Assembly (NCBI GenBank): GCA_964570765.1
Contig: CAZMZF010000008.1
Coordinates: forward strand, 27,301 to 91,300
Direction: 5' to 3'
Length of the DNA: 64,000 nucleotides
Source: an uncultured Ignavibacteria bacterium
GTDB taxonomy: Bacteria > Zixibacteria > MSB-5A5 > RBG-16-43-9
Made by a program: the position numbers and the translations under genes. This document shows, piece after piece, positions 1-64,000 of this stretch. The notes beneath the pieces were generated by a model. That model did no database searches. It had not been told where the DNA came from and was given only the letters and a program-made list of their open reading frames with translations. Numbering within the stretch: position 1 is the first letter of the stretch; each line of letters begins with the position of its first letter.

Positions 1-846
1 ATCCACTCCATTTGAATCCATAAATTCGGGTATAAAGTCTAAAAGGGACTCAAAGTTCAAAGGGGCAGACATAGCGCTGGCCGAACCAAATGCCAGAGGA
101 TAATCAGTAGCTATCCTCAAAGCTCCATATCCACCATTACCATGCCCGGAGATGGCAACATTCCGCCTGAAATATGCGGTGTCATCTGAGATGTTCACAA
201 GGGTGTCAGCGGTAGTATCTACCTCTACAGTTATAAGTGTATCTATATCCTCGATGCTATCTGGAGGACAAGGAGTTGTCGTGCCTTGGCAAACGGTATC
301 GATTTCTATGGTTATAGTTGTATCCATGTGAATGAATACCTTATAACTTATCCCTCTTATCCATTGGCCATAGTTGTAAAGGATTTTATCAAACAATTCC
401 TGGGTTATGTAATCCTCATATTTCCCGCCAAAGTTAGAATCTGCAAGGACTGAGTTGTTGAAGAAGCTACCTCCGAAAATACCAGCGCCATCCGGCATAA
501 TAATTATCATTGGCTGGATCTCTCCGGTGGATGTCATTTGATCAGCAATGGTTTTTACATTGTAGAAATGCTGGTAACTCCACCCGTTTTCCTTAAAACC
601 GTGCAGGAGAAACAGGATCGGGTATTCTTTGGCTATACCTTCTTGGAAACCGGGTGGAAGATAAACCAGAAGTGTTCTTCCAACCGGGTCATTCAAGACA
701 TTTTCCAGAGAGGAAAATTCAAAAGTATTCTCGAAAAGCCCTCCATTACCTATTTCCATCTTAAGTGGATTTTTCCTCTGGCTACAGCCGGAAATTATTA
801 AGAGGGAAAGAAGGACTAAAAAGATTAATTGTTTTACTCTTCTCAT
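1..846 (-). CDS. Esterase-family (alpha/beta hydrolase, PF00756-like) lipoprotein, 3'-truncated by window edge; nucleophile Ser replaced by Gly
   Basis: Not in ORF track; translated by hand. ATG at 846 with RBS AGGAGAG. MRRVKQLIFLVLLSLLIISGC lipobox, then LLVYLPPG..YPILFLLHGF..PMIIIMPDG..GSFFNNS..YEDYITQEL..AISGHGNGGYGALRIA. Open to base 1. Confidence 0.85.
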   Translation of the reverse strand, partial: MRRVKQLIFLVLLSLLIISGCSQRKNPLKMEIGNGGLFENTFEFSSLENVLNDPVGRTLLVYLPPGFQEGIAKEYPILFLLHGFKENGWSYQHFYNVKTIADQMTSTGEIQPMIIIMPDGAGIFGGSFFNNSVLADSNFGGKYEDYITQELFDKILYNYGQWIRGISYKVFIHMDTTITIEIDTVCQGTTTPCPPDSIEDIDTLITVEVDTTADTLVNISDDTAYFRRNVAISGHGNGGYGALRIATDYPLAFGSASAMSAPLNFESLLDFIPEFMDSNGVD

Positions 847-861
847 CTTGAACTCTCCTCT

Positions 862-2292
862 TTAAAATTTATAGGTTAAGGTGAAATAAGAAGTATGGTT
901 TGCATTCTCATATCTTCCAGGAAGATTAGTTTGAGAATCAGGGCTTGCATCTTCTGAAGGTTTCAGGAAATTCTGCTTGTATCCGGTGAACTCATAAGAA
1001 TACCCTAATTCAAAAGATTTAACCTTATAACCAACTCCAAGGGTAATACCATTTTTTTCTCCTGAATCGAAGAATAATGGAGTAAGTGTTTCATCCGGGA
1101 TAGGAGTAGGGTTCAGGAAATAACCAGCTCTCAGAGCTAAGCTGGTATGAGGTCGATATTCCAGACCAAGGCTGAATCTGGTTACATCTTTCCATTCTAA
1201 CGGAATTTTATATTCTGTAACTTCGTTACCAAATGGGTCCTTCCCATTTTCCTCAAATTTAAGCTCTTTTAAAGTGGACCAGGTAGTAAGGTTTACATCA
1301 CAGGTCAAGGTAAGATTAGCATAGGGCATATATGCAATTCCCACTCCAAAGTCTGCCGGGAATTTAAGCTTGACATCAGAGTCAAGAGTAGAGCTCAAGG
1401 TATTACCCCTCAAATGGTTAGCGGCAACTGGATCGATCGGGTCAATTTTAAGAGCGGTAGTAGAATCCATAGGTAGATATACCGTGATTTCTCTGGTCCC
1501 AGAAAGGTTTATAGTTATCGGGCTTCTGATAGATACACCTATCTGAAACTTAGGAGATGCCTTATATAATAAACCTAAGTTTCCTCCAAATCCCCAGCCA
1601 TCCCCTTCGAAATTATTATCTACTGCAAAGAGATCACGCGGTTTATTGTTGTAAGGGTAAGGTAAGTCACTAGGAACGAGATCGACTTTTCTTAAGGTAA
1701 AATCACCTTTCTGGATACTTATTCCTGCTCCTATCGATAGCTTTCCCTCCATAAACTGTCTGGCTACACTGGGATGAAAATCCAGAACAGTGATATCTGC
1801 TTCATGGTCGTACTCCGGATAGGGAATATTATTATTATATCCTGGCAGAGGATCAAATAGGTCCCATTTATAACTGCTGCGGTAAGGGATATAGAAAGCC
1901 AAACCGGATACGAAACCATTTAGTTCTGGAAATTTTAAAAAACCGCTGAAACTGGGCAGGGAGAAATTTTTGTCTTCCGGATACCACTTCATACCATTTT
2001 TGTAACCAACTTCCCATTTATCCACTCCAAAAGTTACATCCGGCGTGAATTTAGGTCTGGGGCTTAATACCATAAAAGAGAAATTAACCTCAGATTTGGT
2101 CTGGAAGGCAAGACCAGCCGGATTCCAGTACGAAGCGCTCCAGTCATCCGCTAACCCGCGGAAAGCTCCTCCTAAGCTAAGCGCTTTTGCACCTACTCCC
2201 GAAGGGGTTAATCCAGATGAATAAGTTTGTAAAGGATAGATAAGGAGGAATAACAGAAAAAAAGAGGCAATCAGGTTTTTAGTTCTCATCAT
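862..2292 (-). CDS. OmpP1/FadL/TodX-family outer-membrane beta-barrel transporter
   Basis: Signal peptide, GAKALSLGGAFRGLADDWSASYWNPAGL hatch motif, alternating beta strands, C-terminal YKF. Confidence 0.85.
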   Translation of the reverse strand: MMRTKNLIASFFLLFLLIYPLQTYSSGLTPSGVGAKALSLGGAFRGLADDWSASYWNPAGLAFQTKSEVNFSFMVLSPRPKFTPDVTFGVDKWEVGYKNGMKWYPEDKNFSLPSFSGFLKFPELNGFVSGLAFYIPYRSSYKWDLFDPLPGYNNNIPYPEYDHEADITVLDFHPSVARQFMEGKLSIGAGISIQKGDFTLRKVDLVPSDLPYPYNNKPRDLFAVDNNFEGDGWGFGGNLGLLYKASPKFQIGVSIRSPITINLSGTREITVYLPMDSTTALKIDPIDPVAANHLRGNTLSSTLDSDVKLKFPADFGVGIAYMPYANLTLTCDVNLTTWSTLKELKFEENGKDPFGNEVTEYKIPLEWKDVTRFSLGLEYRPHTSLALRAGYFLNPTPIPDETLTPLFFDSGEKNGITLGVGYKVKSFELGYSYEFTGYKQNFLKPSEDASPDSQTNLPGRYENANHTSYFTLTYKF

Positions 2293-3108
2293 CTGCTCCT
2301 TAAATTTAAAGGTTTAATATAAAAGTATTAAAAAAAAATTAAAAGCTTCCACCTCCTTTTATATATGACCAAAAAGACCTTATATCTATTCTTTCTCCTA
2401 TAACAAAAACTTTTAAGTCTTGAAATTACAACATAACTCTTTTTTTGTCAACTATTTTTTTGGGATTTATTAACAAAATCATAAGTTATAATGGAATTAA
2501 AGAATGAATTCTGTAATTGATTATTTTTAAAAGGGTTAAAAGGATAAAGAAGAAAGAGGAGAATGCTTGGATTTTTTAGCTAATTTGAAAAGATCAAGTG
2601 TACTAAACTGATGACCTAAGCTTATGATATCAAAAACCTTCTAAACTTGTCCGTGTTATCTAAACTAAAATAATCACATAATATCTTTAGCATAAGCTGA
2701 TTTATCATCGTTAGTAAGTTATTATATATATTCAGTTTTAAAAAATATTTAAAAAATTTTATTTTTTTATCTGACAATTAACTATGGACCATTTAAATGA
2801 AAATCAGAGAGAAAAAGAACCTTTATTCACATTGGAGAGTGACAGGGGAAATGGATTTTTACCCTCTTGCCTGTTGAATTGGATTGAGTTTTTTCTACCT
2901 TTAATGATTTGAAAATTTCATTCCGTTCAGACGGGATGATAACTAGTTGGTTTACTCCTTCATTGAAAGTTAAAAACCAATTTTTTGTTAGAAAAATTGG
3001 AAAGGGTAGCTTTTTGTCTTTTCAAAAAACTTTTTGGGAAGATTATTCTCCTTAGAAATGATGTAAAACAGTATTAAAAACCTTTAACCTTAAAAGGAGA
3101 CAGAAATA

Positions 3109-4064
3109 ATCAAGAAGCTGATTATATTAGGGATTTTACTACTGGTCAGTGTACCTGCTTTTGGTCAACATCTTGACACCGCTTGGGTGAGGTTCTACGA
3201 TGGACCGCAGACAAACGGGTACGATAGAGCTAAAGCCATAGCAGTAGATGATTCTGGAAATGTCCATGTGACCGGATTTATAGATGCTACTAAATATGGA
3301 GATGGCGGTGATTATGCTACTATAAAATATGACCCAAAAGGGATTAGTCTTTGGTTGGACACCTACAATGGACCAGGAGACTATACAGATGCGGCTACTG
3401 ACATAGCCGTAGATGATTCAGGTAATGTTTTTGTGACTGGATATAGTTCTCCCTCACCTCCTCCTGGTTCTGCAGACTATTACACTATAGGATATGATAA
3501 AGATGGTGGTCTTATCGGTTATGATAGATATGATGGACCAGCAGGTGGTTCTGATAAGGCTCGTGCCATAACGGTAGATGCTTCTGGGAATGTCTATGTG
3601 ACCGGATATAGCGAAGGAAGCGGAACAGAACGGGATTATGCCACCATAAGGTATAACTCTTCATGTAATCAGGTCTTGGTTAAAAGGTACAACGGATCAG
3701 GAAACTTTGGTGACGAGGCTAATGCCATAGCCTTCGGTTTTGCTAAAAATTGCTATGGCAATATCTATGTGACCGGGTATAGCACAGTGTCATGGGAGAA
3801 CTACGCCACTATCAGATATGCTCAGTTTAAGTGTGGGGATGCCAATTGCGATGGCAATGTGTCAGTCTCAGATGTAAGTTATCTAATAACTATTTATTCA
3901 AGGGTGGTCCTCCTCCTTGTCCGATTCTTCAATCTGGAGATGTCAATTGTGATGGAGTAGTCTCAATTTCTGATGTTAACTATTTGATTAATTATCTTTT
4001 TAAAGGTGGTCCTCCACCTTGCGATACGGGTGGTAATGGAAACCCGGACTGCTATGGTTATTAG
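3109..4064 (+). pseudogene. Secreted SBBP-type beta-propeller repeat protein with C-terminal dockerin; start codon is ATC and there is a frameshift in the dockerin
   Basis: RBS AAGGAG at 3094-3099, then ATC-KKLIILGILLLVSVPAFG signal peptide in frame with ORF 3187. Repeats AIAVDxSGNVYVTG..DYATIKY. One base is missing near 3888 (CTA ATA AC TAT for L-I-N-Y); the dockerin continues in ORF 3831..4064. Confidence 0.8.
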
Positions 4065-4109
4065 TACACTGTTACTGGCATAAGGTTATAACCGAAAAGA
4101 TTTGAGCAA

Positions 4110-4276
4110 GTAGGGGCGACCCGGCAGGTCGCCCCTACAGTTTCTTTTTTCTCATAGGCTGGGCTCCCAGCCCAGCAAAACGAGAATGTAGTTGCTCGAT
4201 TTATCGAGCATCTCGAAGCATCCGGCCATTATGTCAGATGTTTTTTACATAGGGCAGGAGTTCAACCCCTGCCCCG
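4110..4276. repeat. Cluster of 4 REP-like hairpins
   Basis: gtaggggcgacccggcaggtcgcccctac (4110-4138), taggctgggctcccagcccagc, gtagttgctcgatttatcgagca, tagggcaggagttcaacccctgccc. Confidence 0.8.
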
Positions 4277-4294
4277 CAAGTATTATTGTCTTTC

Positions 4295-4520
4295 TGTCCA
4301 AAACCTGAACAATAAATCTTTTTCGGCTAACCTCAAGTATGCAAAGTAGATTAGTTTAAAATCTATCCGGATTAAAAGATTTATCTGTTTAAAAAATGAA
4401 CATCTTTATAAGGTGGAAAATATTTCCCCAAAAATATTTTAAAAAGGCTCCTCGTAACTTCAAGTAAATAAAAGAGATAAGAATTATTTTTTATACTAAA
4501 ATTTATGGCATAGATATTGC
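4295..4520 (+). promoter_or_regulatory. Sigma54 promoter with two upstream enhancer-protein sites (PEP-CTERM gene 1)
   Basis: TGGCATAGATATTGC at 4506-4520 (-24/-12). TGTCCA-N5-TGAACA at 4295-4311 and TGTTTA-N5-TGAACA at 4386-4402. Confidence 0.75.
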
Positions 4521-4631
4521 TGAAATTCTATTTGTAAATTCTCATTTTTGTGAGCAGAGCTCTTTAATTTTAAGTAAGAAACAGAAAAAAAATGAACCAT
4601 TAACAATTTAAAATAATGAGGAGGTGAAAAA

Positions 4632-5234
4632 ATGAAAAAAGTAGTTATCCTGCTTTTCGTCTCAGCTATACTCTGGTTGTGTTCAGCTACAGCGGGATTG
4701 GCAGTGCCGATGACACTTTTCTTCGATAACCACGACCTGGACTTAGGTACTGCGAGCCAGATAAACTTGAATACCCAGTATCAGTCTGCTTACGGCATAT
4801 GGTTCCAGGAGGTCTACCGTTATATAGATGACCGTGACCCTTTTGTAGACCCCTACCCTGATACTTACGGGAATTTTGGAATCTCTAATGGATTCCTCCA
4901 GCAGAATGGTCTTGTCTCCACCCAGGGGAGAGTCAATTTTCTCTTCCCCACCCCTTATCTCCATTTCGACTGGTGGACAATTCCCGAAAATGCATTAACC
5001 ATCGAGGCATTTAACTCAGTCGGTATCTCCCAGGGTAGTTTATCTGCTTTGAGCGGTTCCGGCACGAATTCCTTAGTCGGCGATATTTCCTATGTTAAGT
5101 TCAACGACGCCGGTGGTTTTGTCCAACTCTCCAACATACGTTATGACTCACCTATCCCGGAGCCAGGTACTCTTTTGCTTTTAGGCACTGGTCTTCTGGG
5201 CTTGGGTGCTTTCAGGCTTAGAAGGAAAAAGTAA
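4632..5234 (+). CDS. PEP-CTERM sorting-domain surface protein
   Basis: Signal peptide; C-terminal PIPEPGTLLLLGTGLLGLGAFRLRRKK. Confidence 0.92.
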   Translation: MKKVVILLFVSAILWLCSATAGLAVPMTLFFDNHDLDLGTASQINLNTQYQSAYGIWFQEVYRYIDDRDPFVDPYPDTYGNFGISNGFLQQNGLVSTQGRVNFLFPTPYLHFDWWTIPENALTIEAFNSVGISQGSLSALSGSGTNSLVGDISYVKFNDAGGFVQLSNIRYDSPIPEPGTLLLLGTGLLGLGAFRLRRKK

Positions 5235-5255
5235 AAAAGAAAAATTAATGTTTTG

Positions 5256-5296
5256 AAATGCCCGATCCGCTTGAGGTGGATCGGGCGTTTTATTTT
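5256..5296 (+). terminator. Intrinsic terminator
   Basis: atgcccgatcc-gcttgaggt-ggatcgggcgt hairpin followed by a T-tract; near-identical copy at 6370. Confidence 0.7.
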
Positions 5297-5306
5297 GAGT
5301 TATTTC

Positions 5307-5352
5307 GTAGCGCGACCCTTTTCCTAATTATGGATCCGTAGGACAGGGTCGC
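5307..5352 (+). repeat. GTAG REP (gtagcgcgaccct family) with 20-bp GGATCC micro-insert
   Basis: gtagcgcgacccttt-[cctaattatggatccgtagg]-acagggtcgc. Second copy at 6452-6497; empty form gtagtgcgacccttttagggtcgc near 50069. Confidence 0.75.
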
Positions 5353-5458
5353 CTTAATAGTAATAATGTTTAGTGGTGTCTCTTGTTGATATACTTACCT
5401 TATCTTTTCTTCAAGCAGTTCTGCGTTAATCAGGAGTAAATTAGTATTATTGTCTTTC

Positions 5459-5683
5459 TGTCCAAAACCTGAACAAAAGACTTGTTTTTGCTAACCTCAA
5501 CAGTATAAATAGATTAATCCTGAATTTAGCATAATAAAACTACTTGTTTGTCCAAAGAATGAACAAGTTTTTAAGAAGTAAAATTACTCCATTAATAGAA
5601 TTTTCAAAGAATTTTTTTAACTTTAAGTAGTTAAAGGAGATAGAAATAAAAAATTTTATAAATATTTTTAGCACACATTTTGC
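5459..5683 (+). promoter_or_regulatory. Sigma54-like promoter with two enhancer sites (PEP-CTERM gene 2)
   Basis: TGTCCA-N5-TGAACA at 5459-5475 and 5549-5565. TAGCACACATTTTGC at 5669-5683 (one mismatch at the -24 GG). Same 120-bp offset from the proximal site as in unit 1. Confidence 0.65.
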
Positions 5684-5769
5684 TTGAATACTAAAAAGAC
5701 AGTCTTTATATATTGATTATATGAAGAAAACAAACAATTAACTTTTAAACTAAAGAAGGAGATGAAAAG

Positions 5770-6348
5770 ATGAAAAAGGTTATTTTGACTCTGGCGATAC
5801 TTGTGTTAGCGACTTCACCCAGTTGGGCTTTGGTTCTTCTGGATTTTGAGGGCATACCGGATGCATACTATTACTGGGGAGGGAACACAAACTTAGGTAG
5901 TTATTATTCTGGAGTGAATTTTGGGTTAGATGCGACTATTCTGGACAAGGTGATTTACGGATACAACGACGCAGATGGTCCTCCTCATTCCGGGAATGCT
6001 GTTCTATTCTCGAAAAGTGACCCGGTAATACGGATGAATTTCACCGGTGGATTTGTTAATTATGTTGAAACTTGGTATAGCAGTTATACTGATTTCTACA
6101 TGGAAGCATATAATTCATCTGACGTCTTGTTAACCAGCACCTCAGGGTCTGGCATTATCGGCAGCAATTCGCTACTTTCCCTTTCGAGCTCCAACTTTGA
6201 TATCGCTTATGTTTTATATCATGATTACGGCGATTATTATGTCCTGGATGACATAGCTTACAATCCAATCCCAGAGCCAGGTACTTTGATGCTTTTGGGG
6301 ACTGGTTTGTTGGGCTTGGGTGCTTTCAGGTTTAGAAGGAAAAAGTAA
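5770..6348 (+). CDS. PEP-CTERM sorting-domain surface protein
   Basis: Signal peptide; C-terminal PIPEPGTLMLLGTGLLGLGAFRFRRKK. Confidence 0.92.
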   Translation: MKKVILTLAILVLATSPSWALVLLDFEGIPDAYYYWGGNTNLGSYYSGVNFGLDATILDKVIYGYNDADGPPHSGNAVLFSKSDPVIRMNFTGGFVNYVETWYSSYTDFYMEAYNSSDVLLTSTSGSGIIGSNSLLSLSSSNFDIAYVLYHDYGDYYVLDDIAYNPIPEPGTLMLLGTGLLGLGAFRFRRKK

Positions 6349-6369
6349 AAAAGAATAGTTAATATTTTG

Positions 6370-6409
6370 AAATGCCCGATCCACTTGAGGTGAATCGGGC
6401 GTTTTATTT
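6370..6409 (+). terminator. Intrinsic terminator (duplicate of 5256)
   Basis: atgcccgatccacttgaggtgaatcgggcgtttt. Confidence 0.65.
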
Positions 6410-6630
6410 ACTTGAGGTTTTTCGTAAAACCCGTAGGACGTTTTTTCTTTCGTAGCGCGACCCTTTTCCTAATTATGGATCCGTAGGACAGGGTAGCTTT
6501 TCTTTTTTGTAAGAAATTTGCATTTTGGTTAGAAAATTCCTGTTTTAATTTTAAGATTTTTGTTGACTTAAGCCTCTTAATTTCCGTAATTAATATAGAA
6601 ATAGGGAATAACCTCAAAGAAAACATTAAA

Positions 6631-7179
6631 ATGAATTATTTTTTAACTGGATTGCCAGGGATTGGTAAAACTACTATAATTAAAAAGGTAATTGAGAAGA
6701 TGGATAAATCCACTTGCGGTTTCTTTACTACCGAGATTAGAGTTGGTGAGAACAGGGTGGGTTTTTCTGTTCAGACACTTTTCGGCATGGAGGGGGTTTT
6801 AGCCCACAAAGAATTCAAGAGTAAATACCGGGTGGGTAGCTATGGAATAGCGGTTACTGGTTTTGAGAAAATCGTCTCCCGGGAGTTAGAAAGGTGCTTA
6901 AGAGGACGTAGCATCATAATTATAGATGAGATCGGAAAGATGGAGCTTTTCTCCAGAAGGTTTCAAGAGCTGATTCTGGTTTGTCTGGATGCTTCTAATC
7001 CGGTGTTAGGGACGATTATGCATGGCTATCACCCATTCGTGGAGAAGGTGAAGAAACGAGAAGATGTAAAAATCTTCGAAGTGACCAAACAGAATAGAAA
7101 CCAGATGGTTAATATATTGATGGAGGAATTTAAGAAAGAAGATGAGAGCGAAAGCCCTAAAAAAGGAAAAGGCATCTAA
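6631..7179 (+). CDS. Nucleoside-triphosphatase, THEP1/NTPase_1 family
   Basis: Walker A TGLPGIGKTT, GFFTTEIR, Walker B IIIIDEIGKMEL. Confidence 0.9.
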   Translation: MNYFLTGLPGIGKTTIIKKVIEKMDKSTCGFFTTEIRVGENRVGFSVQTLFGMEGVLAHKEFKSKYRVGSYGIAVTGFEKIVSRELERCLRGRSIIIIDEIGKMELFSRRFQELILVCLDASNPVLGTIMHGYHPFVEKVKKREDVKIFEVTKQNRNQMVNILMEEFKKEDESESPKKGKGI

Positions 7180-7279
7180 CTATCTATAGCACTCTGAAGT
7201 GAAAATGAAAATTTGGGGCAGAATCTCGGAGAGGCGTGAGACCTATTCTTCAGAAATAATACATGCTTAAGAAGTTTGA

Positions 7280-7525
7280 ATTCAGAAGATTTATTATTCT
7301 TTTGACAGAGTTCTAAAGGATATAGGAACCAGGCAATTCGTTTATCTTTTTAGGGATGTGAATGCTGACGACATAAAAGATTTGCTGGATGTGGTTTTTT
7401 TGATTAACTACCTTTTTAAATCCGGGGATGCTCCCTGTCCTATGAGAAGGGGAAACCTGAATGCCGATGGGAAAATCTCTTTAGTAGATATACTTGTTTT
7501 AATCCATTCTCTTTATAAATCCTGA
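7280..7525 (+). pseudogene. Orphan degenerate dockerin remnant
   Basis: Hand translation after an in-frame TGA: ..RDVNADDIKDLLDVVFLINYLFKSGDAPCPMRRGNLNADGKISLVDILVLIHSLYKS*. No start codon in frame. Confidence 0.7.
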
Positions 7526-7533
7526 AATTAGAT

Positions 7534-7667
7534 GTAGGGGCGTATTGCAATACGCCCCTGATTTTCTCGTAACGCCCGACCTTAGTGTCGGGCGTTTATT
7601 TTACCCACATTGAGAGCAAGGTTGTTATACAAATATTTTGTAGAGGCACGTTGCAATGTGCCCCTAC
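7534..7667. repeat. Cluster of 3 REP-like hairpins
   Basis: gtaggggcgtattgcaatacgcccct, gtaacgcccgaccttagtgtcgggcg, gtagaggcacgttgcaatgtgcccctac. Confidence 0.8.
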
Positions 7668-7671
7668 CATT

Positions 7672-8673
7672 TTATGGTATTTCCAATACCCCAGCTCCGT
7701 TTATCTTTCCCTGCTTGAGTAAACGCAAAACTTGATTTGCTTCTTTTAAGGGGAAAACTGAGATCTGGGTGCGGATAGGGATTTCTTCAGCCAGTCCGAA
7801 CAACTTTTCACCATCTTTTCTGGTGCTGTTGGCCACACTTCTTAAGGTCTTCTCATAATAAAGATTTTCAGTATAATCAAATTGTGGGATAGAAGACATA
7901 TAGATTCCAGCCAAGGCAAGTGTTCCACCTTTGTTTAAAGCTTTTAAAGCCAGAGGGACCAGTTCTCCGGCGGGGGCAAAGATGATTGAGCTGTGAAGTT
8001 TTTTGGGGGGTGTCTGTTTTGCTTCCCCTGCCCAGACTGCTCCTAATTTTAAAGCTAATTTCTGATGTTCTGTGCTTCGAGTAAAGACATATACTTCACA
8101 ATTCCAGTAAATAGCTATTTGTATAGCAATATGAGCTGAGGCTCCAAAGCCATAAAGTCCCAATCTTTCTCCTGGTTTGATTTCGCTCAGTTTTAAAGCT
8201 CGATATCCGATTATTCCTGCACAGAGTAACGGAGCAGTCTCAGCGGGAGAGAGTTTATCTGGAACAGGGTAGGCGAAATCTTCCTGGATGACTGTATATT
8301 GGGCATAACCTCCATCTGAATGATAGCCGGTGAATTTTGCCTGTTCACACAGGTTTTCTTTTCCACTTTTGCAAAATTCACATTTTCCGCAGGTAGAATT
8401 TAACCAGGCTATACCAACTCTGTCTCCGATTTTGAATAGCTTTGTATCTTTTCCTTTTTTTTCTACTGTCCCAACAATCTGATGACCAGGTATTAGGGGT
8501 AACTTAGGCAAAGGAAGCTCACCTTCAACTGTGTGTAAATCTGTATGGCAGATGCCACAAACCTGAACGCGAACCAAAATCTCCTTTGGTCCGATTTCTG
8601 GTATCGGGATTTCCGTAAACTGAAGAGGATTTTCCTCGATTATACCGGGCTTTTTCAAAAGCATTGCCTGCAT
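7672..8673 (-). CDS. Zinc-dependent alcohol dehydrogenase family protein
   Basis: CGICHTD, GHQIVG, CGKCEFC..ENLC structural Zn motif, LCAGIIGYRAL, GLYGFGASAH. Confidence 0.92.
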   Translation of the reverse strand: MQAMLLKKPGIIEENPLQFTEIPIPEIGPKEILVRVQVCGICHTDLHTVEGELPLPKLPLIPGHQIVGTVEKKGKDTKLFKIGDRVGIAWLNSTCGKCEFCKSGKENLCEQAKFTGYHSDGGYAQYTVIQEDFAYPVPDKLSPAETAPLLCAGIIGYRALKLSEIKPGERLGLYGFGASAHIAIQIAIYWNCEVYVFTRSTEHQKLALKLGAVWAGEAKQTPPKKLHSSIIFAPAGELVPLALKALNKGGTLALAGIYMSSIPQFDYTENLYYEKTLRSVANSTRKDGEKLFGLAEEIPIRTQISVFPLKEANQVLRLLKQGKINGAGVLEIP

Positions 8674-8690
8674 AGGATTTCCTTCTGGTG

Positions 8691-9177
8691 GTAGAGACGC
8701 ATCGCTATGCGTCTCTACTGTTCTCCGTCGACAATCTATTTATTAAAATATTTCTGGCAAGATTAATTTTTGGGCTTTTTTATTTTTTTATCTTTTCCCG
8801 CGTCTGATCATCCCCCGTAGGGGGATGGCACCCTCTATATTTTGGCGACCCAAATGGGTCGCACTACAGTGCTGGGCTTGATAAATCAAGCCCCTACAAA
8901 ACTGTAGGGGTTCGATTTATCGAACCCAAATTGGTGAATGGACCTCACCCTTACCCTTTCCTAAGAGGAGAGGGGAATTTTTATGGCAAGTATTTTAGCG
9001 GGGCTGGGAGCCCCGCCTACGAGAAAGATGTATTATTACTTCACGTAGGCGGAGCACCCTGCTCCGCAAATTGGCTGTCAGAACAGGCAGGAATGCCTGT
9101 TCTACCGTTTTACTTCATCCCCAAACAAGTTTGGGGATGGCACCCTGATGCAGGGGCGTATAGCAATACGCCCCTAC
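8691..9177. repeat. Dense mosaic of about 11 different REP-like hairpins (BIME-like)
   Basis: Includes gtagagacgcatcgctatgcgtctctac, gcgacccaaatgggtcgcactac, gggcttgataaatcaagcccctac, gtaggggttcgatttatcgaacc, gcggggctgggagccccgcctac, gtaggcggagcaccctgctccgc, gaacaggcaggaatgcctgttctac, and two catcccc..ggggatggcaccc units. Confidence 0.85.
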
Positions 9178-9221
9178 TTTTTTTCTTGCCACCTCTTTTT
9201 TCTTCTAATATATTTGACAAT

Positions 9222-9713
9222 ATGAATAAAGCTGATAAAAATTCTGCCTCAGCTGAAGATGAGATTAAGAACATTGCCACTAATCGGAAAGCGCGGCATG
9301 AATATATTATCTTGGAGACCTATGAGGCGGGGTTGGTTCTGAAAGGGACTGAGGTGAAATCGCTGAGGGAGGGTAAGGCCAATCTCAAAGATTCTTATGC
9401 TAAAATAGATAAGGAAGAAGCAGTTCTCCTGAATATGCATATCAGTCCCTATGAGAAAGGGAACAGATATAATCAGGACCCAACCCGACCAAGAAAACTC
9501 CTGTTACACAAAAGCCAGATAAAAAGGTTATTAGGTAAGGTGGTTGAAAAAGGATTGACCTTAATCCCTCTCCGGCTCTATTTTAAGGGGAGTTATGCTA
9601 AAGTTGAACTGGCTGTAGCTGTGGGGAAGAAGCTTTACGATAAAAGAAAATCAATTACGAAAAGGGACGTAGAACGTGCTTTAAGAAGAGCTCTAAAGGA
9701 AAGAAATAAATGA
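9222..9713 (+). CDS. smpB: SsrA-binding protein SmpB
   Basis: [41 protein letters not shown]. Start moved from 8931 to ATG 9222 because the extension is repeat DNA. Confidence 0.95.
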
Positions 9714-11170
9714 GAAGGCAGATTAATTTCTTCATGATAGTATCTTTTATATTTTTTCTACGCTCTTTTTCATCTGCTGATACAATTACTATAGATAAAG
9801 GGGGAGAAAAATATCAGTTAGAGAGTCTAGAGATAGAAGGGTATCAATATATCGCTCTCCCAGATTTAAAGAAAATCTATGGAGGGGAGCTTTTCTGGGA
9901 GCCACTGGGGAAAAAAGCAATGTGGGAGGTAAAAGAACATCAATTTAAATTCACCCTTTTCTCGCCTTACATCCTGTTAGATGAGGAAGCTTACAATCTG
10001 ACCTTGCCAATTGAATTAAAACAGGGTAAAGTTTATCTTCCTTTTAAAACTTTCTGGGCTGTTTTAGAATCGATTGAACCTCCAGAAGAGGTGGTAAAAA
10101 AAAGAGATTATAATATTTATGATCTAAAAGTTAGCCAGAAGATGAACGGATTTCTCATAGAGATAAATCTTTCCGAACCTCTTAGTTATGAGGTTTTTAA
10201 AAGCGAGAACAACTGGCTCATTATAAATTTCTTTGAAGGAAAGATAGACACCATATATTTCTCAAAATTGAATATAGCGGATGTGATTTTAGAAAGTAAA
10301 GCCTATCAATTTCAGGGATCAGCCCAGCTCTCTTTAAAATTTTACAAAGAATTTCCTCGAGAAAATCACTTTATCAAATCCACCCCAGATGGACTTTTTC
10401 GCCTACAGATAACTTTAGAGGACACAACTCAGATCCAGTCCCCTGAGGAAAATGAAGAGATAGAAAAAAATCAAATCGATGTTATCATAATAGACCCGGG
10501 GCATGGCGGGCAGAATTCTGGAGCAGTTGGCTCTAAGGGTTTAAAGGAAAAGAATGTAGTTTTGGATATCGCTCTGAGACTGGAAAAGCTTTTGAAAGAG
10601 GAAGGGAAGGAAGGTTTAAAAGTATATCTTACCAGAAGAGGCGATTATTTCGTTCCTTTAGAACAGAGGTCCTTGTTCGCCAATCAAAAAGGAGGGGATC
10701 TATTTGTAAGCATTCATGCCAACGCAGCTAAAAGGAAAAAAGCATCAGGCACTGAAGTATATTTCTTAGCCCAGGCGAATAATGATGAAGCCCGGGCAGT
10801 AGCAGCTTTAGAGAATTCAGCTATTCTGTTTGAACGCCCGGAAGGAACTCAAGTAGATACCTCAGAGCTTGATTTCATATTGATGGATATGCTCCAGACA
10901 GAGTTTCTAAAGGAATCCAGCGAGTTAGCTCAGATGATTCATGATCGGATGAAAGAATCTTTAAATATACCAAGCCGGGGAGTGGATCAGGCAGGTTTTT
11001 TTGTGTTGAACAAAACTTATATGCCTTCGGTTTTAGTGGAGACTGCTTTTATCTCCAACCCGGAGGAAGAAAAGCTTTTAAATAAAGGCACTTTCAGACA
11101 GAAGATAGCTGAGGCAATCTATCAGGCGATTCTGGATTTCAAAAATAAATACGAGGTTAAAGAAAAATGA
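9710..11170 (+). CDS. N-acetylmuramoyl-L-alanine amidase (Amidase_3) with N-terminal accessory/AMIN-like domains
   Basis: Signal peptide; [35 protein letters not shown]. Confidence 0.93.
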
Positions 11171-12042
11171 AGCTTCAAGGGTTCTATAGATCTCCTATTG
11201 TCCAGAATGGATCCAAATGGAGATCCATTCGGGACAAATTCGGAAAAGCTATAGGGATTTTTGATTCAGGCGTTGGTGGTTTGACTGTGGCAAAACAGGT
11301 TTTCAAAAAGCTTCCTTTTGAAGATGTAATCTATTTCGGTGACACTGCCAGAACTCCTTATGGTCCTCGCTCGGCTGAGATAGTGAGGAAATTCTCAGTG
11401 CAGAACATTAGCTTCCTTTCAACTCAGGGAGTAAAATTGATCGTAGTTGCCTGCAACACCGCCTCAGCCGTAGCTTTAGAATATTTAAAGAAGATATTTC
11501 AACTGCCTCTGATGGGAGTGATAATCCCTGGTTCCAAAGCGGCGGTTAAAGCTACTAAAAATGGAAGAGTCGGTGTAATAGGAACAGTGGGGACTATCCG
11601 TTCAGAATCATATACTAAGGCGATTCAGAAAATTGATAAAAAAATAAAGGTATTTGGGTACCCCTGTCCGCTTTTTGTTTCCTTAGCTGAAGAAGGTTAT
11701 ATAGATAAAAAAGCTACTCACCTGATAGCTGAAGAATATTTAGCCCCTTTGAAAAAACAGAAGATCGATACTTTGGTCTTAGGATGTACTCATTATCCTC
11801 TTTTGAAAAAGGTAATATCGAAAGCGATGGGCGATAAAGTTACTTTAATCGATTCGGCTGAGGAGACTGCCTTAGAAGTTAAAAGGACCTTGGAAGAAAA
11901 GAAAATGATAAATATCTCACACTCAGAACCCCAGTATAAATTTTACGTGTCAGATTTCCCGGAAAAATTTGTTCAGATAAGCGAAAGATTTTTGGGGGAG
12001 AAGGTGAGAGAGGTAAAGAAGATAGATATTAATAAATATTAA
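11167..12042 (+). CDS. murI: Glutamate racemase with a repeat-derived N-terminal extension
   Basis: IGIFDSGVGGLTV, ACNTAS, LGCTHYP; ATGA overlap with the amidase stop codon. Confidence 0.95.
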   Translation: MKLQGFYRSPIVQNGSKWRSIRDKFGKAIGIFDSGVGGLTVAKQVFKKLPFEDVIYFGDTARTPYGPRSAEIVRKFSVQNISFLSTQGVKLIVVACNTASAVALEYLKKIFQLPLMGVIIPGSKAAVKATKNGRVGVIGTVGTIRSESYTKAIQKIDKKIKVFGYPCPLFVSLAEEGYIDKKATHLIAEEYLAPLKKQKIDTLVLGCTHYPLLKKVISKAMGDKVTLIDSAEETALEVKRTLEEKKMINISHSEPQYKFYVSDFPEKFVQISERFLGEKVREVKKIDINKY

Positions 12043-12046
12043 AAAA

Positions 12047-12136
12047 ACGTGACCGTTATACGTGAGCGTTATTCGTGGTAACATTTAATCGGTCATTGCG
12101 AGGGGTTGTAGGGGCGACCCGGCGGGTCGCCCCTAC
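12047..12136. repeat. Degenerate heptamer array plus perfect GTAG REP
   Basis: cgtgaccgttatacgtgagcgttattcgtg, then gtaggggcgacccggcgggtcgcccctac (12108-12136). Confidence 0.75.
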
Positions 12137-12185
12137 AAATAAATCACATATCTGTCAGAGCCCCTAACCCCAGGGGGAAAAGCCT

Positions 12186-12791
12186 ATGATGAAACTGATC
12201 TTAGCTACCCGCAATCAACATAAGATAAAAGAGATTAAAAAGATTTTAGCAGACTCACAAATAGAGATTCTGACCTTAGAAGATTTTCCAGATGTGCCTG
12301 AAGTTGAGGAGACAGGAAAGACTTTAGAAGAGAATGCTGTTCTGAAAGCTAAAGCGGTTTATAATGCAACTGGAATACCTGCTTTAGCAGATGACTCTGG
12401 CTTGGAAGTCGATGTTCTGGATGGTACACCTGGGGTTATGTCTGCCAGGTTTGCTGGTCCGGGATGTAGTTATAAAGATAATAATCTGAAACTCTTAAGC
12501 TTGCTGAAAGGAATCCCGGAAGAAAAGAGAGAGGCGACTTTCAGATGTGTGGTGGCTATAGCTTTAAATCGAGATGAGGTCAGGATAGTAGAAGGTAAGG
12601 TGGGAGGATTTATCACTCATAAAGAGATTGGAGAAAACGGTTTTGGGTATGACCCGGTTTTCTTTTATCCAGAGTTAGGTAAGACCTTTGCCCAGTCTGA
12701 GCCAGAGGAAAAGAATAGAATCAGCCACAGGGGGATTGCTTTTAGAAAAGCGAAGGAATTAATAAAAAAGATAATGTCGGATAACGAATGA
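12186..12791 (+). CDS. rdgB: Non-canonical purine NTP pyrophosphatase (RdgB/HAM1)
   Basis: ATRNQHKIKEI, ADDSGL, FGYDPVF, KNRISHRG. Confidence 0.95.
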   Translation: MMKLILATRNQHKIKEIKKILADSQIEILTLEDFPDVPEVEETGKTLEENAVLKAKAVYNATGIPALADDSGLEVDVLDGTPGVMSARFAGPGCSYKDNNLKLLSLLKGIPEEKREATFRCVVAIALNRDEVRIVEGKVGGFITHKEIGENGFGYDPVFFYPELGKTFAQSEPEEKNRISHRGIAFRKAKELIKKIMSDNE

Positions 12792-12964
12792 CGGATAAAA
12801 AATTCGCGTAGGGGTGGAGCTTGTCTCCACCCGAACCCACTTTTTTTGATTGACTAAAGGTTAAAAAAGGGTATATTTATAGAATGAGGGGATCCGCCAG
12901 AGGCGGATTAAATTAAGTATCCGAGGGAAAAAGTCGATTTTCTTAATAAAAAAAGGAGAAGATT

Positions 12965-15820
12965 ATGAAAAAGATTAACATTATCCAAAGAATCCAACTT
13001 CGGATTATTTTCTCTGTCTTTCTCTGGATACTATTTTCCTTTTCAGCTATCTGGTCAAACGGGATTAACAAAACATCTTTTTACCAAGCTCTTTTAGAGG
13101 AAAGGGCAAATTTGGGTAGCTCTGGATACACTTCTCAAGAAATTTTACAACAGAGGTTGAGTAAAGATGATTTTCTGGTCAGGTGGTCTAACTTTTTATC
13201 CGGAAATCATTTTTCACCTTCGCTTAAAGCTTCCTATCTGTTAGGGGATTTCAGAGTAAATGAGGAGAATTATCCAGCAACCTTTTCTCAGAGAAGACCA
13301 GATTTGGCTTTGTTTAAAGATGGCAGTTTTGTCTCGGTCTGGGAGGATGAGAGGAATGGGGATAAGGATATATTCTGTCAGAAAGTTAACTCCACAGGTG
13401 GAATAACAGAGTCAAATCTTAAATTAATTCAGGATGATATTCACACTGATCAGTTAGAACCATCCATCTGCAGGACTTTAGATAGTAACCTGGTTCTGGT
13501 ATGGGTAGATGGGGCTGAGCTGAATATCTACGGAAAGAGATTTTCTCCTGACCTTTCACCTTCTGGGGATACGTTTAGGGTAAACGACAGTATGATTCCA
13601 AATAGTGCCTGGGAGCCAGAGGTTGAATCTTTTATTGATGGAAGTTTTCTGGTGATATGGGTGGATATTAGCTCCGGGAATAACTTATATGCCAGAAGAT
13701 ATGACTCCTCCGGGAACCCCTGGGGTCCCAGTTTTAAAGTTAATACTATAGAAGGGATTGCACCTCCTAAATCACCTTCAGCCTCTTTTGATAAGAACGG
13801 CAGATTCGTGATTGGCTGGGAGGATTACAGGAATTTAGATGCGGATATATATTTTCAGAGGTACGATTCTTCAGGCACACCTTCAGGTACCAATGTCTTA
13901 GCTAATATAGATTCGTTGAGCGAGGATCAATATTACTCTTCAGTAACTAAAATATCGAAGGGCGATTTTATGGTAACCTGGGTGGATACCAGGGGTGGTA
14001 AAGTAGATATCTATGATCGACTGTTTGACTCTTCTGGAAATCCTAAAACATCTCGAGTTAAAGTTAATTCAGATAACGTCTCAGCAGAACACTGGGAGCC
14101 TGTTATAGACTCAGATTCTAATGGGAACTATCTGATTGCTTGGGGGGATAACAGGAATGAACCCTCGATTTACTATCAGAAATTTGATTCTGCTGGCACA
14201 CAGGTTGGAACAAATGTAAAGCTAAGTCAGGACGGAGTCTCTGGATTTAAAGATAATCCTGCTTTATCTGTTAAGGAAAATGGCGATTTTGATGTGGTCT
14301 GGAGCGACCACAGAGGTAAAAGCTATGATATCTATTCTCAGAAAGTTGTAGGTGGTATTCTTTCCGGGACAAATTTTAGGCTGAATGATGATTTAGAAGG
14401 AGCTATACAGAAAGAACCGGCCATAACTGAAGATTTAGATAAGAATTTTATCATAACCTGGACTGACCAAAGGAATGGAAGCGATGATATCTATATTAAG
14501 AAGTTCACCCGTTTTGGGGATTTAATCTTCTCTGATCGGAGAGTGGATACAAATACTTTCTCCTCTCCCTGTGCTCAATCGGATTTAGCTATAGATGGTT
14601 CCAGGAATATTATGGTGGTCTGGCAGGATTCAAGAGATGGTTTGAATATATATGCACAGAGATACGATCCCTCTGGCACTCCATTAGATACAAATTTTAA
14701 AGTGAATAACTCCACTGGTACCATTCTGCACAATTCTCCTGCCTGTGCTAAAGCTTATGATGGGAAAGCGGTGGTGGTCTGGTCTGCTGCTCTATCCGGG
14801 ATCAAGAATATTTACGCTCAGCGTCTTGACAGTTCTGGGATACTGGTAGATACAAGTTTTAAAGTAAACGATGACCTGCAGGCTGTAGATCATTTAAGTC
14901 CAAAGGTGGGAATAGACAGCGCCGGGAATTTCACAATTGCCTGGTATGACCGGAGAGATTCAGAAGAGAGAATTTATTTACAAAGGTACAATTCTTCCGG
15001 TGGTAAAATCGGGTCCAACCTTGCATCTTTTTGTGATTCCTTAAATCCTGTTCAGAGAGAATTCGATTTAGCTTTGAACAGTAAGGGAAATATGGCGCTT
15101 ACCTGGACTCAATTAGATGGAGATAAGATTAATCTTTATGCTCAAAGGTATTCGAGCTCAGGTTCTCCTTCAGGTAATAATTTTCTGGTTAATGACATCT
15201 CCGGGATCCCTGAAGCCCCTTCGGTATCAATAGATGATGATACCTTTTTTGTTGTCGTATGGACAGATTATCGTGCAGGTAATCCTGATATCTATTATCA
15301 AGTCTATTATTTTAACGAAGGAGTTCCCCTGGGAGCAAATTCAATTCTGAGCACTGATTTGACAAATGCTCTCAATTTTGATCCAGATGTAGCCCTTTCT
15401 CCACCTAACATTTACACTGCCTGGATGGATAACCGGATTTCGGGTTCCGGGTTTGATATCTATTCTAATACTATCAAATACAGACAGACTAAGGTCGAAG
15501 AGGAGGAAGTTACCCATCCGGTTGCCTTTGACTTAGGACAAAATTATCCAAATCCGTTCAACCCCTCTACCGCCATTTCCTTCCGAGCTGGGAGCTTGGA
15601 GCAAGGAGCTGGAAGACCCATCCACACCACCCTAACTATTTATAATATACTGGGGGAGAAGGTGAAGACTTTAGTGGATGATAAAAGGGAGCCGGGGAAT
15701 TATCAGGTGATCTGGGATGGAAAGGATGAGACAGGTAAAGAAGCAGCAAGCGGGATTTATTTTTATAGATTGAAAGTTGGAGAGAACTCTATTTCAAAAA
15801 GGATGGTGCTTTTAAGGTAA
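12965..15820 (+). CDS. Secreted 14-repeat beta-propeller protein with FlgD-Ig/T9SS-like C-terminal domain
   Basis: 14 repeats of P-x-(V/I)..G-x-F-hh-W-x-D-x-R-x-G..DIY-x-Q-R; C-terminus QNYPNPFNP..IYNILG..WDGKD..ASGIYFYRL..KRMVLLR. Confidence 0.8.
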   Translation: MKKINIIQRIQLRIIFSVFLWILFSFSAIWSNGINKTSFYQALLEERANLGSSGYTSQEILQQRLSKDDFLVRWSNFLSGNHFSPSLKASYLLGDFRVNEENYPATFSQRRPDLALFKDGSFVSVWEDERNGDKDIFCQKVNSTGGITESNLKLIQDDIHTDQLEPSICRTLDSNLVLVWVDGAELNIYGKRFSPDLSPSGDTFRVNDSMIPNSAWEPEVESFIDGSFLVIWVDISSGNNLYARRYDSSGNPWGPSFKVNTIEGIAPPKSPSASFDKNGRFVIGWEDYRNLDADIYFQRYDSSGTPSGTNVLANIDSLSEDQYYSSVTKISKGDFMVTWVDTRGGKVDIYDRLFDSSGNPKTSRVKVNSDNVSAEHWEPVIDSDSNGNYLIAWGDNRNEPSIYYQKFDSAGTQVGTNVKLSQDGVSGFKDNPALSVKENGDFDVVWSDHRGKSYDIYSQKVVGGILSGTNFRLNDDLEGAIQKEPAITEDLDKNFIITWTDQRNGSDDIYIKKFTRFGDLIFSDRRVDTNTFSSPCAQSDLAIDGSRNIMVVWQDSRDGLNIYAQRYDPSGTPLDTNFKVNNSTGTILHNSPACAKAYDGKAVVVWSAALSGIKNIYAQRLDSSGILVDTSFKVNDDLQAVDHLSPKVGIDSAGNFTIAWYDRRDSEERIYLQRYNSSGGKIGSNLASFCDSLNPVQREFDLALNSKGNMALTWTQLDGDKINLYAQRYSSSGSPSGNNFLVNDISGIPEAPSVSIDDDTFFVVVWTDYRAGNPDIYYQVYYFNEGVPLGANSILSTDLTNALNFDPDVALSPPNIYTAWMDNRISGSGFDIYSNTIKYRQTKVEEEEVTHPVAFDLGQNYPNPFNPSTAISFRAGSLEQGAGRPIHTTLTIYNILGEKVKTLVDDKREPGNYQVIWDGKDETGKEAASGIYFYRLKVGENSISKRMVLLR

Positions 15821-15837
15821 GATAAATTTCTTGCTCT

Positions 15838-16022
15838 GTAGGGGCTGGGTTTCCCAGCCCAAAAATTAGGACGAGGAGACCTCGCTCCTACAACAAATAT
15901 CAGTATACCCACGTTGCCCCCAACGTGGGTATAATCTCTCCCGCCTTGAGATTTGTAGAGACGCATGGCAATGCGTCTCTACGTATTTGAATTTTACTAA
16001 CGGGAGAAGTTCTCAGCCCGTT
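15838..16022. repeat. Cluster of about 5 REP-like hairpins
   Basis: gtaggggctgggtttcccagccc, gaggagacctcgctcctac, atacccacgttgccccaacgtgggtat, gtagagacgcatggcaatgcgtctctac. Confidence 0.8.
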
Positions 16023-16257
16023 TTTTTACCTCATAATGATAACATTCTAAGGAGAGCGGAGAAATATTCTACTTTTCTCCTTACAAGTTTTAAATTTGTA
16101 ATCTTAACCTATTAGTTTAAAAAAGTCCTAAAACACTAAAAATAACAACAACTTATCTAATTCTATAAATTTTTCCCCTTGACATATCTGGCTTTATAGT
16201 TATTATAAGATTGCGGTTATAAAGAATTGCTTTCTCTTCATCTAAAAAGGAGGAAAC

Positions 16258-17877
16258 TTGAGATTTACGAAATTAAATTTGTGTTTTTTCTTTATCTCAA
16301 ATTTATTCTTATTCCTTTTTTCTTTTGAGTCCATTTCTGCAGTCATCCCTCTGGAAACTTCCCCTTCCTGGCGTTCGACTGAAACTAATGTATATTCTAC
16401 AGGTGCGGTTTTTGGAGATATGGATGGAAATGGCTTTTTAGATTTAGTAGTCTCAAATGGTAACGATATGATTAAGGCTCCGAATTTCGTTTATTTCAAT
16501 TATAATGGCAGATTAGATACTACTGCAGGCTGGGTCTCGGTTAATTCCGAATTCTCCGGTCACTGTGCTTTGGGGGATATTGATAAAGATGGTTATCTGG
16601 AACTGGCAGTTTCAAACTATACTGAAAATAGCTGGAAGAAAACAGTGGTGCAGCTCTATGATAATATCAATGGCTCACTTACTGCTTCTCCTGTCTGGTC
16701 CTCTTCTGATTCAATGCACACTTTCTCCTGTGCTTTCGGTGATGTGGATAGGGATGGGGATTTAGATTTAGCAGTTGCCTGCGGTGAGGCTTATAATAAC
16801 TTTTATGAGCATAATAGAATTTATTATAATCAAAATGGAATTTTAGAAACTACCCCCTCCTGGATCTCCGGGGATTCTGGGTACTGTTACGACGTGGAAT
16901 GGGGAGACGTGGATAATGATGGCGATCTGGATTTAGCTTTTATCTCTTCTGGAGGGCAGATAAGAGTTTATAAAAATTATGGTGATTCCATTGAAACTTT
17001 CCCTTCCTGGAAGTCGAAAAATTCAGATAACGGGAATAGTTTAGCCTGGGGCGATTTGAACAACGATGGTTATTTAGATTTAGCAGTGGCTAATAATACT
17101 CAGTTGAGCGGAAAAGGATATTTTGAAGTCTATCTGAATTATTCCGGAGTTTTAGATACACTTCCTTTCTGGACCTCTTCCACCAGAGGTTATGGTTCTG
17201 CAGTTTCCTTTTGCGATGTGGATAACGATGGAGATAAAGATTTAGCTGCCGGGAGATGGTGGGGTTATTCAATGGTCTATGAAAATACAGGTGGTAATCT
17301 CACAACAGCTCCTGCCTGGAGCTGTACTTCTTCCTATCAAAGTGTAGTGGAGGAGATGGTCTGGGCAGATTTAGATGGGGATGGGTTGATAAAGATTAAA
17401 AATGAAGCTCACTCAGCAGATGGGATAAAAAAAGTTTATTATTTGAGCCATTATCCCGCTCATAAATTAGATCGGATTATAGCAGATGAAGATACTTTGA
17501 CTATAGGTGACTATTGTAATAGTTTAGTCTCTGGCTGGGTCTCTTTTAAAAATCCTCCTTTTTCTCAGGTCTTATTTGATTATAAGTTTTCTTTGAAACA
17601 GGATTTAGCAGCTAGTAACTGGGACCGGGAGAATTACTGTTTTTATAATTTGAATCAAATCTATTTGAATGGAGATGCAAATCAGGATCAAAAGGTTTCC
17701 GTCTCAGATGTGGTATATCTGATTAATTATCTTTTAAAAGGAGGACCGGAGCCTTATTTTTTAGGCAGCGGGGATGTGACCCGCGACTGTCAAATCAACA
17801 TCAATGACGTTATTTATCTGATCAATTATCTTTTTAAAAGTGGACCTGCACCTTTAACTGGATGCGTAAAAGCATAA
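16258..17877 (+). CDS. Secreted FG-GAP/VCBS-repeat protein with C-terminal dockerin
   Basis: TTG start after AAGGAGG; signal peptide; repeated GDxDxDGxLDLAV; tandem GDANQDQKVSVSDVVYLINYLLKGGP / GDVTRDCQININDVIYLINYLF. Confidence 0.88.
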   Translation: MRFTKLNLCFFFISNLFLFLFSFESISAVIPLETSPSWRSTETNVYSTGAVFGDMDGNGFLDLVVSNGNDMIKAPNFVYFNYNGRLDTTAGWVSVNSEFSGHCALGDIDKDGYLELAVSNYTENSWKKTVVQLYDNINGSLTASPVWSSSDSMHTFSCAFGDVDRDGDLDLAVACGEAYNNFYEHNRIYYNQNGILETTPSWISGDSGYCYDVEWGDVDNDGDLDLAFISSGGQIRVYKNYGDSIETFPSWKSKNSDNGNSLAWGDLNNDGYLDLAVANNTQLSGKGYFEVYLNYSGVLDTLPFWTSSTRGYGSAVSFCDVDNDGDKDLAAGRWWGYSMVYENTGGNLTTAPAWSCTSSYQSVVEEMVWADLDGDGLIKIKNEAHSADGIKKVYYLSHYPAHKLDRIIADEDTLTIGDYCNSLVSGWVSFKNPPFSQVLFDYKFSLKQDLAASNWDRENYCFYNLNQIYLNGDANQDQKVSVSDVVYLINYLLKGGPEPYFLGSGDVTRDCQININDVIYLINYLFKSGPAPLTGCVKA

Positions 17878-17944
17878 CATCAGATCCTGTATTAGAATTC
17901 AGGTTATGAGAATTGAAATAATAAACACTCAATACCAAAAAATT

Positions 17945-18152
17945 GTAGAGACGCATTGCATGCGTCTATATCTTTTGTAGCGTCGGGCTTTATGCCCGAC
18001 ATTTAATTCTTACATTGGGACAGGCTCCCGCATTCTGCGAGGCAAGCAGGGTCGTACTACGAAATAAAATGGTTCGGGAAATCCAATTCCCGAACCAACA
18101 AAAAAAGGGCGTGCTACGAATCTGAAACAGACAGGAATGTCTGTTTTACCGC
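17945..18152. repeat. Cluster of REP-like hairpins, one with a 22-bp insert
   Basis: gtagagacgcattgcatgcgtc, gtagcgtcgggctttatgcccgac, [tcccgcattctgcgaggcaagc]agggtcgtactac, ggttcgggaaatccaattcccgaacc, aacagacaggaatgtctgttttac. Confidence 0.75.
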
Positions 18153-18192
18153 TTTTAGATAAGAAATGCTAAGGGGCACGGTCCGCCTCAAG

Positions 18193-18751
18193 CGTAGTTT
18201 TTCAGTATTTCGGTAACGGTTTTTCTAGTATACTAAACTAGAAAGGAGGCCGTTACAGATGATAAAATCTATAAAATTAGGATTGACATCCAAGTGGCTG
18301 TTAGTAGTTCAAGAGTATGAGCTGGTTAGGCAGAAGAGATCGAAGAATTTCAAGACGGTAGAGCAGATCTGCCAGGCATATAAAGTTCATCGCAAAGACA
18401 TTAGAAAGTATTATGAGCGATGGATTAAGTCCGGTAAGGATATGGAAGCACTTCTACCTCAAAAAAGAGGGCCTAAACCAGGGCAATTAAAGACCCTTAC
18501 TAATGATGAAGAAAGGACGATTGTCAAGATTCAACGTCGTTTACCGGCAAATGGCAAGATTGAAAGGTTCTGGAAGATATTATATGATGAGTGTACAAGG
18601 CTACAAACTATTACTCTTTCAAAGGAGGATTTTATAGCTGAATTAAACGGTTTTATGTATCGTTATAATTATCTAAGAAAATATGGAGGATTAAATTATC
18701 TTACACCTCTTAACAAACTTAAATCTGTTACCGAAATTATGAAGTAGTACA
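18193..18751 (+). mobile_element. Internally deleted IS481-family element with both terminal inverted repeats
   Basis: IRL cgtagtttttcagtatttcggtaacgg versus IRR (reverse complement) tgtactacttcataatttcggtaacag. The 162-aa ORF 18259..18747 fuses an HTH N-terminus directly to the ANGKIERFWK..YNY C-terminal end; the first two DDE residues are missing. Confidence 0.8.
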
Positions 18752-19052
18752 CTTTGGCGGATAGAGGTGCATAAATATCTGGATGGCTCGGTCAGCATCT
18801 TTTATCAAGGTAAAAAACTAAAACATAAACCCATACTAAAGGAAAGAACCAAACTTAAACTAAACGAGCTTATAACCATAAATTATCTCAAGACTCAAAT
18901 TCGAGCTGACATTTTGAATTTGCATTGACATTTAAGATTTAATCCTTGACAAAAGGTATAAGGGGTATTAACGTATTAATTTAGACCGATATTAATAGTG
19001 TAAAAAGTCGGGAAAAGCACTACGGCCCGTAGGGAAGAAAGGTGGATGATAA

Positions 19053-20306
19053 ATGTCTGAATTTGAATACTTAAGCAAGGATGAGCTTGAAAATATTGCT
19101 CTGGAAGAGAAGGTCTCCATAGATTTCCTCACTGAGAATATTAAATCTGGCAGAATTGTTATCCTTAAAAATCGCCTGCATAAGAATGTAAAACCGGTGG
19201 GGATTGGAAAGGGGTTAAGGACAAAAATCAATGCTAATTTAGGCACCTCACCCGATTTTGTGGATTTCGATTTAGAATTAAAGAAATTAGAGGTTTCTAT
19301 CAAATACGGGGCAGATACAGTTATGGACCTCTCCACCGGAGGGAATATCAGGGATTTGAGGATTGAGATTTTGAAGAAATCTACAATTCCAATCGGGACT
19401 GTGCCGATCTATGAGGCTGTTTGCAATTTAGCCAAGCAAGGCAAAAACTTGGAGGAGATGAAAAAGGAGGAGCTTTTTTCAGTTATAGAGGACCATTTAG
19501 AAACCGGAGTTGATTTCATCACTGTGCATTGCGGGTTGACTAAAAGAGCTCTGCAGACCATAGAGAGAAAAAAAAGGCTAACCGGGATTGTGAGCCGGGG
19601 AGGCTCTTTTTTAGCTCGGTGGATGAAAGTAAATCAAAAGGAAAACCCCCTGTATGAATATTATGATGAGCTTTTAGACCTGGCAAAATCTTATAATGCC
19701 ACCTTAAGCTTAGGGGATGGCTTAAGACCTGGTTCAATTGCAGATTCCACTGACCGGGTGCAGATGGATGAGCTTTTAGTCTTGGGAGAACTGGTTCAGA
19801 GAGCAAGAGAAAAGGGGGTTTTCGCAATGGTCGAAGGACCAGGCCATATCCCCATTCAGGAGATAGAGGCAAATGTCCTTCTGGAGAAAAAATTGTGTGA
19901 GGAGGCTCCCTTTTATGTATTAGGACCTCTGGTTATAGATTGTGCCCCTGGGTATGACCATATTGTCTCTGCCATAGGTGGAGCCATTGCTGGTGCCTAT
20001 GGTGCTGATTTTCTCTGTTATGTGACTCCAGCAGAACATCTTACTTTACCGAGTTTAGAGGATGTAAGAGAAGGGATTATCGCCTCCAGGATCGCTGCCC
20101 ATGCGGCTGATATTGCTAAGGGGATCAAAGGAGCCAGAAATATAGATGAGGAGATCTCAAAAGCTCGCAAATCCTTTGAATGGGAAAAGATGATAGCCTT
20201 AAGTTTGGACCCTGAAAAAACAAAGGAGAAAAGAGGAAAAATCCCAGCCGATTACCGTAAGTGCGGGATGTGTGGTGATTTCTGCGCGATGAGAGAGACT
20301 CTATAA
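19053..20306 (+). CDS. thiC: Phosphomethylpyrimidine synthase ThiC (short form)
   Basis: KINANLGTS, MDLSTGG, VSRGGS, SLGDGLRPG, EGPGH, GYDHI, LCYVTPAEHL, CGMCGDFC. Confidence 0.88.
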   Translation: MSEFEYLSKDELENIALEEKVSIDFLTENIKSGRIVILKNRLHKNVKPVGIGKGLRTKINANLGTSPDFVDFDLELKKLEVSIKYGADTVMDLSTGGNIRDLRIEILKKSTIPIGTVPIYEAVCNLAKQGKNLEEMKKEELFSVIEDHLETGVDFITVHCGLTKRALQTIERKKRLTGIVSRGGSFLARWMKVNQKENPLYEYYDELLDLAKSYNATLSLGDGLRPGSIADSTDRVQMDELLVLGELVQRAREKGVFAMVEGPGHIPIQEIEANVLLEKKLCEEAPFYVLGPLVIDCAPGYDHIVSAIGGAIAGAYGADFLCYVTPAEHLTLPSLEDVREGIIASRIAAHAADIAKGIKGARNIDEEISKARKSFEWEKMIALSLDPEKTKEKRGKIPADYRKCGMCGDFCAMRETL

Positions 20307-20315
20307 ATATAAATT

Positions 20316-20416
20316 GCAGGGACAGAATCCACCTCAGGCGGATTCTGTCCCTGCTAAACCTCACCCTTAATCCCTCTCCTTTCCTACGGATCCACTTTAC
20401 GGAAAAAAGGAGAGGG
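20316..20416. repeat. Two hairpin repeats, each carrying a micro-insert
   Basis: gcagggacagaatccacctcaggcggattctgtccctgc; cctcaccctt..cctctcctt-[cctacggatccactttacgg]-..aaggagaggg (empty form at 8943-8975). Confidence 0.7.
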
Positions 20417-20434
20417 AAGGATGGAGAAAATACA

Positions 20435-21934
20435 TTGAAAAGAAAAAATATTATCCCCCGGATATATTCTGAAAAGGTTTTCTATTTTATAACTTTTCTT
20501 CTCTTTGTCAGCGTAATTATTTTTATATCTTCCTGTTCAAATCAAAAAAACCTTTCCCTGCGTTATAAGATTGAGAAGAATTTCTATGAGTCAGAGAAAA
20601 TTAGGAAAGTTTTGTCTATAAATCTAAAAGCTGCTGCTCCGGCTGATTTTAAAAAGGTTATTCAATCCTATCAAGAAGTAGTGGATTTAGCTTCTACTCA
20701 GTCTGGAGCCCCTTTAGAAAAGGACATCTCCGATATTGCCGCATCGGCTGAACTGCGCATAGCCGAGCTTTATATTCTGCAAAAAGATTTCGACTCGGCT
20801 CAGAGATCTTTGGAAAATGTTATGAGTAAATATCCCGAAAGCAAAAATCAAGGTAAAAATGCTCTATTAGGTTTAGCCCGGATCTACGAGAAAAGAAATG
20901 AAAAGGAAAAAGCCGTTCATACTTATCATCAGCTTTTAGATAATTACCCGGCGGTAATGAAAAAGAACCTTCCGGACCCGGATATCTTTTCTGTGCCCAA
21001 CCATCTGATCCAGCTTTTTTCTCCAAGAGAAGAAAAAGCCAGAAGGGAGAGTGAATTTGAGTATGCCCAAAAATATTTTCAAAACCTGATCCACACTTAT
21101 CCTAATACTCAAGTCTCTTTTGCGGCTACCTTAAGTTTAGCCCGGGCATATCAATTTCAGAACCTCTGGAAAGAGTCGATTGTGACTTTAGAAACTGCAA
21201 AAGATTCAACCGGACAAACCCCCGGCTCGGTCCTCTTGCAGGTTGGAAATATATATTTTGACTATCTGAAAGATGAAAAGAATTCCCTGTTGACTTTCTA
21301 TCGGGTGATCGATTCATCCCCTGATTCCTCCTCTAAGGCTGAGGCTCAGATGAAAATCGGGATGATATATTTACAAAAGAAAGATTATCCTAAGGCTAAG
21401 CAGGAGCTTTCCAGGGTAAAAAAACTCTATCCTAAAGAGGGTCGACTGATTGCCACCTCTCAATACCTGATTGCCCAGATCTATGAGAAAACCGCAGAGT
21501 GGGAGAGGGCTTTAAATGAGTATAACTGGCTGATGGTCAACTATCCTTTAACTCCGGAGGGATTGGAATCTCCCTTAAATATAGTGGCTTATTACCTAAA
21601 AGAAAATAAAACTTTAGCCATAGAATCTTTTGAAAAAGGGATTAAACATTATGATCAGCTCCTGAATAAATATAAGGATAAACCTTTTGCAATTTTGATA
21701 GAGAGCCAGAAAGCCAAGCTTTATACTTTACAAAAAGAATGGGATAAAGCAGTATCTATTTTATTGAAGATAGCAGAAAAAAATCCAGGGACGGAGGCCG
21801 GACTGAATTCCCTTCTCAATCTTCTGAGAATCTATCAGCAGGAGTTAAAGGATGAAAGGAAATCAAAAGAGATTCTTTCCCGGATTGAGACGGAGTATCC
21901 AGGAATAATTCCTGATACTCTTTTTAGAAAATAA
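20435..21934 (+). CDS. Tetratricopeptide-repeat membrane protein or lipoprotein
   Basis: N-terminal hydrophobic segment ending ISSC; many TPR-like helices (A..LA..Y..YP). Confidence 0.75.
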   Translation: MKRKNIIPRIYSEKVFYFITFLLFVSVIIFISSCSNQKNLSLRYKIEKNFYESEKIRKVLSINLKAAAPADFKKVIQSYQEVVDLASTQSGAPLEKDISDIAASAELRIAELYILQKDFDSAQRSLENVMSKYPESKNQGKNALLGLARIYEKRNEKEKAVHTYHQLLDNYPAVMKKNLPDPDIFSVPNHLIQLFSPREEKARRESEFEYAQKYFQNLIHTYPNTQVSFAATLSLARAYQFQNLWKESIVTLETAKDSTGQTPGSVLLQVGNIYFDYLKDEKNSLLTFYRVIDSSPDSSSKAEAQMKIGMIYLQKKDYPKAKQELSRVKKLYPKEGRLIATSQYLIAQIYEKTAEWERALNEYNWLMVNYPLTPEGLESPLNIVAYYLKENKTLAIESFEKGIKHYDQLLNKYKDKPFAILIESQKAKLYTLQKEWDKAVSILLKIAEKNPGTEAGLNSLLNLLRIYQQELKDERKSKEILSRIETEYPGIIPDTLFRK

Positions 21935-22182
21935 GCGATTTGAATAAAACGAATTAAAAAGAGGATTGAGTTTGCAAGGTCCATTAGAGGGCCAAAATGT
22001 TCCAGGCGGAAGTGTTATTAAAGTTAATATAAAGAAGAGCTTTAGGATGCAAGGAATTACCTGCCTAAAGATTATATGATTTCTGACGAAAATTATATAG
22101 GATAACTCAAATAGGCTAATGGAAAAAAATTAAGTAACTCGAAACAAGGAGGTGTGCTCAAGAGAGGTCAATTCATTTAAAA

Positions 22183-22284
22183 TAAAATCTTCGCAAAAAA
22201 GCGAACGATTTAGAAGGGGAAGACCAGCTTTTGAGGGGCAGGGAAGCCCCGCAGAATTATCAGAATTATTTTTGCGAGCTTCTA
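22183..22284. mobile_element. Possible ~100-bp MITE
   Basis: Imperfect terminal inverted repeats taaaatcttcgcaaaaa / tttttgcgagcttcta with TA at both ends. Confidence 0.35.
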
Positions 22285-22340
22285 AAGGCTGGAATGATAA
22301 TTGAACTTAAGCTCAAATCTTAATGCTAAGGAGGGAAGGG

Positions 22341-22901
22341 ATGAAAAAAACGTATTTAATCCTTAATCTTGCGATTCTGCTACTCCTCACGTCTTTTTCC
22401 ATCGTCTGGTCAGACAAGGCAAATGACCCATTTGGTAAACTGGATATGTTGAGTGTGGTAGTTGACCAGAAACCCGGCAGCGATAAGGTCGTGGCTAAGG
22501 TGAACCTGGTGAATGATGAGAACCTCACCGCTATCGTTGTGCCTTTAAAATATGGCACCGGTAAAAGCCCCATCAGTCTGGATTCAGTCAGTTTTACTAA
22601 TACCCCGGTGGATAAATTTGCCTTAAAGAACCCTAATATCGATGCGAAAACTCAGAAGGTGCTTATCGCTTTAATCAGCACAATTTCTGCTGCGGATTTT
22701 TATCTGTCCAAGGGGAATAATGAGATCGCCCGGCTTTATTTTACCCTAAAAAAGGGATCAGGTGAGGGAAGCGTAACTCTGGATACTACTTTATTCCCCC
22801 CATCTAATGTCCTGCAGTTAGTGAAGGCTCAAGATAAAGTCCCTCAGTCGATTTATCCGGGATTTGATAATACCAAGGGGAAGATTTCATTTCTGAAGTA
22901 G
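22341..22901 (+). CDS. Secreted stand-alone cohesin-like domain protein
   Basis: Start at MKKTYL after AAGGAGG; signal peptide; strand pattern KPG..VNLVN..AIVVPLKY..LDSVSF..NID...VLIAL..GNNEIARLYFTL..GKISF matches the cohesin beta-sandwich by eye. Confidence 0.65.
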   Translation: MKKTYLILNLAILLLLTSFSIVWSDKANDPFGKLDMLSVVVDQKPGSDKVVAKVNLVNDENLTAIVVPLKYGTGKSPISLDSVSFTNTPVDKFALKNPNIDAKTQKVLIALISTISAADFYLSKGNNEIARLYFTLKKGSGEGSVTLDTTLFPPSNVLQLVKAQDKVPQSIYPGFDNTKGKISFLK

Positions 22902-23092
22902 GTCGAAGTCTTAATTTTTCAAAATCAAAAGGAATAATAGGGACAATTCACAAATTGCCCCTATTATTTTGCTATTCTTTTTTAAGGTTAAGATTAAAAA
23001 AGTATCCGGATCAACCCGGACTATAAGAATGTTAAAACAAAGGGGCACGTTATTACGTGCCCCTGTAGAATTCAAGCTATAAATTGCTCTTT

Positions 23093-25870
23093 TCAGCAAA
23101 CTGGTGGTTGCGGTCCACCTTTAAAAAGATAATTGATTAAATAGATTACATCGCTAACAGTAACTTTACCGTCACAATTAGCATCTCCTGCCTGCATTGG
23201 TTGTGGCTCAGGTCCTCCCTTAAACAAGTAATTAATTAAGTAAATCACATCAGTAACAGTTATCTTATTATCTGCATTCGCATCGCCATGTTTGAAAAGT
23301 GTGATTGCGTTTGCTGTATCAAAATCATCGCTGTATTGATACAACTCTCCTTCTTCGCTATATGACCAGGCTTGATAATAGTATTGAGTTAAAGGTGCCA
23401 ACCCGGTATCTTTGCAATTTGAACTGGTATCGTTATATATTACTGTCCCTTCTCCTCTTATCCAGACCAGAGTATCATTTCTTTCGATGATCGTTTTATC
23501 AGCCGAGGTATCTTTATTCCAGAGAAGCTTTATAGAACTGGAAGTGATTGAATCTGGAGAAAGATCAGTTGGTGGGAGTGGTTTGGTCAAGAATTTAAGT
23601 TCTGCTCCACTGCCCCAGCCTACGATATTAAGTCCTTTAGCGGTGTAATAATAAAGGGTTCCTTCTGCCAGACTGGTGAGGTCTTTGCTGAATTCTGAAC
23701 CATTGGTAAATACTCCTAAGGATTCACTGTTAGAATATGGTTCACCAGCGTCTGTGTCCCAGAAAAGCCAGCAAGTTGTTTCATATCCAAAATCATTATC
23801 CAGACGGCCATGGAGGGTTGCATTAGTCTCTTCTATATCTGTTGCCTCTTGAGTGGTAAGGACCGGACTGGCAACGGTTGCCTGACCTTCGGAGGGAAGA
23901 TAATTTTGCTTGGTTACAGTTACATACATTGTTCCCTGGTTGGTTGGTGAGGGGCTGAAGACTATATTACCCAAGGAATTTGTATATCCGGTTAGATAAA
24001 CCTCATTTCCTTTCCATAAACAGACATAAGCTTGATACACGGCGGTATGTGTAGTAGAATCCTCAACATGAACCTGGAAGGAGGAAGAACCAACTGGAAG
24101 CACGGAAGAGAAGGTAACTGTAAAACTATCCGGCTCATCTGTCCAGATTGGCATCTCCGGCTCTCCCAGAAGGTTGAAAACCCATTCACATTGTTTCTCT
24201 ATAGCACCATAGGTGTAAAAATTATGCTTACTATCTACTAAAGTTTGACCGAGGTTATATTTATTGCGTGTAAAAAGTCCCGCCCACCACTGCATATCCA
24301 GTATACTGGAGAGACTGATGGGTTCACCTGGAGAGTACCAACCACTGCGGGTGTTACCATTGAAAGCAACTCCAGCTTGATATGGATTGTATTCGACAAA
24401 GGTCTCAGCAATGCAGTCGGTGGCATCCATTCCATTTGGATCACAGCCAGTGGAAACTATGATGGACATTTGATTGTCATTGGTTAGATTATTCACATCC
24501 ATTTGAGTGAGATACCAGCTATGGTGAAAATCGCCTGTGCCCATAACCGTGAAATTGGAGTGGTCTGCATGATTTACCAGGTTCTGTCCAGCATTAAGAG
24601 CACTGATGACTGCGGTTTTGTGGTTGGTGGCATCACTATCGTACACCTTGGTAATGTTGAACCTTGCAGGAATATAGGAAGCGATAGATTCCTTCAATTC
24701 CTCTTCTGGCGTGCTTGCATCCAGATCCATTCCGACGAGAAGGACATCTAAAGGGTAACTTGTTCGAGGAGGATCTTTTTCGTATTTTAGAACCTTGTTG
24801 ACGAAGGTCGTAACCGAATTCGAGCTTCCTGCGGGGATTCTGCCTACAAAGACCTCATGCGTCCAGTCATCGTCATAGTCAGAGTAATATTGGTCACTGG
24901 GTGCACTTTCCTCATCATAGATTCTGAATTCAAAGGGGACAGAACCATCTTCGCCTCCCAAAAGGTAATAAATTGCTCCCCAGGTTGAATGGGCATCGAT
25001 AATGAAGTTGCGTATCTTTTCCTGGTTGGTTGCTCCACTGTAATTGGCATAGATATCAGCGGTACAAACCACTGTATCTTTTACCCCCTTTTTGGTGTGC
25101 CACTCAACTAAGGGCTGAAAAGCTGAAGCATACAAAGAATGGGTGATGATCACATGCTGATAGGAACCAGGGGGAAGGGCAGTTATTTTGCCTAATTTCA
25201 TCCCGGTATTTAACTGAACCTCCTCAGGGTTTACCACTATCTCTTTGACCATCTCTTCATAGACTTCCCTATCTTTCTCAGAGATATTAGGTGAGAGGTA
25301 ATCACCACATTCGTATCTAGGAGTGCCTTCCAGAACAACAGAGATTGAAGTGTAAAGTTCTAACCTTTTTTCTCCAGGGACATACTGTAGAGGATAAAGC
25401 CTGAAATAGGCTATACTTTGACCGGCTAAATCGCTCTGGTGAATGAACTCCACCAATTTTGAAGGATAGGGCTGGGTTGATCTATATGTCTCCACGTCTG
25501 GTTCCACAAACTTAATTTCATCCTCTGAAAGGCTTGTTCTTGCTGGTGGTTGAGCAGGAAAGATATTATATTCACCAAAGATTTCCTCACTTTTAGTATC
25601 CGAAGCATAAACATTTGTTACCTTCATCCCGGTTGGAACAGCTATCTGGATTTCTCTGGATGGCAACATTGGTTTGGCAACATCAGTTAGATAGGTACCC
25701 TCTTTAAACCTTATTCTATCATACCCCTTCAGTTTATCAAATGAAAAGTTTTCTTTTGAGAATTCAGCCTTATACTGGACCTTGTAGCTGTTCTCAGATA
25801 AAAGCGGTTTTGCGAAAAATAAAATCAATACCGAAACCATCAAAGCTAAAATTAACTTTGATTTAATCAT
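23093..25870 (-). CDS. C25 (gingipain-like) cysteine peptidase: propeptide, catalytic, Ig and FN3 domains, C-terminal dockerin
   Basis: Start MIKSK after AGGAGG; IIDAHSTWGAIYYLLGG, SDQYYSD, VGRIP, NHADHS and TGC catalytic segments, LLGEPEMPIW; tandem GDANxDxKxTVxDVIYLINYLFKGGP. Confidence 0.88.
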   Translation of the reverse strand: MIKSKLILALMVSVLILFFAKPLLSENSYKVQYKAEFSKENFSFDKLKGYDRIRFKEGTYLTDVAKPMLPSREIQIAVPTGMKVTNVYASDTKSEEIFGEYNIFPAQPPARTSLSEDEIKFVEPDVETYRSTQPYPSKLVEFIHQSDLAGQSIAYFRLYPLQYVPGEKRLELYTSISVVLEGTPRYECGDYLSPNISEKDREVYEEMVKEIVVNPEEVQLNTGMKLGKITALPPGSYQHVIITHSLYASAFQPLVEWHTKKGVKDTVVCTADIYANYSGATNQEKIRNFIIDAHSTWGAIYYLLGGEDGSVPFEFRIYDEESAPSDQYYSDYDDDWTHEVFVGRIPAGSSNSVTTFVNKVLKYEKDPPRTSYPLDVLLVGMDLDASTPEEELKESIASYIPARFNITKVYDSDATNHKTAVISALNAGQNLVNHADHSNFTVMGTGDFHHSWYLTQMDVNNLTNDNQMSIIVSTGCDPNGMDATDCIAETFVEYNPYQAGVAFNGNTRSGWYSPGEPISLSSILDMQWWAGLFTRNKYNLGQTLVDSKHNFYTYGAIEKQCEWVFNLLGEPEMPIWTDEPDSFTVTFSSVLPVGSSSFQVHVEDSTTHTAVYQAYVCLWKGNEVYLTGYTNSLGNIVFSPSPTNQGTMYVTVTKQNYLPSEGQATVASPVLTTQEATDIEETNATLHGRLDNDFGYETTCWLFWDTDAGEPYSNSESLGVFTNGSEFSKDLTSLAEGTLYYYTAKGLNIVGWGSGAELKFLTKPLPPTDLSPDSITSSSIKLLWNKDTSADKTIIERNDTLVWIRGEGTVIYNDTSSNCKDTGLAPLTQYYYQAWSYSEEGELYQYSDDFDTANAITLFKHGDANADNKITVTDVIYLINYLFKGGPEPQPMQAGDANCDGKVTVSDVIYLINYLFKGGPQPPVC

Positions 25871-26212
25871 CTTCCTCCTCCGATCTTTTAATTGATGTTC
25901 TGAAACAAATAACAAACTAAACCAACTATAATTTACTAAAATTTCTCGATTTGTCAAGCAAATTTTATATAGTTTCTCTTTATAAAATCGAACAATAGAC
26001 TAAAATACTTGAGTATATAAGTTCTCAGGGATTATGGTTTACCCTAACCCCTTGAAAATCAAGAGAATCCATTCGGAGCTCTAGTTAGTCAGGGTTACTC
26101 CTGAATCACTCTTTATGAAACTTTTCAAGGGTCTCCTACAAAATCCTTGACGGTTTAAAAGGATAAATATATACTGTTCTTAAATCTGTTTTTAGTATTG
26201 AGTATAAATTTT

Positions 26213-27418
26213 ATGGATAAGGAAAATAAAGAGGTTAAAAGTAAAAACGAGAACTTTTTTTTCGGAATAAAAAAGAATATCTTCTTCTTAGGCTTGGTAA
26301 GTTTCCTCACTGATGTCTCCTCAGATATGGTTTATCCTTTAATTCCAGTTTTTCTAACCGAAGTGCTCCATTCTAGCAAGGTATTTGTGGGATTAATCGA
26401 AGGAGTGGCAGAGAGCACTGCCAGTCTATTTAAGATTTTCTCCGGATGGTTTTCAGATAAGATCGGAAAAAGAAAACCGATAGTTATCCTGGGATATTCA
26501 CTTTCCTCAATTAGCAAGCCACTTTTAGCTTTAGTTACTTCTGGCTGGCAGGTTCTTTTCATAAGGTTTGGAGACAGGGTAGGAAAAGGGGTGCGAACCT
26601 CACCCCGGGATGCTCTAATCGCTGAATCTTCAGCCGAAAACAGAAGAGGAGCCTCTTTTGGGCTTCATCGGGCTATGGATTCTGCCGGGGCTATTATTGG
26701 TCCACTTTTAGCTTTCCTTTTATTGCCACTTTTGAATAAAAATTACAGGCATCTTTTTTTATTAGCCTCAATTCCAGCTTTTTTCTCAGTTTTGGTTTTG
26801 TTTCTGTGGGTGAAAGAGATAAAAATCAGAAAAAAAGAAAGTGTTATTTCGGAAAGAAAGAAGGGTATTAGTTTTGATAGTAAATTTAAAATTTTCATTC
26901 TTGTAGTAGCGATTTTTACCCTGGGTAATTCCAGCGATGCTTTTTTGTTTTTAAGAGCTAAAAGCTTAGGGGTGAATTTAATCTTTATCCCTTTGCTCTG
27001 GGGTTTTTTCAATTTAGTGTATACTTTATATTCTATTCCAGCCGGGATTTTATCAGATAGAATTGGTAGAAGAAAAATTATCCTTATAGGGTTTTCAGTT
27101 TATGGACTATCTTATTTAGGATTTGCCTTTGCTAAAAACTCTTTGCATATCTGGGCACTTTTTGCTTTATACGGTATATATTATGGAGTTTCAGATGGAG
27201 CCCTGCGGGCTTTTGTAGCTGATTTAGTTAAGGAGGAGGATAAAAGAGGAACTGCTTATGGGTTCTACCATGGGGCAGTGGGATTATGTGCTCTGCCTGC
27301 CAGCCTGATTATGGGTTTCCTCTGGCAGGGTTTTGGTGCAGCTGTGGCTTTCTCCTTTGGATCAATTCTGGCAATTATAGCCGGGATAGTTTTTTATTTC
27401 GGATTGGGAAAGAAGTAA
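26213..27418 (+). CDS. MFS transporter
   Basis: SFLTDVSSDM, GWFSDKIGKRK, DRVGKGVRTSPRDALIA, LSDRIGRR; about 12 hydrophobic segments. Confidence 0.92.
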   Translation: MDKENKEVKSKNENFFFGIKKNIFFLGLVSFLTDVSSDMVYPLIPVFLTEVLHSSKVFVGLIEGVAESTASLFKIFSGWFSDKIGKRKPIVILGYSLSSISKPLLALVTSGWQVLFIRFGDRVGKGVRTSPRDALIAESSAENRRGASFGLHRAMDSAGAIIGPLLAFLLLPLLNKNYRHLFLLASIPAFFSVLVLFLWVKEIKIRKKESVISERKKGISFDSKFKIFILVVAIFTLGNSSDAFLFLRAKSLGVNLIFIPLLWGFFNLVYTLYSIPAGILSDRIGRRKIILIGFSVYGLSYLGFAFAKNSLHIWALFALYGIYYGVSDGALRAFVADLVKEEDKRGTAYGFYHGAVGLCALPASLIMGFLWQGFGAAVAFSFGSILAIIAGIVFYFGLGKK

Positions 27419-27470
27419 TGAATGGGTGGGGTTTGTCCCCGCCCGTGGGCGATTACAACAGGAGGTAGGT

Positions 27471-28793
27471 TTGCGTTATCACAATTTAAAAATGGCGATT
27501 TATATTTTAACTATATTGACGGTCCAGTCTGCATTTTGTCAAACTCCCCAGATAGATATAGCTTCATGTGATGTGACAGTAACCCTGGATTTACCCGATA
27601 GTCGGTTACTGGTCAGGGCTGGATTAACGCTTCACGGGGCTGATACCGTTAATGTAATCGATTTGATACTGAGTTCAGATGCAGAAATAAAGTCGGTGAA
27701 ATCTAAAACAAAAGGTGGCTGGATTGATCTTTCTTATAAATTCACGGGTAAAGATACTTTAAGCTTAACCATACCGCCTGCATTGAGATTGAATCGTGAT
27801 TTAAAAATAGATTTTGAGTACCATTTTCCGTCTGGTGGATTAAAAGATAGCCTGATGATTTTTGACCGGGGGAATCGCTGGTATCCTCTAATACTGGATG
27901 ATATTTTCGGGTTTAAGCTCAAGGTGGAAGTGCCGCCTGGTTATATTGTTTTTTCTGCGGGAGATTTGATTGAAAAGAAAACCTCAGCCGAGTATTCTCA
28001 ATTTACTTTTAAGAGCAAAATCCCGGTATTCAAACTGCCTCTGGTCATCGCAAAAACAGGGGTGTATAATAAGACTTTTAGAAAATGTAGCGGTAAAGAG
28101 ATTTATTTTTATTCTACTTCAGTTGATAAAGAGGTAAAGGAAAAAATCATTTCCGAAGCCTGCGCTGCTTTAAAGTTCTATAATGAATATATCGGAGAAT
28201 ACCCGCATAATCGCCTGACCCTGGTTGAGATCCCTGAAATGGAAGGAACGAATATAGCAAGCGGTTTTTTAATGATCGGCTCGACGTTCATCGAAACATT
28301 CAAGCAAGGCTATTACGATAATCTTCATTTATCCATCGCGGCTCAATGGACTGCTGCCGGGGTATTTTTTAAACTTTTTGGAAAAGGGTTCTGGTTTTTC
28401 CAGTTATCCTTGCCCCATTATTTAAGGCTTATCTATCTTGAGCGAACAAAAGGAGAGGATGCTTTTATCACTGGATTAAATCAGGGACTGGATACATATA
28501 AAGAATTTGCTAACACAGATAAGGATATGCCGATAATCGAGGTCGACTTCCTGAATACAAAGGAAAAGGGTGCGATCATTTATGGAAAAGGTCCTTATAT
28601 CCTGGACAAAGTGCGGAATGAAATAGGGGATGAAAACTGGAATAAACTGATCAGGGATATTTATAAAGATTTCAAAGGGAAAATTTTATACTATGAGGAT
28701 TTTATAAAATATCTTTCCAAATACGATAGGGACGGGAAATGTGTATCAAAATTTGAGAAAATGTTATCTGAAACAGGTCTGAATGGGGATTAA
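27471..28793 (+). CDS. Secreted M1-aminopeptidase-like protein lacking the HEXXH zinc motif
   Basis: TTG start after AGGAGG. M1 architecture (WYP, GEYP...LTLVE, IYGKGPYIL) but LSIAAQW where HExAHQW is expected. Confidence 0.7.
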   Translation: MRYHNLKMAIYILTILTVQSAFCQTPQIDIASCDVTVTLDLPDSRLLVRAGLTLHGADTVNVIDLILSSDAEIKSVKSKTKGGWIDLSYKFTGKDTLSLTIPPALRLNRDLKIDFEYHFPSGGLKDSLMIFDRGNRWYPLILDDIFGFKLKVEVPPGYIVFSAGDLIEKKTSAEYSQFTFKSKIPVFKLPLVIAKTGVYNKTFRKCSGKEIYFYSTSVDKEVKEKIISEACAALKFYNEYIGEYPHNRLTLVEIPEMEGTNIASGFLMIGSTFIETFKQGYYDNLHLSIAAQWTAAGVFFKLFGKGFWFFQLSLPHYLRLIYLERTKGEDAFITGLNQGLDTYKEFANTDKDMPIIEVDFLNTKEKGAIIYGKGPYILDKVRNEIGDENWNKLIRDIYKDFKGKILYYEDFIKYLSKYDRDGKCVSKFEKMLSETGLNGD

Positions 28794-29409
28794 TAGTTCG
28801 AAGGGATATAGAAGAGAATATATGAGGAACAAAATATACGTGGATGGGGCTTGTTCCCGCCCGCGGGCAACCCTGATCCCGCTTACTTCGGGACAAGCAG
28901 GGTCATTCAACAACTTGCATCTACCAAAACCACTGGCAGTCACCTGCAATAATATCGGGAGGATTTCTATTATCATATTCTTCTTTTTGCTGGTAAGCTG
29001 TGCCTCTTATCCCAGATATACCACTCACCTTTCTACTTATACTCCTCAGGAGACTAAAATAGATAAAGTCAAGATGACCAGGATAATAGAGTCATATTTA
29101 GGAGAGCCTTATTCCAAGTATGATTGCTCAGCCCTGGTGCATGAGGTTTATCGCAGATATTCAGGAATTTCTCTGCCCTCAGGTACTGAAAATCTTTACA
29201 AAATAGTGAAGAAAATTGACAGGGAGAATCTTTCCTTTGGTGATTTAGTCTTTTTCACTGAGGATGGTTTTACCCCTTTCCACGTGGGAATCTATATCGG
29301 GGATAACCGGTTTGTCCATTCGTCTTCCTCCCAAGGGGTGATTATCTCTTCCCTGGATGAAAAATATTATGCGAAAAGATATTTAGGGGGTAGAAGGGTG
29401 ATACAGTAA
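28783..29409 (+). CDS. NlpC/P60 (C40) lipoprotein; true start probably downstream (about 28916)
   Basis: LLVSC lipobox, YDCSALV, GDLVFF, HVGIYIG, FVHSSSS. The first ~40 codons are repeat DNA. Confidence 0.85.
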   Translation: MGINSSKGYRREYMRNKIYVDGACSRPRATLIPLTSGQAGSFNNLHLPKPLAVTCNNIGRISIIIFFFLLVSCASYPRYTTHLSTYTPQETKIDKVKMTRIIESYLGEPYSKYDCSALVHEVYRRYSGISLPSGTENLYKIVKKIDRENLSFGDLVFFTEDGFTPFHVGIYIGDNRFVHSSSSQGVIISSLDEKYYAKRYLGGRRVIQ

Positions 29410-29412
29410 AAA

Positions 29413-29534
29413 AAAGTTCAAAGGCTCAAAAGTTCAATGGTTCAAGGGGAAAACCTCACCCTTAGTTACTCTCCTTTCCTATCCTACGGATCCCTTTCGG
29501 GACGGATCCGTTTCACGGAAGAAAAGAGAGGGGA
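29413..29534. repeat. Octamer array plus hairpin with compound GGATCC insert
   Basis: aagttcaa-aggctcaa-aagttcaa-tggttcaa; cctcaccctt..[cctacggatccctttcgggacggatccgtttcacgg]..agagaggg. Confidence 0.7.
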
Positions 29535-29538
29535 AACT

Positions 29539-30696
29539 CTACTGAAAACTCAATTTGATATTCACAATTTCCGGTCTGTTGCCGATACGCACTGGAGGAC
29601 CCCAGGTGCCAACACCGGAGGAGACATATATCTGTGTATTATCTTTCTTTTTATATCCCCAGCTTACTTCATAAATCATATTGGTGATATAATTAAAGGG
29701 CCAGAGCTGGCCTTGATGGGTATGGCCTGAAATCTGAAGGTCTACGCCGTTTTCAACTCCTTGGTCCAGATTGAAGGGCTGATGATCCAATAAAATGAGA
29801 GGATAACTCTTATTGACTTTGGTCAGTAACTCTTCCAGTGGTTTTCTCATCTTACCGGTAAAGCTTTTTATACCTCTATCTTCCCTGCCTATTATATAAA
29901 AGCTGTTGTTGATTTTTATTGCACTATCCCTCAAGACTGTTACATTGTGGTCTTCCAGATATTTACATGCTTTTTCAACTCCTCCGATATATTCATGATT
30001 GCCGGTGATGGCAATGACTCCGAATGTCGATTTTATGTTCCTGAGTGCCTGGCCCAGGTTATATTTGATGACCGGAGCTAAATCCTCATCCATAATGTCT
30101 CCAGGCAAAAGGACAATATCAGGCTTAAGTTGATTTATCCGGTCAACGATCTGATTAAATCTCGATTTACCAATTAGAGTTCCAAGATGGATGTCTGAGG
30201 CAATCACGAGGTTTACTGTTTTTGTGTCATCAACTGATTTAGGGATGGTCAAATGAAGTGTTTTCATGCGGGGGTTTAGTGAGTTTATATGTCCTGCAGT
30301 GATCAGGATTGTAACAACCCCGATGGATACCAGAGCTATAATCTGCTTTGCCCTGGCATAGTCATCGGTTATGAAAGATGGAAAAAAAGGGAACAAGTGA
30401 TTAAACAGCCTTAAAAAATCTAATAGCAGGATAATCAGAAAAAAGTAGAGCATCGCAGATAGCCAGAAAGAGCCGATCCATATCATTACATTGCTGGGTA
30501 TGGCAAGCCAGAATCTCTCCAATACCCTCCCAGCGATAAAAGAGAAAGCAAGAATCAGGAATAATATCAGATAATATACTCTCAGAGGAGAACTCGGGGG
30601 GATTGATTGCCATCCTCTAATAAAAATATAATAGTTGACCAGTCCGTAAATTGTAAAGAAGATGGTAAAAAACAGGATGAAATTTATGGTTTTCAT
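29539..30696 (-). CDS. Membrane-anchored metallophosphoesterase (YkuE-like)
   Basis: N-terminal TM helices; SDIHLG, GDIMD, GNHE, DHQP, SGHTHQGQ. Confidence 0.92.
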   Translation of the reverse strand: MKTINFILFFTIFFTIYGLVNYYIFIRGWQSIPPSSPLRVYYLILFLILAFSFIAGRVLERFWLAIPSNVMIWIGSFWLSAMLYFFLIILLLDFLRLFNHLFPFFPSFITDDYARAKQIIALVSIGVVTILITAGHINSLNPRMKTLHLTIPKSVDDTKTVNLVIASDIHLGTLIGKSRFNQIVDRINQLKPDIVLLPGDIMDEDLAPVIKYNLGQALRNIKSTFGVIAITGNHEYIGGVEKACKYLEDHNVTVLRDSAIKINNSFYIIGREDRGIKSFTGKMRKPLEELLTKVNKSYPLILLDHQPFNLDQGVENGVDLQISGHTHQGQLWPFNYITNMIYEVSWGYKKKDNTQIYVSSGVGTWGPPVRIGNRPEIVNIKLSFQ

Positions 30697-30717
30697 TGGT
30701 AGTGTTTAAAAAAGTCT

Positions 30718-30785
30718 GTAGGGGCGACCCATCCTTCGGCTTCGCTCAGGACAGTGAGCTTGTCGAACTGCCGGGTCGCCCCTAC
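30718..30785. repeat. GTAG REP interrupted by a 39-bp hairpin element
   Basis: gtaggggcgaccc-[atccttcggcttcgctcaggacagtgagcttgtcgaact]-gccgggtcgcccctac. Removing the insert gives the exact reverse complement of the 12108 REP. Confidence 0.85.
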
Positions 30786-30845
30786 AAAGAAATTTCTACT
30801 CCTGCTTAAAAGGCGAATCACTTTGACTCGTAATTCTCTATATAG

Positions 30846-31322
30846 TCATTTAAGATTCTTTATAAAATCTATGATCTCATTCATATCCGGTAGCTGGCTT
30901 ATCTCATAGACCTTGAAAAATACGATTTTCTGATTTTCGTCAATAATTATATTTGCCCGCTCTGAGAATCCGTTTTTCTCCCGGAAGATGCCATACCGTT
31001 TTGCTACCTCGCCGTGGGGCCAGAAATCTGATAATAGAGGGGTGTTCTCTATACCCAGACTTTTAGCCCAGGCTTTTTTGGATGGTACCGTATCAACGCT
31101 CATTCCAAAGGCTATGGTGTTCAATGAATCTAAAATCTCTTTATTTTCTTCCAGGGATTTCATCTGTTTGGCACATACATCAGTCCAGGCAAGAGGGTGG
31201 AAAGAAAGGAGAATTCTTTTGCCACTAAATGAAGACAACTTAAAATCTTTTCCGTTCTGATCTTTCAAGGTAAAATCTTTTGCGATCTTTCCAATTTCAT
31301 TTTTTCTTTCTTCTGCTGGCAT
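30846..31322 (-). CDS. Peroxiredoxin (AhpC/TSA, AhpE-like)
   Basis: DFTLKDQ, FHPLAWTDVC (PxxxTxxC), LSDFWPHG, SERA. Confidence 0.9.
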   Translation of the reverse strand: MPAEERKNEIGKIAKDFTLKDQNGKDFKLSSFSGKRILLSFHPLAWTDVCAKQMKSLEENKEILDSLNTIAFGMSVDTVPSKKAWAKSLGIENTPLLSDFWPHGEVAKRYGIFREKNGFSERANIIIDENQKIVFFKVYEISQLPDMNEIIDFIKNLK

Positions 31323-31758
31323 TTTTACCTCCGTTTGTTATTTTTTAAACTTTTGGAAAATTAGTTATAGAAATGCAAAACTTAAATTATCTAAATAAAT
31401 TTTACTCTTCAATATTTATTTACGGGAATTATACTTTTTTAGGAGGAAATTTCTTTTTCAAAATGATTGTTTTTACTTCAGGGACCAAGTCAACATTTGT
31501 TTTAGAAACTTAGCTTTTAATACTCAAACTCAAAACCCCAGACTTTAAAATGTATTTAAAGTATCCCCTTGAGATGGGTTTCGCAACCGATTATCTTATA
31601 TTAAAATAGTAGTTGTGATTCAGTAGCCCTGTGCTTCTGACCTAATCTGACTTCGCTCAAAGTGTTTTCCATTCCGAATAAAAAAGTGGGAACTCAGTTG
31701 TGTTGGTGGTGTAAAACATAGTATATTGTCGAAAATCCTTTAAGGAGAGGAGAAAGCA

Positions 31759-33174
31759 ATGAAAAAAAGCTTTACAGCATCTATATCACTGATAGCGATT
31801 TTGGTTTTCGCTGGTGTGGTGTGTGCTGGTGAGGAAGCAGCGGTTCGCTTTCCTGAGACCAGCGCTGGAAAGCGGGCTGAATCGTATTTCAGCGCATTCA
31901 ACAGCAGCAACGAGAATGAAATGCGAACATATCTGGAGCAGAACATCGCTCCCAGCAACCTTAAGGAGCGTCCCATCGAAGAACGCATGGCTGTATACCG
32001 GCAGCTTAAGAGCGACCTGGAGACATTAGAGCCAGTAAAAATCCTCAAGGAGAGCACGGATGCGATCAAGCTGGTTGCTCGCTCTGCAAAGGAGACGTGG
32101 CTTGAGCTTGTCTTCGAGTTCGAAAAGAGTGCGCCTTATAAGCTCCTCGGCATAAGGATCATGCGCCTGGATGAGCCGCCTGATCTTAGCGCTCCGACGA
32201 GCCCGATAACCGAAGTGGAGATGCTAAAGGAGCTCGAGAATTTCATGGAAGGGATCTCACTTGAGGATGAGTTCTCCGGAGTGGTTCTGCTCGCGAAAGG
32301 GGAGAAGCCAATCTTCCGGAAAGCTTATGGCCTGGCGAGCAAAGAATACAACATCCCTAACCGTGTCGATACGCGCTTTAACTTAGGTTCGATCAACAAA
32401 TTCCTGACTCGCATCGCGATTGAGCAGCTCGAGGGAAAAGGAGAACTCAGATTTGAGGACCCAATCAAAAACCATCTTCCAGACTTTCCCAATAAAGAAG
32501 CGGCTGAGAAGGTAACGATCCGCCATCTGCTGGACATGACTTCCGGAATAGGAGATTTCTTTGGCGAGAAGTATCAGTCCACTCCGAAGGATCGGATCAG
32601 GACCCTGTCTGACTATCTACTGCTCTTTGGGAATGAGCCACTCCTGTTCGAGCCAGGCACGAATCGCCAGTACTCTAATGGCGGGTACATAGTCCTTGGG
32701 TTAATCATAGAAAAGGTGAGCGGACAGACCTATTTCGATTACGTCCGCGATCATATCTATAAGATTGCTGGAATGGAGAACATGACCCACCTCGAGGCTG
32801 ACGTGCCAACGGAGAACGTGGCGAGTGGTTATACCAACAACTGGGATGAAAACGATCATCCCGGCGAGCCCAGGCGCAATAACATCTACACACGTCCTGC
32901 ATGTGGAAGCTCTGCGGGAGGTGGGTATTCCACAGCTGACGATCTTTTGAAACTGGTTGTTGCACTCAAGAAGAACGAGCTCTCGGCACCCAAAACTTCG
33001 GAGGAAATAAACCAACACGGCATCGCCATCGCGGGTGGGGCTCCCGGAATTAATGCCCTGGTGGAATCCAACCCCGAAACCGGCTACGTAATCATCGTTC
33101 TTTCGAATTACGACCCGCCAGCAGTGGACAAGGTTGCACGCAAGATCAACTCGTTCCTTGAGCGCTTGAAATAA
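31759..33174 (+). CDS. Serine hydrolase, beta-lactamase (class C/PBP-like) family, GC-rich
   Basis: Signal peptide; FNLGSINK (SxxK), LLDMTSG, YSN, GGAPG; visibly higher GC than its neighbours. Confidence 0.88.
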   Translation: MKKSFTASISLIAILVFAGVVCAGEEAAVRFPETSAGKRAESYFSAFNSSNENEMRTYLEQNIAPSNLKERPIEERMAVYRQLKSDLETLEPVKILKESTDAIKLVARSAKETWLELVFEFEKSAPYKLLGIRIMRLDEPPDLSAPTSPITEVEMLKELENFMEGISLEDEFSGVVLLAKGEKPIFRKAYGLASKEYNIPNRVDTRFNLGSINKFLTRIAIEQLEGKGELRFEDPIKNHLPDFPNKEAAEKVTIRHLLDMTSGIGDFFGEKYQSTPKDRIRTLSDYLLLFGNEPLLFEPGTNRQYSNGGYIVLGLIIEKVSGQTYFDYVRDHIYKIAGMENMTHLEADVPTENVASGYTNNWDENDHPGEPRRNNIYTRPACGSSAGGGYSTADDLLKLVVALKKNELSAPKTSEEINQHGIAIAGGAPGINALVESNPETGYVIIVLSNYDPPAVDKVARKINSFLERLK

Positions 33175-33350
33175 CATCATAGGTAAGGTGCTCTGCGTCC
33201 AGACGGGCTCCCCTAAGCACCTGAAAATCAATAGTATCAGGAGTGTGGCGCTCCTGTACTACTTACTGCTTTTGCAAGATTTTAAGAATAGATAAAAGGA
33301 GGAGTAATTAGAATAGTTCAGGATCCCGTGCTCTAGACAATTTTTTACTG

Positions 33351-34058
33351 TTAGTTTGCTTCTTCTTTCCTTTCTATCTTCCGATCTGGTATGTTTCGCT
33401 CATGTTTTTGGTTCCATAATTGTCCTTTATCCTTCAGACGCTTAGCCACTTCTAAACCAATAGGTGTCAAGGAAAGCTGTCGAATATCTTCTCCTTCAAG
33501 TATGATCAAACCTGAAGAAATAAGAGCTTTAACATCATCTTTAAAAGACTCATGATATTCCCATTTGTCAACTATCTCATCCCATTTGTTACGGTACATG
33601 TATATCTCCGACAAGGCACGACTTCTCTCAAATCTCACCATCAATTGTGAGATTTCAGACTCTTTCAAGATATTTATGACTTTCTCTTGTTTATTGGTTG
33701 TACTTGCGGAGACCTTAGATACGATTTCATCTGCCAGATGCGATAATTGTTTCTCGATATCGATAATATTTGGTTGCACTGATGACGGAGAGTATTTTCT
33801 TTCCAAATATTTCGAGTAGAAAGTGTCTTCCTGCATCTCTGGACGAAATTTTGTCTGAAGTAAGAAAAGGCTGATAATGAACATAGGGACGTTGAGAACA
33901 GCAGCAAACGTTAAAACCACGCTAAGCCATTGAGGTGAGTGGAGAAGACCAGCGGCGGTCAGAAAACTACCGTTTATTACCGCAAGGCCAGCAAGCCATG
34001 CAGCTAGAAGTTGTATCGGTTTTGTAATCTTGTGAGGAACGATTTCGGGATTACTCAT
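33351..34058 (-). CDS. Hypothetical protein with two N-terminal TM helices and a C-terminal winged-helix-like segment
   Basis: ITKPIQLLAAW..NVPMFIISLFLLQTKFRPE; RBS GAGGAG; sigma70-like promoter near 34268-34296. Confidence 0.7.
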   Translation of the reverse strand: MSNPEIVPHKITKPIQLLAAWLAGLAVINGSFLTAAGLLHSPQWLSVVLTFAAVLNVPMFIISLFLLQTKFRPEMQEDTFYSKYLERKYSPSSVQPNIIDIEKQLSHLADEIVSKVSASTTNKQEKVINILKESEISQLMVRFERSRALSEIYMYRNKWDEIVDKWEYHESFKDDVKALISSGLIILEGEDIRQLSLTPIGLEVAKRLKDKGQLWNQKHERNIPDRKIERKEEAN

Positions 34059-34323
34059 AGTATCTCCTCTAACAAACTATTGATTATAGGGTTTCCATAT
34101 AATAACCTTTATGTGCCTTGATAGTAGCCAAAGATATCCAACTATGTTGCGCGCGATCTGCGATTTTCACATAGTTAATCAGTTTTTTAGTTATCACACT
34201 GAATATTATATAGTTTATAAAAACATCCCTGCCTTAGTGTTTATATAAGATTCTTTTGTTTAATTATATTTTAATAATTCGCTCGTGAATTGTCAAGGTT
34301 AATTCTAAAGAAAATCGTAGAAA

Positions 34324-34357
34324 GGTAGGTTAGGGGATTCGAACCCGCGACCCTCAG
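34324..34357 (-). other. Displaced 3' fragment of tRNA-His (att-like duplication)
   Basis: 30/34 identity to 35336-35369 (3' anticodon stem, T-arm and acceptor strand). Confidence 0.7.
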
Positions 34358-34402
34358 TAGTTGCTGGTCAAGAACCCAACTTCCTCATAACTTCTGAAGT
34401 CC

Positions 34403-35134
34403 TTATTTCACTAACACTAACTTTTTACTGCTGGAGAGGTCCCCAGCCTTTAGCTCGTACAAGTAAATCCCTGAAGCTACCTCTTCCCCCGATTCATCAG
34501 TGCCATCCCATAACACAGATTTATAACCCGGGGGCAGATTTTCTGAGACTAAGGTTTTTACCTTTCTTCCCAGAAGGTCATAAATAGTCAGATCAACAAA
34601 AGCTGAATTTTCAAGAGTAAATCCGATCTGGGTAAACTGATTAAAAGGGTTAGGATAGTTCTGGAATAGCTCAAATTTCCCAGGTACCGGAGCTGTCTCT
34701 TCATTGATATAAGTAGCTGGAGTTACTGTGAATCGTAACAGGGTGTCGGAATAACTAATCTGAGGTGTATCAGTAATCAGTTGATGATAAATAATCGCGA
34801 TGTGCAGTGAATAGGAGTCAGCTTGCAGCTTGCCCAGATTAAATGTTACAGACACGATGTGGGGCCATTGGGAACAGAGTTGATTAACGAACCAGTGAGA
34901 TATTTCAAGAACAATGTGTGAATTACCATAAAGATCGTTCCATAACCATTGGGGACCTTTTAGGACATGATTACAACCTAATGGTACACCTACTTCGACA
35001 ATAACCGTTACACTGTCGTCAGTAGTGGGATTTGGCGGGATTACATTGATAGAGGCAATCTGTGCCTGAGAATTTGGAAACGCAAGGAAAGACACAAATA
35101 AAAGAATTAACCAAAAAAGGTTTTTTGGTTTCAT
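34403..35134 (-). CDS. Small secreted protein with FlgD-Ig/T9SS-like C-terminal domain
   Basis: Signal peptide; NPTTDDSV Ig-like domain with 2 Cys; QNYPNPFN..IYDLLG..WDGTD..ASGIYLY..KKLVLVK. Confidence 0.8.
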   Translation of the reverse strand: MKPKNLFWLILLFVSFLAFPNSQAQIASINVIPPNPTTDDSVTVIVEVGVPLGCNHVLKGPQWLWNDLYGNSHIVLEISHWFVNQLCSQWPHIVSVTFNLGKLQADSYSLHIAIIYHQLITDTPQISYSDTLLRFTVTPATYINEETAPVPGKFELFQNYPNPFNQFTQIGFTLENSAFVDLTIYDLLGRKVKTLVSENLPPGYKSVLWDGTDESGEEVASGIYLYELKAGDLSSSKKLVLVK

Positions 35135-35335
35135 TTTTGACTCCTTTGTTTAGTTTTTGATAGTTTTTGTTCCTCTTCTCTATCTAAAATAATAGGGTTT
35201 TTGGCAGGATTTGTCAAGAAAAAAAGACAAAAACTTTAGATTAAAAATAAAATTTATGAATAGGGAGTTAAAGAAGTTGTAGATCAGGAGCACAGGGCTC
35301 CTGACCTACTATTATGGACTAATCACTGTATTAAG

Positions 35336-35411
35336 GGTGGGTGACGGGATTTGAACCCGCGACCCTCAGGGCCACAACCTGATGCTCTAACCAGGCTGAG
35401 CTACACCCACC
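35336..35411 (-). tRNA. tRNA-His(GTG)
   Basis: Cloverleaf with G-1/C73; anticodon arm TCAGG-TT-GTG-GC-CCTGA; GGTTCAAATCC; CCA not encoded. Confidence 0.95.
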
Positions 35412-35491
35412 GTATTGGTTAATGGTTCATAGTTAAAAAAGTAAAATCATTTTACCATTAACCAACCACCATGAACTACCCACTGCTTTTA

Positions 35492-35565
35492 TACCCCCGG
35501 CCCGATTCGAACGGGCGACCCTCTGCTTAGAAGGCAGATGCTCTATCCACCTGAGCTACGGGGGC
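35492..35565 (-). tRNA. tRNA-Arg(TCT)
   Basis: Anticodon arm TCTGC-CT-TCT-AA-GCAGA; T-loop GTTCGAAT. Confidence 0.95.
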
Positions 35566-35641
35566 AAATTTAGTGATGAGTGGTCAGTGATCAGTTATTA
35601 TTTTCTAACCACTATAAACTGATTACTGATCACTGTTTTTC

Positions 35642-35715
35642 TCGGGGTGGGGGGATTTGAACCTCCGACAGCATGGTCCCAAACCATGTGCGCTACCAGG
35701 CTGCGCTACACCCCG
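35642..35715 (-). tRNA. tRNA-Pro(TGG)
   Basis: CGGGGTG/CACCCCG acceptor stem; anticodon arm CATGG-TT-TGG-GA-CCATG. Confidence 0.95.
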
Positions 35716-35795
35716 TTACCTTTCGATTCTAAAACCATAAACAGTAAATAATACTACTTTAGATAATGTTTTTTCTCCAATCTAATACGTGAATT

Positions 35796-35823
35796 AATAT
35801 AAGGATGAACACTTTATTGTCAA
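35796..35823 (-). promoter_or_regulatory. Sigma70-type promoter of the tRNA operon
   Basis: TTGACA-N16-TATATT on the minus strand. Confidence 0.65.
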
Positions 35824-35998
35824 GCAAACTTTTTGTCTCTGAAATTAAAGAGAGTGGTCGGGCAAGGGTGCCCGACCTACGATGATTCTTAAATAATACT
35901 TCGTAGGCGGGGCTCCCAGCCCCGCAAAATCAGTTTTTCAGAAATTTCTTTATTATTTTTTATAGAGACGCATTGCTTTGCGTTTCTACAGACAAAAT

Positions 35999-36028
35999 AA
36001 AAAACCCCGCCTCTAAAAAGGCGGGGTT
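35999..36028 (-). terminator. Intrinsic terminator downstream of the csp gene
   Basis: aaccccgcc/ggcggggtt stem followed by a T-tract on the minus strand. Confidence 0.7.
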
Positions 36029-36113
36029 ATAATGTGGTTAAATCTTCCCTATGGGGAGCTAAGCCTCCGCCGTCAGGCGGGCGTAGCCCATAGGATCGAA
36101 AAGCTTTTATCGA

Positions 36114-36320
36114 CTATTCTAATTTAACTACATTAATTGCCTGCGGTCCTTTAGGACCCTCGGTGATATCGAAGCTAACCTCGTCTCCCTGTTTCAGGGA
36201 CTTATATCCCTCTGACTTTATCGCTGAATAATGAACAAAGACGTCCTTCCCCCCTTCCTTGAGCTCTATAAATCCAAATCCCTTAGCCTCGTTGAACCAC
36301 TTCACTTTCCCTTCTGCCAA
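36114..36320 (-). CDS. Cold-shock protein
   Basis: [24 protein letters not shown]; likely TTG start at 36320. Confidence 0.95.
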
Positions 36321-36468
36321 AATCTTATTCACCACCTTTCATCTGGCCTAACGTTAAAACAAAAAAACCACGAAAGATATCACAAAACTAAAAACTCTCA
36401 TGGTCAATTAAAATCTTTTAAAGCATTCTAAAATCAACTAACTCTTTCCTTCAAATCTTTACAACAAT

Positions 36469-36497
36469 ACTATACGTAAAAAAATCGATTTTGTCAA
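36469..36497 (-). promoter_or_regulatory. Sigma70-type promoter of csp (implies a ~140-nt 5' UTR)
   Basis: TTGACA-N17-TATAGT on the minus strand. Confidence 0.65.
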
Positions 36498-36789
36498 GCA
36501 AAAATCTCAAAAGAGAACATTTCATTATTTTTTATCGGATGAATTACAGGAAGTTTTAATATTTTACCTTTGTTATTTAAAGAAAATGAAGATTCTTCAT
36601 CCCATCTTTTTCGGGTCCCAGGATCACGGTTTTCAGGACAAGTTTTCAACCTTGAGATAATCTCATTCGGTAGGGGGGTCTATATCCCTAACATTAAAAA
36701 TGGCAAACAATTGAATGTTTCTAAATGCTCATCCATCTTGACAAATTAAAAGAAGTTTATTTATTGTTTTATTGAAAACGGAGGGAAAG

Positions 36790-37440
36790 ATGAATAAGAA
36801 TAAACTCTGGTTTTACGAGAAGCTTTCTTCGCAAGTTTTGGAAAATCTGAAAAGAAACAATATCGAAGGCTTTTATTTCAAAACAGGTAAGGAGGCAAAG
36901 GAAAAGGTTTTGAGTATGATTCCTCAGGGGGTTACGGTGGGTATGGCTGGTTCACTTACCTTAAGGGAGATAGGTCTTATAGATGAGTTGATGCAGGGGA
37001 ACTGGAAGGTTTTCAATCCATATCTGCCTGATCTTTCCAGGGAGAAGAGTCTAAGAATAAGAAGGGAAGGGGTTTGGGCGGACTATTTTCTTTCTGGAAC
37101 TAATGCGATTACTCTAAAGGGTGAGCTTATCAATATCAGCGCTATGGGAAATAAAATCGCCGGGCTTTCCTATGGCAAAAAGGTGATAATCGTTGCCGGG
37201 ATAAATAAGATCGTTAAAGATGTGAAAGAGGGGATCGACAGGACCAGGAATTTGGTTGCTCCGATGAATGCTAAAAGACTAGATTTCAATACCCCCTGTA
37301 AAGATACTGCCTTTTGCGATTATGATCTGTGCCGTCCACCAGAATATGACCGGATGTGCAACCAGCTTTTAGTGATAGAAGGGGAAAGGGAAAAAGGAAG
37401 ATTGACTGTAATTTTAGCAGGGGAGGAATTAGGGTTTTAA
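36790..37440 (+). CDS. LUD-domain (lactate utilization LutC/YkgG-like) protein
   Basis: GSLTLREIG, ADYFLSGTNAIT..GELINI..GN, VAGINKIV, APMNAKRL..PC. Confidence 0.85.
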   Translation: MNKNKLWFYEKLSSQVLENLKRNNIEGFYFKTGKEAKEKVLSMIPQGVTVGMAGSLTLREIGLIDELMQGNWKVFNPYLPDLSREKSLRIRREGVWADYFLSGTNAITLKGELINISAMGNKIAGLSYGKKVIIVAGINKIVKDVKEGIDRTRNLVAPMNAKRLDFNTPCKDTAFCDYDLCRPPEYDRMCNQLLVIEGEREKGRLTVILAGEELGF

Positions 37441-37504
37441 GAATTGTAGAGACACATCGAATGCGTCTTTAAATGTCTCTATCCTTAGAATTTAGGAGGG
37501 TATT

Positions 37505-38407
37505 ATGCTAACCGGTATCCATTTTCTTCTAACCTATTCCTGTAATTTTGAGTGTGACCATTGTTTTGTATATAGCGGTCCTAAAGCAAAGGGGACTTTT
37601 ACTCTCAATCAGATCAAGAATGTATTTAATGAATTAGTCAAAATCGGAACTATCGAATGGGTATATTTTGAAGGGGGTGAGCCATTTTTATTTTATCCGC
37701 TTATGCTTGAGGGTATAAAATTGGGTTCAGGTCTGGATTTTAAAACCGGGATAGTAACTAATGCCTACTGGGCGATCTCAGATGAAGATGCAGAGCTCTG
37801 GCTTAACCCTCTGCGTGATTTAAAAATTTCGGATTTGAGTTTAAGCGACGATCTGTATCACTTTGAAGAGGATAAAGATAATTATGCCAGAATAGCATTG
37901 AAGGTGGCGAAAAGGATGGGCCTGATGGTTAATACGATTTGTATCGATAAACCGAAAATTGAAACAGGGAAAGATTTTGGTCAGGAAAAAGGGCTGCCAG
38001 TTATTGGCGGTGGTGCTATGTTCAGAGGGAGAGCTGTTGAGAAATTGACTGAGGGGTTGCCCGGAAGGTATTGGGAAGATTTCAGAGAATGTCCCTACGA
38101 GGATTTGAAAAACCCTAAAAGGGTTCACCTGGACCCTTATGGGAATGTATTCCTCTGTCAGGGCTTGAGTATCGGGAATATGTGGGAAACTCCTTTATCG
38201 AATCTGGTTAAGAATTATAAATCTGATTCACACCCCATTTGTGCTCCTCTGGTTAAAGGTGGTCCAGCTCTTTTGGCTAAAGAATACCAGGTTAAGACTG
38301 AAGCTAAATATGTTGATCCCTGCCATCTGTGTTACTGCGTTCGCTTATCGCTTTTAGATAAATTTCCACGATACCTTGCCCCGAAACAGATTTACGGGTT
38401 TATGTAG
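37505..38407 (+). CDS. Radical SAM protein with C-terminal Cys-rich domain
   Basis: TYSCNFECDHC, FEGGEPF, TNAYW, C-terminal CP..CQG..C..CHLC. Confidence 0.88.
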   Translation: MLTGIHFLLTYSCNFECDHCFVYSGPKAKGTFTLNQIKNVFNELVKIGTIEWVYFEGGEPFLFYPLMLEGIKLGSGLDFKTGIVTNAYWAISDEDAELWLNPLRDLKISDLSLSDDLYHFEEDKDNYARIALKVAKRMGLMVNTICIDKPKIETGKDFGQEKGLPVIGGGAMFRGRAVEKLTEGLPGRYWEDFRECPYEDLKNPKRVHLDPYGNVFLCQGLSIGNMWETPLSNLVKNYKSDSHPICAPLVKGGPALLAKEYQVKTEAKYVDPCHLCYCVRLSLLDKFPRYLAPKQIYGFM

Positions 38408-38466
38408 AAGAGGTCTTCAGGCCTCCATTATTTTCTTAATCCCACCTTGTGGCAAGGTGGGTATAC

Positions 38467-38797
38467 CAGATTCAGACTTGGTAATAGAGCCTATGACTTC
38501 GGGATTAGTAAATTAGAAAAAGCTCTCTTTATGAAAATTGCGATAAAGGCGTTTGAGGAATCTTTAAGGGTCAGGACATTAGAGCACTTTCCGATGGATT
38601 ATGCAATGACGCAGAACAATATGGGTAATGCCTACGGCACGCTTTCAGAGGTAGAGGGTAAGGCAGAGAATTGCAGGAAAGGGATTCAGGCTTACCAGGA
38701 AGCGCTTAAGATATTTATAGAGAATGAATTTCCAGAGGTTTACCCGCGAGTATTAAATAATCTAAGGATTCTTCTTGATTTCTGTAAAGAGAAGTGA
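38467..38797 (+). pseudogene. 5'-truncated TPR protein remnant
   Basis: AIKAFEESL..YAMTQNNMGNAY..QAYQEAL: only the last two TPRs; begins directly after a hairpin repeat. Confidence 0.65.
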
Positions 38798-38799
38798 TG

Positions 38800-39086
38800 G
38801 TAGAGACGCATCGAATGCGTCTCTATAATGGACAGAACGATGTTCTGTCCCTACGGATGAATAAACCCACCTTTGGGGGCAAGGCGGGTTTACCGGATTA
38901 TCAATTTCGTAGCGCGAACCTGCTTGTGTCCCGCCAAAGGCGGGATCAGGTTCGCTTTTTGAGTGATGGATGGAGGGCTAATCCGCCTCTGGCGGACAAG
39001 ACCTTGTCCGAATTTGGATCCATAGGAATGGCCTTCCTCTACATTTTTTGTAGGGGCGTATTGCAATACGCCCCTCCTATTTTCTC
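38800..39086. repeat. Dense REP mosaic with several micro-inserts
   Basis: gtagagacgcatcgaatgcgtctcta, gacagaacgatgttctgtccctac, gtagcgcgaacct-[24 bp]-tcaggttcgc, a REP carrying both tccgcctctggcggacaa and gtccgaatttggatccatagga, gtaggggcgtattgcaatacgcccct. Confidence 0.8.
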
Positions 39087-39174
39087 CATTTTTTGCTGGC
39101 ACAAAGTATGCTCTTTTAATATATTCTCTCTGTGTTAATCAGAGGTTAGTAAATCTATTAAAGGAGAATCTGCA

Positions 39175-41346
39175 ATGCTAAGAAAATTCAACAGTAAAAA
39201 AATCAATTGTAAGATATTCTTTCTTTCTTCTTTACTGGCGTTTTGTCTTATCCTTATTACCCTTTTCAGCTTTAGTTATGCTCAAAAGTTTAAATATCCA
39301 GTCGCAAAAACAGATAATGTGGTGGATGATTATTTCGGCACTAAAGTGGCTGACCCTTACCGCTGGCTGGAAAATCCAGATTCTCCTGAGACCCAGACCT
39401 GGGTGGAAGCGGAGAATAAATTGACTTACGATTTTCTCAATGCTATTCCTCAAAGGGAGAAGATCAAAGCAAAATTGACCAAATTGTGGAATTATCCGAA
39501 ATATTCTATGCCAATTAAAAAAGGGGGACGTTACTTTTATTCTAAGAACGATGGACTTCAGAATCAATCGGTGTACTATATGCAGGAAAGCTTAGACAGT
39601 AAACCGATTATGGTAATTGATCCGAATAAACTTAGCCTGGATGGCACCATTGCCCTGACTATCCCAGGTTTCAGTATGGATGGGAAGCTTTTAGCTTATG
39701 GCATCTCAAAAAGTGGGAGCGACTGGCAGGAGGTCAGAATATTAAATATCGAAACAGGTAAAGAATATCCGGAAGTGATAAAATGGCTTAAGTTCAGCAA
39801 TGTTGCCTGGAAAAATAATAACCAGGGATTTTATTATAATCGTTACCCAGAACCGGGCAGTGTGCCGGAGGAGGATCAGTACAATTACAATAAAGTTTAC
39901 TATCATAAACTCAGCACACCTCAATCAGAAGACCTGCTGATCTATGAACAACCGGAAGCAAAGGAGCTTGATTTTACTCCCTTTATCACTGAGGACGAGA
40001 AATATCTGGTCCTGATTGTGGATTATGGCACAGACCCTAAAAATCGAATTTATTATCGCGAGGTGGAAAGTAACGGACCATTCATCAAACTCTTGGATAA
40101 AGCTGATGCCAGCTATACTTTCATTAGCAACCTCGATACCCTTTTCTATTTTCGCACGGATTTAGATGCCTCGAATGGCAGAGCTATACAGATTAATATA
40201 AATAATCCATCTCCAGAGGACTGGAAAGAGATTGTCTCGCAGAAAAAAGAAGTATTGAGTTTTGCGGATATGGTTAATCATCAATTAGTGCTGGTTTATA
40301 TGCAGGATGCTAAGCATAAAATGATGCTTCATAACCTGAATGGAGTTTTTTTGAAAGAGATTAAATTACCAGATTTAGGTTCAATAGGGGGTATTTCAGC
40401 CAGACAAAAAGATAAGGAGACGTTTTTTGAATTCACTTCCTTTCTTTATCCCCTAACTGTTTTCCGCTACGATTTTTTGACTGAGAAACTCTCACCTTTT
40501 TTTGAGAGCAAAATCGATTTCGATCTATCTGGATATGAAACCAAACAGATATTCTATTCTTCTAAAGATGGAACAAAAGTACCAATGTTCATAGTTCACA
40601 AAAAAGGGCTCAAATTAGATGGAAATAATCCCACACTCCTCTATGGGTATGGTGGTTTCAATGGTGGTATCACTCCCTATTTTTCTATCTCTCGCCTTAT
40701 CTGGCTGGAAAACGGTGGGGTGTTTGCAGTAGCAAATTTACGCGGTGGGGATGAATATGGCGAAGAATGGCATCAGGCAGGGATGCTGGATAAAAAGCAG
40801 AACGTGTTCGATGATTTTATATCAGCAGCTGAATGGCTTATTCAAAACAAATATACCAACTCAAAAAAACTGGCGATCAGCGGTGGGAGCAATGGTGGTT
40901 TGTTAGTTGCTGCCTGTATGGTCCAGCGGCCGGAGCTATTCGGTGCGGTTATCTGTCAGGTGCCGGTTATCGATATGCTGAGATATCATAAATTCACTGT
41001 GGGACGCTACTGGATACCGGAATATGGAAATGCAGAAGCAAATCCGGACCAGTTCAAATTTCTTTATGCTTACTCACCATTGCACAATGTCAAAAAGGGG
41101 GTGGTCTATCCACCTATTTTGATTACCACAGCAGATACCGATGATCGGGTAGCGCCCTTACATGCGAAAAAATTTGCCGCAGCCCTACAATCTGCAATAA
41201 CCGGGGATAATCCTGTTTTATTACGGGTGGAAACCAAAGCCGGGCACGGAGGTGGCAAACCTACTTCAAAAGTCATCGAGGAATCAAGCGATATATATGC
41301 GTTTTTATTTAAGATTTTCGGAGTGGGAATTTTAGAGAGTAAATAA
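39175..41346 (+). CDS. Prolyl oligopeptidase (S9A), secreted
   Basis: DPYRWLE, GGSNGGLL, ADTDDRV, AGHG catalytic triad; signal peptide. Confidence 0.95.
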   Translation: MLRKFNSKKINCKIFFLSSLLAFCLILITLFSFSYAQKFKYPVAKTDNVVDDYFGTKVADPYRWLENPDSPETQTWVEAENKLTYDFLNAIPQREKIKAKLTKLWNYPKYSMPIKKGGRYFYSKNDGLQNQSVYYMQESLDSKPIMVIDPNKLSLDGTIALTIPGFSMDGKLLAYGISKSGSDWQEVRILNIETGKEYPEVIKWLKFSNVAWKNNNQGFYYNRYPEPGSVPEEDQYNYNKVYYHKLSTPQSEDLLIYEQPEAKELDFTPFITEDEKYLVLIVDYGTDPKNRIYYREVESNGPFIKLLDKADASYTFISNLDTLFYFRTDLDASNGRAIQININNPSPEDWKEIVSQKKEVLSFADMVNHQLVLVYMQDAKHKMMLHNLNGVFLKEIKLPDLGSIGGISARQKDKETFFEFTSFLYPLTVFRYDFLTEKLSPFFESKIDFDLSGYETKQIFYSSKDGTKVPMFIVHKKGLKLDGNNPTLLYGYGGFNGGITPYFSISRLIWLENGGVFAVANLRGGDEYGEEWHQAGMLDKKQNVFDDFISAAEWLIQNKYTNSKKLAISGGSNGGLLVAACMVQRPELFGAVICQVPVIDMLRYHKFTVGRYWIPEYGNAEANPDQFKFLYAYSPLHNVKKGVVYPPILITTADTDDRVAPLHAKKFAAALQSAITGDNPVLLRVETKAGHGGGKPTSKVIEESSDIYAFLFKIFGVGILESK

Positions 41347-41446
41347 GTTGAACAAAGGACAGGCAAGATGCTTGTCCCACGATTTTCAAAATAATATTGG
41401 AAATCTAAAGATTTCCGCTACATAAATATTCAAAAAGGTGGTTAAA

Positions 41447-42298
41447 ATGGAAAAGAAAAATATTAAAAAAGTGGTAAGGGAAGGGTATGCAAAAATTGCT
41501 AAACAAAGTAGTTCCTGCTGTGCTCCGGTGAAGACCTGCTGTGGCAGTGTTGATCCAGCAACTAATATCAGCAAAAGTATAGGATATACTGAGGAGGAGC
41601 TCAAGGCTGTACCTGAAGGCTCGAATCTGGGGCTGGGGTGTGGTAACCCGATAGCTCTTGCCTCTTTAAAAAAGGGGGAGATTGTGCTTGATCTTGGCTC
41701 AGGTGCAGGATTTGATTGTTTCCTTGCTGCCCGGAGAGTTGGCAAAAAGGGGAAAGTCATCGGTGTGGATATGACACCAGAGATGTTGGAAAAGGCAAGG
41801 GAAAATGCAGAAAAAGGTAACTACGCCAATGTGGAGTTCAGGCTGGGAGAAATAGAAAACCTGCCGGTGGTGGATAATTCAGTGGACGTGATAATCTCGA
41901 ACTGCGTGATTAATCTCTCACCGGATAAAAGCAGGGTTTTTCAGGAAGCCTTCAGAGTGCTGAAACCTGGAGGAAGGTTAATGGTTTCTGACCTGGTCCT
42001 GGTAAAAGAGCTTCCGGATTTTATCAAGACCTCAGTTCGGGCTTATATCGGTTGTCTTTCCGGAGCAATAATGAAAGATAAATATACAGACGCCATAAAG
42101 AAGGCAGGATTTAAGGATGTCAAAATAATTGAGGAGACATCTTATCCGATTGAGCTTATGGCAAATGATCAAACTGCTCAGGCTATCATAGAAGATTTAG
42201 AAATACCACCTGAAAAAGCAAAAGAGGTTGCAAATTCAGTGGTAAGTATCAAGGTCTATGGGGTCAAACCTTTAAAAATAAAGGAAAAAAGAAAATAG
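41447..42298 (+). CDS. arsM: Arsenite S-adenosylmethionine methyltransferase
   Basis: N-terminal CC..CC, GLGCGNP, DLGSGAGFD, ISNCVINL, YIGCLSGA. Confidence 0.88.
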   Translation: MEKKNIKKVVREGYAKIAKQSSSCCAPVKTCCGSVDPATNISKSIGYTEEELKAVPEGSNLGLGCGNPIALASLKKGEIVLDLGSGAGFDCFLAARRVGKKGKVIGVDMTPEMLEKARENAEKGNYANVEFRLGEIENLPVVDNSVDVIISNCVINLSPDKSRVFQEAFRVLKPGGRLMVSDLVLVKELPDFIKTSVRAYIGCLSGAIMKDKYTDAIKKAGFKDVKIIEETSYPIELMANDQTAQAIIEDLEIPPEKAKEVANSVVSIKVYGVKPLKIKEKRK

Positions 42299-42354
42299 AA
42301 GAAGGGAAAAAATGTAGCGTCGGGTTTTATGCCCGACGAAAATATGTAGAACTT

Positions 42355-42425
42355 GTAGGTCAAGCATGTCCACCCTTCGATAAGCTCAGGATGGTGAGCA
42401 ACACCGAACCACAGGTCTGCTTGGC
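42355..42425 (+). repeat. GTAG REP (gtaggtcaagcat family) interrupted by a 39-bp hairpin element
   Basis: gtaggtcaagcatgtcc-[acccttcgataagctcaggatggtgagcaacaccgaacc]-acaggtctgcttggc. Empty relatives near 43159, 43813, 44881 and 45147. Confidence 0.8.
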
Positions 42426-42451
42426 TAAAAGGTTATCTTGATAGGAGGTAG

Positions 42452-43018
42452 ATGAGCGATAAAGATATACCTCTTCATTATGTCTGTACCAGAGATGAAG
42501 CATTGATGATAATCCAGCCCCATAAGAGATTATGGGTGTCTAATTGTGGATGCCGTGAAAGTAGCGGTAAATGCCGCCGCTCACGTATGGATGTCTGTTT
42601 ACAGTTTCACGACAAGACTGCAGCGAGTGGCTCCGGAATGAAGGAGATTTCAAAATCTGAGGTGGCAGGGATTTTTAAAGAAGTAGAAGAGAAACATCTG
42701 GTAACCAGACCTTTCCGGAGCGAAGAGGATAAAAAAGTGACTGAGGGAATATGCTTTTGCTGTGATGACTGCTGTGGATACTTCTTGAATCCTGAGGAGA
42801 AATGCGACAAAGGAAAATTTCGGGAGAAGACCAATCTGGAGATATGTAATCATTGCGGTGCCTGTGAAGAGGTTTGCTATTTTGGAGCCAGAAAAATGGA
42901 AGATGGTAAACTCATATTATTCCAGGAGAATTGTTATGGCTGTGGTCTTTGCAGGGATGTCTGTCCGGAGGATTGTATTCAAATGCTGAGTAGAGAACGA
43001 AAAGGTTCAAAGGTTTAA
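42452..43018 (+). CDS. 4Fe-4S dicluster ferredoxin-like protein
   Basis: CGCR, CFCCDDCC, CNHCGACEEVC, CYGCGLCRDVCP. Confidence 0.9.
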   Translation: MSDKDIPLHYVCTRDEALMIIQPHKRLWVSNCGCRESSGKCRRSRMDVCLQFHDKTAASGSGMKEISKSEVAGIFKEVEEKHLVTRPFRSEEDKKVTEGICFCCDDCCGYFLNPEEKCDKGKFREKTNLEICNHCGACEEVCYFGARKMEDGKLILFQENCYGCGLCRDVCPEDCIQMLSRERKGSKV

Positions 43019-43322
43019 TCCGCCAGAGGCGGACAAGAGTTCAAGGGGAAAAAGGAAGTAGGTAGGCGCAAGCTTCAGCTTGCGGATGGATTACATTGTA
43101 ACGCAGACATAAAGTCTGCGGCTACCAAGGATAAACGATGATTCGTGTTAAGTTTTGTAGGTCAAGCATGTCTGTAGGACTGCTTGACAAATGAATGGTT
43201 ATGTAGCGGAAAGCTCTCGTGGGTGTCCGCCTGAGGCGGACCAGCCCCGTAATAGTGGTTTTTCAGAGCTCTCTGTAAAATGTCAACCACCCTGTTTTTG
43301 GCGGGGATGGTTAACCTGCAAA
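43003..43322. repeat. Octamer array plus REP mosaic with micro-inserts
   Basis: aggttcaa-aggtttaa-[tccgccagaggcggacaa]-gagttcaa; gtaggcgcaagcttcagcttgcg; gtaacgcagacataaagtctgcg; gtaggtcaagcatgtctgtaggactgcttgac. Confidence 0.8.
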
Positions 43323-43350
43323 ACTCTAACAGCACAAAATAGTACTTTAG

Positions 43351-43764
43351 ATGATCGAATGTAAGATTAATGACCAGATTATTCCAGATGAGCTTGACCG
43401 CTTTTTCCAGAATTGGAAATCGCCTCCATCTAAAGAGATTAAAGGCAAGCTTTTAGATGGGTCTGAGCTAATTGTAACTGCAAGAGAAAACGGCAAGCTT
43501 TTGGGTTTCCTTACGGCAATTAGCGATGGAGCGATGCATGCCTTTATCACTCTGGTTGAAGTTCTTGAGTCCCATCACGGGAAAGGAATTGGTAAGTATC
43601 TATTGAATCTGGCGATTTCGCATTTTAAGGGATATTATGATATTGTTTTAATCACTGATCCGGATAAAGGAGCATTCTATAAAAAATTAGGTTTTGACGA
43701 AATCTACGGGATGCATATTAGAGACTTCACTTATGGAAAGGACAGAGGATCTGATAACCGATGA
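43351..43764 (+). CDS. GNAT family N-acetyltransferase
   Basis: VEVLESHHGKGIGKYL, FYKKLGF. Confidence 0.88.
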   Translation: MIECKINDQIIPDELDRFFQNWKSPPSKEIKGKLLDGSELIVTARENGKLLGFLTAISDGAMHAFITLVEVLESHHGKGIGKYLLNLAISHFKGYYDIVLITDPDKGAFYKKLGFDEIYGMHIRDFTYGKDRGSDNR

Positions 43765-43922
43765 TAAAAGTTCGGAGGTTTTGACTAATTAAACCATTTC
43801 AGAAAAAGTATTGTAGGTCAAGCATGTTCAGAGAACTACTTGACAAAATGTAAAATGTCAACCGCCCCGCTCTTGGCAGAGATGATTGACCTACAAAACT
43901 TAAGCATCTGAAAGGAGGGTTT

Positions 43923-44873
43923 ATGTCGAGGAAAATAGCCTTAGTTTTAAGCGGAGGGAATGCCTGGGGCTCATTCCAGTTTGGGGCAATAAAATATATC
44001 GAAGAAGAGATCAGAAAAAAGTTCCCGGACTTTGACTATTCCATCATAGCTGGCGTATCGGTTGGTGCCTTAAATGGGGTTATGCTAGCGATGGAGAAGT
44101 TTAATAAATTGAAAGAGATATGGAATAACATATCAAATAACCAGGTATATGAAGGGAGAATATCCTGGACTGCAATCCTTAAGATTTTGTTTGGTGCAAA
44201 ATCAGTCCTGAGTAACAAACCATTACAGGGGAAATTAGACCAGCATGTTTTTCTCGGAGATGTAAAATCAGATAAATATGATTTGAGAATTGGAGTGGTA
44301 TTATTGGTTTCTGGCGAATATAAAGCGTTTAAACCTTCTGATTTTGATAAAGATGAGGATTTTAGAAAGGCAATTCTGGCTTCAACTGCCATTCCTCTTA
44401 TCTGGAAGCCGGTTAAAGAGATTAATTTGAAAAATAATTTACATCTTGAAAACCTAATAGATGGTGGAGTCCGAAACGTCAGTCCTTTGGGTGACATCCT
44501 GGATGATGACCCCTCAGAGGTCATTATCATTAATTGTCAGTTGTCAAAATTAGAACCGGATACAAAGGCTTCTAAAAACTTCTTGATGATAGCAAAAAGG
44601 TCTTTGACTGAGATCACTATCAATGAAATTTTCAATTCCGATATTCGTGAATATTTAACCATCAATTATCTGGTTGAACAGGCAACCAAGCAAGGTTTTA
44701 CCCCTAAAAAGAAAAATGGTGTGGATGATTATAAAGCTTACAAAACCATCTTGATTCAACCAGATAAGGATTTAGGTGATCCCCTGGATTTTTCTCAGAA
44801 GACAATCCAGTGGAGGATAGAGGAAGGGTATAAAACCGCCGAAAAGTTATTTCAAGGGTATGTGTTAAATTAA
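43923..44873 (+). CDS. Patatin-like phospholipase
   Basis: LSGGNAWG, GVSVG, ASTAIP, DGG. Confidence 0.9.
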   Translation: MSRKIALVLSGGNAWGSFQFGAIKYIEEEIRKKFPDFDYSIIAGVSVGALNGVMLAMEKFNKLKEIWNNISNNQVYEGRISWTAILKILFGAKSVLSNKPLQGKLDQHVFLGDVKSDKYDLRIGVVLLVSGEYKAFKPSDFDKDEDFRKAILASTAIPLIWKPVKEINLKNNLHLENLIDGGVRNVSPLGDILDDDPSEVIIINCQLSKLEPDTKASKNFLMIAKRSLTEITINEIFNSDIREYLTINYLVEQATKQGFTPKKKNGVDDYKAYKTILIQPDKDLGDPLDFSQKTIQWRIEEGYKTAEKLFQGYVLN

Positions 44874-44880
44874 AAGTCTT

Positions 44881-45178
44881 GTAGTTCAAGTAGGTCCACA
44901 GAACTTGACAAAAAAGCTGTAGGGCATGGCTTTAGCCATGCGAAAATGAAGCAACCCTGTCCGAATTTGGATCCTTTGGAAAGGGTTGCCCTACGAAAAA
45001 TTTGATGTGGCGGAAAGTTATCAAGCTCTTGAGACTATAACCCTTAATTTTTTGGAAACCCGAAGGTTTCCGCTACATAATAATTTACTTCAATGTTCAA
45101 GTTTATTAAACATTCCTGTCTGACCACAAGGAACAGACAAGTCTTGTAGGTTAAGCATGTCCATTGGACTGCTTGACT
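44881..45178. repeat. REP mosaic
   Basis: gtagggcatggctttagccatgc; gcaaccct-[gtccgaatttggatcctttgga]-aagggttgccctac; gaaacccgaaggtttccgctac; gtaggttaagcatgtccattggactgcttgac. Confidence 0.8.
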
Positions 45179-45190
45179 AAAAAATGTCCT

Positions 45191-45883
45191 ATGAAAGAAG
45201 GGATTAAAAAAATCTTTTCTGAGGTTCCGCAGACTTATGAACTGGTTAATCATATTTTAACCTTCGGGATGGATATCTTCTGGCGAAAAAAGGCGGCAAA
45301 GATAGCAGTCGCAGGAGGTGGGGAGATGTGGATGGATATTTGTAGTGGAACAGGGGAGATGGCGTCCTATCTTAGCAGGCTTGCTCCAGAAAAAACCAGG
45401 GTGTTCGCTATAGATTTCAGCTTTCCAATGATTCGAAAAGCCCTGGAGAAAAAAGAGGCTTCTGAAATCACTTTCATACTCTCCGATATAAATACCCTCC
45501 CTTTTCCGGATAATACATTTGACCTTATAACCATATCATTTGCGGTCCGCAATATAAATCTCAATCGTGAGAAGTTTCTTGTATCTCTCAAAGAGATTCA
45601 CAGGGTTTTAAAATCAGGTGGGCGATTTGTGAGTGTGGAGACCAGTCAGCCAAAATCTAAGTTTATCCGGATGTTGTTTCATTTCTATATTCGGCTGGCA
45701 GTTAAGCCAATTGGACAGATTATCTCAGGCTCAAAATCTGCTTATACCTATCTTTCCCAGACCATCCCTCAATTCTATTCAGCAGATGAATTTGCTGAGA
45801 TTATAAGAGAAGCTGGTTTTTCAGAGGTTACCTTCAAACGGATGTTTTTGGGAGCGAGTGCCATTCATAAAGCGATTAAGTAG
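45191..45883 (+). CDS. UbiE/MenG-family quinone biosynthesis methyltransferase
   Basis: IFSEV..YELVNHILTFGMDIFWRK, DICSGTG, RVLKSGG, AYTYLSQTIPQF. Start moved out of the upstream repeat. Confidence 0.85.
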   Translation: MKEGIKKIFSEVPQTYELVNHILTFGMDIFWRKKAAKIAVAGGGEMWMDICSGTGEMASYLSRLAPEKTRVFAIDFSFPMIRKALEKKEASEITFILSDINTLPFPDNTFDLITISFAVRNINLNREKFLVSLKEIHRVLKSGGRFVSVETSQPKSKFIRMLFHFYIRLAVKPIGQIISGSKSAYTYLSQTIPQFYSADEFAEIIREAGFSEVTFKRMFLGASAIHKAIK

Positions 45884-45979
45884 CGTCGGGCTTTATGCCC
45901 GACGATAGTAGGTCAGACATTCCTGCCTGACAAAAGGGAACAGACAGAATGTCTGTTCTACCATTTTAAATAACAACTA

Positions 45980-46657
45980 TTATTTAACAGGCTGGATACA
46001 ATTCTCAATGTCAACGCTGGGATTTCCTACCAGAGAAGATACTTCATACATTTCAGTCAAATCAACAGGATAGGGGGTAAGGAGTTTCATAAGGGTGTTT
46101 ATGGCTTTTAAGTTCGGGTCTATCCAGATATCTTCATTTTCAGGTCTGAGAATAACCGGCATCCTTGGGTGGATTTTCCCTACTAAATCATCTGCTTCTG
46201 TGGTGATGATAGTATAGGAACGGATCGTTTCACCTTCTGGATTTTTCCAGAGGTCCCATAATCCAGCAAATGCAAAAAGCTCTCTGGATTTCAAAACTAT
46301 CCTAAATGGGGATCTTTTACCTTTTTTCTCTGTCTTTTTCCACTCATAATATCCATCCGCAGGGACTAAACATCGCCTTTTAGAAAAAGCACTGCGAAAA
46401 GAAGGTTTTTCAGCTACTGTTTCTATTCGGGCATTGATCATTTTGTTCCCGATTGACTCTTCTTTTGACCAGGAGGGGATTAACCCCCATCTCATAGGGA
46501 GCATTACCCTTTTGCTCTCTTCATTTGTTAAAACTACAGGATTGACCTGACTGGGAGCGACATTATATCGTGGAAAAAATTCTCCTTCGTACTCTTTAAC
46601 CTTGAATCTTTGTATAAGGATTTCTTCTTTAACGGTTATGGTATAACGACCGCACAT
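45980..46657 (-). CDS. SOS response-associated peptidase (SRAP/YedK/HMCES family)
   Basis: MCGRY start, RYNVAPSQ, MRWGLIP, INARIE, CLVPADGYYEW, HPRMPVIL. Confidence 0.95.
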   Translation of the reverse strand: MCGRYTITVKEEILIQRFKVKEYEGEFFPRYNVAPSQVNPVVLTNEESKRVMLPMRWGLIPSWSKEESIGNKMINARIETVAEKPSFRSAFSKRRCLVPADGYYEWKKTEKKGKRSPFRIVLKSRELFAFAGLWDLWKNPEGETIRSYTIITTEADDLVGKIHPRMPVILRPENEDIWIDPNLKAINTLMKLLTPYPVDLTEMYEVSSLVGNPSVDIENCIQPVK

Positions 46658-46730
46658 AGTTCAAAACTTACATCATTTTTCTATTTTGTCAAGTAAGGTT
46701 TTCAAAAAATCCTGATCCCACACAATAGTA

Positions 46731-46945
46731 TGGTAAGTCAGACATTCTGGTACTGTTGCTCAACTCCTGGATATAGCATATGGAGTCAGGAGTCGTTAAT
46801 GTAGGGACAGCCCTAGTTGAGCTTTGCGAAATCCAGTTTTGCAGGATGGCTGTCCTCATTGGGGTTAGGACAGGGACAAGCCCTGTCCCTACATAAGATT
46901 TCTCCCAAAAAAGACTTCGGGAACAGCCCCAGGATGTCTGTTCTA
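46731..46945. repeat. REP doublet (REPIN-like) and further hairpins
   Basis: gtagggacagccct..ggctgtcct.. paired with gacagggacaagccctgtccctac; gaacag..ctgttcta. Confidence 0.7.
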
Positions 46946-47065
46946 ACAATAATAAAAGAGACCCCCGCCAGAAGGTGGGGGCTTTTTTAATCTGGAGTGC
47001 ATCATCCGTGATGATGCTGTTACATTGACTCACTAAAAGCGGGGCTAATGCGTTCCCTATAAAAA

Positions 47066-48934
47066 CTAAAATTCTTTTTCTGTTTCTTCACCTAAGAATT
47101 TAAGGACATTGACCCATTCCGGGTCGTCTTTCATACTTTCCCGGTCAACCAGGGTGGTAAGCTCTTTGAATTTTTCGTAATTTTTCTTTGCCCCGGATTT
47201 ATCCTGCTTTGCAGTGTAGGCGAGTGCTAATTTAACATAGACCTGTTTGGAGTTGGAGTTCAGCTTTTTAGCCTTAGAGTAGCTTTCCACTGCTCCTGAA
47301 TAATCTTTGGAATTATACTGGGCATTCCCTAATTCCATAAACCCGTTGAAAAATTTTGAATTTTGTTCGGTCACCTTTTTCAGGTCCGTAACTGCTTTTT
47401 CGTATTCCCCAGTTTTGATATAATCCTGTGCCCGGCTGTAAAGAGCATTAAAATCGCCTGGAGTAACATTCAGTGTCTGAGTATAACACAGAGCCGCTTT
47501 ATTGTAATTACCTTTTTCCTCAAACAGCTTAGCTCCCTGAGAGAAATCTGCCAGGGCTTTGGTCTGATCACCGATCTTAAGATAGGAATTTCCTCTTCCT
47601 AAGTAAGCCTCAGGATTATCGGAATTCATAAGGAGACTTCTGTTATAGTTTTCCACTGCTCCGGCGAAGTTTCCGGCATCGAATTCTTTTTGAGCTGAGG
47701 TGAAGTAATCCGTCTGTCCTTTAGAAGAGAGGGCAGAGCTGGATGAGGTTTCGATTTTAGGAAGATTTGCTTTTATACCGGAGGTTTTCTTTTCCTTGAC
47801 TGTTACATTACCGGTCCAATCCTGATAGTTATCTTTGGCAAGCCTTAAATTATGAGTGCCAGGTGTGATGTCTGAGTAAACGTTATTTCCTACTCCCAAG
47901 TATTCTCCATCTATAAAAACTATCACGCCTGGAACATTGGATTCTATTTTGATGGAGCCTAACTGTGACTTTGAGGCTGAAGGTAGATTAGGGGTTCCCG
48001 GTTTAGTTTGAGGTTCGGTTCTTTTCTCTACAGAACTTATCCGGATGGGTGAAACTACTTCACTCTCTGAAATAAGTTCCACCACTGTGGTGGTGATCTG
48101 TTTCTTTAATACTACTGCATTCTCCCTTGAAGGTTTAAATCCTTTAAACTGGGTTTGCAGCTCATAGGTGCCGGCTGGCAGGGCATCCAGTATGAAAAAT
48201 CCCAAATCGTTAGAGTGAATTTTTTTTCCCAGATTCTTAAGCTCGATAATAGCACCGGGAACAAATGCACCTGTGCCTTTATCAATCACCGCTCCCACGA
48301 TCTTGCCGGAATCCTTATACCCGGTGAAGTTAAATTGAAAGATGAAGAAGAGAATTACAATCCCTAAAGCAAAGGCTCCCCAGTAGAAAGGTTTCTTGCT
48401 GGGCTCTAAGTGCCTGAGCTCAAACTCCCTGTCCCCGATTCTCATCTCGTCACCGGAATGAATCTTAAACCCACCGGCTATCTTTATTACATTCTCTCTG
48501 TAATGAGCAATCCCTTTAGTTGAGACTTTTTGCTCTTCTAAGGGTTTTGGCTGATCGAGGGTATCCAGTTCCGTTGTCTCAGCTTCTGATTCAACGGTTT
48601 TTATCTCATCCGCTGCAGGTGTTTCAGGGAAACTGTCCTGGGAATCCAACCTCTCTTTTCTCTTATAAATTCTCGTTCTTTTCGGTTTTTCCTCTACCAG
48701 ATTTTCTTTTTCGATACTTTCGGGTTTTGAAGATACTGGTTCGGGCTTTTCAATCATCGCCTCGATCGGGGACTGGATCTCAATCTTCTGGGTATCACCC
48801 TCTTTTTTCTTCATAGATTGAGTTGGGTTTTCAGGATTTTCTTCTTTTCTTTCTTCGACTGCTATTTTAGTTTCCTCAGGATTATCTCTGATCTCCTGAG
48901 AGTTTTCCAGAGGTTTGTTTTCTTCTTGACTCAC
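47066..48934 (-). CDS. Membrane protein: acidic disordered N-terminus, TM, carboxypeptidase-regulatory-like and PEGA domains, TPRs
   Basis: E/K/P-rich N-terminus; TM FYWGAFALGIVILFF; GAVIDKGTG..PGA; IESNVPGVIVFIDG..PGTHNLRL; C-terminal TPRs. Confidence 0.8.
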   Translation of the reverse strand: MSQEENKPLENSQEIRDNPEETKIAVEERKEENPENPTQSMKKKEGDTQKIEIQSPIEAMIEKPEPVSSKPESIEKENLVEEKPKRTRIYKRKERLDSQDSFPETPAADEIKTVESEAETTELDTLDQPKPLEEQKVSTKGIAHYRENVIKIAGGFKIHSGDEMRIGDREFELRHLEPSKKPFYWGAFALGIVILFFIFQFNFTGYKDSGKIVGAVIDKGTGAFVPGAIIELKNLGKKIHSNDLGFFILDALPAGTYELQTQFKGFKPSRENAVVLKKQITTTVVELISESEVVSPIRISSVEKRTEPQTKPGTPNLPSASKSQLGSIKIESNVPGVIVFIDGEYLGVGNNVYSDITPGTHNLRLAKDNYQDWTGNVTVKEKKTSGIKANLPKIETSSSSALSSKGQTDYFTSAQKEFDAGNFAGAVENYNRSLLMNSDNPEAYLGRGNSYLKIGDQTKALADFSQGAKLFEEKGNYNKAALCYTQTLNVTPGDFNALYSRAQDYIKTGEYEKAVTDLKKVTEQNSKFFNGFMELGNAQYNSKDYSGAVESYSKAKKLNSNSKQVYVKLALAYTAKQDKSGAKKNYEKFKELTTLVDRESMKDDPEWVNVLKFLGEETEKEF

Positions 48935-49136
48935 AGCTCACCTCTTTAAAAAAAAGTTTTTACTTTAGGGGGTTTTTTCTTCTTCGCTCATAGCTCCACT
49001 CATCAATGAATTATTTTCTTTAAATTTTAATTTAAAATTTTATCTCAATTTTATTATCGACTTTAAAGGGATTATCTTTAGTAACAAGAGAGAGTTATAT
49101 CGTAGTGCGACCCCCTCAGGGTTGCAAAAAGAAAGC

Positions 49137-49952
49137 TTAACGGACTTTTAAACTGGGGTTCCCGTAGCAATAAAGACAACTATGATAACAGTGGAACCAC
49201 CTGCCTATATTTATAGATTTAGTGCAGTGACAGCTTATCCTCTGGGTTTTATCCTTAACTAAAGAGCAAAGCTCTTTTTGTGGATGAAGCTCTATCAGGG
49301 TTTTACCATCGATACAGCCTTTTGAGGTGATCTCCGGCAGGACACAGGTGGAAACTTCCAGTCCAAGCTTTTCAACCTGGGGGGTCATTTTTTTCAGAAT
49401 GAAACCTTCAATCTCTTTTAAAGGATGTTCTATTGTCTGGAAATTACATTTACTCAATCGTTTTTTTACCTTAGGATATAGGGTTACATAAGAGGTTATT
49501 ACCCTTTTAACACCCAGAGGCTTAAGGAAGTTTAAGATATGCTGAAAAATGGTTGGGTCAATATTGGTCAGGTGATTTTTTTTATCATAAACCACCTCGA
49601 TTAAGGGGTCATACCTTAAAGCCAGCCTCAAAGGAGAGCCTAAGAAATCTACTAAATCTGGTAAATTCTTTAAAACCATATCAGTCTCAGGTGCTTTCGG
49701 TTCTAAAGGAGTTCCTCCTAAGCCAGTTACAGTCAATAAAAGATAGAGCTGATCAAAAGTCTTAAGATATTTTCTCAGGAATTTATTTTTGAAGATGTTC
49801 TGAGGATTTTTAGTCCAGAGAACTAAGGTATGGATATTCTTTTTTCCGATCTCTTCTAACCTCTGGATCAAATAATCCGGATAAAAGCTCAAAAGGTCAA
49901 CTCTCCGGCTGGCGGAGATGATTTTTTTAAGTTCAGGTTGGATTATACTCAT
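49137..49952 (-). CDS. DUF1848-family protein (radical-SAM-like fold)
   Basis: IISASRRVD...FYP, VLWTKNP, RYDP, GCID, QR..CHC..S..IG..CYHSCLYCYG. Confidence 0.85.
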   Translation of the reverse strand: MSIIQPELKKIISASRRVDLLSFYPDYLIQRLEEIGKKNIHTLVLWTKNPQNIFKNKFLRKYLKTFDQLYLLLTVTGLGGTPLEPKAPETDMVLKNLPDLVDFLGSPLRLALRYDPLIEVVYDKKNHLTNIDPTIFQHILNFLKPLGVKRVITSYVTLYPKVKKRLSKCNFQTIEHPLKEIEGFILKKMTPQVEKLGLEVSTCVLPEITSKGCIDGKTLIELHPQKELCSLVKDKTQRISCHCTKSINIGRWFHCYHSCLYCYGNPSLKVR

Positions 49953-50190
49953 TTCAAGGCATTCTAAGGGGAAAGTTAAACTCCACTTCTTTATGTAATT
50001 TACTTCCAGTAAAATTTAAGAAAGGGAAATCTGTTTAGCAAGTTAATTGATAAGGAGCTTTGATTTTCGTAGTGCGACCCTTTTAGGGTCGCTTGTTTTT
50101 CCTCGTAACGTCCGACACAAGAGTCGGGCGTTACGAATTTTCTTGTTTTTACTCTTGAACTTTTGAACCCTTGAACCTTTGAACCTTTCT

Positions 50191-50616
50191 TTACGGACAG
50201 TCCTGACAGGGCTTGGGTCCTCCCTTGAACAGATAATTTATCTTGTAAACCACATCTGAAACTGTTTCCTTTCCATCACAATTCACATCTCCTGCGATTA
50301 AGGGCACTGGTGCAGGACCACCTTTGAATAGATAGTTTATCTCACAGACCACATCCGATACGGTTATCTTCCCATCTCCATTACAATCCCCGCACAGATA
50401 AACATAAAAACTCCAATCCTGTTGGTCTGACCATCTTTCCGCTCCCCATTTATCATAGGATTTTACCTTCCAATACCAGAGCTTAAAGTCAAGGCTATCT
50501 GTAAGGGTAGTGTCGAGCAGGCTATCATAGACTATTGTTGAGTCAGGGTTAAAGACGATAGACCTGCTGAGGTATAAATCATAGCGAACCGTGTCATCCG
50601 GGTCAGGGTCGAAGAC
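50191..50616 (-). pseudogene. 5'-truncated FN3-like plus dockerin gene remnant
   Basis: Hand translation, not in track: VFDPDPDDTVRYDLYLS..WYWKVKSYD..CGDCNGDGKITVSDVVCEINYLFKGGP..GDVNCDG..CP*. In-frame TAA immediately upstream, within a repeat element. Confidence 0.85.
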
Positions 50617-50660
50617 TTACCACACTGAGTTAATCGAAGGGCGGGCATGCTTGACCTACA
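50606..50660 (-). repeat. GTAG REP with 39-bp-family element fused to the dockerin remnant
   Basis: Minus strand: gtaggtcaagcatgccc-gcccttcgattaactcagtgtggtaagtcttcgaccc. Confidence 0.7.
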
Positions 50661-50829
50661 AGACTAAGAGGTATAGATTTGATTGGAGGTAGGTTTGTTG
50701 GAGTGTAAATCACGCCAGAGGCAGATCTACCTTCGGCGGAGCTTTAGCTTTACCTGTTCATTCGGGAATTGTCATCAAGACCCCTTACGAACGTAATTCC
50801 CTAATGATATATGAATGAACAAAAAATAA

Positions 50830-51687
50830 TCACTCTGATCCATAAATTGAATCCTTTACAACTTCCTGAAGCTTGAGTATCGCGTTATGTAAAGTTCTTC
50901 GCTCAAATCTGATCTCCTCCAAATCGCCTTGCAGGCCACCTATATTTTTTACTCCATTTTCTACCATCAAAATTAAACTTTTCTTTTGACCAAGTGCATA
51001 TCCTTTTTCGTCAATAAGCCATCCAGAAGTATCGTAACTACCTTTTTTAGCCTTCGTTCGTCTGGTCATAACAATTAAGACGAGATCACAACGATCGATT
51101 CTTCCCTTGATTTTATCAGAGATTCTTCTGGCCCTCGGTCTTTCACCAGTAACCACATTTATACCAAGAATAGAGAGGGAATTCAGAACAGCGTCTACAA
51201 CTATGGAATCTTTTTTCGCAAAACTGCGACCCACAAATATCGAAGTTTTTGGTACTTCTGTTATGGCGGCAAGCCCTTCATCCGAGGTTTCTTCAACCAC
51301 TCGACGCTTCTCTTTCAGGGTTCCAAGGTATTTCTGCAAGTCAAAAAGTGCTTGATTGTGAAACTGGTCAAATTGTTCTAATTGTGTGCCGAAAGGGGCC
51401 GAAAGAACAGAGCGAAGTGTCGTGGCATTTAGTAAACAAGTCGTAACAAGATCCGGCGATCTAGGAGCATACATATGTTCACAGAAAATATAGTTCTCCA
51501 TTAGCCAAGTCTTAAGTTGATAGTATTGAGCTTCAAGCTTCTCAGTATATCCCTCCTTGGATGCTTGAGCAACGATAGAATATAATTTGCGCCATTTCCA
51601 TATAAAATCTTCTACAAGCTTTATTTGTCTCTCAAGTTCTTTTACAATCTTTTCATTCTTAATCTTCATCTCAATTATATCTTGCAA
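50830..51687 (-). CDS. Helical N-terminal domain plus C-terminal TIR-like nucleotide-binding domain (possible defence effector)
   Basis: IFVGRSF..ISDKIKGRIDRCDLVLIVMT..SGWLIDEKGYALG..LILMVE TIR signature with a Glu at the catalytic position. Confidence 0.75.
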   Translation of the reverse strand: MQDIIEMKIKNEKIVKELERQIKLVEDFIWKWRKLYSIVAQASKEGYTEKLEAQYYQLKTWLMENYIFCEHMYAPRSPDLVTTCLLNATTLRSVLSAPFGTQLEQFDQFHNQALFDLQKYLGTLKEKRRVVEETSDEGLAAITEVPKTSIFVGRSFAKKDSIVVDAVLNSLSILGINVVTGERPRARRISDKIKGRIDRCDLVLIVMTRRTKAKKGSYDTSGWLIDEKGYALGQKKSLILMVENGVKNIGGLQGDLEEIRFERRTLHNAILKLQEVVKDSIYGSE

Positions 51688-51956
51688 AGGTTGTTTTTCG
51701 AATTAAACATGTCTTTTTGGCATAGTAAATTAGCTGACTGATTCATATTGACATGATCTTGTGTATCTATCCATTTATATGATAAATCCGATCTCTAGCT
51801 TTTTTGTAGTCTTTAACTCCTCAATAGTGTGCCAGCATCCTTTTTTTCATATGGTGCGGGAAATCCAATTCCCGCATTAATTGAAACTTCCAAATTTTTG
51901 GGTGCATTCTAAAACAATAACTTTCAACTTTTCCAAGCACTCTTGACAGACAGTCA

Positions 51957-52418
51957 CTACATCGATGTGAGGAGTATCTTCAAAGTACCAACCCATTGAA
52001 CAGTTGATTTAGTTTCAGCTTGATTTGATGGCGCTGGAGGTACTGAATCTACGCGCTCCTCAGATCCATCTGTATGGATAAGAACAGCGGACATATGGCT
52101 AATCGGGGTTATACGCGAAGTAATGTTTACATTAATGTGTGCATGTGGTCGAACAGGTTTAATATGAATAGTCATAGTACGTTTTTTATGTAACACTTTC
52201 ATTTTATGGTCAACTCTCAGTTTGTCTTGCTGGACCTTATACCAGTCAGCAAACCCAATACGCCTTTTAAATTCCTTTTGCATTATCAATGTTACACTGT
52301 GAAAAACAGACAAGAATGCGCTAAGATTATATTTGAATGTATCACGTTCAGCCTGCTTTTCAATCATACGCTTTAGAAAGTACTCTGCCTCTAATAGTTT
52401 TTCATCTGTGTCAGTCAT
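51957..52418 (-). CDS. Hypothetical protein, accessory
   Basis: EKLLEAEYFL..FKYNLSAFLS..SVTLIMQKE..R...H; start moved to ATG 52418; C-terminus may be clipped. Confidence 0.6.
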   Translation of the reverse strand: MTDTDEKLLEAEYFLKRMIEKQAERDTFKYNLSAFLSVFHSVTLIMQKEFKRRIGFADWYKVQQDKLRVDHKMKVLHKKRTMTIHIKPVRPHAHINVNITSRITPISHMSAVLIHTDGSEERVDSVPPAPSNQAETKSTVQWVGTLKILLTSM

Positions 52419-52501
52419 AGAAAAGCCTCGTTTTTTGTTGTTTGCTGCACAAAAAATTGGGGACAAGAAATGATTCACACTGAGTGTTAGTCGAAGTAAT
52501 G

Positions 52502-53287
52502 TCAATCCTCGGGTGGATATGGCCAGTCCTTTGCTATGGCTTCTTCGACAATCTTATTAAGTTGCGTAGTTGTCAAACCATATTTTTTCGCTGTCTCACT
52601 CTCGTATTTCTCATTTAAAAAACTCCTTAACTTTCCCTGCTTCAAGACTTGTTTGCCCGCATAAGAGGCAGAATAGTTTGGCTCTGAAGGATCAGGTAAT
52701 GGATACCGTTGCCAAGTTTCTCTATCTGCTCTGCGTTCAGCTTTAATCAGTTCATCCCAAATTTGCCTTCGCTTGTCTTCTGATAACCCAAATTTTTCCT
52801 CTGGTTTTGCACCAAGTTGGTTAATCTGGCGCTCATTTATGGAAATTTCAGGTTTACCATTTTCACCTATTTTGGTTAGCATCGCGATCCATTGACCAAG
52901 ACCCGCCTGAGCATATTCCTTTCTTGTGTAAGCATAAATACCTACATGAGTGGGATGGCTATGATATTTGAAACCACTTCGATCTGCCGTTTTAGAATAT
53001 AGTTCGTTGAGTAGACTTGTGAGATTTGTTTTAGATATTTCGCCTGAAACTAAAACGTTTAAGGTTACTTGGGTCTTAAGAGGTGCGTCATAAACGTCTT
53101 CATTCAAAATACTGTATCCGGGCAACACAACTTTGGGTTGCTCCACTGGTGTTGCCTGTGTTTCTGCTTTCTTCTCTTCCGATTTTGGCGGCTCTTGACG
53201 ACCGCAAGAAGTGAAAATCAACATTTGTATTAAAAGCGCTAAAACAAAACCGAGAGATAAAATTACTTTAAACGATCGTGAGTCCAT
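52502..53287 (-). CDS. Hypothetical lipoprotein
   Basis: RBS AGGAGG, lipobox IFTSC, Pro/Glu/Lys linker, then a globular domain. Confidence 0.75.
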   Translation of the reverse strand: MDSRSFKVILSLGFVLALLIQMLIFTSCGRQEPPKSEEKKAETQATPVEQPKVVLPGYSILNEDVYDAPLKTQVTLNVLVSGEISKTNLTSLLNELYSKTADRSGFKYHSHPTHVGIYAYTRKEYAQAGLGQWIAMLTKIGENGKPEISINERQINQLGAKPEEKFGLSEDKRRQIWDELIKAERRADRETWQRYPLPDPSEPNYSASYAGKQVLKQGKLRSFLNEKYESETAKKYGLTTTQLNKIVEEAIAKDWPYPPED

Positions 53288-53594
53288 TATCGCTCCTCCT
53301 CTCTTTATACCGGTATTTAGAATAGCTTGCTTATATCCAGATACTCAGTCTTTTGATCTTTTTAAATGATTCTTCCTTTCAAGTCTTGACATTTCTTGTT
53401 TTCTAAAAACTTTTTTACTAACTCAATAATAAGAAAGTATCCCTTCTTTTCTGAGTTTATCGAATTCTTTCTTAAAGAATATTATCTCAAGTTCTTTTTG
53501 TCAAGCAGTTTTATGGATATACTTGACCTACAAAATTGCTTGTGGCATTGTCACGATAAGAATTCTGTAGGGGCAATTCATGAATTGCCCCTAC

Positions 53595-54470
53595 CTATTT
53601 TATATATTCTAATCCCTTTTCAATGTCCAAAAGCTCGGTTGTAAGGAGTTTTTTGGCTTTATCGATTTTTAGTCCGCCCTCACGGGGGCGAGGGGCTTTC
53701 TGTTTTAACTTAGAGGTTTTAGCAGGTGAAATCAGATTTTGGTCAAAATTAAATTTTCTGGCTACTTTCAAAGCGAAATCGTAACGGGAAAGGTATTCGC
53801 TCCCGGCAATGTTTAAAATCCCGGAGAGACCTTTTTCTATTGCTTCCTTTATGGCACTGGCTAAGTTGTCTGCCAGGGTGGGGTTATTATACTGGTCGGT
53901 AACTATCTTAACTTTTTCTTTATTTGAGAGTTTCTGGATTAGCCATAAGACGAAATTTGGTCTTAAATTTTCACCTTTTCCATAAAGTACATTAGTGCGA
54001 ACGATTAAGAAATCTATCTTCCTTTCGAAAATTTCCTTCTCGCTTTCTAATTTGGTGAGTCCATAATAACCAACTGGATTTGGGGTATCATCCTCTGAAT
54101 AAGGGCCTTTTTTCCCATCGAAGATATAATCAGTGGATAGGTGAACCAGTTTAACTTTTATCTTCTTACATAAATCTACGAGAATTTTCACCCCATCTAC
54201 ATTCGCTGACCAGGCTAACTCTTTATTTTCTTCACAGCCATCCACATCCGTGTAAGCGGCTGTATTTATCACTACTTCAGGTTTAAAAGAAGAGAAAAGT
54301 TCTTTTAGTTTTTCTACTTGAAGGATACTTAAAGTCTTATAAGTAAAATTTTCTTCTGGAATGAAAGACTCAATCTGGAGATCGATTCCTGTGGTCTGAT
54401 GATCAGGAGAGAATATTTTAACCAGTTTCTGCCCTAAAAGTCCATTCGAGCCGGTGATTAAAACCCTCAT
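53595..54470 (-). CDS. rmlD: dTDP-4-dehydrorhamnose reductase
   Basis: ITGSNGLLG, NTAAYTDVD, STDYIFDG, YGLTK. Confidence 0.93.
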   Translation of the reverse strand: MRVLITGSNGLLGQKLVKIFSPDHQTTGIDLQIESFIPEENFTYKTLSILQVEKLKELFSSFKPEVVINTAAYTDVDGCEENKELAWSANVDGVKILVDLCKKIKVKLVHLSTDYIFDGKKGPYSEDDTPNPVGYYGLTKLESEKEIFERKIDFLIVRTNVLYGKGENLRPNFVLWLIQKLSNKEKVKIVTDQYNNPTLADNLASAIKEAIEKGLSGILNIAGSEYLSRYDFALKVARKFNFDQNLISPAKTSKLKQKAPRPREGGLKIDKAKKLLTTELLDIEKGLEYIK

Positions 54471-55504
54471 ACCCTTTCTCTTTTTCCGAATGGATCCATT
54501 CTGGATAGATAATGTTTCTCATAATATTTAAGATATTCCTCGCTTTTTATCTTTTCCCACCAGTTTCTATTGTTAATATACCACTCTACATTTTTTTTAA
54601 GTCCTTGCTCCAACTTTACTTTCAGCTTAAACCCTAACTCTTTTTTGCTTTTAGAGGAATTTAGAGCATACCTTCGGTCATGAGCTGGTCGGTCTTTGAC
54701 ATATTTTATTAAACTCTGGGGTTTATTCAGATATTCAAGGATAAGATTTGTTATCTCCAAGTTGGTTTTTTCCGCACCCCCACCGAGATTATAGATCTCA
54801 CCCTCTTTACCTTTATGCAGGACTAAATCAATACCTCTACAGTTATCCTCCACGTAAATCCAATCCCGGATATAAAGGCCGTCACCGTAAATCGGGAGTT
54901 CTTTATCCTCTAAGGCGTTGGTGATAAACAAGGGGATCAACTTTTCCGGGAACTGGTAAGGCCCATAATTATTAGATGAGCGGGTAATCAAAGCAGGTAG
55001 GTTGAAAGTTTTAAAATAGGACCGGACTAAAAGGTCTGCACCGGCTTTACTGGCTGAATAGGGGCTATTGGGCAAAAGCTGGCTTTCTTCAGTAAAGAAT
55101 TTTCCCTTCTCTATACTTCCATATACTTCATCTGTGGAGATCTGAATAAATCTTTTGAGCTTAAACTTTAAAGCTGATTCTAATAAAACCTGAGTGCCTA
55201 AAATATTAGATTGGACAAAGCTTTTGGGCTCATACAGGCTACGGTCAACATGAGTTTCTGCGGCGAAATTTACGATTACGTCTATATTCTGAGAAACGAG
55301 TTCTTCCACCAGTTTCTGGTCGCAGATATCACCTTTGATGAATTTATAATTAGGGGAAGAGTCTATATCAGAAAGGTTATCTAAATTACCAGCATAGGTA
55401 AGCTTATCTAAGTTTACGATTTGATATTGAGGATAATTCTTTAGAATATAATGGATGAAGTTGGAGCCGATAAAGCCCGCCCCCCCGGTGACTAAAATAT
55501 TCAT
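54467..55504 (-). CDS. rmlB: dTDP-glucose 4,6-dehydratase
   Basis: TGGAGFIGS, DKLTYAGN, AAETHVD, STDEVYG, YSASK, DRPAHDRRY. Confidence 0.96.
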   Translation of the reverse strand: MNILVTGGAGFIGSNFIHYILKNYPQYQIVNLDKLTYAGNLDNLSDIDSSPNYKFIKGDICDQKLVEELVSQNIDVIVNFAAETHVDRSLYEPKSFVQSNILGTQVLLESALKFKLKRFIQISTDEVYGSIEKGKFFTEESQLLPNSPYSASKAGADLLVRSYFKTFNLPALITRSSNNYGPYQFPEKLIPLFITNALEDKELPIYGDGLYIRDWIYVEDNCRGIDLVLHKGKEGEIYNLGGGAEKTNLEITNLILEYLNKPQSLIKYVKDRPAHDRRYALNSSKSKKELGFKLKVKLEQGLKKNVEWYINNRNWWEKIKSEEYLKYYEKHYLSRMDPFGKRERV

Positions 55505-55521
55505 TGAATCACTTTCAAAAA

Positions 55522-57063
55522 TTAATATGAATTTGTTTCAAATATTGTAAAATTTTTCACTTTTTTTATATATCTCTGAGCTCTTTTAAAGGAATCCAGT
55601 TTTAAGGGAAGTCTTGGTTTTTTACCTTCAAAAATTTCCTTCAGTGTTAAAATTTGAATCTTCGGATACTTTTCACCAGGGGGAGATTTATAATAACCTT
55701 TTAAGAAAGCCTCTTTTTTCATTGCAGAAGGAGGGGTCTCCAACGATATAAATATCCCGATGTTAGCTTTTTCTCCGTCTATAACGTGGCATAAATCCCT
55801 TATGCCTTTAACAGAAATTTTACCACTCTTAACTTGAACTATCGCGCTTTTAATTTTGTCTTTTTCATCCATAAAATATATATATCCATCAATGCCTGTA
55901 TCAGCCCCTCTTTTTTTATCACCAAAAGGTCTTGCATCTATAAGAGATAGAACCCACCACTGGAACTGATATCTATTCTGAAAAGCTAATTCTTTAGCGC
56001 CTTCAAGGTCAGCAGGCTCACCAATTACTTTATAGTGAATTTTCGGCTCTAATCTGAATTGATGTTTTAACCTCCACTTGATTAGATTTATTGCTAAATG
56101 AGTTATATCTATACCAATCCATTTGCGTTTAAATTTATGAGATACTGCTATAGTTGTTCCACAACCGCAGAAAGGGTCTAAGACAACATCATCCTCTTTT
56201 GAAGAAGCAAGGATAATCCTTTCTAAAATAGCTTCTGGTTTTTGAGTAGGATATCCTAATCTTTCTTTAGCAGCCCTATTAATCACTGGAATAGGCCACC
56301 AGTCCCTTGGTGGAACACCCGGCGATTTATCAAGATAGTCTCTATAAACCCAGTCTTGATGTGTTTCCTCAAGGGAAATATCAAGTCCTTGTTCACCTAC
56401 GTAAGGTCCTCCTTTTCCTCTTATTTGGAACTTTCTTCCAGCTTCATCTACATAGTTAAACTTTTTAAATGTTCCTTCACTATAAGGGATTGCAACCTCT
56501 TTCCAATTAAAAGTATGCTTATCGTTACTCTTTTTTGTATAGAAGAATATAACATCATGCTTTTTATTCCAATTTTTTTTGGAAATTTCTCTCTCTGAAT
56601 AACACCAGATAATCTCATTTCTAAAGTTTTCCTTCCCAAATACCGTGTCCATCAAAATTTTCAGGTAATGGCTAGCAGTTGGATCGCAATGGAGATAAAT
56701 AGAGCCAGTATCTTTAAGTATTCTTCTCAGCTCGAATAATCTTATACACATCATGGTCAGATATGCCATCACATCATTAATACCTATAAAATCCCTGAAA
56801 GCAATCATCATTTTAACTGCTTTTGCAGGTGCTTTTTCGACTATCTCTTGAAAAATTCTCTCTGTTTCTTCGGTCCAATGCCAAGTATCTTCAAAGGCTG
56901 TTATTTGAGCAGTTAAAGGTTTATCCGTTGGCTCTTTGAAAAGGATATTATAAGTTGCTTTAGAATTAAATGGAGGGTCTAAATAGATTAAATCAATAGA
57001 GTTATCTAAAACGTATCTTCTAAGTACTTTTAAATTGTCACCATAATAAAGAGTGTTTTCCAT
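55522..57063 (-). CDS. Amino-methyltransferase (N6/N4 DNA MTase) fused to a C-terminal PD-(D/E)xK-like nuclease domain
   Basis: LIYLDPPF, YPTQKP, LDPFCGCGTT; C-terminal GIDG..VQVKSG. Confidence 0.85.
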   Translation of the reverse strand: MENTLYYGDNLKVLRRYVLDNSIDLIYLDPPFNSKATYNILFKEPTDKPLTAQITAFEDTWHWTEETERIFQEIVEKAPAKAVKMMIAFRDFIGINDVMAYLTMMCIRLFELRRILKDTGSIYLHCDPTASHYLKILMDTVFGKENFRNEIIWCYSEREISKKNWNKKHDVIFFYTKKSNDKHTFNWKEVAIPYSEGTFKKFNYVDEAGRKFQIRGKGGPYVGEQGLDISLEETHQDWVYRDYLDKSPGVPPRDWWPIPVINRAAKERLGYPTQKPEAILERIILASSKEDDVVLDPFCGCGTTIAVSHKFKRKWIGIDITHLAINLIKWRLKHQFRLEPKIHYKVIGEPADLEGAKELAFQNRYQFQWWVLSLIDARPFGDKKRGADTGIDGYIYFMDEKDKIKSAIVQVKSGKISVKGIRDLCHVIDGEKANIGIFISLETPPSAMKKEAFLKGYYKSPPGEKYPKIQILTLKEIFEGKKPRLPLKLDSFKRAQRYIKKVKNFTIFETNSY

Positions 57064-57094
57064 ATAATAGTTCCTTCAGTTCCTAAAAGCTTCA

Positions 57095-57550
57095 TCATCC
57101 ATCCTTTCTTTCCCATTTATAGGGGACCTCATCCGTATGAGGAGGGATGCGATATTCGTCCGGCTGAAGATAATTATAAGCTTCAGTTGGGCAGTTGATG
57201 CAGATCGCCTCTTCAGGACTTATACACTTGAACCCGTGTAATACCAGAGGTGGTATCTGAATTAAGAGCGGGTTGTCCTCTCCGAGGAAAAATTCATTGA
57301 TCTCCCCTTTGGTAGGGGAATCATCCCGACTATCATATAAGACTAACTTAATCATCCCCTTTATCACGATGAAGTTGTCGATCTGCTTCTTATGGAAATG
57401 CCAGCCTTTTACCACTCCGGGATAGGCAGTGGTCATATATACCTGCCCGAACTGTATGAAAAGCTCTTCATCCGACCTTAAAAGCTCCATCAGTTTTCCC
57501 CTCTCATCCGGGATGATTTTAAGTTTTTTCTGCCTTACTCCCTGAATCAT
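57095..57550 (-). CDS. rmlC: dTDP-4-dehydrorhamnose 3,5-epimerase family protein
   Basis: DERG, GVVKGWHFH, IPPLVLHGF. Confidence 0.88.
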   Translation of the reverse strand: MIQGVRQKKLKIIPDERGKLMELLRSDEELFIQFGQVYMTTAYPGVVKGWHFHKKQIDNFIVIKGMIKLVLYDSRDDSPTKGEINEFFLGEDNPLLIQIPPLVLHGFKCISPEEAICINCPTEAYNYLQPDEYRIPPHTDEVPYKWERKDG

Positions 57551-57559
57551 CTTTAAACC

Positions 57560-58297
57560 CTAAAAATACTTTTTGTTCGCCCCTTTTTGAGCTACGATTT
57601 TATTAGCTTTTAATAGAGCATCGATTGATTCCCCAGCATCGAGCCAGTAACCTTTTAGAAAGGAATAGGTAAGGTTTCCCTGTTTGAGATAAGCATTGTT
57701 CACATCAGTTATCTCTAATTCCCCTCGACCTGAAGGTTTTAAAGATCGAACTATCTCAAATACCTGGTTATCATACAGATAGATGCCAATCACCGCATAG
57801 TTACTTTTAGGTCTTTTTGGCTTTTCCTCTATTTTTATAATCTTACCATTCTTGATCTGAGCGATACCGTACTCTTTAGGATTATCGACTTCTTTTAAAA
57901 GGATTTTAGCTCCACTTCTCTGGGATTTAAAATCCTCTACAGCTTTCTGGATATTCCCCTCGATTATGTTATCTCCTAACATAATCAAGACTTTCTCCCC
58001 TTCGGCAAAATGCTCAGCTAAACCGACTGCCTCTGCTATTCCACCTTCTTTTTCCTGATAGGTGTAATTTAAGTGTTTAAGCCCAAAACCTTTACCGTTC
58101 CCTAAGAGACGCAAAAAATCTCCAGCATTATTACCGCCGGTAACTATCAAAATATTCCTTATTCCTGCATTGATCAGAGTCTGAACAGGATGGAAAATCA
58201 TAGGACGGTCATAGACCGGGAGTAAATGTTTATTGGTGATCTTGGTTAATGGATAAAGTCTGGTCCCCAACCCGCCTGCTAAGATGATTCCCTTCAT
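57560..58297 (-). CDS. rmlA: Glucose-1-phosphate thymidylyltransferase (short form)
   Basis: Start corrected to MKGIILAGGLGTRL after AAGGAG; KHLLPVYD, EKP, GELEITD. Confidence 0.9.
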   Translation of the reverse strand: MKGIILAGGLGTRLYPLTKITNKHLLPVYDRPMIFHPVQTLINAGIRNILIVTGGNNAGDFLRLLGNGKGFGLKHLNYTYQEKEGGIAEAVGLAEHFAEGEKVLIMLGDNIIEGNIQKAVEDFKSQRSGAKILLKEVDNPKEYGIAQIKNGKIIKIEEKPKRPKSNYAVIGIYLYDNQVFEIVRSLKPSGRGELEITDVNNAYLKQGNLTYSFLKGYWLDAGESIDALLKANKIVAQKGANKKYF

Positions 58298-58317
58298 TAT
58301 TACTCCTTCTTCACATT

Positions 58318-58410
58318 TGTCATTCTGACCCCCACCGTTGGCGGGGGAAGAATCGACATCCGCCTGAAGCGGATTCGGTCGCCCCCATAAGGAACTCCCC
58401 CAGAATGACA
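58318..58410. repeat. ~93-bp element with TGTCATTCTG / CAGAATGACA terminal inverted repeats and internal hairpins
   Basis: tgtcattctga-cccccaccgttggcggggga-agaatc..atccgcctgaagcggat..cagaatgaca. Confidence 0.7.
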
Positions 58411-58447
58411 TGAAGCCAATTTATAATCAATAACTAAGCTGTTTTCG

Positions 58448-59233
58448 TTACTTCTCCCCCTTCTTTTTTTCTTCCTTTTTCTCCTCTTTTCCCTTGGCTC
58501 TGGGTTCGGGCTTCTCAGCTTTTACCTCTTTACCAGGCTTTGCAGTTTCTTTAGCCTTGGCCTCCTTGCCCTCTTCTGCTTTCTCCTCTTCACCTTCCTC
58601 AGCCTTCTTCTCAGTTATGACCTCGGGCTCCTTGACCTCTTCAGCTGCAGGGACTACCTCTTCCTTGAAGACTGTAGGTGGCACCACGGTTATAATTGAG
58701 CCTTCAGGATCAGATAATATCTCAACCTTCTCTAACTTTACATCCTTCACATGGATGGAATCGCCTATTTTGAGAGCGGCAACATCTAACTCCACTTTCT
58801 CCGGTATATCTGAAGGCAGACATTCGATTTCCAGCTCTCTTAAAACGTGCTGTAATATTCCCCCATCTGTCTGTACTCCTATAGGTATTCCCACCAGATG
58901 AACCGGGATTTTAACTGTAATTTTCTTGGTCAGAAGTATATGTTGAAAATCGACATGTAAGATATTTCCTAAGAGAGGATCGTGCTGGATCTCCCGGATT
59001 AGGACCTTTTTCGTTACGTTTTTATCACCATCGATATTCAGGGTGATTATAACGTTTTCACCCTTACCTGCTCGCAGGATTGAGACCAATGATTTGGATT
59101 CAACTTGCAAGGGAGTAGGCTCGTCTCCTGGTCCATAGAGCACTGCCGGGATAAACCCTTCTTTTCGTAACTTTTTAGCAATCTCCTTACCAGTTTTACC
59201 CCTTCTTTTAGCTTCAAGCAAAATCTCCTTCAT
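58448..59233 (-). CDS. rplY: 50S ribosomal protein L25/Ctc with Glu/Lys-rich tail
   Basis: LRKEGFIPAVLYG, HVDF, IGDSIHV. Confidence 0.95.
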   Translation of the reverse strand: MKEILLEAKRRGKTGKEIAKKLRKEGFIPAVLYGPGDEPTPLQVESKSLVSILRAGKGENVIITLNIDGDKNVTKKVLIREIQHDPLLGNILHVDFQHILLTKKITVKIPVHLVGIPIGVQTDGGILQHVLRELEIECLPSDIPEKVELDVAALKIGDSIHVKDVKLEKVEILSDPEGSIITVVPPTVFKEEVVPAAEEVKEPEVITEKKAEEGEEEKAEEGKEAKAKETAKPGKEVKAEKPEPRAKGKEEKKEEKKKGEK

Positions 59234-59273
59234 CTTTTTTTACTCCTTTCACATACTCTAATTCTTCAAACAA

Positions 59274-60209
59274 TTAATATTCAAAAAGTGAACTTATTGA
59301 TTCCTCTTTATTAGTTCGGATTACCGCCTCACCAAATAGCTCTGCTACGGAGAGCACCTCGATCTTATTGGTGAAATTTCTTTTATTCTGGCAGATAGTA
59401 TCGGAGATCGCTAATTTTTTTATGGGAGACTTTTCTATCTTATCTAAAGCCTGTCCAGATAAAACCGCATGGGTGCAGCAGGCGTAAATATCTTTGGCAC
59501 CGTTTCTCTCCAGGGCATAAGCGAATTCAACTAAAGTGCCTGCGGTATCGATTATGTCATCCCGGATGATAACGTTCTTATCTTTAACCTCTCCGATGAT
59601 ATTTAAGACTTCAGCCTGATTAGGGGCAGGTCTTCTTTTATCCATCACCGCCATAGGACAACCCAATTTCTTGGCGAAATTACGAACCATTTTGATGCTA
59701 CCGAGATCAGAGATCACCACCAGATCAGAAAGATTTAATTTAATAACATAATCGTAGAAAACCGGATTGGAAAAAAGGTGATCTGTGGGGATATCGAAAA
59801 ATCCCTGGATCTGGGCGGCATGCAGGTCCATCGTCAAGACCCGATTAGCTCCAGCTTCAGCAATCAAATTAGCCACTAACTTAGCAGTGATGGGAACTCT
59901 GGGCTGATCTTTTCGATCCTGCCGGGCATAGCCAAAATAGGGTAAAACTGCAGTTATCCTTTTAGCTGAAGCTCTTCTGGCCGCATCTAAAAGGACTAAA
60001 AGTTCTAAGAGGTTTTCGGCTGGAGCCCCTGTGGATTGAATGATGAAAAGGTCTGCGCCTCTGATATTCTCATCTATCTTAACTTTTATCTCCCCATCTG
60101 AAAATCTTGAAACCTCAGCCTGAGACAAAGGTATTCCTAAATACTGACTGATCTTTTCAGCTAAGGGACGATTAGAGTTACCGGCAATAAGTTTCAAATC
60201 GCTTGGCAT
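59274..60209 (-). CDS. prs: Ribose-phosphate pyrophosphokinase
   Basis: RFSDGE, PYFGYARQDRK, DLHAAQIQGFF, DDIIDTAGT. Confidence 0.97.
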   Translation of the reverse strand: MPSDLKLIAGNSNRPLAEKISQYLGIPLSQAEVSRFSDGEIKVKIDENIRGADLFIIQSTGAPAENLLELLVLLDAARRASAKRITAVLPYFGYARQDRKDQPRVPITAKLVANLIAEAGANRVLTMDLHAAQIQGFFDIPTDHLFSNPVFYDYVIKLNLSDLVVISDLGSIKMVRNFAKKLGCPMAVMDKRRPAPNQAEVLNIIGEVKDKNVIIRDDIIDTAGTLVEFAYALERNGAKDIYACCTHAVLSGQALDKIEKSPIKKLAISDTICQNKRNFTNKIEVLSVAELFGEAVIRTNKEESISSLFEY

Positions 60210-60222
60210 ATATTTATCCTGT

Positions 60223-60729
60223 TTAAAGTGAGGGAAGGGACATATGGCTCTGGATTAATTTCCAGTTCCCCTCCTCTTTGATTAAAACTCCGGTGAAACG
60301 AATCTTTTTCTCTATTAGCTTTATTTTTGTTTTACCTTTTATTTTTACTTTCTGTTCAAAACTCAAGTCCAGCCTGGAGGAAAACCAAGCTATCCCATCT
60401 ATGAGTTTTGTCTCCAGCTCAGAGAGGATGAAATGCCTCTTGGTCCATTGAGAAAGGGTCAGCTTGAACTCCTTGTAAAATTTTTCGACCTGGTCATAGC
60501 CAGTATAAAATTCCTCCCCGGTTCCAATAACGACTATATCCGGGCTTTTGGCATACAGGCTCAGAAGTTTGTCCGTATCAGCGGAGTCTAAAGCTGAGAC
60601 ATATTCACGGATTATTTTATCTACAATATTCTTGTCAGACTCAACCTTTATCTCCCTTCTTTTAATGCAGGAAGAAACAAAAACAAAAGACAATATTAAT
60701 AGAAAGAGGATACTCTTATTTATAAGCAT
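60223..60729 (-). CDS. NTF2/SnoaL-like lipoprotein
   Basis: Lipobox VSSC; D.LLSLYA..VIGTG, RFTGVL..WKLIQSH.S. Confidence 0.75.
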   Translation of the reverse strand: MLINKSILFLLILSFVFVSSCIKRREIKVESDKNIVDKIIREYVSALDSADTDKLLSLYAKSPDIVVIGTGEEFYTGYDQVEKFYKEFKLTLSQWTKRHFILSELETKLIDGIAWFSSRLDLSFEQKVKIKGKTKIKLIEKKIRFTGVLIKEEGNWKLIQSHMSLPSL

Positions 60730-60792
60730 TTTAGAAATTATTAAAAGATATCTTAAAAAATACAACTTGTACTTCAACTTTTATCAATCGAA

Positions 60793-61512
60793 TTAAGTCT
60801 CCAAAGTGATAAAGTTTATAAATTTTTTACCAAAATCTGTTATTAAATTTGTTAGTTTTGAAATGTCTGTGCCACTTATTGTAATATTGAGAGCAGGGCC
60901 CACTCTTGTCAAACCTTTTGAATCTAAATCAGAGAGTGCTGTTCTTAGTAAGGGTTCAGTTAATTCGGGAAAACAGCTACTAAAAATTTGCATTCGAGAA
61001 CCAATGCCACCGTTTTTTATTCGATTTCCCTGTTTTTTATTAAATGCATCAGGATCATAAAGCAAATGGAGAATTTTTATATGAGTTACTGTCATTTCGT
61101 TGACTAAATTCAAGAAAAATTCCTTTTCTTCGGTTTTGATATCTGTTGGAATTAAAGAGTGAATAAGAATTGCCTTAAAACATTCAATTTTTTCTTTTTG
61201 ATAATTTTGCATCACGGAACGGATTGTTTTTTCGAAAATATAGCTAAATTCCTCTCTTTCGATTATGCTTTTATCCACATTGTCCTTAACTTTTTCAACT
61301 TCTACAGCGATTTCGTGTAAAAAATCACTTACTCTTTTTTGCCATAAATTTGGTAAAGTAGTATGAATTAAATAAGCTAGGGAACCTCCAATGACTGGTA
61401 TCCCTTTTAATAAAACCTCTACTGCTTCTTTCAATTCATCATAAACAGGAACTTCATCGAGTTTAGCCTGTTTTTTTAATTCTACTAAATTTTTGCGTGA
61501 ATTATTTTCCAT
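60793..61512 (-). CDS. Abi-alpha/DUF4393-like hypothetical protein
   Basis: IPVIGG..KRV..FL, FLNLVNEMT..HIKIL, L.DL.SKGL, ITDFGKKFINFI; AT-rich; directly 3' of tRNA-Gln. Confidence 0.55.
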   Translation of the reverse strand: MENNSRKNLVELKKQAKLDEVPVYDELKEAVEVLLKGIPVIGGSLAYLIHTTLPNLWQKRVSDFLHEIAVEVEKVKDNVDKSIIEREEFSYIFEKTIRSVMQNYQKEKIECFKAILIHSLIPTDIKTEEKEFFLNLVNEMTVTHIKILHLLYDPDAFNKKQGNRIKNGGIGSRMQIFSSCFPELTEPLLRTALSDLDSKGLTRVGPALNITISGTDISKLTNLITDFGKKFINFITLET

Positions 61513-61563
61513 AGCTATCAAAACATCTATTAACTATTCACTAACAACTATCTACCAGTTTTG

Positions 61564-61635
61564 CTGGGGCGCCAGGATTCGAACCTGGGAATGCGAGATC
61601 CAAAGTCTCGTGTCTTTCCACTTGACTACGCCCCA
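61564..61635 (-). tRNA. tRNA-Gln(TTG)
   Basis: TGGGGCG/CGCCCCA acceptor stem; anticodon arm CGAGA-CT-TTG-GA-TCTCG; GGTTCGAATCC. Confidence 0.95.
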
Positions 61636-61670
61636 ATGCCTAAATCAATCTACAAGACAGGACTGAAAAA

Positions 61671-61937
61671 TCAAACTCCCTGGGTCCTCAATTCAGATTC
61701 GTAAGCCTGTAACACTTTTTCTTCGATCAATCTCCTCATCTCATTGTTCACCGGATGAGCGATATCCTGGTGGGTGCCATCTGTCCTTTTCCGGCTGGGC
61801 ATGGAGACAAAGTAGCCCTGGTTGCCATTGATAACTTTCAAACCTCTGATCACAAAGGAGTTATCAAAGGTGATATTGGCAAACGCTTTAAGTTTCTCCT
61901 CATCTCTTAAGGTAATCCTTACCTCTGTGATTTCCAC
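61671..61937 (-). CDS. spoVG: Septation regulator SpoVG
   Basis: MEITEVRI..LKAFANITFD..FVSMPSRK..DIAHP. Confidence 0.95.
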   Translation of the reverse strand: MEITEVRITLRDEEKLKAFANITFDNSFVIRGLKVINGNQGYFVSMPSRKRTDGTHQDIAHPVNNEMRRLIEEKVLQAYESELRTQGV

Positions 61938-62019
61938 CTTCTCACCTCTCTACGAGCTGTATCCTCCTAAGGCGGATACCAGCCCCGGAAAATTGGTTGA
62001 TCCTCTCGGACCTTTGGTG

Positions 62020-62871
62020 CTAAGGAATTGGCCGGGTTACAAAAACCTGCCAATCTCCACTTTTGAAGAGCCTGTTCACCTCCTCTTTGTCTGGTTCTTG
62101 CTCAAAGATTCCATAGACGGTGGGTCCGCTTCCCGTCATGGAGGATTTTTTTGCTCCAAGTTTTGATAAAAGCTTAAGGGCATATCTAACCTGAGGGTAT
62201 CTTTCAGCGATCTTTCCCTCAAAATCGTTTCTCCAGAAATTCAGAGCCTCCAAAAAACCTTCTTTTTTCTGAAGATTTTGAATAGTAATAAAATCTTTTT
62301 TAGTTGTCAAGTTCATTTTGACCTCCTGGTAAGCCCAGGAAGTCAAGACCTGAAAGGGGAAGGTGATTAAAATTATCCAGTAATCCTTAAAGATTTTAAC
62401 CGGCGTAATTCTCTCTCCTCTTCCTTCAGCTATAGCAGTTTGATCATATAAAAAGAAGGGGACGTCTGAGCCTAACTTTTCTGCCAGGGGATGAAGTCTC
62501 TTAAGTGAGTAATTCAGGTTATATAATCGATTTAAGCCCAGGAGGGTGGTGGCTGAATCTGAACTGCCACCTCCTAATCCGGAGGAGATGGGGATCTTTT
62601 TTTTGAGGATTATCTTTACCCCCTGGGCAACTTTTCCCTCCTTTAATATTAGCTCAGCTGCTTGATAGGCTAAATTTCTTCGATCTAAAGGGAGTCTGGT
62701 ATTATAAGTTTTTAATATTATTCCCTCATTTATTTTGAAAAAAGTGAGAGTGTCGTATAAAGCAACCTTCTGCATTAAGGTAAAGATGTCATGATAACCA
62801 TCCTCTCTTTTTTTCAATATATTAAGGAAAAGATTTATTTTAGCCGGGGCTTTAAGGGTAAGACTTGACAA
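62020..62871 (-). CDS. ispE: 4-diphosphocytidyl-2-C-methyl-D-erythritol kinase
   Basis: APAKINL, KKIP..GLGGGSSD, GSDVPFF, MTGSGPTV. Confidence 0.95.
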   Translation of the reverse strand: MSSLTLKAPAKINLFLNILKKREDGYHDIFTLMQKVALYDTLTFFKINEGIILKTYNTRLPLDRRNLAYQAAELILKEGKVAQGVKIILKKKIPISSGLGGGSSDSATTLLGLNRLYNLNYSLKRLHPLAEKLGSDVPFFLYDQTAIAEGRGERITPVKIFKDYWIILITFPFQVLTSWAYQEVKMNLTTKKDFITIQNLQKKEGFLEALNFWRNDFEGKIAERYPQVRYALKLLSKLGAKKSSMTGSGPTVYGIFEQEPDKEEVNRLFKSGDWQVFVTRPIP

Positions 62872-62872
62872 T

Positions 62873-64000
62873 TTAGAACCGGAGCTCCTTCCATAGATTA
62901 TAATTGAAATTTAGTTTAAAGTAAAGGTTATTTTCTTTTTCTTCAGAAATATTCAGGTAGTTTTTTATATAGGTATATCCGATTATCCCTTCCAGAAAAA
63001 GATGAGGATCCGGCTGGAATACTCCTTCAAGAATAAAATCATTGGTACTTTCAACTGTTCCTGAAGGGAACTTCTCAGTTTTTGGAACCGGCGAGGGCTG
63101 AACTCCGATTTTCCCTTCTCCTTTTCTTTTAGATTCAAATGAAAAAGAGAGCTGTAAGCTTTTGCTAAAATGGTAAAGTAGATTTGCATAGATATAATCT
63201 GCATCCGGACCGGAAGAGCTCCCTATTCCTACATCCCGGTATGCATAGATATTCCAGGGCTTATTCTGTCCATAGACCCAGGTATTAACCCTAGCATATT
63301 CTAAGGTCAGGTAACTTTTAGAGAAACCAAAAAGGTCTGCTGTTTTTGCACCCAAAAGAAACCCTATTTGCTGAGGTTCAGATTTGAAATCGTACTGGAA
63401 ATCATCAATCAAAAGCTCAGCGTAAAATTCTTTGTTTTTAAAGTGGGTTAAGGAAAAATCAAGGCTCCAGAGAAGGTTGTCATTTATGTTATGATTGAAC
63501 TGTTCAGCATAGAAGATGAAAAGGGGATTAAGGTAATAAGGCTCCAGTTTTCTTTTCTCTCCTCCATATAACACTACTTCAGAAAGACCTAATTCCACTC
63601 CGGATTTCAACTTTAAATTAATCCTGTGTCCGGAAAGATACCTTTTGGCAAAAAGATTAGAATCAGGTAAAAAAAGCTCATCCAAGCTAGTGGCGAAGAA
63701 ATCAAATCTGAAAGCTCCGATCTCACCTGAAAGTTTTAACATATCAAAAGGGGGTGAAAAGCCGGAGAGCAAAAGGAAATCTTTTGATCCCGGTCCCCAG
63801 CGCAGGTAATCTCTTCCCCATTGGAATTCAAAATATTTGAAATTTCCCTTAATATATCCCTGGTCAAAGATGCCGGTTAGGTCGCTTTTCCATTTCTGCC
63901 CAAACAGGTTTTTCCCCTTTTCAGCCTTAGTGTCGATTATAACCCGATCCTTGAATAAGAAATTCTTCCATTGAAAAGCACCTTCCATAATCGATTTCCC
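62873..64000 (-). CDS. Capsule assembly Wzi-family outer-membrane protein, 5' end probably outside the window
   Basis: GRDYLRWGPG, RYLSGHR, LSEVVLYG, YLNP, YAELLIDD, EYARVN, GPDAD. Frame is open to the window edge. Confidence 0.7.
   Translation of the reverse strand, partial: GKSIMEGAFQWKNFLFKDRVIIDTKAEKGKNLFGQKWKSDLTGIFDQGYIKGNFKYFEFQWGRDYLRWGPGSKDFLLLSGFSPPFDMLKLSGEIGAFRFDFFATSLDELFLPDSNLFAKRYLSGHRINLKLKSGVELGLSEVVLYGGEKRKLEPYYLNPLFIFYAEQFNHNINDNLLWSLDFSLTHFKNKEFYAELLIDDFQYDFKSEPQQIGFLLGAKTADLFGFSKSYLTLEYARVNTWVYGQNKPWNIYAYRDVGIGSSSGPDADYIYANLLYHFSKSLQLSFSFESKRKGEGKIGVQPSPVPKTEKFPSGTVESTNDFILEGVFQPDPHLFLEGIIGYTYIKNYLNISEEKENNLYFKLNFNYNLWKELRF

Follow-up and report, generated by a model that had tools for sequence, protein, structure and literature searches.

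Hairpins preceded by the tetranucleotide GTAG are scattered through the intergenic gaps of the window (the whole 64,000-nucleotide stretch of Zixibacteria DNA that was analysed), and their stems differ greatly from unit to unit. This raises the question of what sustains such diversity in one genome: many RAYT paralogues, or a promiscuous enzyme that reads only the tag and a hairpin. We consider it probable (about 0.8) that the hairpins are the REPs of many co-resident REP/RAYT systems (REPtrons), with three layers of stem diversity.

GTAG-Tagged Hairpins in the Window and in the Genome

Genome-wide, real intergenic DNA contains 965 GC-rich perfect hairpins, of which 497 are GTAG-tagged, against means of 25.8 and 0.8 in dinucleotide-shuffled intergenic DNA (20 shuffles), which bears out the tagged hairpins that the sequence-only reading had noticed. 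GTAG is the most frequent tetramer 5' of GC-rich hairpins (24% of sides); composition-matched permuted tetramers occupy 1-5.5% of sides, with TAGG set apart, which reaches 15% and overlaps the GTAG tag. Chance alone would give about 60 tagged sides, and some of the 159 singleton stem types are therefore noise. In total, there are about 760 tagged sites, or 850 tag-oriented records. In the 30 commonest families there are 865 hairpin sides, of which GTAG occupies 457, or roughly one side of each hairpin, and its commonest one-base variants ATAG, GTAA, GCAG and GTGG occupy 30, 29, 12 and 11, the last three having been named before. A perfect-stem tagged unit is present in 407 of 1405 gaps genome-wide (29%) and in 15 of the 34 window gaps of at least 40 nt, so the earlier statement that nearly every intergenic gap has one was too strong. 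The majority of units are singlets or double-foot palindromes, REPIN doublets are few, and tags-out pairs contain 112 of the 850 records. These hairpins are ordinary REP elements, that is, GTAG-tagged, non-autonomous hairpin elements of single-stranded DNA.

The window itself holds 52 GC-rich perfect hairpins (stem at least 7 bp), 31 with an exact GTAG 5' or CTAC 3' and nine more with a one-mismatch tag (e.g., ATAG, GTAA, GCAG, GTGG). When units with AT-richer cores are included, tag-oriented records number 40 and have 26 different 8-mer arms; the located units are listed in Table 1. The cluster at 8691-9177, previously credited with about 11 kinds, is indeed a mosaic, and its count is 10 hairpin units of nine kinds plus one hairpin made of two abutting tags.

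Table 1. Hairpin units located in the window.
Unit	Position	Strand	Remark
Double-foot REP GTAGGGGCGACC-cggca-GGTCGCCCCTAC	4110..4138	.	GGGCGACC family
REP GTAG-t-TGCTCGA hairpin	4188..4210	+	TTGCTCGA family
REP GTAG-GGGCGTAT hairpin	7534..7559	+	Orphan family
Double-foot REP GTAGAGACGCAT-cgct-ATGCGTCTCTAC	8691..8718	.	Same-place copy in sister genome G088
Non-GTAG hairpin CATCCCCC-gta-GGGGGATG + GGCACCC tail	8809..8834	-	GGTGCC-type foot, minus strand
REP GCGACCC hairpin, then aCTAC	8845..8867	-	TGCGACCC family
REP GGGCTTGA hairpin + CTAC	8874..8897	-	
REP GTAG + GGGTTCGA hairpin	8904..8927	+	Tag-to-tag with unit 8874..8897
REP GCGGGGCT hairpin + CTAC	8998..9020	-	
REP GTAG + GCGGAGCA hairpin	9045..9067	+	
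REP AACAGGCA hairpin + CTAC	9080..9105	-	RAYT R7-flanking type
Second non-GTAG hairpin CATCCCCAAA-caag-TTTGGGGATG + GGCACCC tail	9116..9146	-	Other copy 8809..8834
REP GGGCGTAT hairpin + CTAC	9150..9177	-	GCAG variant tag on opposite side; mosaic end
Double-foot REP GTAGGGGCGACCC-ggc-GGGTCGCCCCTAC	12108..12136	.	
REP GTAG + GGGTGGAG hairpin	12808..12832	+	Type flanking RAYT R1 (contig C36)
REP GTAG + GGGCTGGG hairpin	15838..15860	+	
Double-foot REP, AGACGCAT family, loop ggca	15955..15982	.	
REP GTAG + AGACGCAT hairpin, loop tgc	17945..17969	+	
REP GTAG-c-GTCGGGC hairpin	17977..18000	+	CGTCGGGC family
Double-tagged REP GTAG-a-TCAGGAGC ... GCTCCTGA-c-CTAC	35279..35309	.	
REP GTCGGGCA hairpin + CTAC	35854..35880	-	Copies: 13 in source genome, 1 in G088
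REP GTAG + GCGGGGCT hairpin	35903..35925	+	
REP GTAG + AGACGCAT hairpin	38800..38826	+	Kept in G088
REP GGACAGAAC hairpin + CTAC	38830..38854	-	Abuts CTA of adjacent unit; missing at orthologous G088 site
REP GTAG + GGGCGTAT hairpin	39050..39077	+	
REP GGAAATC hairpin + gCTAC	41399..41421	-	CGGAAATC, akin to R2-flanking type
REP GTAG + CGTCGGG hairpin	42314..42338	+	
REP GTAG-g-CGCAAGC hairpin	43062..43084	+	
REP CGCAGAC hairpin + gCTAC	43098..43125	-	Tags-out pair with unit 43062..43084
REP GTAG-g-GCATGGC hairpin	44919..44941	+	
REP GGAAACC hairpin + gCTAC	45054..45076	-	CGGAAACC family
REP GTAG + CGTCGGGC hairpin	45880..45904	+	TAG of tag = stop codon of ORF 45164-45883
REP GAACAGACA hairpin + TAC	45938..45961	-	RAYT R3-flanking type
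REP GGACAGGG hairpin + CTAC	46865..46892	-	Flanks RAYT in genome G100, none in source genome
REP GTAG-t-GCGACCCT hairpin	50069..50092	+	TGCGACCC family, one step from R4-flanking CGCGACCC
Double-foot REP GTAGGGGCAATT-catg-AATTGCCCCTAC	53567..53594	.	

Stem Families and Their Relatedness

Among tagged units genome-wide, 251 distinct stem 8-mers were found, 42 with at least five copies, 21 with at least 10 and 159 present once, so the stems do not collapse into one to three families. They are short (7-12 bp), 70% of them are perfect, and loops vary, the AGACGCAT family having 23 different loops in 74 copies. The largest family, AGACGCAT, has 78 records, among them the double-foot unit at 8691..8718, and neither it nor the other biggest families, GGACAGAA and GGGCGTAT (the last an orphan family of 26 copies), has a flanked RAYT in the source genome. 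The stems had been described as unrelated, and here only their diversity stood: single-step compensated changes join the arm 8-mers by 192 links, against 30 +/- 5 in column-shuffled controls, so many families are diverged relatives. The 248 GGG-foot units bear 48 different upper stems.

RAYT Genes and the Units They Account For

Pfam Y1_Tnp matched nine proteins of the 2.7 Mb genome, and a search with a profile of its own Y1 proteins raised the number to 12 RAYT-like loci, a list that may miss a gene since the assembly is in 93 contigs (98% complete). Nine genes look intact and two, R8p and R12p, are pseudogenes; in R9 the HUH motif is replaced by a variant, HFQ. The first HUH histidine and the tyrosine are invariant and the second histidine is present in nine of 10; four of five tested paralogues exceeded the cut-off of NCBIfam NF047646 (the REP-associated tyrosine transposase model), with R9 below it, and the best PDB relative is E. 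coli TnpArep (4ER8, 4e-21). The 12 diverged RAYT (TnpA-REP, Y1 HUH) paralogues fall into several subclasses. An own-type GTAG-hairpin ... hairpin-CTAC pair brackets R1-R5, R7, R8p, R9 and R11 (at least nine loci), and R6 is bracketed by a GTGA-tagged hairpin pair; the R7 gene contains in-frame REPs. The many paralogues suspected from the window are thus present in the genome, and the own-genome profile search found none on the window's contig, in line with the lack of a RAYT gene in the window as first read. Published averages are two to three RAYTs per strain with a maximum of four (Nunvar 2013, PMC3686654) and 1.3-1.8 copies per replicon per group (Bertels 2017, PMC5581495), which agrees with the norm of one to a few families that had been given as known; 12 copies are about three times the highest single-genome count reported in the REP/RAYT literature compared (four).

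When units were clustered genome-wide and compared with RAYT-flanking REPs, as had been proposed, only 16% were identical to a flanking arm, 31% lay within one step of one and 69% farther away; 49% carry the 3-bp foot of a RAYT-flanking stem. The paralogues therefore explain only part of the stem diversity. Stems of GGACAG, GGGCGTAT and GGGCGAGG type flank RAYTs in other Zixibacteria: GGGCGTAT in genomes G045 and G005, GGGCGAGG in G084 and GGACAGGG in G100. For AGACGCAT, no flanked RAYT was found in the source genome, the sister genome G088 or five further Zixibacteria sampled, with one exception, downstream of G088 locus L019, where a single AGACGCAT-like hairpin is imperfect and untagged.

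Comparison With a Sister Species and the Phylum

The closed sister-species genome G088 has 13 RAYT loci, with orthologues 70-92% identical at syntenic sites and their stems unchanged. Five further Zixibacteria have 10-13 loci each, many of those fetched being flanked by their own hairpins, and 141 of 151 genomes in the phylum are PF01797-positive. REP stem type tracks RAYT clade, and across the phylum each of the tag classes GTAG, GGTGC and GTGCGC tracks one clade. Together these data mark the RAYT paralogues as ancient and vertically inherited.

The two genomes have 110 arm types in common, but of 480 syntenic sites the same type is kept at only 90, G088 is empty at 240 and a different family is present at 31%. 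Whole-unit insertions or deletions are visible, and the content of the mosaic at 8691-9177 is replaced in G088. Several families without a flanked RAYT have expanded after the two species split, e.g., GGGCACGG (27 copies vs 4 in G088) and GGGCGACC (26 vs 2).

Possible Mechanism and Alternatives

Under the REPtron reading, each RAYT, itself flanked by inverted copies of its own hairpin, would bind the folded hairpin and its GTAG foot on single-stranded DNA and cut beside it, by analogy with E. coli TnpA-REP. The first layer of diversity is the ancient, phylum-wide radiation of paralogues, each with its own tag, foot and stem type and vertically inherited, as shown above. In the second, stems diversify in situ by compensated changes, mainly above the 3-bp foot, as the network of links shows, and the variants would presumably still be copied. 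The third would consist of orphan families: this lineage would have lost their cognate RAYT, which survives in other Zixibacteria. They would persist as old, partly position-conserved copies, and some may go on spreading, presumably because paralogues that read tag, foot and hairpin shape and not the upper-stem sequence move them in trans. Mixed clusters such as 8691-9177 are hotspots with turnover between species, a pattern that might conceivably arise if each resident GTAG or CTAC is a site for the next insertion.

The promiscuous-enzyme option of the sequence-only reading is retained in a minor place. That one or very few RAYTs read GTAG plus any GC-rich hairpin and move all families, the other paralogues being irrelevant or having other roles, would fit the tag common to all families, the 69% of units more than one step from every flanking arm and the growth of the uniform-loop orphans GGGCACGG and GGGCGACC in the source species only; the E. 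coli enzyme also tolerates upper-stem changes in vitro (PMC8266576). It is nevertheless unlikely, because the stem pair on either side of each RAYT is of that RAYT's own type and is kept by the orthologues, because stem, foot and even tag class track RAYT clade, and because 10-13 diverged paralogues kept in six genomes argue for non-redundancy.

Still less probable are hairpins that serve mainly as immobile, host-selected RNA or DNA signals (3'-end mRNA stabilisers, terminators or protein-binding sites), their association with RAYTs being historical. Units are indeed densest in convergent gaps (2.6 per kb) and sparsest in divergent ones (1.2 per kb); in tandem gaps, 232 of 366 single-tag sites have their tag on the strand that is sense for the genes on either side (P = 3e-7), and AGACGCAT stems are perfect despite variable loops, with 16 of 34 sites conserved in G088. 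However, G088 has no unit at half of the syntenic sites and a different family at many others, there were lineage-specific bursts, several families have A-runs after the hairpin base on the tag strand, where an intrinsic terminator would have a T-run, and exaptation of some copies leaves the spread unexplained. A chance or composition artefact (GC-rich palindromes beside GTAG in an AT-rich genome), although it may supply some single-copy types and permuted tetramers do reach 1-5.5% of sides, was rejected on the tetramer comparison and the shuffles (0.8 vs 497), and families with up to 78 copies, present in a second species as well, leave it next to no credence.

Relation to Known Systems

REP/RAYT is a known kind of system, and what is new is the phylum and the exceptional multiplicity. 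As in E. coli REP/BIME with its homologous Y1 HUH enzyme TnpA-REP (4ER8; PMC2817692, PMC3479197, PMC8266576), inverted REPs bracket the RAYT gene, GTAG stands at the hairpin foot, and units are extragenic, high in copy number and clustered in mosaics, the tag sometimes being a stop codon. In E. coli a single RAYT goes with a few REP types whose stems are bulged, whereas this genome has 12 loci and dozens of short perfect stems, and its mosaics mix many families where those of E. coli alternate two types. Stenotrophomonas and fluorescent Pseudomonas (PMC3686654; RAREFAN, 10.1101/2022.05.22.493013; PMC3116915) likewise have several diverged RAYTs, each with a cognate REP class, and share vertical inheritance, REP classes outliving their RAYT and "orthoswitch" of flanking REPs. 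They carry two to three RAYTs per strain (maximum four, nine systems species-wide) against 12-13 per genome here in several subclasses, and hundreds of copies per family against at most 78; their REPIN doublets also differ from the singlets and double-foot palindromes that dominate here.

The IS200/IS605 elements (IS608, ISDra2) resemble the system in a Y1 HUH enzyme acting on single-stranded DNA hairpins with a tetranucleotide guide 5' of the foot, but the genome lacks identical multi-copy transposase genes and TnpB, and the repeated item is the hairpin, not the gene. An IS608-like lagging-strand mechanism might predict a strand bias in tag orientation; no bias relative to the replication strand was seen in the closed genome G088.

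GGG-foot and double-foot REPs have been described for TnpA-REP subclass 2.4, or RAYT group 4 (Quentin et al. 2018, PMC6006769), and R9-R12p resemble this subclass in their NH[IF]H / WQ / YIxNNP-type motifs, a variable insert between HUH and Y, and REPs beginning GTAG-GGG. Double-foot palindromes (GTAG...CTAC) are common here too, and in-frame intragenic REPs occur in one paralogue, R7, although R7 belongs to a different clade. Subclass 2.4 has been described chiefly in Cyanobacteria and Bacteroidetes, where a genome has about 1.5 copies, while here four to six clade members stand beside other subclasses. The GTAG-tagged REP superfamily (Di Nocera et al. 2013, PMC3733652) is similar in that the tag has one-base variants, stems measure 6-13 bp, sub-families differ by alternative complementary residues in the stem, gaps downstream of genes are preferred, and some copies are intragenic or supply a stop codon through the tag; that survey, in which Zixibacteria were not included, listed 24 families over more than 80 species, whereas in this one genome 21 types reach 10 copies or more and 42 reach five or more.

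Tagged Hairpins and Their Enrichment Over Chance

The genome under study (G000, an uncultured member of Zixibacteria) is assembled into 93 contigs with a total length of 2.75 Mb and a GC content of 40%, and the window covers C8:27301-91300. A scan for stems of at least 7 bp with loops of 3–8 nt revealed 89 perfect hairpins in the window. GC-rich cores were present in 52 window hairpins (loops 3–9 nt), 31 of which had an exact GTAG just 5′ or CTAC just 3′, and nine further ones carried a tag with one mismatch. With AT-richer cores included, the window contained 40 tag-oriented records with 26 distinct 8-mer stem arms. Genome-wide, 606 of 1406 GC-rich hairpins were tagged, and about 760 sites (850 tag-oriented records, 728 of them intergenic) occupied 19 kb, or 0.7% of the genome.

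Chance was controlled by a hairpin-first analysis with permuted tetramers and dinucleotide-preserving shuffles. GTAG was found on 24% of hairpin sides, while composition-matched permuted tetramers were found on 1–5.5% (TAGG, on 15% of sides, overlaps the GTAG tag and was set aside). There were 965 intergenic GC-rich hairpins, 497 of them tagged, compared with 25.8 and 0.8 in 20 dinucleotide-preserving shuffles. In the 30 commonest families, GTAG occurred on 457 of 865 sides, about one per hairpin, and the most frequent variants one base off were ATAG, GTAA, GCAG and GTGG. The presence of GTAG-tagged hairpins is thus confirmed. However, the sequence-only reading that they occupy nearly every intergenic gap was overstated, because a unit (a tagged REP hairpin) was found in 15 of 34 window gaps and 407 of 1405 gaps genome-wide. 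Its count of about 11 kinds in one mosaic agrees with the 10 hairpin units of nine kinds, plus one hairpin made of two abutting tags, that we identified there. The hairpins match no Rfam family; the sole Rfam matches in the window are four tRNAs.

Coordinates of the features discussed (window positions unless a contig of the genome is named).
Feature	Position	Strand	Observation
Mosaic of units	8691-9177
Hairpins without GTAG	8809-8834; 9116-9146		CATCCCC... hairpins, then GGCACCC
Junction of two tag-to-tag REPs	8903
TTCCCG hairpins without GTAG	18070; 51855		conserved atccaa loop
REP-bearing gap	35135-36771		holds three clustered tRNA genes
tRNA genes (four)	35336-35715; 61564-61635	minus
Unit insertion/deletion	38830-38854		directly adjoins a resident tag
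ORF	45164-45883		stop codon is TAG of the tag at 45880-45883
R7	C13:29077-29832	minus	RAYT gene with in-frame hairpins
R9	C14:23855-24457		RAYT gene with NHFQ motif
Further element	C34, near 6632		present or absent between G000 and G088

Diversity and Relatedness of Stems

The 850 records comprised 251 distinct arm 8-mers, with an inverse Simpson index of 48. Seven types had at least 20 copies, 21 at least 10 and 42 at least five, while 159 occurred exactly once; this singleton tail is partly noise, given the roughly 60 tagged sides that chance alone would produce. The stems had been described as unrelated, which was also too strong. We found 192 one-step links, each a single arm change that has to be matched by a compensating one in the opposite arm, compared with 30 ± 5 in column-shuffled controls, and the largest one-step component joined 46 types, compared with six. 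Furthermore, a GGG foot (the 3 bp adjoining the tag) was common to 248 units with upper stems of 48 different kinds. Among units with an exact 5′ arm, 70% had a perfect stem, and loops in the AGACGCAT family were highly variable (23 different loops among 74 copies). Relatedness was judged only from the one-step network and its null model; clustering at two arm mismatches joined 751 units into one component, approximately what random 8-mers give, and was uninformative.

Most units were singlets or double-foot palindromes (GTAG...CTAC); in the closed genome of a congener (G088), 71 of 561 sites were double-tagged. The REPIN doublet as the main form was rejected, since a predominant inverted pair of the same REP was absent and tags-out pairs accounted for no more than 112 of 850 records (56 pairs). 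In these pairs the two arms were usually unlike, such as GGGTGGAG with GGGCGGAG.

RAYT Genes and Their Flanking Hairpins

Nine matches to PF01797 (Pfam Y1_Tnp) were obtained in G000, and a profile built from Y1_Tnp matches retrieved 12 loci resembling RAYT (TnpA-REP, a Y1 HUH enzyme), here R1 to R12p. The profile search of the genome placed none of the 12 on the contig of the window, which bears out the earlier remark that the window lacks a RAYT gene. R8p (stop codon) and R12p (frameshift) are pseudogenes. H67, the first HUH histidine, and Y129 were invariant among ten paralogues, and H69 was present in nine of ten. In R9, an otherwise intact and REP-flanked gene, glutamine replaces the second HUH histidine (HFQ), and judging from this motif the protein is possibly a catalytically altered paralogue. 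With a profile of 10 paralogues, the best solved relative was E. coli TnpArep (PDB 4ER8, 4e-21). By homology with 4ER8 and by analogy with the enzyme in PMC8266576, RAYTs are predicted to bind and cleave the cognate REP on single-stranded DNA.

An IS200/IS605 insertion sequence is not supported, as near-identical copies were absent among the 12 loci and the IS200 model NF033573 scored far below the RAYT model in four of five proteins tested. Among the same five, R1, R3, R4 and R6 were above the cut-off of NF047646 (NCBIfam REP-associated tyrosine transposase) and R9 was below it. Paralogues were 24–44% identical to R1, and the closest pair tested, the R2 orthologue of G088 and R4, was 47% identical. 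G088 has 13 RAYT-like loci, including syntenic orthologues of R1, R2, R3, R6 and R7 (70–92% identical) with the same flanking stems. In the tree, long deep branches separate the paralogues and the G000/G088 orthologue pairs are at the tips. Identities, tree and synteny together indicate that the RAYT genes are single-copy, diverged and vertically inherited.

R9–R12p share the motifs IMPNH(F/I)HGI, WQR and YI(Q/I)(T/N)(N/K)P, with an insert of 20–30 residues between HUH and Y. Subclass 2.4 is marked by NH[IFV]H, WQ, YIxNNP, a variable HUH-Y insert and GGG-foot or double-foot REPs (PMC6006769), and by motifs and flanks R9–R12p appear to fit TnpA-REP subclass 2.4/RAYT group 4 as defined there.

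Hairpin pairs were identified on both sides of R1, R2, R4, R5, R6 and R9, and hairpins on at least one side of R3, R7, R8p and R11, while no flanking pair was found for R10. At least nine loci had flanks of their own type in the form GTAG-hairpin ... hairpin-CTAC, and the flanking arm types recurred 3–24 times elsewhere in G000. The stop codon of R1, R2 and R4 is the TAG of the downstream REP tag. R7 contains several own-type hairpins in its reading frame (AACACGGGCA-aga-TGCCCGTGTT and CACAGGCA-aga-TGCCTGTG-CTAC), which translate to NTGKMPVLP repeats in the stretch from the HUH motif to the Tyr motif. Earlier work on subclass 2.4 (PMC6006769) already reported REPs within a RAYT gene, as well as the GGG foot and the double-foot form, but R7 is a member of a different clade.

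Stem types flanking RAYT genes and the largest orphan families in G000.
Locus or family	Stem types	Records
R1	GGGTGGAG / GGGCGGAG
R2	CGGAGGTC / CGGAAGGC
R3	AACAGACA / GTCAGACA
R4	CGCGAGGC / CGCGACCC
R6	pair with GTGA tag
R8p	GGGAGGGG / GGGAGTCC
R9	GTAG-GGGCAGAC / GTAG-GGGCGAAC
Orphan, double-foot palindrome	AGACGCAT	78
Orphan	GGACAGAA	43
Orphan	GGGCACGG	27
Orphan	GGGCGTAT	26
Orphan	GGGCGACC	26

Orphan Families

Only 137 records (16%) were equal to a RAYT-flanking arm, 31% were within one step of one, and 49% had the foot in common. The largest families are orphans, with no flanked RAYT in either G000 or G088. Because RAYTs flanked by GGGCGTAT, GGACAGGG and GGGCGAGG are present in other Zixibacteria, several orphan families likely arose through loss of the cognate enzyme. 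The families most conserved in position relative to G088 were AGACGCAT (47% of sites) and GGACAGAA (43%). Some of the orphan families whose loops are uniform have expanded in G000 only (GGGCACGG, 27 records vs. 4 in G088; GGGCGACC, 26 vs. 2; GTCGGGCA, 13 vs. 1), which points to mobilisation in trans. Such mobilisation would agree with the E. coli enzyme, which in vitro reads GTAG and the lower stem and not the upper stem-loop (PMC8266576).

Turnover Between the Two Genomes

The whole G088 genome contained 632 tagged records of 245 arm types, 110 of which are common to both genomes, with similar rank order. For 480 G000 sites, both flanks mapped syntenically to G088 (88% identity); the same type was present in G088 at 90 of these sites, other units at 150 and none at 240. 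In the mosaic, the first and last units are kept in G088 and all between are replaced. Whole-unit insertions and deletions were seen, several of which directly adjoin a resident GTAG or CTAC. A strict HSP-based search yielded only three empty sites. Global gap alignment returned 46 insertions or deletions, a large share of them duplicates or other mini-elements inserted in loops, and not whole REPs. This small sample only suggests that a resident GTAG or CTAC may be an insertion target.

Two further kinds of element are present in one genome and absent from the other in syntenic gaps, for example on a G000 contig (see the coordinate table) and at several G088 sites. Their position often coincides exactly with a REP hairpin loop. 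One is a mini-palindrome of 21–22 nt (consensus about TCCTAnnAACGGATCCGTAGGA) whose arms include CTAC and GTAG, and the other is a set of elements of 38–62 nt.

RAYT Multiplicity in Zixibacteria and Its Interpretation

Almost all that is known of REP/RAYT biology comes from Proteobacteria, in which a genome has one to four systems. Strains of Pseudomonas and Stenotrophomonas have two to three RAYTs, four at most (PMC3686654), RAYT groups average 1.3–1.8 copies per replicon (PMC5581495), and nine systems were counted over a whole species (RAREFAN preprint). The multiplicity in G000 is about three times the published per-genome maximum. Five Zixibacteria of other families had 10–13 RAYT loci each, and PF01797 matches were obtained in 141 of 151 genomes of the phylum. 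The loci retrieved from other Zixibacteria are in many cases flanked by hairpins of their own, and tag class (GTAG, GGTGC, GTGCGC), foot and stem track the RAYT clade. Our literature search joining Zixibacteria and REPs found no paper; the system is of the known REP/RAYT kind, in a phylum for which no report was found. What is new is that a genome of such small size holds 12 diverged RAYTs together with dozens of GTAG-tagged stems that are short and perfect, and that this situation is the rule in the phylum. GGTGC-foot RAYT clades occur in other Zixibacteria and are absent from G000.

The sequence-only reading had offered many RAYT paralogues as one source of the stem diversity, and the 12 loci, at least nine of them with flanking stems of their own, support it; relaxed specificity for the upper stem and orphaning add further layers. 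We infer a mechanism composed of binding, cleavage, mobilisation in trans and use of the tag as a landing site. More broadly, Zixibacteria might maintain a long-lived "community" of 10–13 RAYTs per genome in which the tag and the 3-bp foot alone confer specificity, a tentative reading to which we give a probability of about 0.3; the feet involved may be GTAG-GGG, GTAG-CGN, GTAG-AAC/GTC, GGTGC-CCC and GTGCGC-GGC. In that case, compensated changes could accumulate freely in the upper stem, one paralogue could propagate dozens of stem "families," and orphan families would be cross-mobilised once their own RAYT was lost. Each inserted GTAG would then become a landing site for other families, building mixed mosaics, and the phylum would be a natural covariation data set for the RAYT-REP recognition code.

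The phylum offers a natural experiment on how an HUH enzyme of single-stranded DNA chooses its hairpin. Across large evolutionary distances, tag class, foot and stem vary together with the RAYT clade. The phylum also bears on the persistence of non-autonomous elements, as the two species have families in common but differ in most insertion sites, and families persist after loss of their enzyme.

Genomic Context

Unit density was 2.6 per kb of gap in convergent gaps, 1.6 in tandem gaps and 1.2 in divergent gaps. Of 366 single-tag sites in tandem gaps, 232 had the tag on the sense strand (P-value = 3e-7). Genome-wide, tags supplied a stop codon in 27 cases, including that of the ORF in the window. 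These three features resemble those in earlier REP surveys (PMC3733652). No replication-strand bias of tag orientation was seen in G088 in 200-kb bins, against an irregular GC-skew profile. The skew switches sharply near 1.9 Mb and diffusely over the interval 0.35–1.0 Mb, so the replichores are unequal or the genome is rearranged.

Three public Logan contigs (L159–L161) are identical to the window and all end at the tag-to-tag junction inside the mosaic, which indicates that mosaics break short-read assemblies. REPs should be allowed for when Zixibacteria MAGs are annotated, since they interrupt assemblies, look like terminators and provide stop codons.

In addition to the tagged units, several hairpin families without GTAG were detected. 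Besides those of the window (see the coordinate table), they include GGTAA-tagged CCCACCTTG/CCCGCCTTG hairpins (28 genome-wide) and TCCCGCC-nnn-GGCGGGA mini hairpins (27 genome-wide).

Follow-up and report, generated by a model that had tools for sequence, protein, structure and literature searches.

The 39 nucleotides that interrupt a REP hairpin in the window (i.e. the whole 64-kb stretch of DNA analysed here) can best be explained as a member of a widespread family of non-autonomous palindromic micro-elements that is moved in trans, probably as single-stranded DNA, a reading to which we assign a probability of roughly 0.55. That the element is a discrete mobile unit moved in trans is very likely in itself. 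The sequence-only reading of this DNA had proposed a discrete small hairpin unit, and the proposal was borne out by a constant length of 39 nt, by presence or absence in matching hosts and by enrichment in the loops of repeats. The window is part of a chromosome of 40% G+C, and its nearest named protein relatives were mainly Zixibacteria MAGs with 62–70% identity.

The first host hairpin, REP-A, spans positions 30718-30785 and consists of GTAGGGGCGACCC, the 39 nt and GCCGGGTCGCCCCTAC. It had been claimed that 39 extra nucleotides lie in this REP and that their deletion restores the complement of a REP at 12108. Exact sequence comparison confirmed the claim: removal of 30731-30769 yielded GTAGGGGCGACCCGCCGGGTCGCCCCTAC, which matches the reverse complement of the 12108-12136 REP exactly. 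None of the other 39-nt registers tried on the filled REP-A restored the empty sequence. The filled 68-mer folded as a single long hairpin (-20.8 kcal/mol, DNA fold). A homologous 39-nt insert had also been claimed for an unrelated REP at 42355, and this too was upheld, as REP-B (i.e. GTAGGTCAAGCATGTCC-loop-GGACTGCTTGAC) is unrelated to REP-A and four sister REPs of the filled hairpin are empty (Table 1). The third, degenerate copy of the sequence-only reading stood in part only. Approximately 65–70% of the insert is kept beside a REP-B left arm, the right arm having been lost, but an nhmmer profile search gave no match to this copy at E<=10. Copy 3 fits the earlier consensus with 0.00 chance matches expected, a fit that is circular as the consensus was drawn partly from copy 3 itself; it is a plausible relic of the 39-nt element.

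Table 1. Positions of the 39-nt element, its host hairpins and their empty counterparts in the window
Feature	Position	Strand	Basis or remark
Copy 1 of the 39-nt element	30732..30770	+	nhmmer E=2e-11; register 30731-30769 in the sequence-only reading
Host REP-A hairpin, filled	30718..30785	.	arms GTAGGGGCGACCC / GGGTCGCCCCTAC
Empty REP-A	12108..12136	.	exact reverse complement of filled REP-A minus 39 nt
Empty REP-A variant	4110..4138	.	one substitution in loop
Copy 2 of the 39-nt element	42373..42411	+	nhmmer E=4e-7
Host REP-B hairpin, filled	42355..42425	+	REP-B loop holds copy 2
Empty REP-B	43157..43188	+	sequence comparison
Empty REP-B	43813..43844	+	sequence comparison
Empty REP-B	45146..45177	+	sequence comparison
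Empty REP-B	53500..53531	-	sequence comparison
Copy 3, decayed (plausible relic)	50605..50641 (core 50608-50638)	-	adjoins REP-B left arm 50643-50659

The window as a whole was very dense in GTAG-type REP hairpins: in 64 kb, 40 or more copies were counted that represent no fewer than 15 different stems, and they often form intergenic clusters (e.g. at 4110, 7534, 8691-9177, 12808, 15838, 35279-35925, 38800-39075, 44919, 46868 and 53567). Four tRNA genes were located at 35336-35715 and 61564-61635 (-), three of them clustered with REPs on their flanks, and a search of the window with Rfam 15 at the gathering threshold returned only 4 tRNAs. The REP-B-rich stretch also contained an SRAP (SOS-response-associated peptidase) gene, a DUF1848 gene and an ORF with a weak TIR-domain match (45980-46657, 49137-49952 and 50830-51687, all on the minus strand), with no evident tie to the 39-nt element.

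Read 5' to 3', the unit has the form X1-TTCG(A/G)C-N2/3-GCTCA-X1'X2-TGAGC-N2/3-G(T/C)CGAA-X2' and measures 39 nt, occasionally 38–40. Two conserved 14-nt arms (i.e. TTCGAC-N2/3-GCTCA and its complement) are each bracketed by complementary 3-nt triplets, and the whole folds into helices of 6 bp and 5 bp round a small internal loop, with X1'X2 as a hexaloop on top. The main regularity concerns these triplets, with X1 and X1' being reverse complements of each other, as are X2 and X2'. Copy 1 reads TCC-TTCGGC-TTC-GCTCA-GGA-CAG-TGAGC-TT-GTCGAA-CTG, so that both brackets (TCC/GGA and CAG/CTG) are complementary; copy 2 reads CCC-TTCGAT-AA-GCTCA-GGA-TGG-TGAGC-AAC-ACCGAA-CCA, with the right bracket intact and one mismatch in the left. 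The consensus of the sequence-only reading fitted the copies that it described but overlooked both covarying brackets. Covariation sets the ends of copies 1 and 2 one base to the right of the earlier register (Table 1). In most cases two registers one base apart fit equally well, as the element is often preceded by the same base with which it ends; for copy 1, the earlier register restores the empty REP-A exactly and the covariation register needs one loop substitution.

The bracket rule was quantified in two sets of copies. In the strict-pattern set, which was defined by the exact pattern of the two good window copies, the loop triplet was complementary to the 3' triplet in 121/131 copies as compared to 40 expected. 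In the stem-only set, in which loop and flanks were unconstrained, the left bracket was an exact complement in 111/129 copies and the right bracket in 109/129, where approximately 21 were expected and the best shuffle gave 34–38. Single pairs in register matched in 369/387 and 364/387 cases (94–95%) versus 8–44% with the register slid by 1–3 nt. Pairing past 3 nt was limited to a weak fourth pair, and flank-to-flank pairing immediately outside the element did not exceed that expected from composition. Twelve different bracket triplets were in use. The two brackets of one element were never identical (0/93 versus 16 expected), and exactly one YCC...GGR bracket was present in 78/93 elements. Every X starts with a pyrimidine and every X' ends with a purine, and hence the borders flank/X1, X1'/X2 and X2'/flank are all purine^pyrimidine steps. 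It also follows from bracket complementarity that joining the ends, either in a circle or in a head-to-tail pair, would produce a junction reverse-complementary to the hexaloop; one head-to-tail pair of elements was seen (L107). Copies that break the rule were mostly one base away from a common bracket class, and the pattern suggests that complementarity is set at the birth of a copy and then decays in place. The rule was also observed in other arm arrangements (51/67 and 38/66 cases), from which the basic module can be taken to be the 20-nt X-arm-X'.

No strand asymmetry of folding was found that would mark a single strand as active, and both strands folded equally well (-8.06 versus -7.99 kcal/mol, DNA parameters). 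In the outer stem, G.T outnumbered A.C (12:2, counted by eye), a difference too weak for use. A permissive Rfam scan of 30680-30820 produced generic hairpin matches to miRNA precursors that were far below threshold.

A scan of public collections with the strict pattern recovered the 39-nt unit in at least 119 MAG stretches from about ten phyla in a collection of genome contigs, and in at least 8 viral contigs. A looser pattern, in which four stem blocks were fixed and the loop and flanks left free, matched at least 120 metagenome contigs and at least 21 viral stretches. Copy numbers and taxonomic range are samples from the matches listed. Every one of the at least 119 genome matches listed was a MAG, and no cyanobacterium was named among them. 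Some carriers of the element are available as complete genomes (e.g. CP070839.1, CP070735.1 and CP070660.1). By record title, the groups were Desulfobacterota/'Deltaproteobacteria', Planctomycetota, Nitrospirota, Zixibacteria, Ignavibacteria, Omnitrophota, CPR (Microgenomates, Parcubacteria, Saccharibacteria and Berkelbacteria), Elusimicrobia, Binatia, Gammaproteobacteria and others. The loci ranged from 35 to 64% in G+C, and the arms were near-identical across about ten phyla and the viral contigs among the matches listed. Only 20-nt half matches were obtained when full copies were sought in PLSDB plasmids and INPHARED phages.

Exactly 39 nt were present or absent in six unrelated host sequences, two of which are REP-A and REP-B of the window. 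Filled and empty versions of the GTAGGGGCACGT-TGC-ACGTGCCCCTAC REPs of viral contigs (L002/L004/L009) differed by 39 nt; the GGGCTCGA-TGAA-TCGAGCCC REPs of two Zixibacteria were filled in L030 and empty in L108; and the GTAGGGACAGCC REPs of Ignavibacteria and Zixibacteria were filled in L089/L094/L113/L124 and empty in L076. An AT-rich repeat of ~190 nt in one MAG was filled in L040 and empty in L071/L080, with flanks that were 85–90% identical over 130–150 nt. The element was also found within itself: 25 of 262 unique copies lay within another copy as exact insertions of 39 nt. One site, TGAG^C (either strand), beside the internal loop of the 3' arm, accounted for 16 of the 25, and at this site all 15 of the inner copies with a readable orientation were parallel to the outer copy. 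The absence of a target duplication, as claimed in the sequence-only reading, was substantiated by tests on 126 copies, which revealed no direct repeats of 2–4 nt at the borders. In 61/126 copies, as compared to 47 expected, the element was preceded by a base identical to its last one, a weak excess. Insertion after a CC dinucleotide, which had likewise been claimed, holds for the three window copies only; across 262 copies the target was a purine^pyrimidine step, with a purine before the element in 86% and a pyrimidine after it in 84%.

The filled REP-A site was recovered in two Logan assemblies, in one with an identical sequence (L001) and in the other with 9 mismatches in 2.4 kb (L131), and in JGI/ENA contigs (L132/L133) of a 95%-identity strain, where the element carries two substitutions. 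The short-read contigs L001 and L131 terminate exactly in the middle of the hairpin, a behaviour that would suit an assembly artefact, but five independent assemblies show the filled site and the family occurs in hundreds of contigs, which leaves an artefact with a practically negligible probability. Presence/absence differences at orthologous sites, which the sequence-only reading had expected between related genomes, were not seen among the relatives compared: the 95% strain was filled, and relatives of 84–90% identity lacked the host REP and bore different intergenic hairpins. All of the empty/filled pairs are paralogous or cross-species, so that precise deletion is inseparable from insertion.

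The genomic context of the copies was set against random positions and shuffled flank pairs as controls. Stems of 7 bp or more flanked 19% of copies and 2% of controls, an ~8-fold enrichment. The proposal that the element targets hairpins was therefore supported by this enrichment in loops, but about three quarters of the copies lay outside any obvious hairpin, namely in heptamer arrays, in longer AT-rich repeats and nested in their own family. Nine or more different families of GTAG REPs serve as hosts. Self-similarity with a period of 7 was detected in 17% of 35-nt flanks as compared to 1.2% of controls, and was specific to this period. Imperfect heptamer arrays round copies (ATTTCGG, TAACCAG, TGATCAG, GTGAACG and TTGGTCA-like) were seen at L005, L006, L024, L033, L038, L040, L047, L048, L050, L059, L062, L069, L071, L080, L081, L111 and L127. 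By a crude ORF call, 93/131 copies were intergenic and 33/131 were located inside ORF-like frames. No orientation bias to neighbouring ORFs was observed (20 co-directional, 28 opposite, 13 and 12 mixed), which argues against a role in RNA or as a terminator.

All five copies seen of one REP family, GTAGGCGRGGTTCTC...CAACCYCGC, were filled with a near-identical element (L023, L088, L112, L117 and L073). These copies came from 'Candidatus Zipacnadia' and one other MAG, and their REP stems differed by compensating changes. As judged from these sequences, the composite of REP and insert probably spreads as a unit in this one lineage, and part of the copy number there may be due to hitch-hiking rather than insertion.

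A copy beside an HUH/Y1 gene, which the sequence-only reading had proposed to look for, did not emerge. All-against-all clustering of ORFs from ~130 loci yielded generic families only and no recurrent protein family beside the element, and no pair of arms spaced 0.2–4 kb apart flanked an ORF. Inspection of 20 ORFs of the window revealed ordinary metabolic genes and no transposase, and a crude regular expression, which is a weak test, matched no HUH...Y motif in any ORF of the 64 kb. The possibility that the sequence is the end of a known IS200/IS605 element was rejected on the lack of a recurrent neighbour gene or linked protein family in the ~130 loci, of an ORF flanked by arms or half-sites, and of an IS605/HEARO RNA match in the window. 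The 5' end was also examined as a poxvirus-type topoisomerase site, (C/T)CCTT, and this idea was dropped as the predicted cut falls off the border of the element. A literature search for the arm sequences or their pseudo-peptides found no paper printing them in such a context.

Each copy is made up of two 20-nt modules in inverted order, and on folding the inner bracket halves come to lie in the hexaloop and the outer halves at the ends. The 39-nt unit enters or leaves as a whole at purine^pyrimidine steps, leaves no target duplication and favours unpaired DNA, for instance the loop at the tip of a REP hairpin or the internal loop of the element's own hairpin; an element residing inside a REP can be amplified along with it. 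As for the mechanism of movement, an enzyme encoded elsewhere may read the conserved arms; the brackets may fix the two cleavage points through base pairing, with a guide logic as in IS200/IS605; and transfer may take place as single-stranded DNA, possibly via a 39-nt circle with a loop-complementary junction. The difference between X1 and X2 would keep the left and right ends distinct and avoid a perfect palindrome devoid of a loop. Since the long hairpin bars the loop halves from the element's own ends, guide pairing would need either an alternative fold or pairing in trans. The former could consist of two 3-bp stem-loops, each showing an arm as a 14-nt loop, and the latter could involve a partner molecule, e.g. 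the loop against a circle junction.

The fullest version of this mechanism, a self-defining single-stranded micro-transposon whose ends are set by pairing with its own loop and whose 39-nt circle enters exposed hairpin loops by means of an enzyme shared by many uncultured phyla, is put forward tentatively and we regard it as rather doubtful. The same degree of doubt attaches to HUH-type single-strand chemistry as the means of movement, which is argued by analogy. Points that count against the best explanation are the failure to find an enzyme or autonomous parent, the lack of an empty orthologous site between the strains compared, the geometry of the brackets in the long hairpin, the equal folding of both strands and the position of most copies outside a clear hairpin, as well as two differences from IS608, namely that both brackets travel with the element and that there is no conserved target tetranucleotide. 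In eukaryotic Helitrons, insertion takes place at A^T and leaves no duplication, and the 5'-TC...CTRR-3' ends go together with a subterminal hairpin; the resemblance of the 39-nt element to them may be taken as a lead.

Other explanations were weighed against movement as single-stranded DNA. The element could be a site for a tyrosine, serine or integron-integrase-type recombinase that acts on folded DNA, in which case the arms would be inverted binding sites round a 6-bp crossover and a small circle would recombine at its joined ends. The layout of 14-bp inverted arms and a 6-nt centre resembles that of recombinase core sites, and the identity of the loop with the reverse complement of the end junction, the head-to-tail pair in L107 and the weak one-base identity at the borders are in keeping with such a site. 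We nevertheless consider it unlikely, given that no recombinase gene recurred nearby in the ~130 loci, that a matching core would be needed whereas the targets share a purine^pyrimidine step only, and that a 39-bp double-stranded circle is physically implausible. A minimal MITE, in which the two terminal inverted repeats of a classical DDE insertion sequence abut and are mobilised by the transposase of the latter, would account for the 14-bp inverted repeats formed by the arms and for a ~110-bp element of a Phyllobacterium plasmid that has the same arms at both ends. This explanation appears quite improbable, however, in view of the lack of a target-site duplication, the failure to find a parent IS with these ends among ~390 loci, bracket covariation that has no place in DDE chemistry and a length far under MITE sizes of 70–300 bp (PMC3733652).

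Conservation of the arm sequence across phyla well beyond the needs of pairing, together with the predominantly intergenic position of the copies, would be compatible with a functional motif under selection, either a protein-binding site or a structured RNA/DNA signal, for which empty and filled states would arise via recombination between repeats. Against this stand the lack of gene-orientation bias and of an Rfam match, the nesting of copies in copies and in unrelated repeats, the decay of copies in place (L132 and copy 3) and the fraction of copies inside ORF-like frames, and a motif of this kind is accordingly given little probability. The idea that REP loops grew locally, through template-switching during replication or through extension of the palindrome, so that no discrete mobile unit exists, draws on the presence of other inserts in REP loops of the window (families F and H, below) and on complex self-complementary REP loops of up to 27 bp in other bacteria (PMC3733652). 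The same 39 nt with constant ends recurred in stems unrelated to each other, in repeats that form no hairpin and across many phyla; local growth is largely refuted because a local process would not recreate the same sequence, and it is very improbable.

Several other inserts were encountered in the course of this analysis. Family F comprises REP-loop inserts of ~22–27 nt with the form TCC-N3-7-GGATCC-N3-6-GGA, in which the bracket logic is the same and both brackets are TCC..GGA; members were located at 5307-5352, ~6452-6497, 44951-44994 (-) and ~39005-39029 (-) of the window and at ~3103-3160 of L124, and empty REPs with the same stem at 8845-8867 (-) and 50069-50092. Family H is a loop insert of ~35 nt, GTTGAGCTTTGYGAAATCC-N8-GGR, observed in two different REPs (window 46801-46855; L272 and L273, upstream of a ferredoxin-like gene). 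The first half of the insert looks like a diverged version of an arm of the 39-nt element, and the bracket of its second half covaries between the two copies (TCC..GGA versus CCC..GGG). A 24-nt half element, TCC-arm-GGA-CAGA, occupies a hairpin loop in L063 (~395-418), with empty paralogues of the hairpin in the same MAG (L014 ~5063-5148 and L045 ~216-294), and could be either a truncated copy or a lone insertion of the 20-nt module. As a rule, the 20-nt module was rejected as an independent insert, most of the 'solo' arms being parts of split or nested copies. Viral contig L006 contained four near-identical variants with a 5-nt loop, CCA-arm-TGGCC-arm-CGG, at 2220, 3407, 4282 and 5671, which are intergenic and ~0.9–1.4 kb apart. 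The Phyllobacterium plasmid element (L129 1418-1520) has TGG-arm-CCA at each end, and in a Moraxella plasmid (L130 1502-1551) the order of the arms is reversed, with a spacer of 12 nt. Bracketed arms therefore occur in other layouts in cultured Proteobacteria, which makes the 20-nt module seem older and wider than the 39-mer.

If the main reading is correct, the minimum size at which mobile DNA can have defined ends would fall to 39 nt, and a two-bracket rule would be added that is testable with compensatory mutations. Should the self-defining single-stranded version be true, the element would be the smallest mobile DNA with coded ends and far wider in distribution than REPs or the small dispersed repeats (SDRs) of cyanobacteria. 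On the main reading, the element would flag sites of exposed DNA hairpins in living cells, and the conservation of its arms from CPR to Planctomycetota points to an unrecognised, horizontally shared enzyme. A REP and its insert spreading as one unit would represent an arrangement of layered parasites. On a practical level, copies of the element break short-read assemblies at their own centre (L001 and L131) and probably seed spurious small ORFs in MAG annotation.

Comparison with known systems places the element close to several of them. It shares the inverted arms of DDE-type MITEs and differs from them by the absence of a direct target-site duplication. Insertion sequences that target REPs (e.g. 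IS1397) make target duplications. These sequences measure ~1–1.5 kb and carry transposase genes; the 39-nt element has in common with them the targeting of REP palindromes, which is described for IS1397 and others by Clément 1999 and Tobes & Pareja 2006, as cited in PMC3116915 and PMC3733652. Long self-complementary loops of up to 27 bp occur in some members of GTAG-3, GTAG-14 and GTAG-15 (Di Nocera et al. 2013, PMC3733652), where they are described as loop variants and are not read as insertions; they are not known to have any sequence in common with the 39-nt element. In the peel-and-paste transposition of IS200/IS605 (IS608 and ISDra2), as outlined in PMC3479197, internal guide bases pair with the cleavage sites. 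The lack of a target duplication, hairpin ends and covariation between an internal segment and the ends are common to these elements and the 39-nt unit. In IS608, however, two subterminal hairpins lie apart from each other, a transposase gene is present and a copy of the fixed 4–5-nt target stays behind in the flank, whereas the 39-nt element has one hairpin and no gene, carries both paired triplets and shares only a purine^pyrimidine step as target.

REPs and REPINs resemble the element in being short imperfect palindromes that are mostly intergenic, and a guide model based on single-stranded DNA and HUH chemistry has been proposed for them (PMC3116915, PMC3479197, PMC3733652). The element matches REPs in size and placement, being an imperfect palindrome within 20–40 bp that is mostly extragenic. 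REPs have GTAG (or CGTC) at the 5' foot of the hairpin, which is needed for binding and cleavage by RAYT (PMC3479197, PMC3733652), and RAYT finds CT using two bases of GTAG (PMC3479197). The 39-nt element lacks a 5' GTAG; its first triplet is YCC or another Y-S-S, and its ends do not fall at CT. REP stems are specific to a lineage, whereas the arms of the element are conserved across phyla. The missing GTAG tag and the likeness of the arms in distant phyla rule out that the element is itself a RAYT-type REP; GTAG belongs to the host REP only, and the element sits inside REPs and is not one itself.

The closest precedent is that of the cyanobacterial SDRs, with which the 39-nt element was compared by description. 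Elhai et al. reportedly defined SDR1-8 of Nostocaceae (2008, Genome Res 18:1484) as small dispersed repeats with a shared hairpin fold. In the account of this work in PMC5861425, SDRs measure 21–27 nt and are reported only in Nostocaceae, and SDR5 is placed inside a HIP1 palindrome; the 2008 study is also cited in PMC3116915 and PMC2884548. Both the SDRs and the 39-nt element are tiny, dispersed, folded as hairpins and proposed to be mobile, and both occur inside other repeats as well as embedded in arrays of heptamers. For the 39-nt element, the hosts were REPs, the element itself and the ~190-nt repeat, and the arrays were evident from the period-7 flanks. As compared to SDRs, the 39-nt element is longer, follows a two-bracket rule and is spread over many non-cyanobacterial phyla. 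The 39-nt family thus looks undescribed, sharing the behaviour of SDRs and adding to it the bracket rule and the range of phyla.
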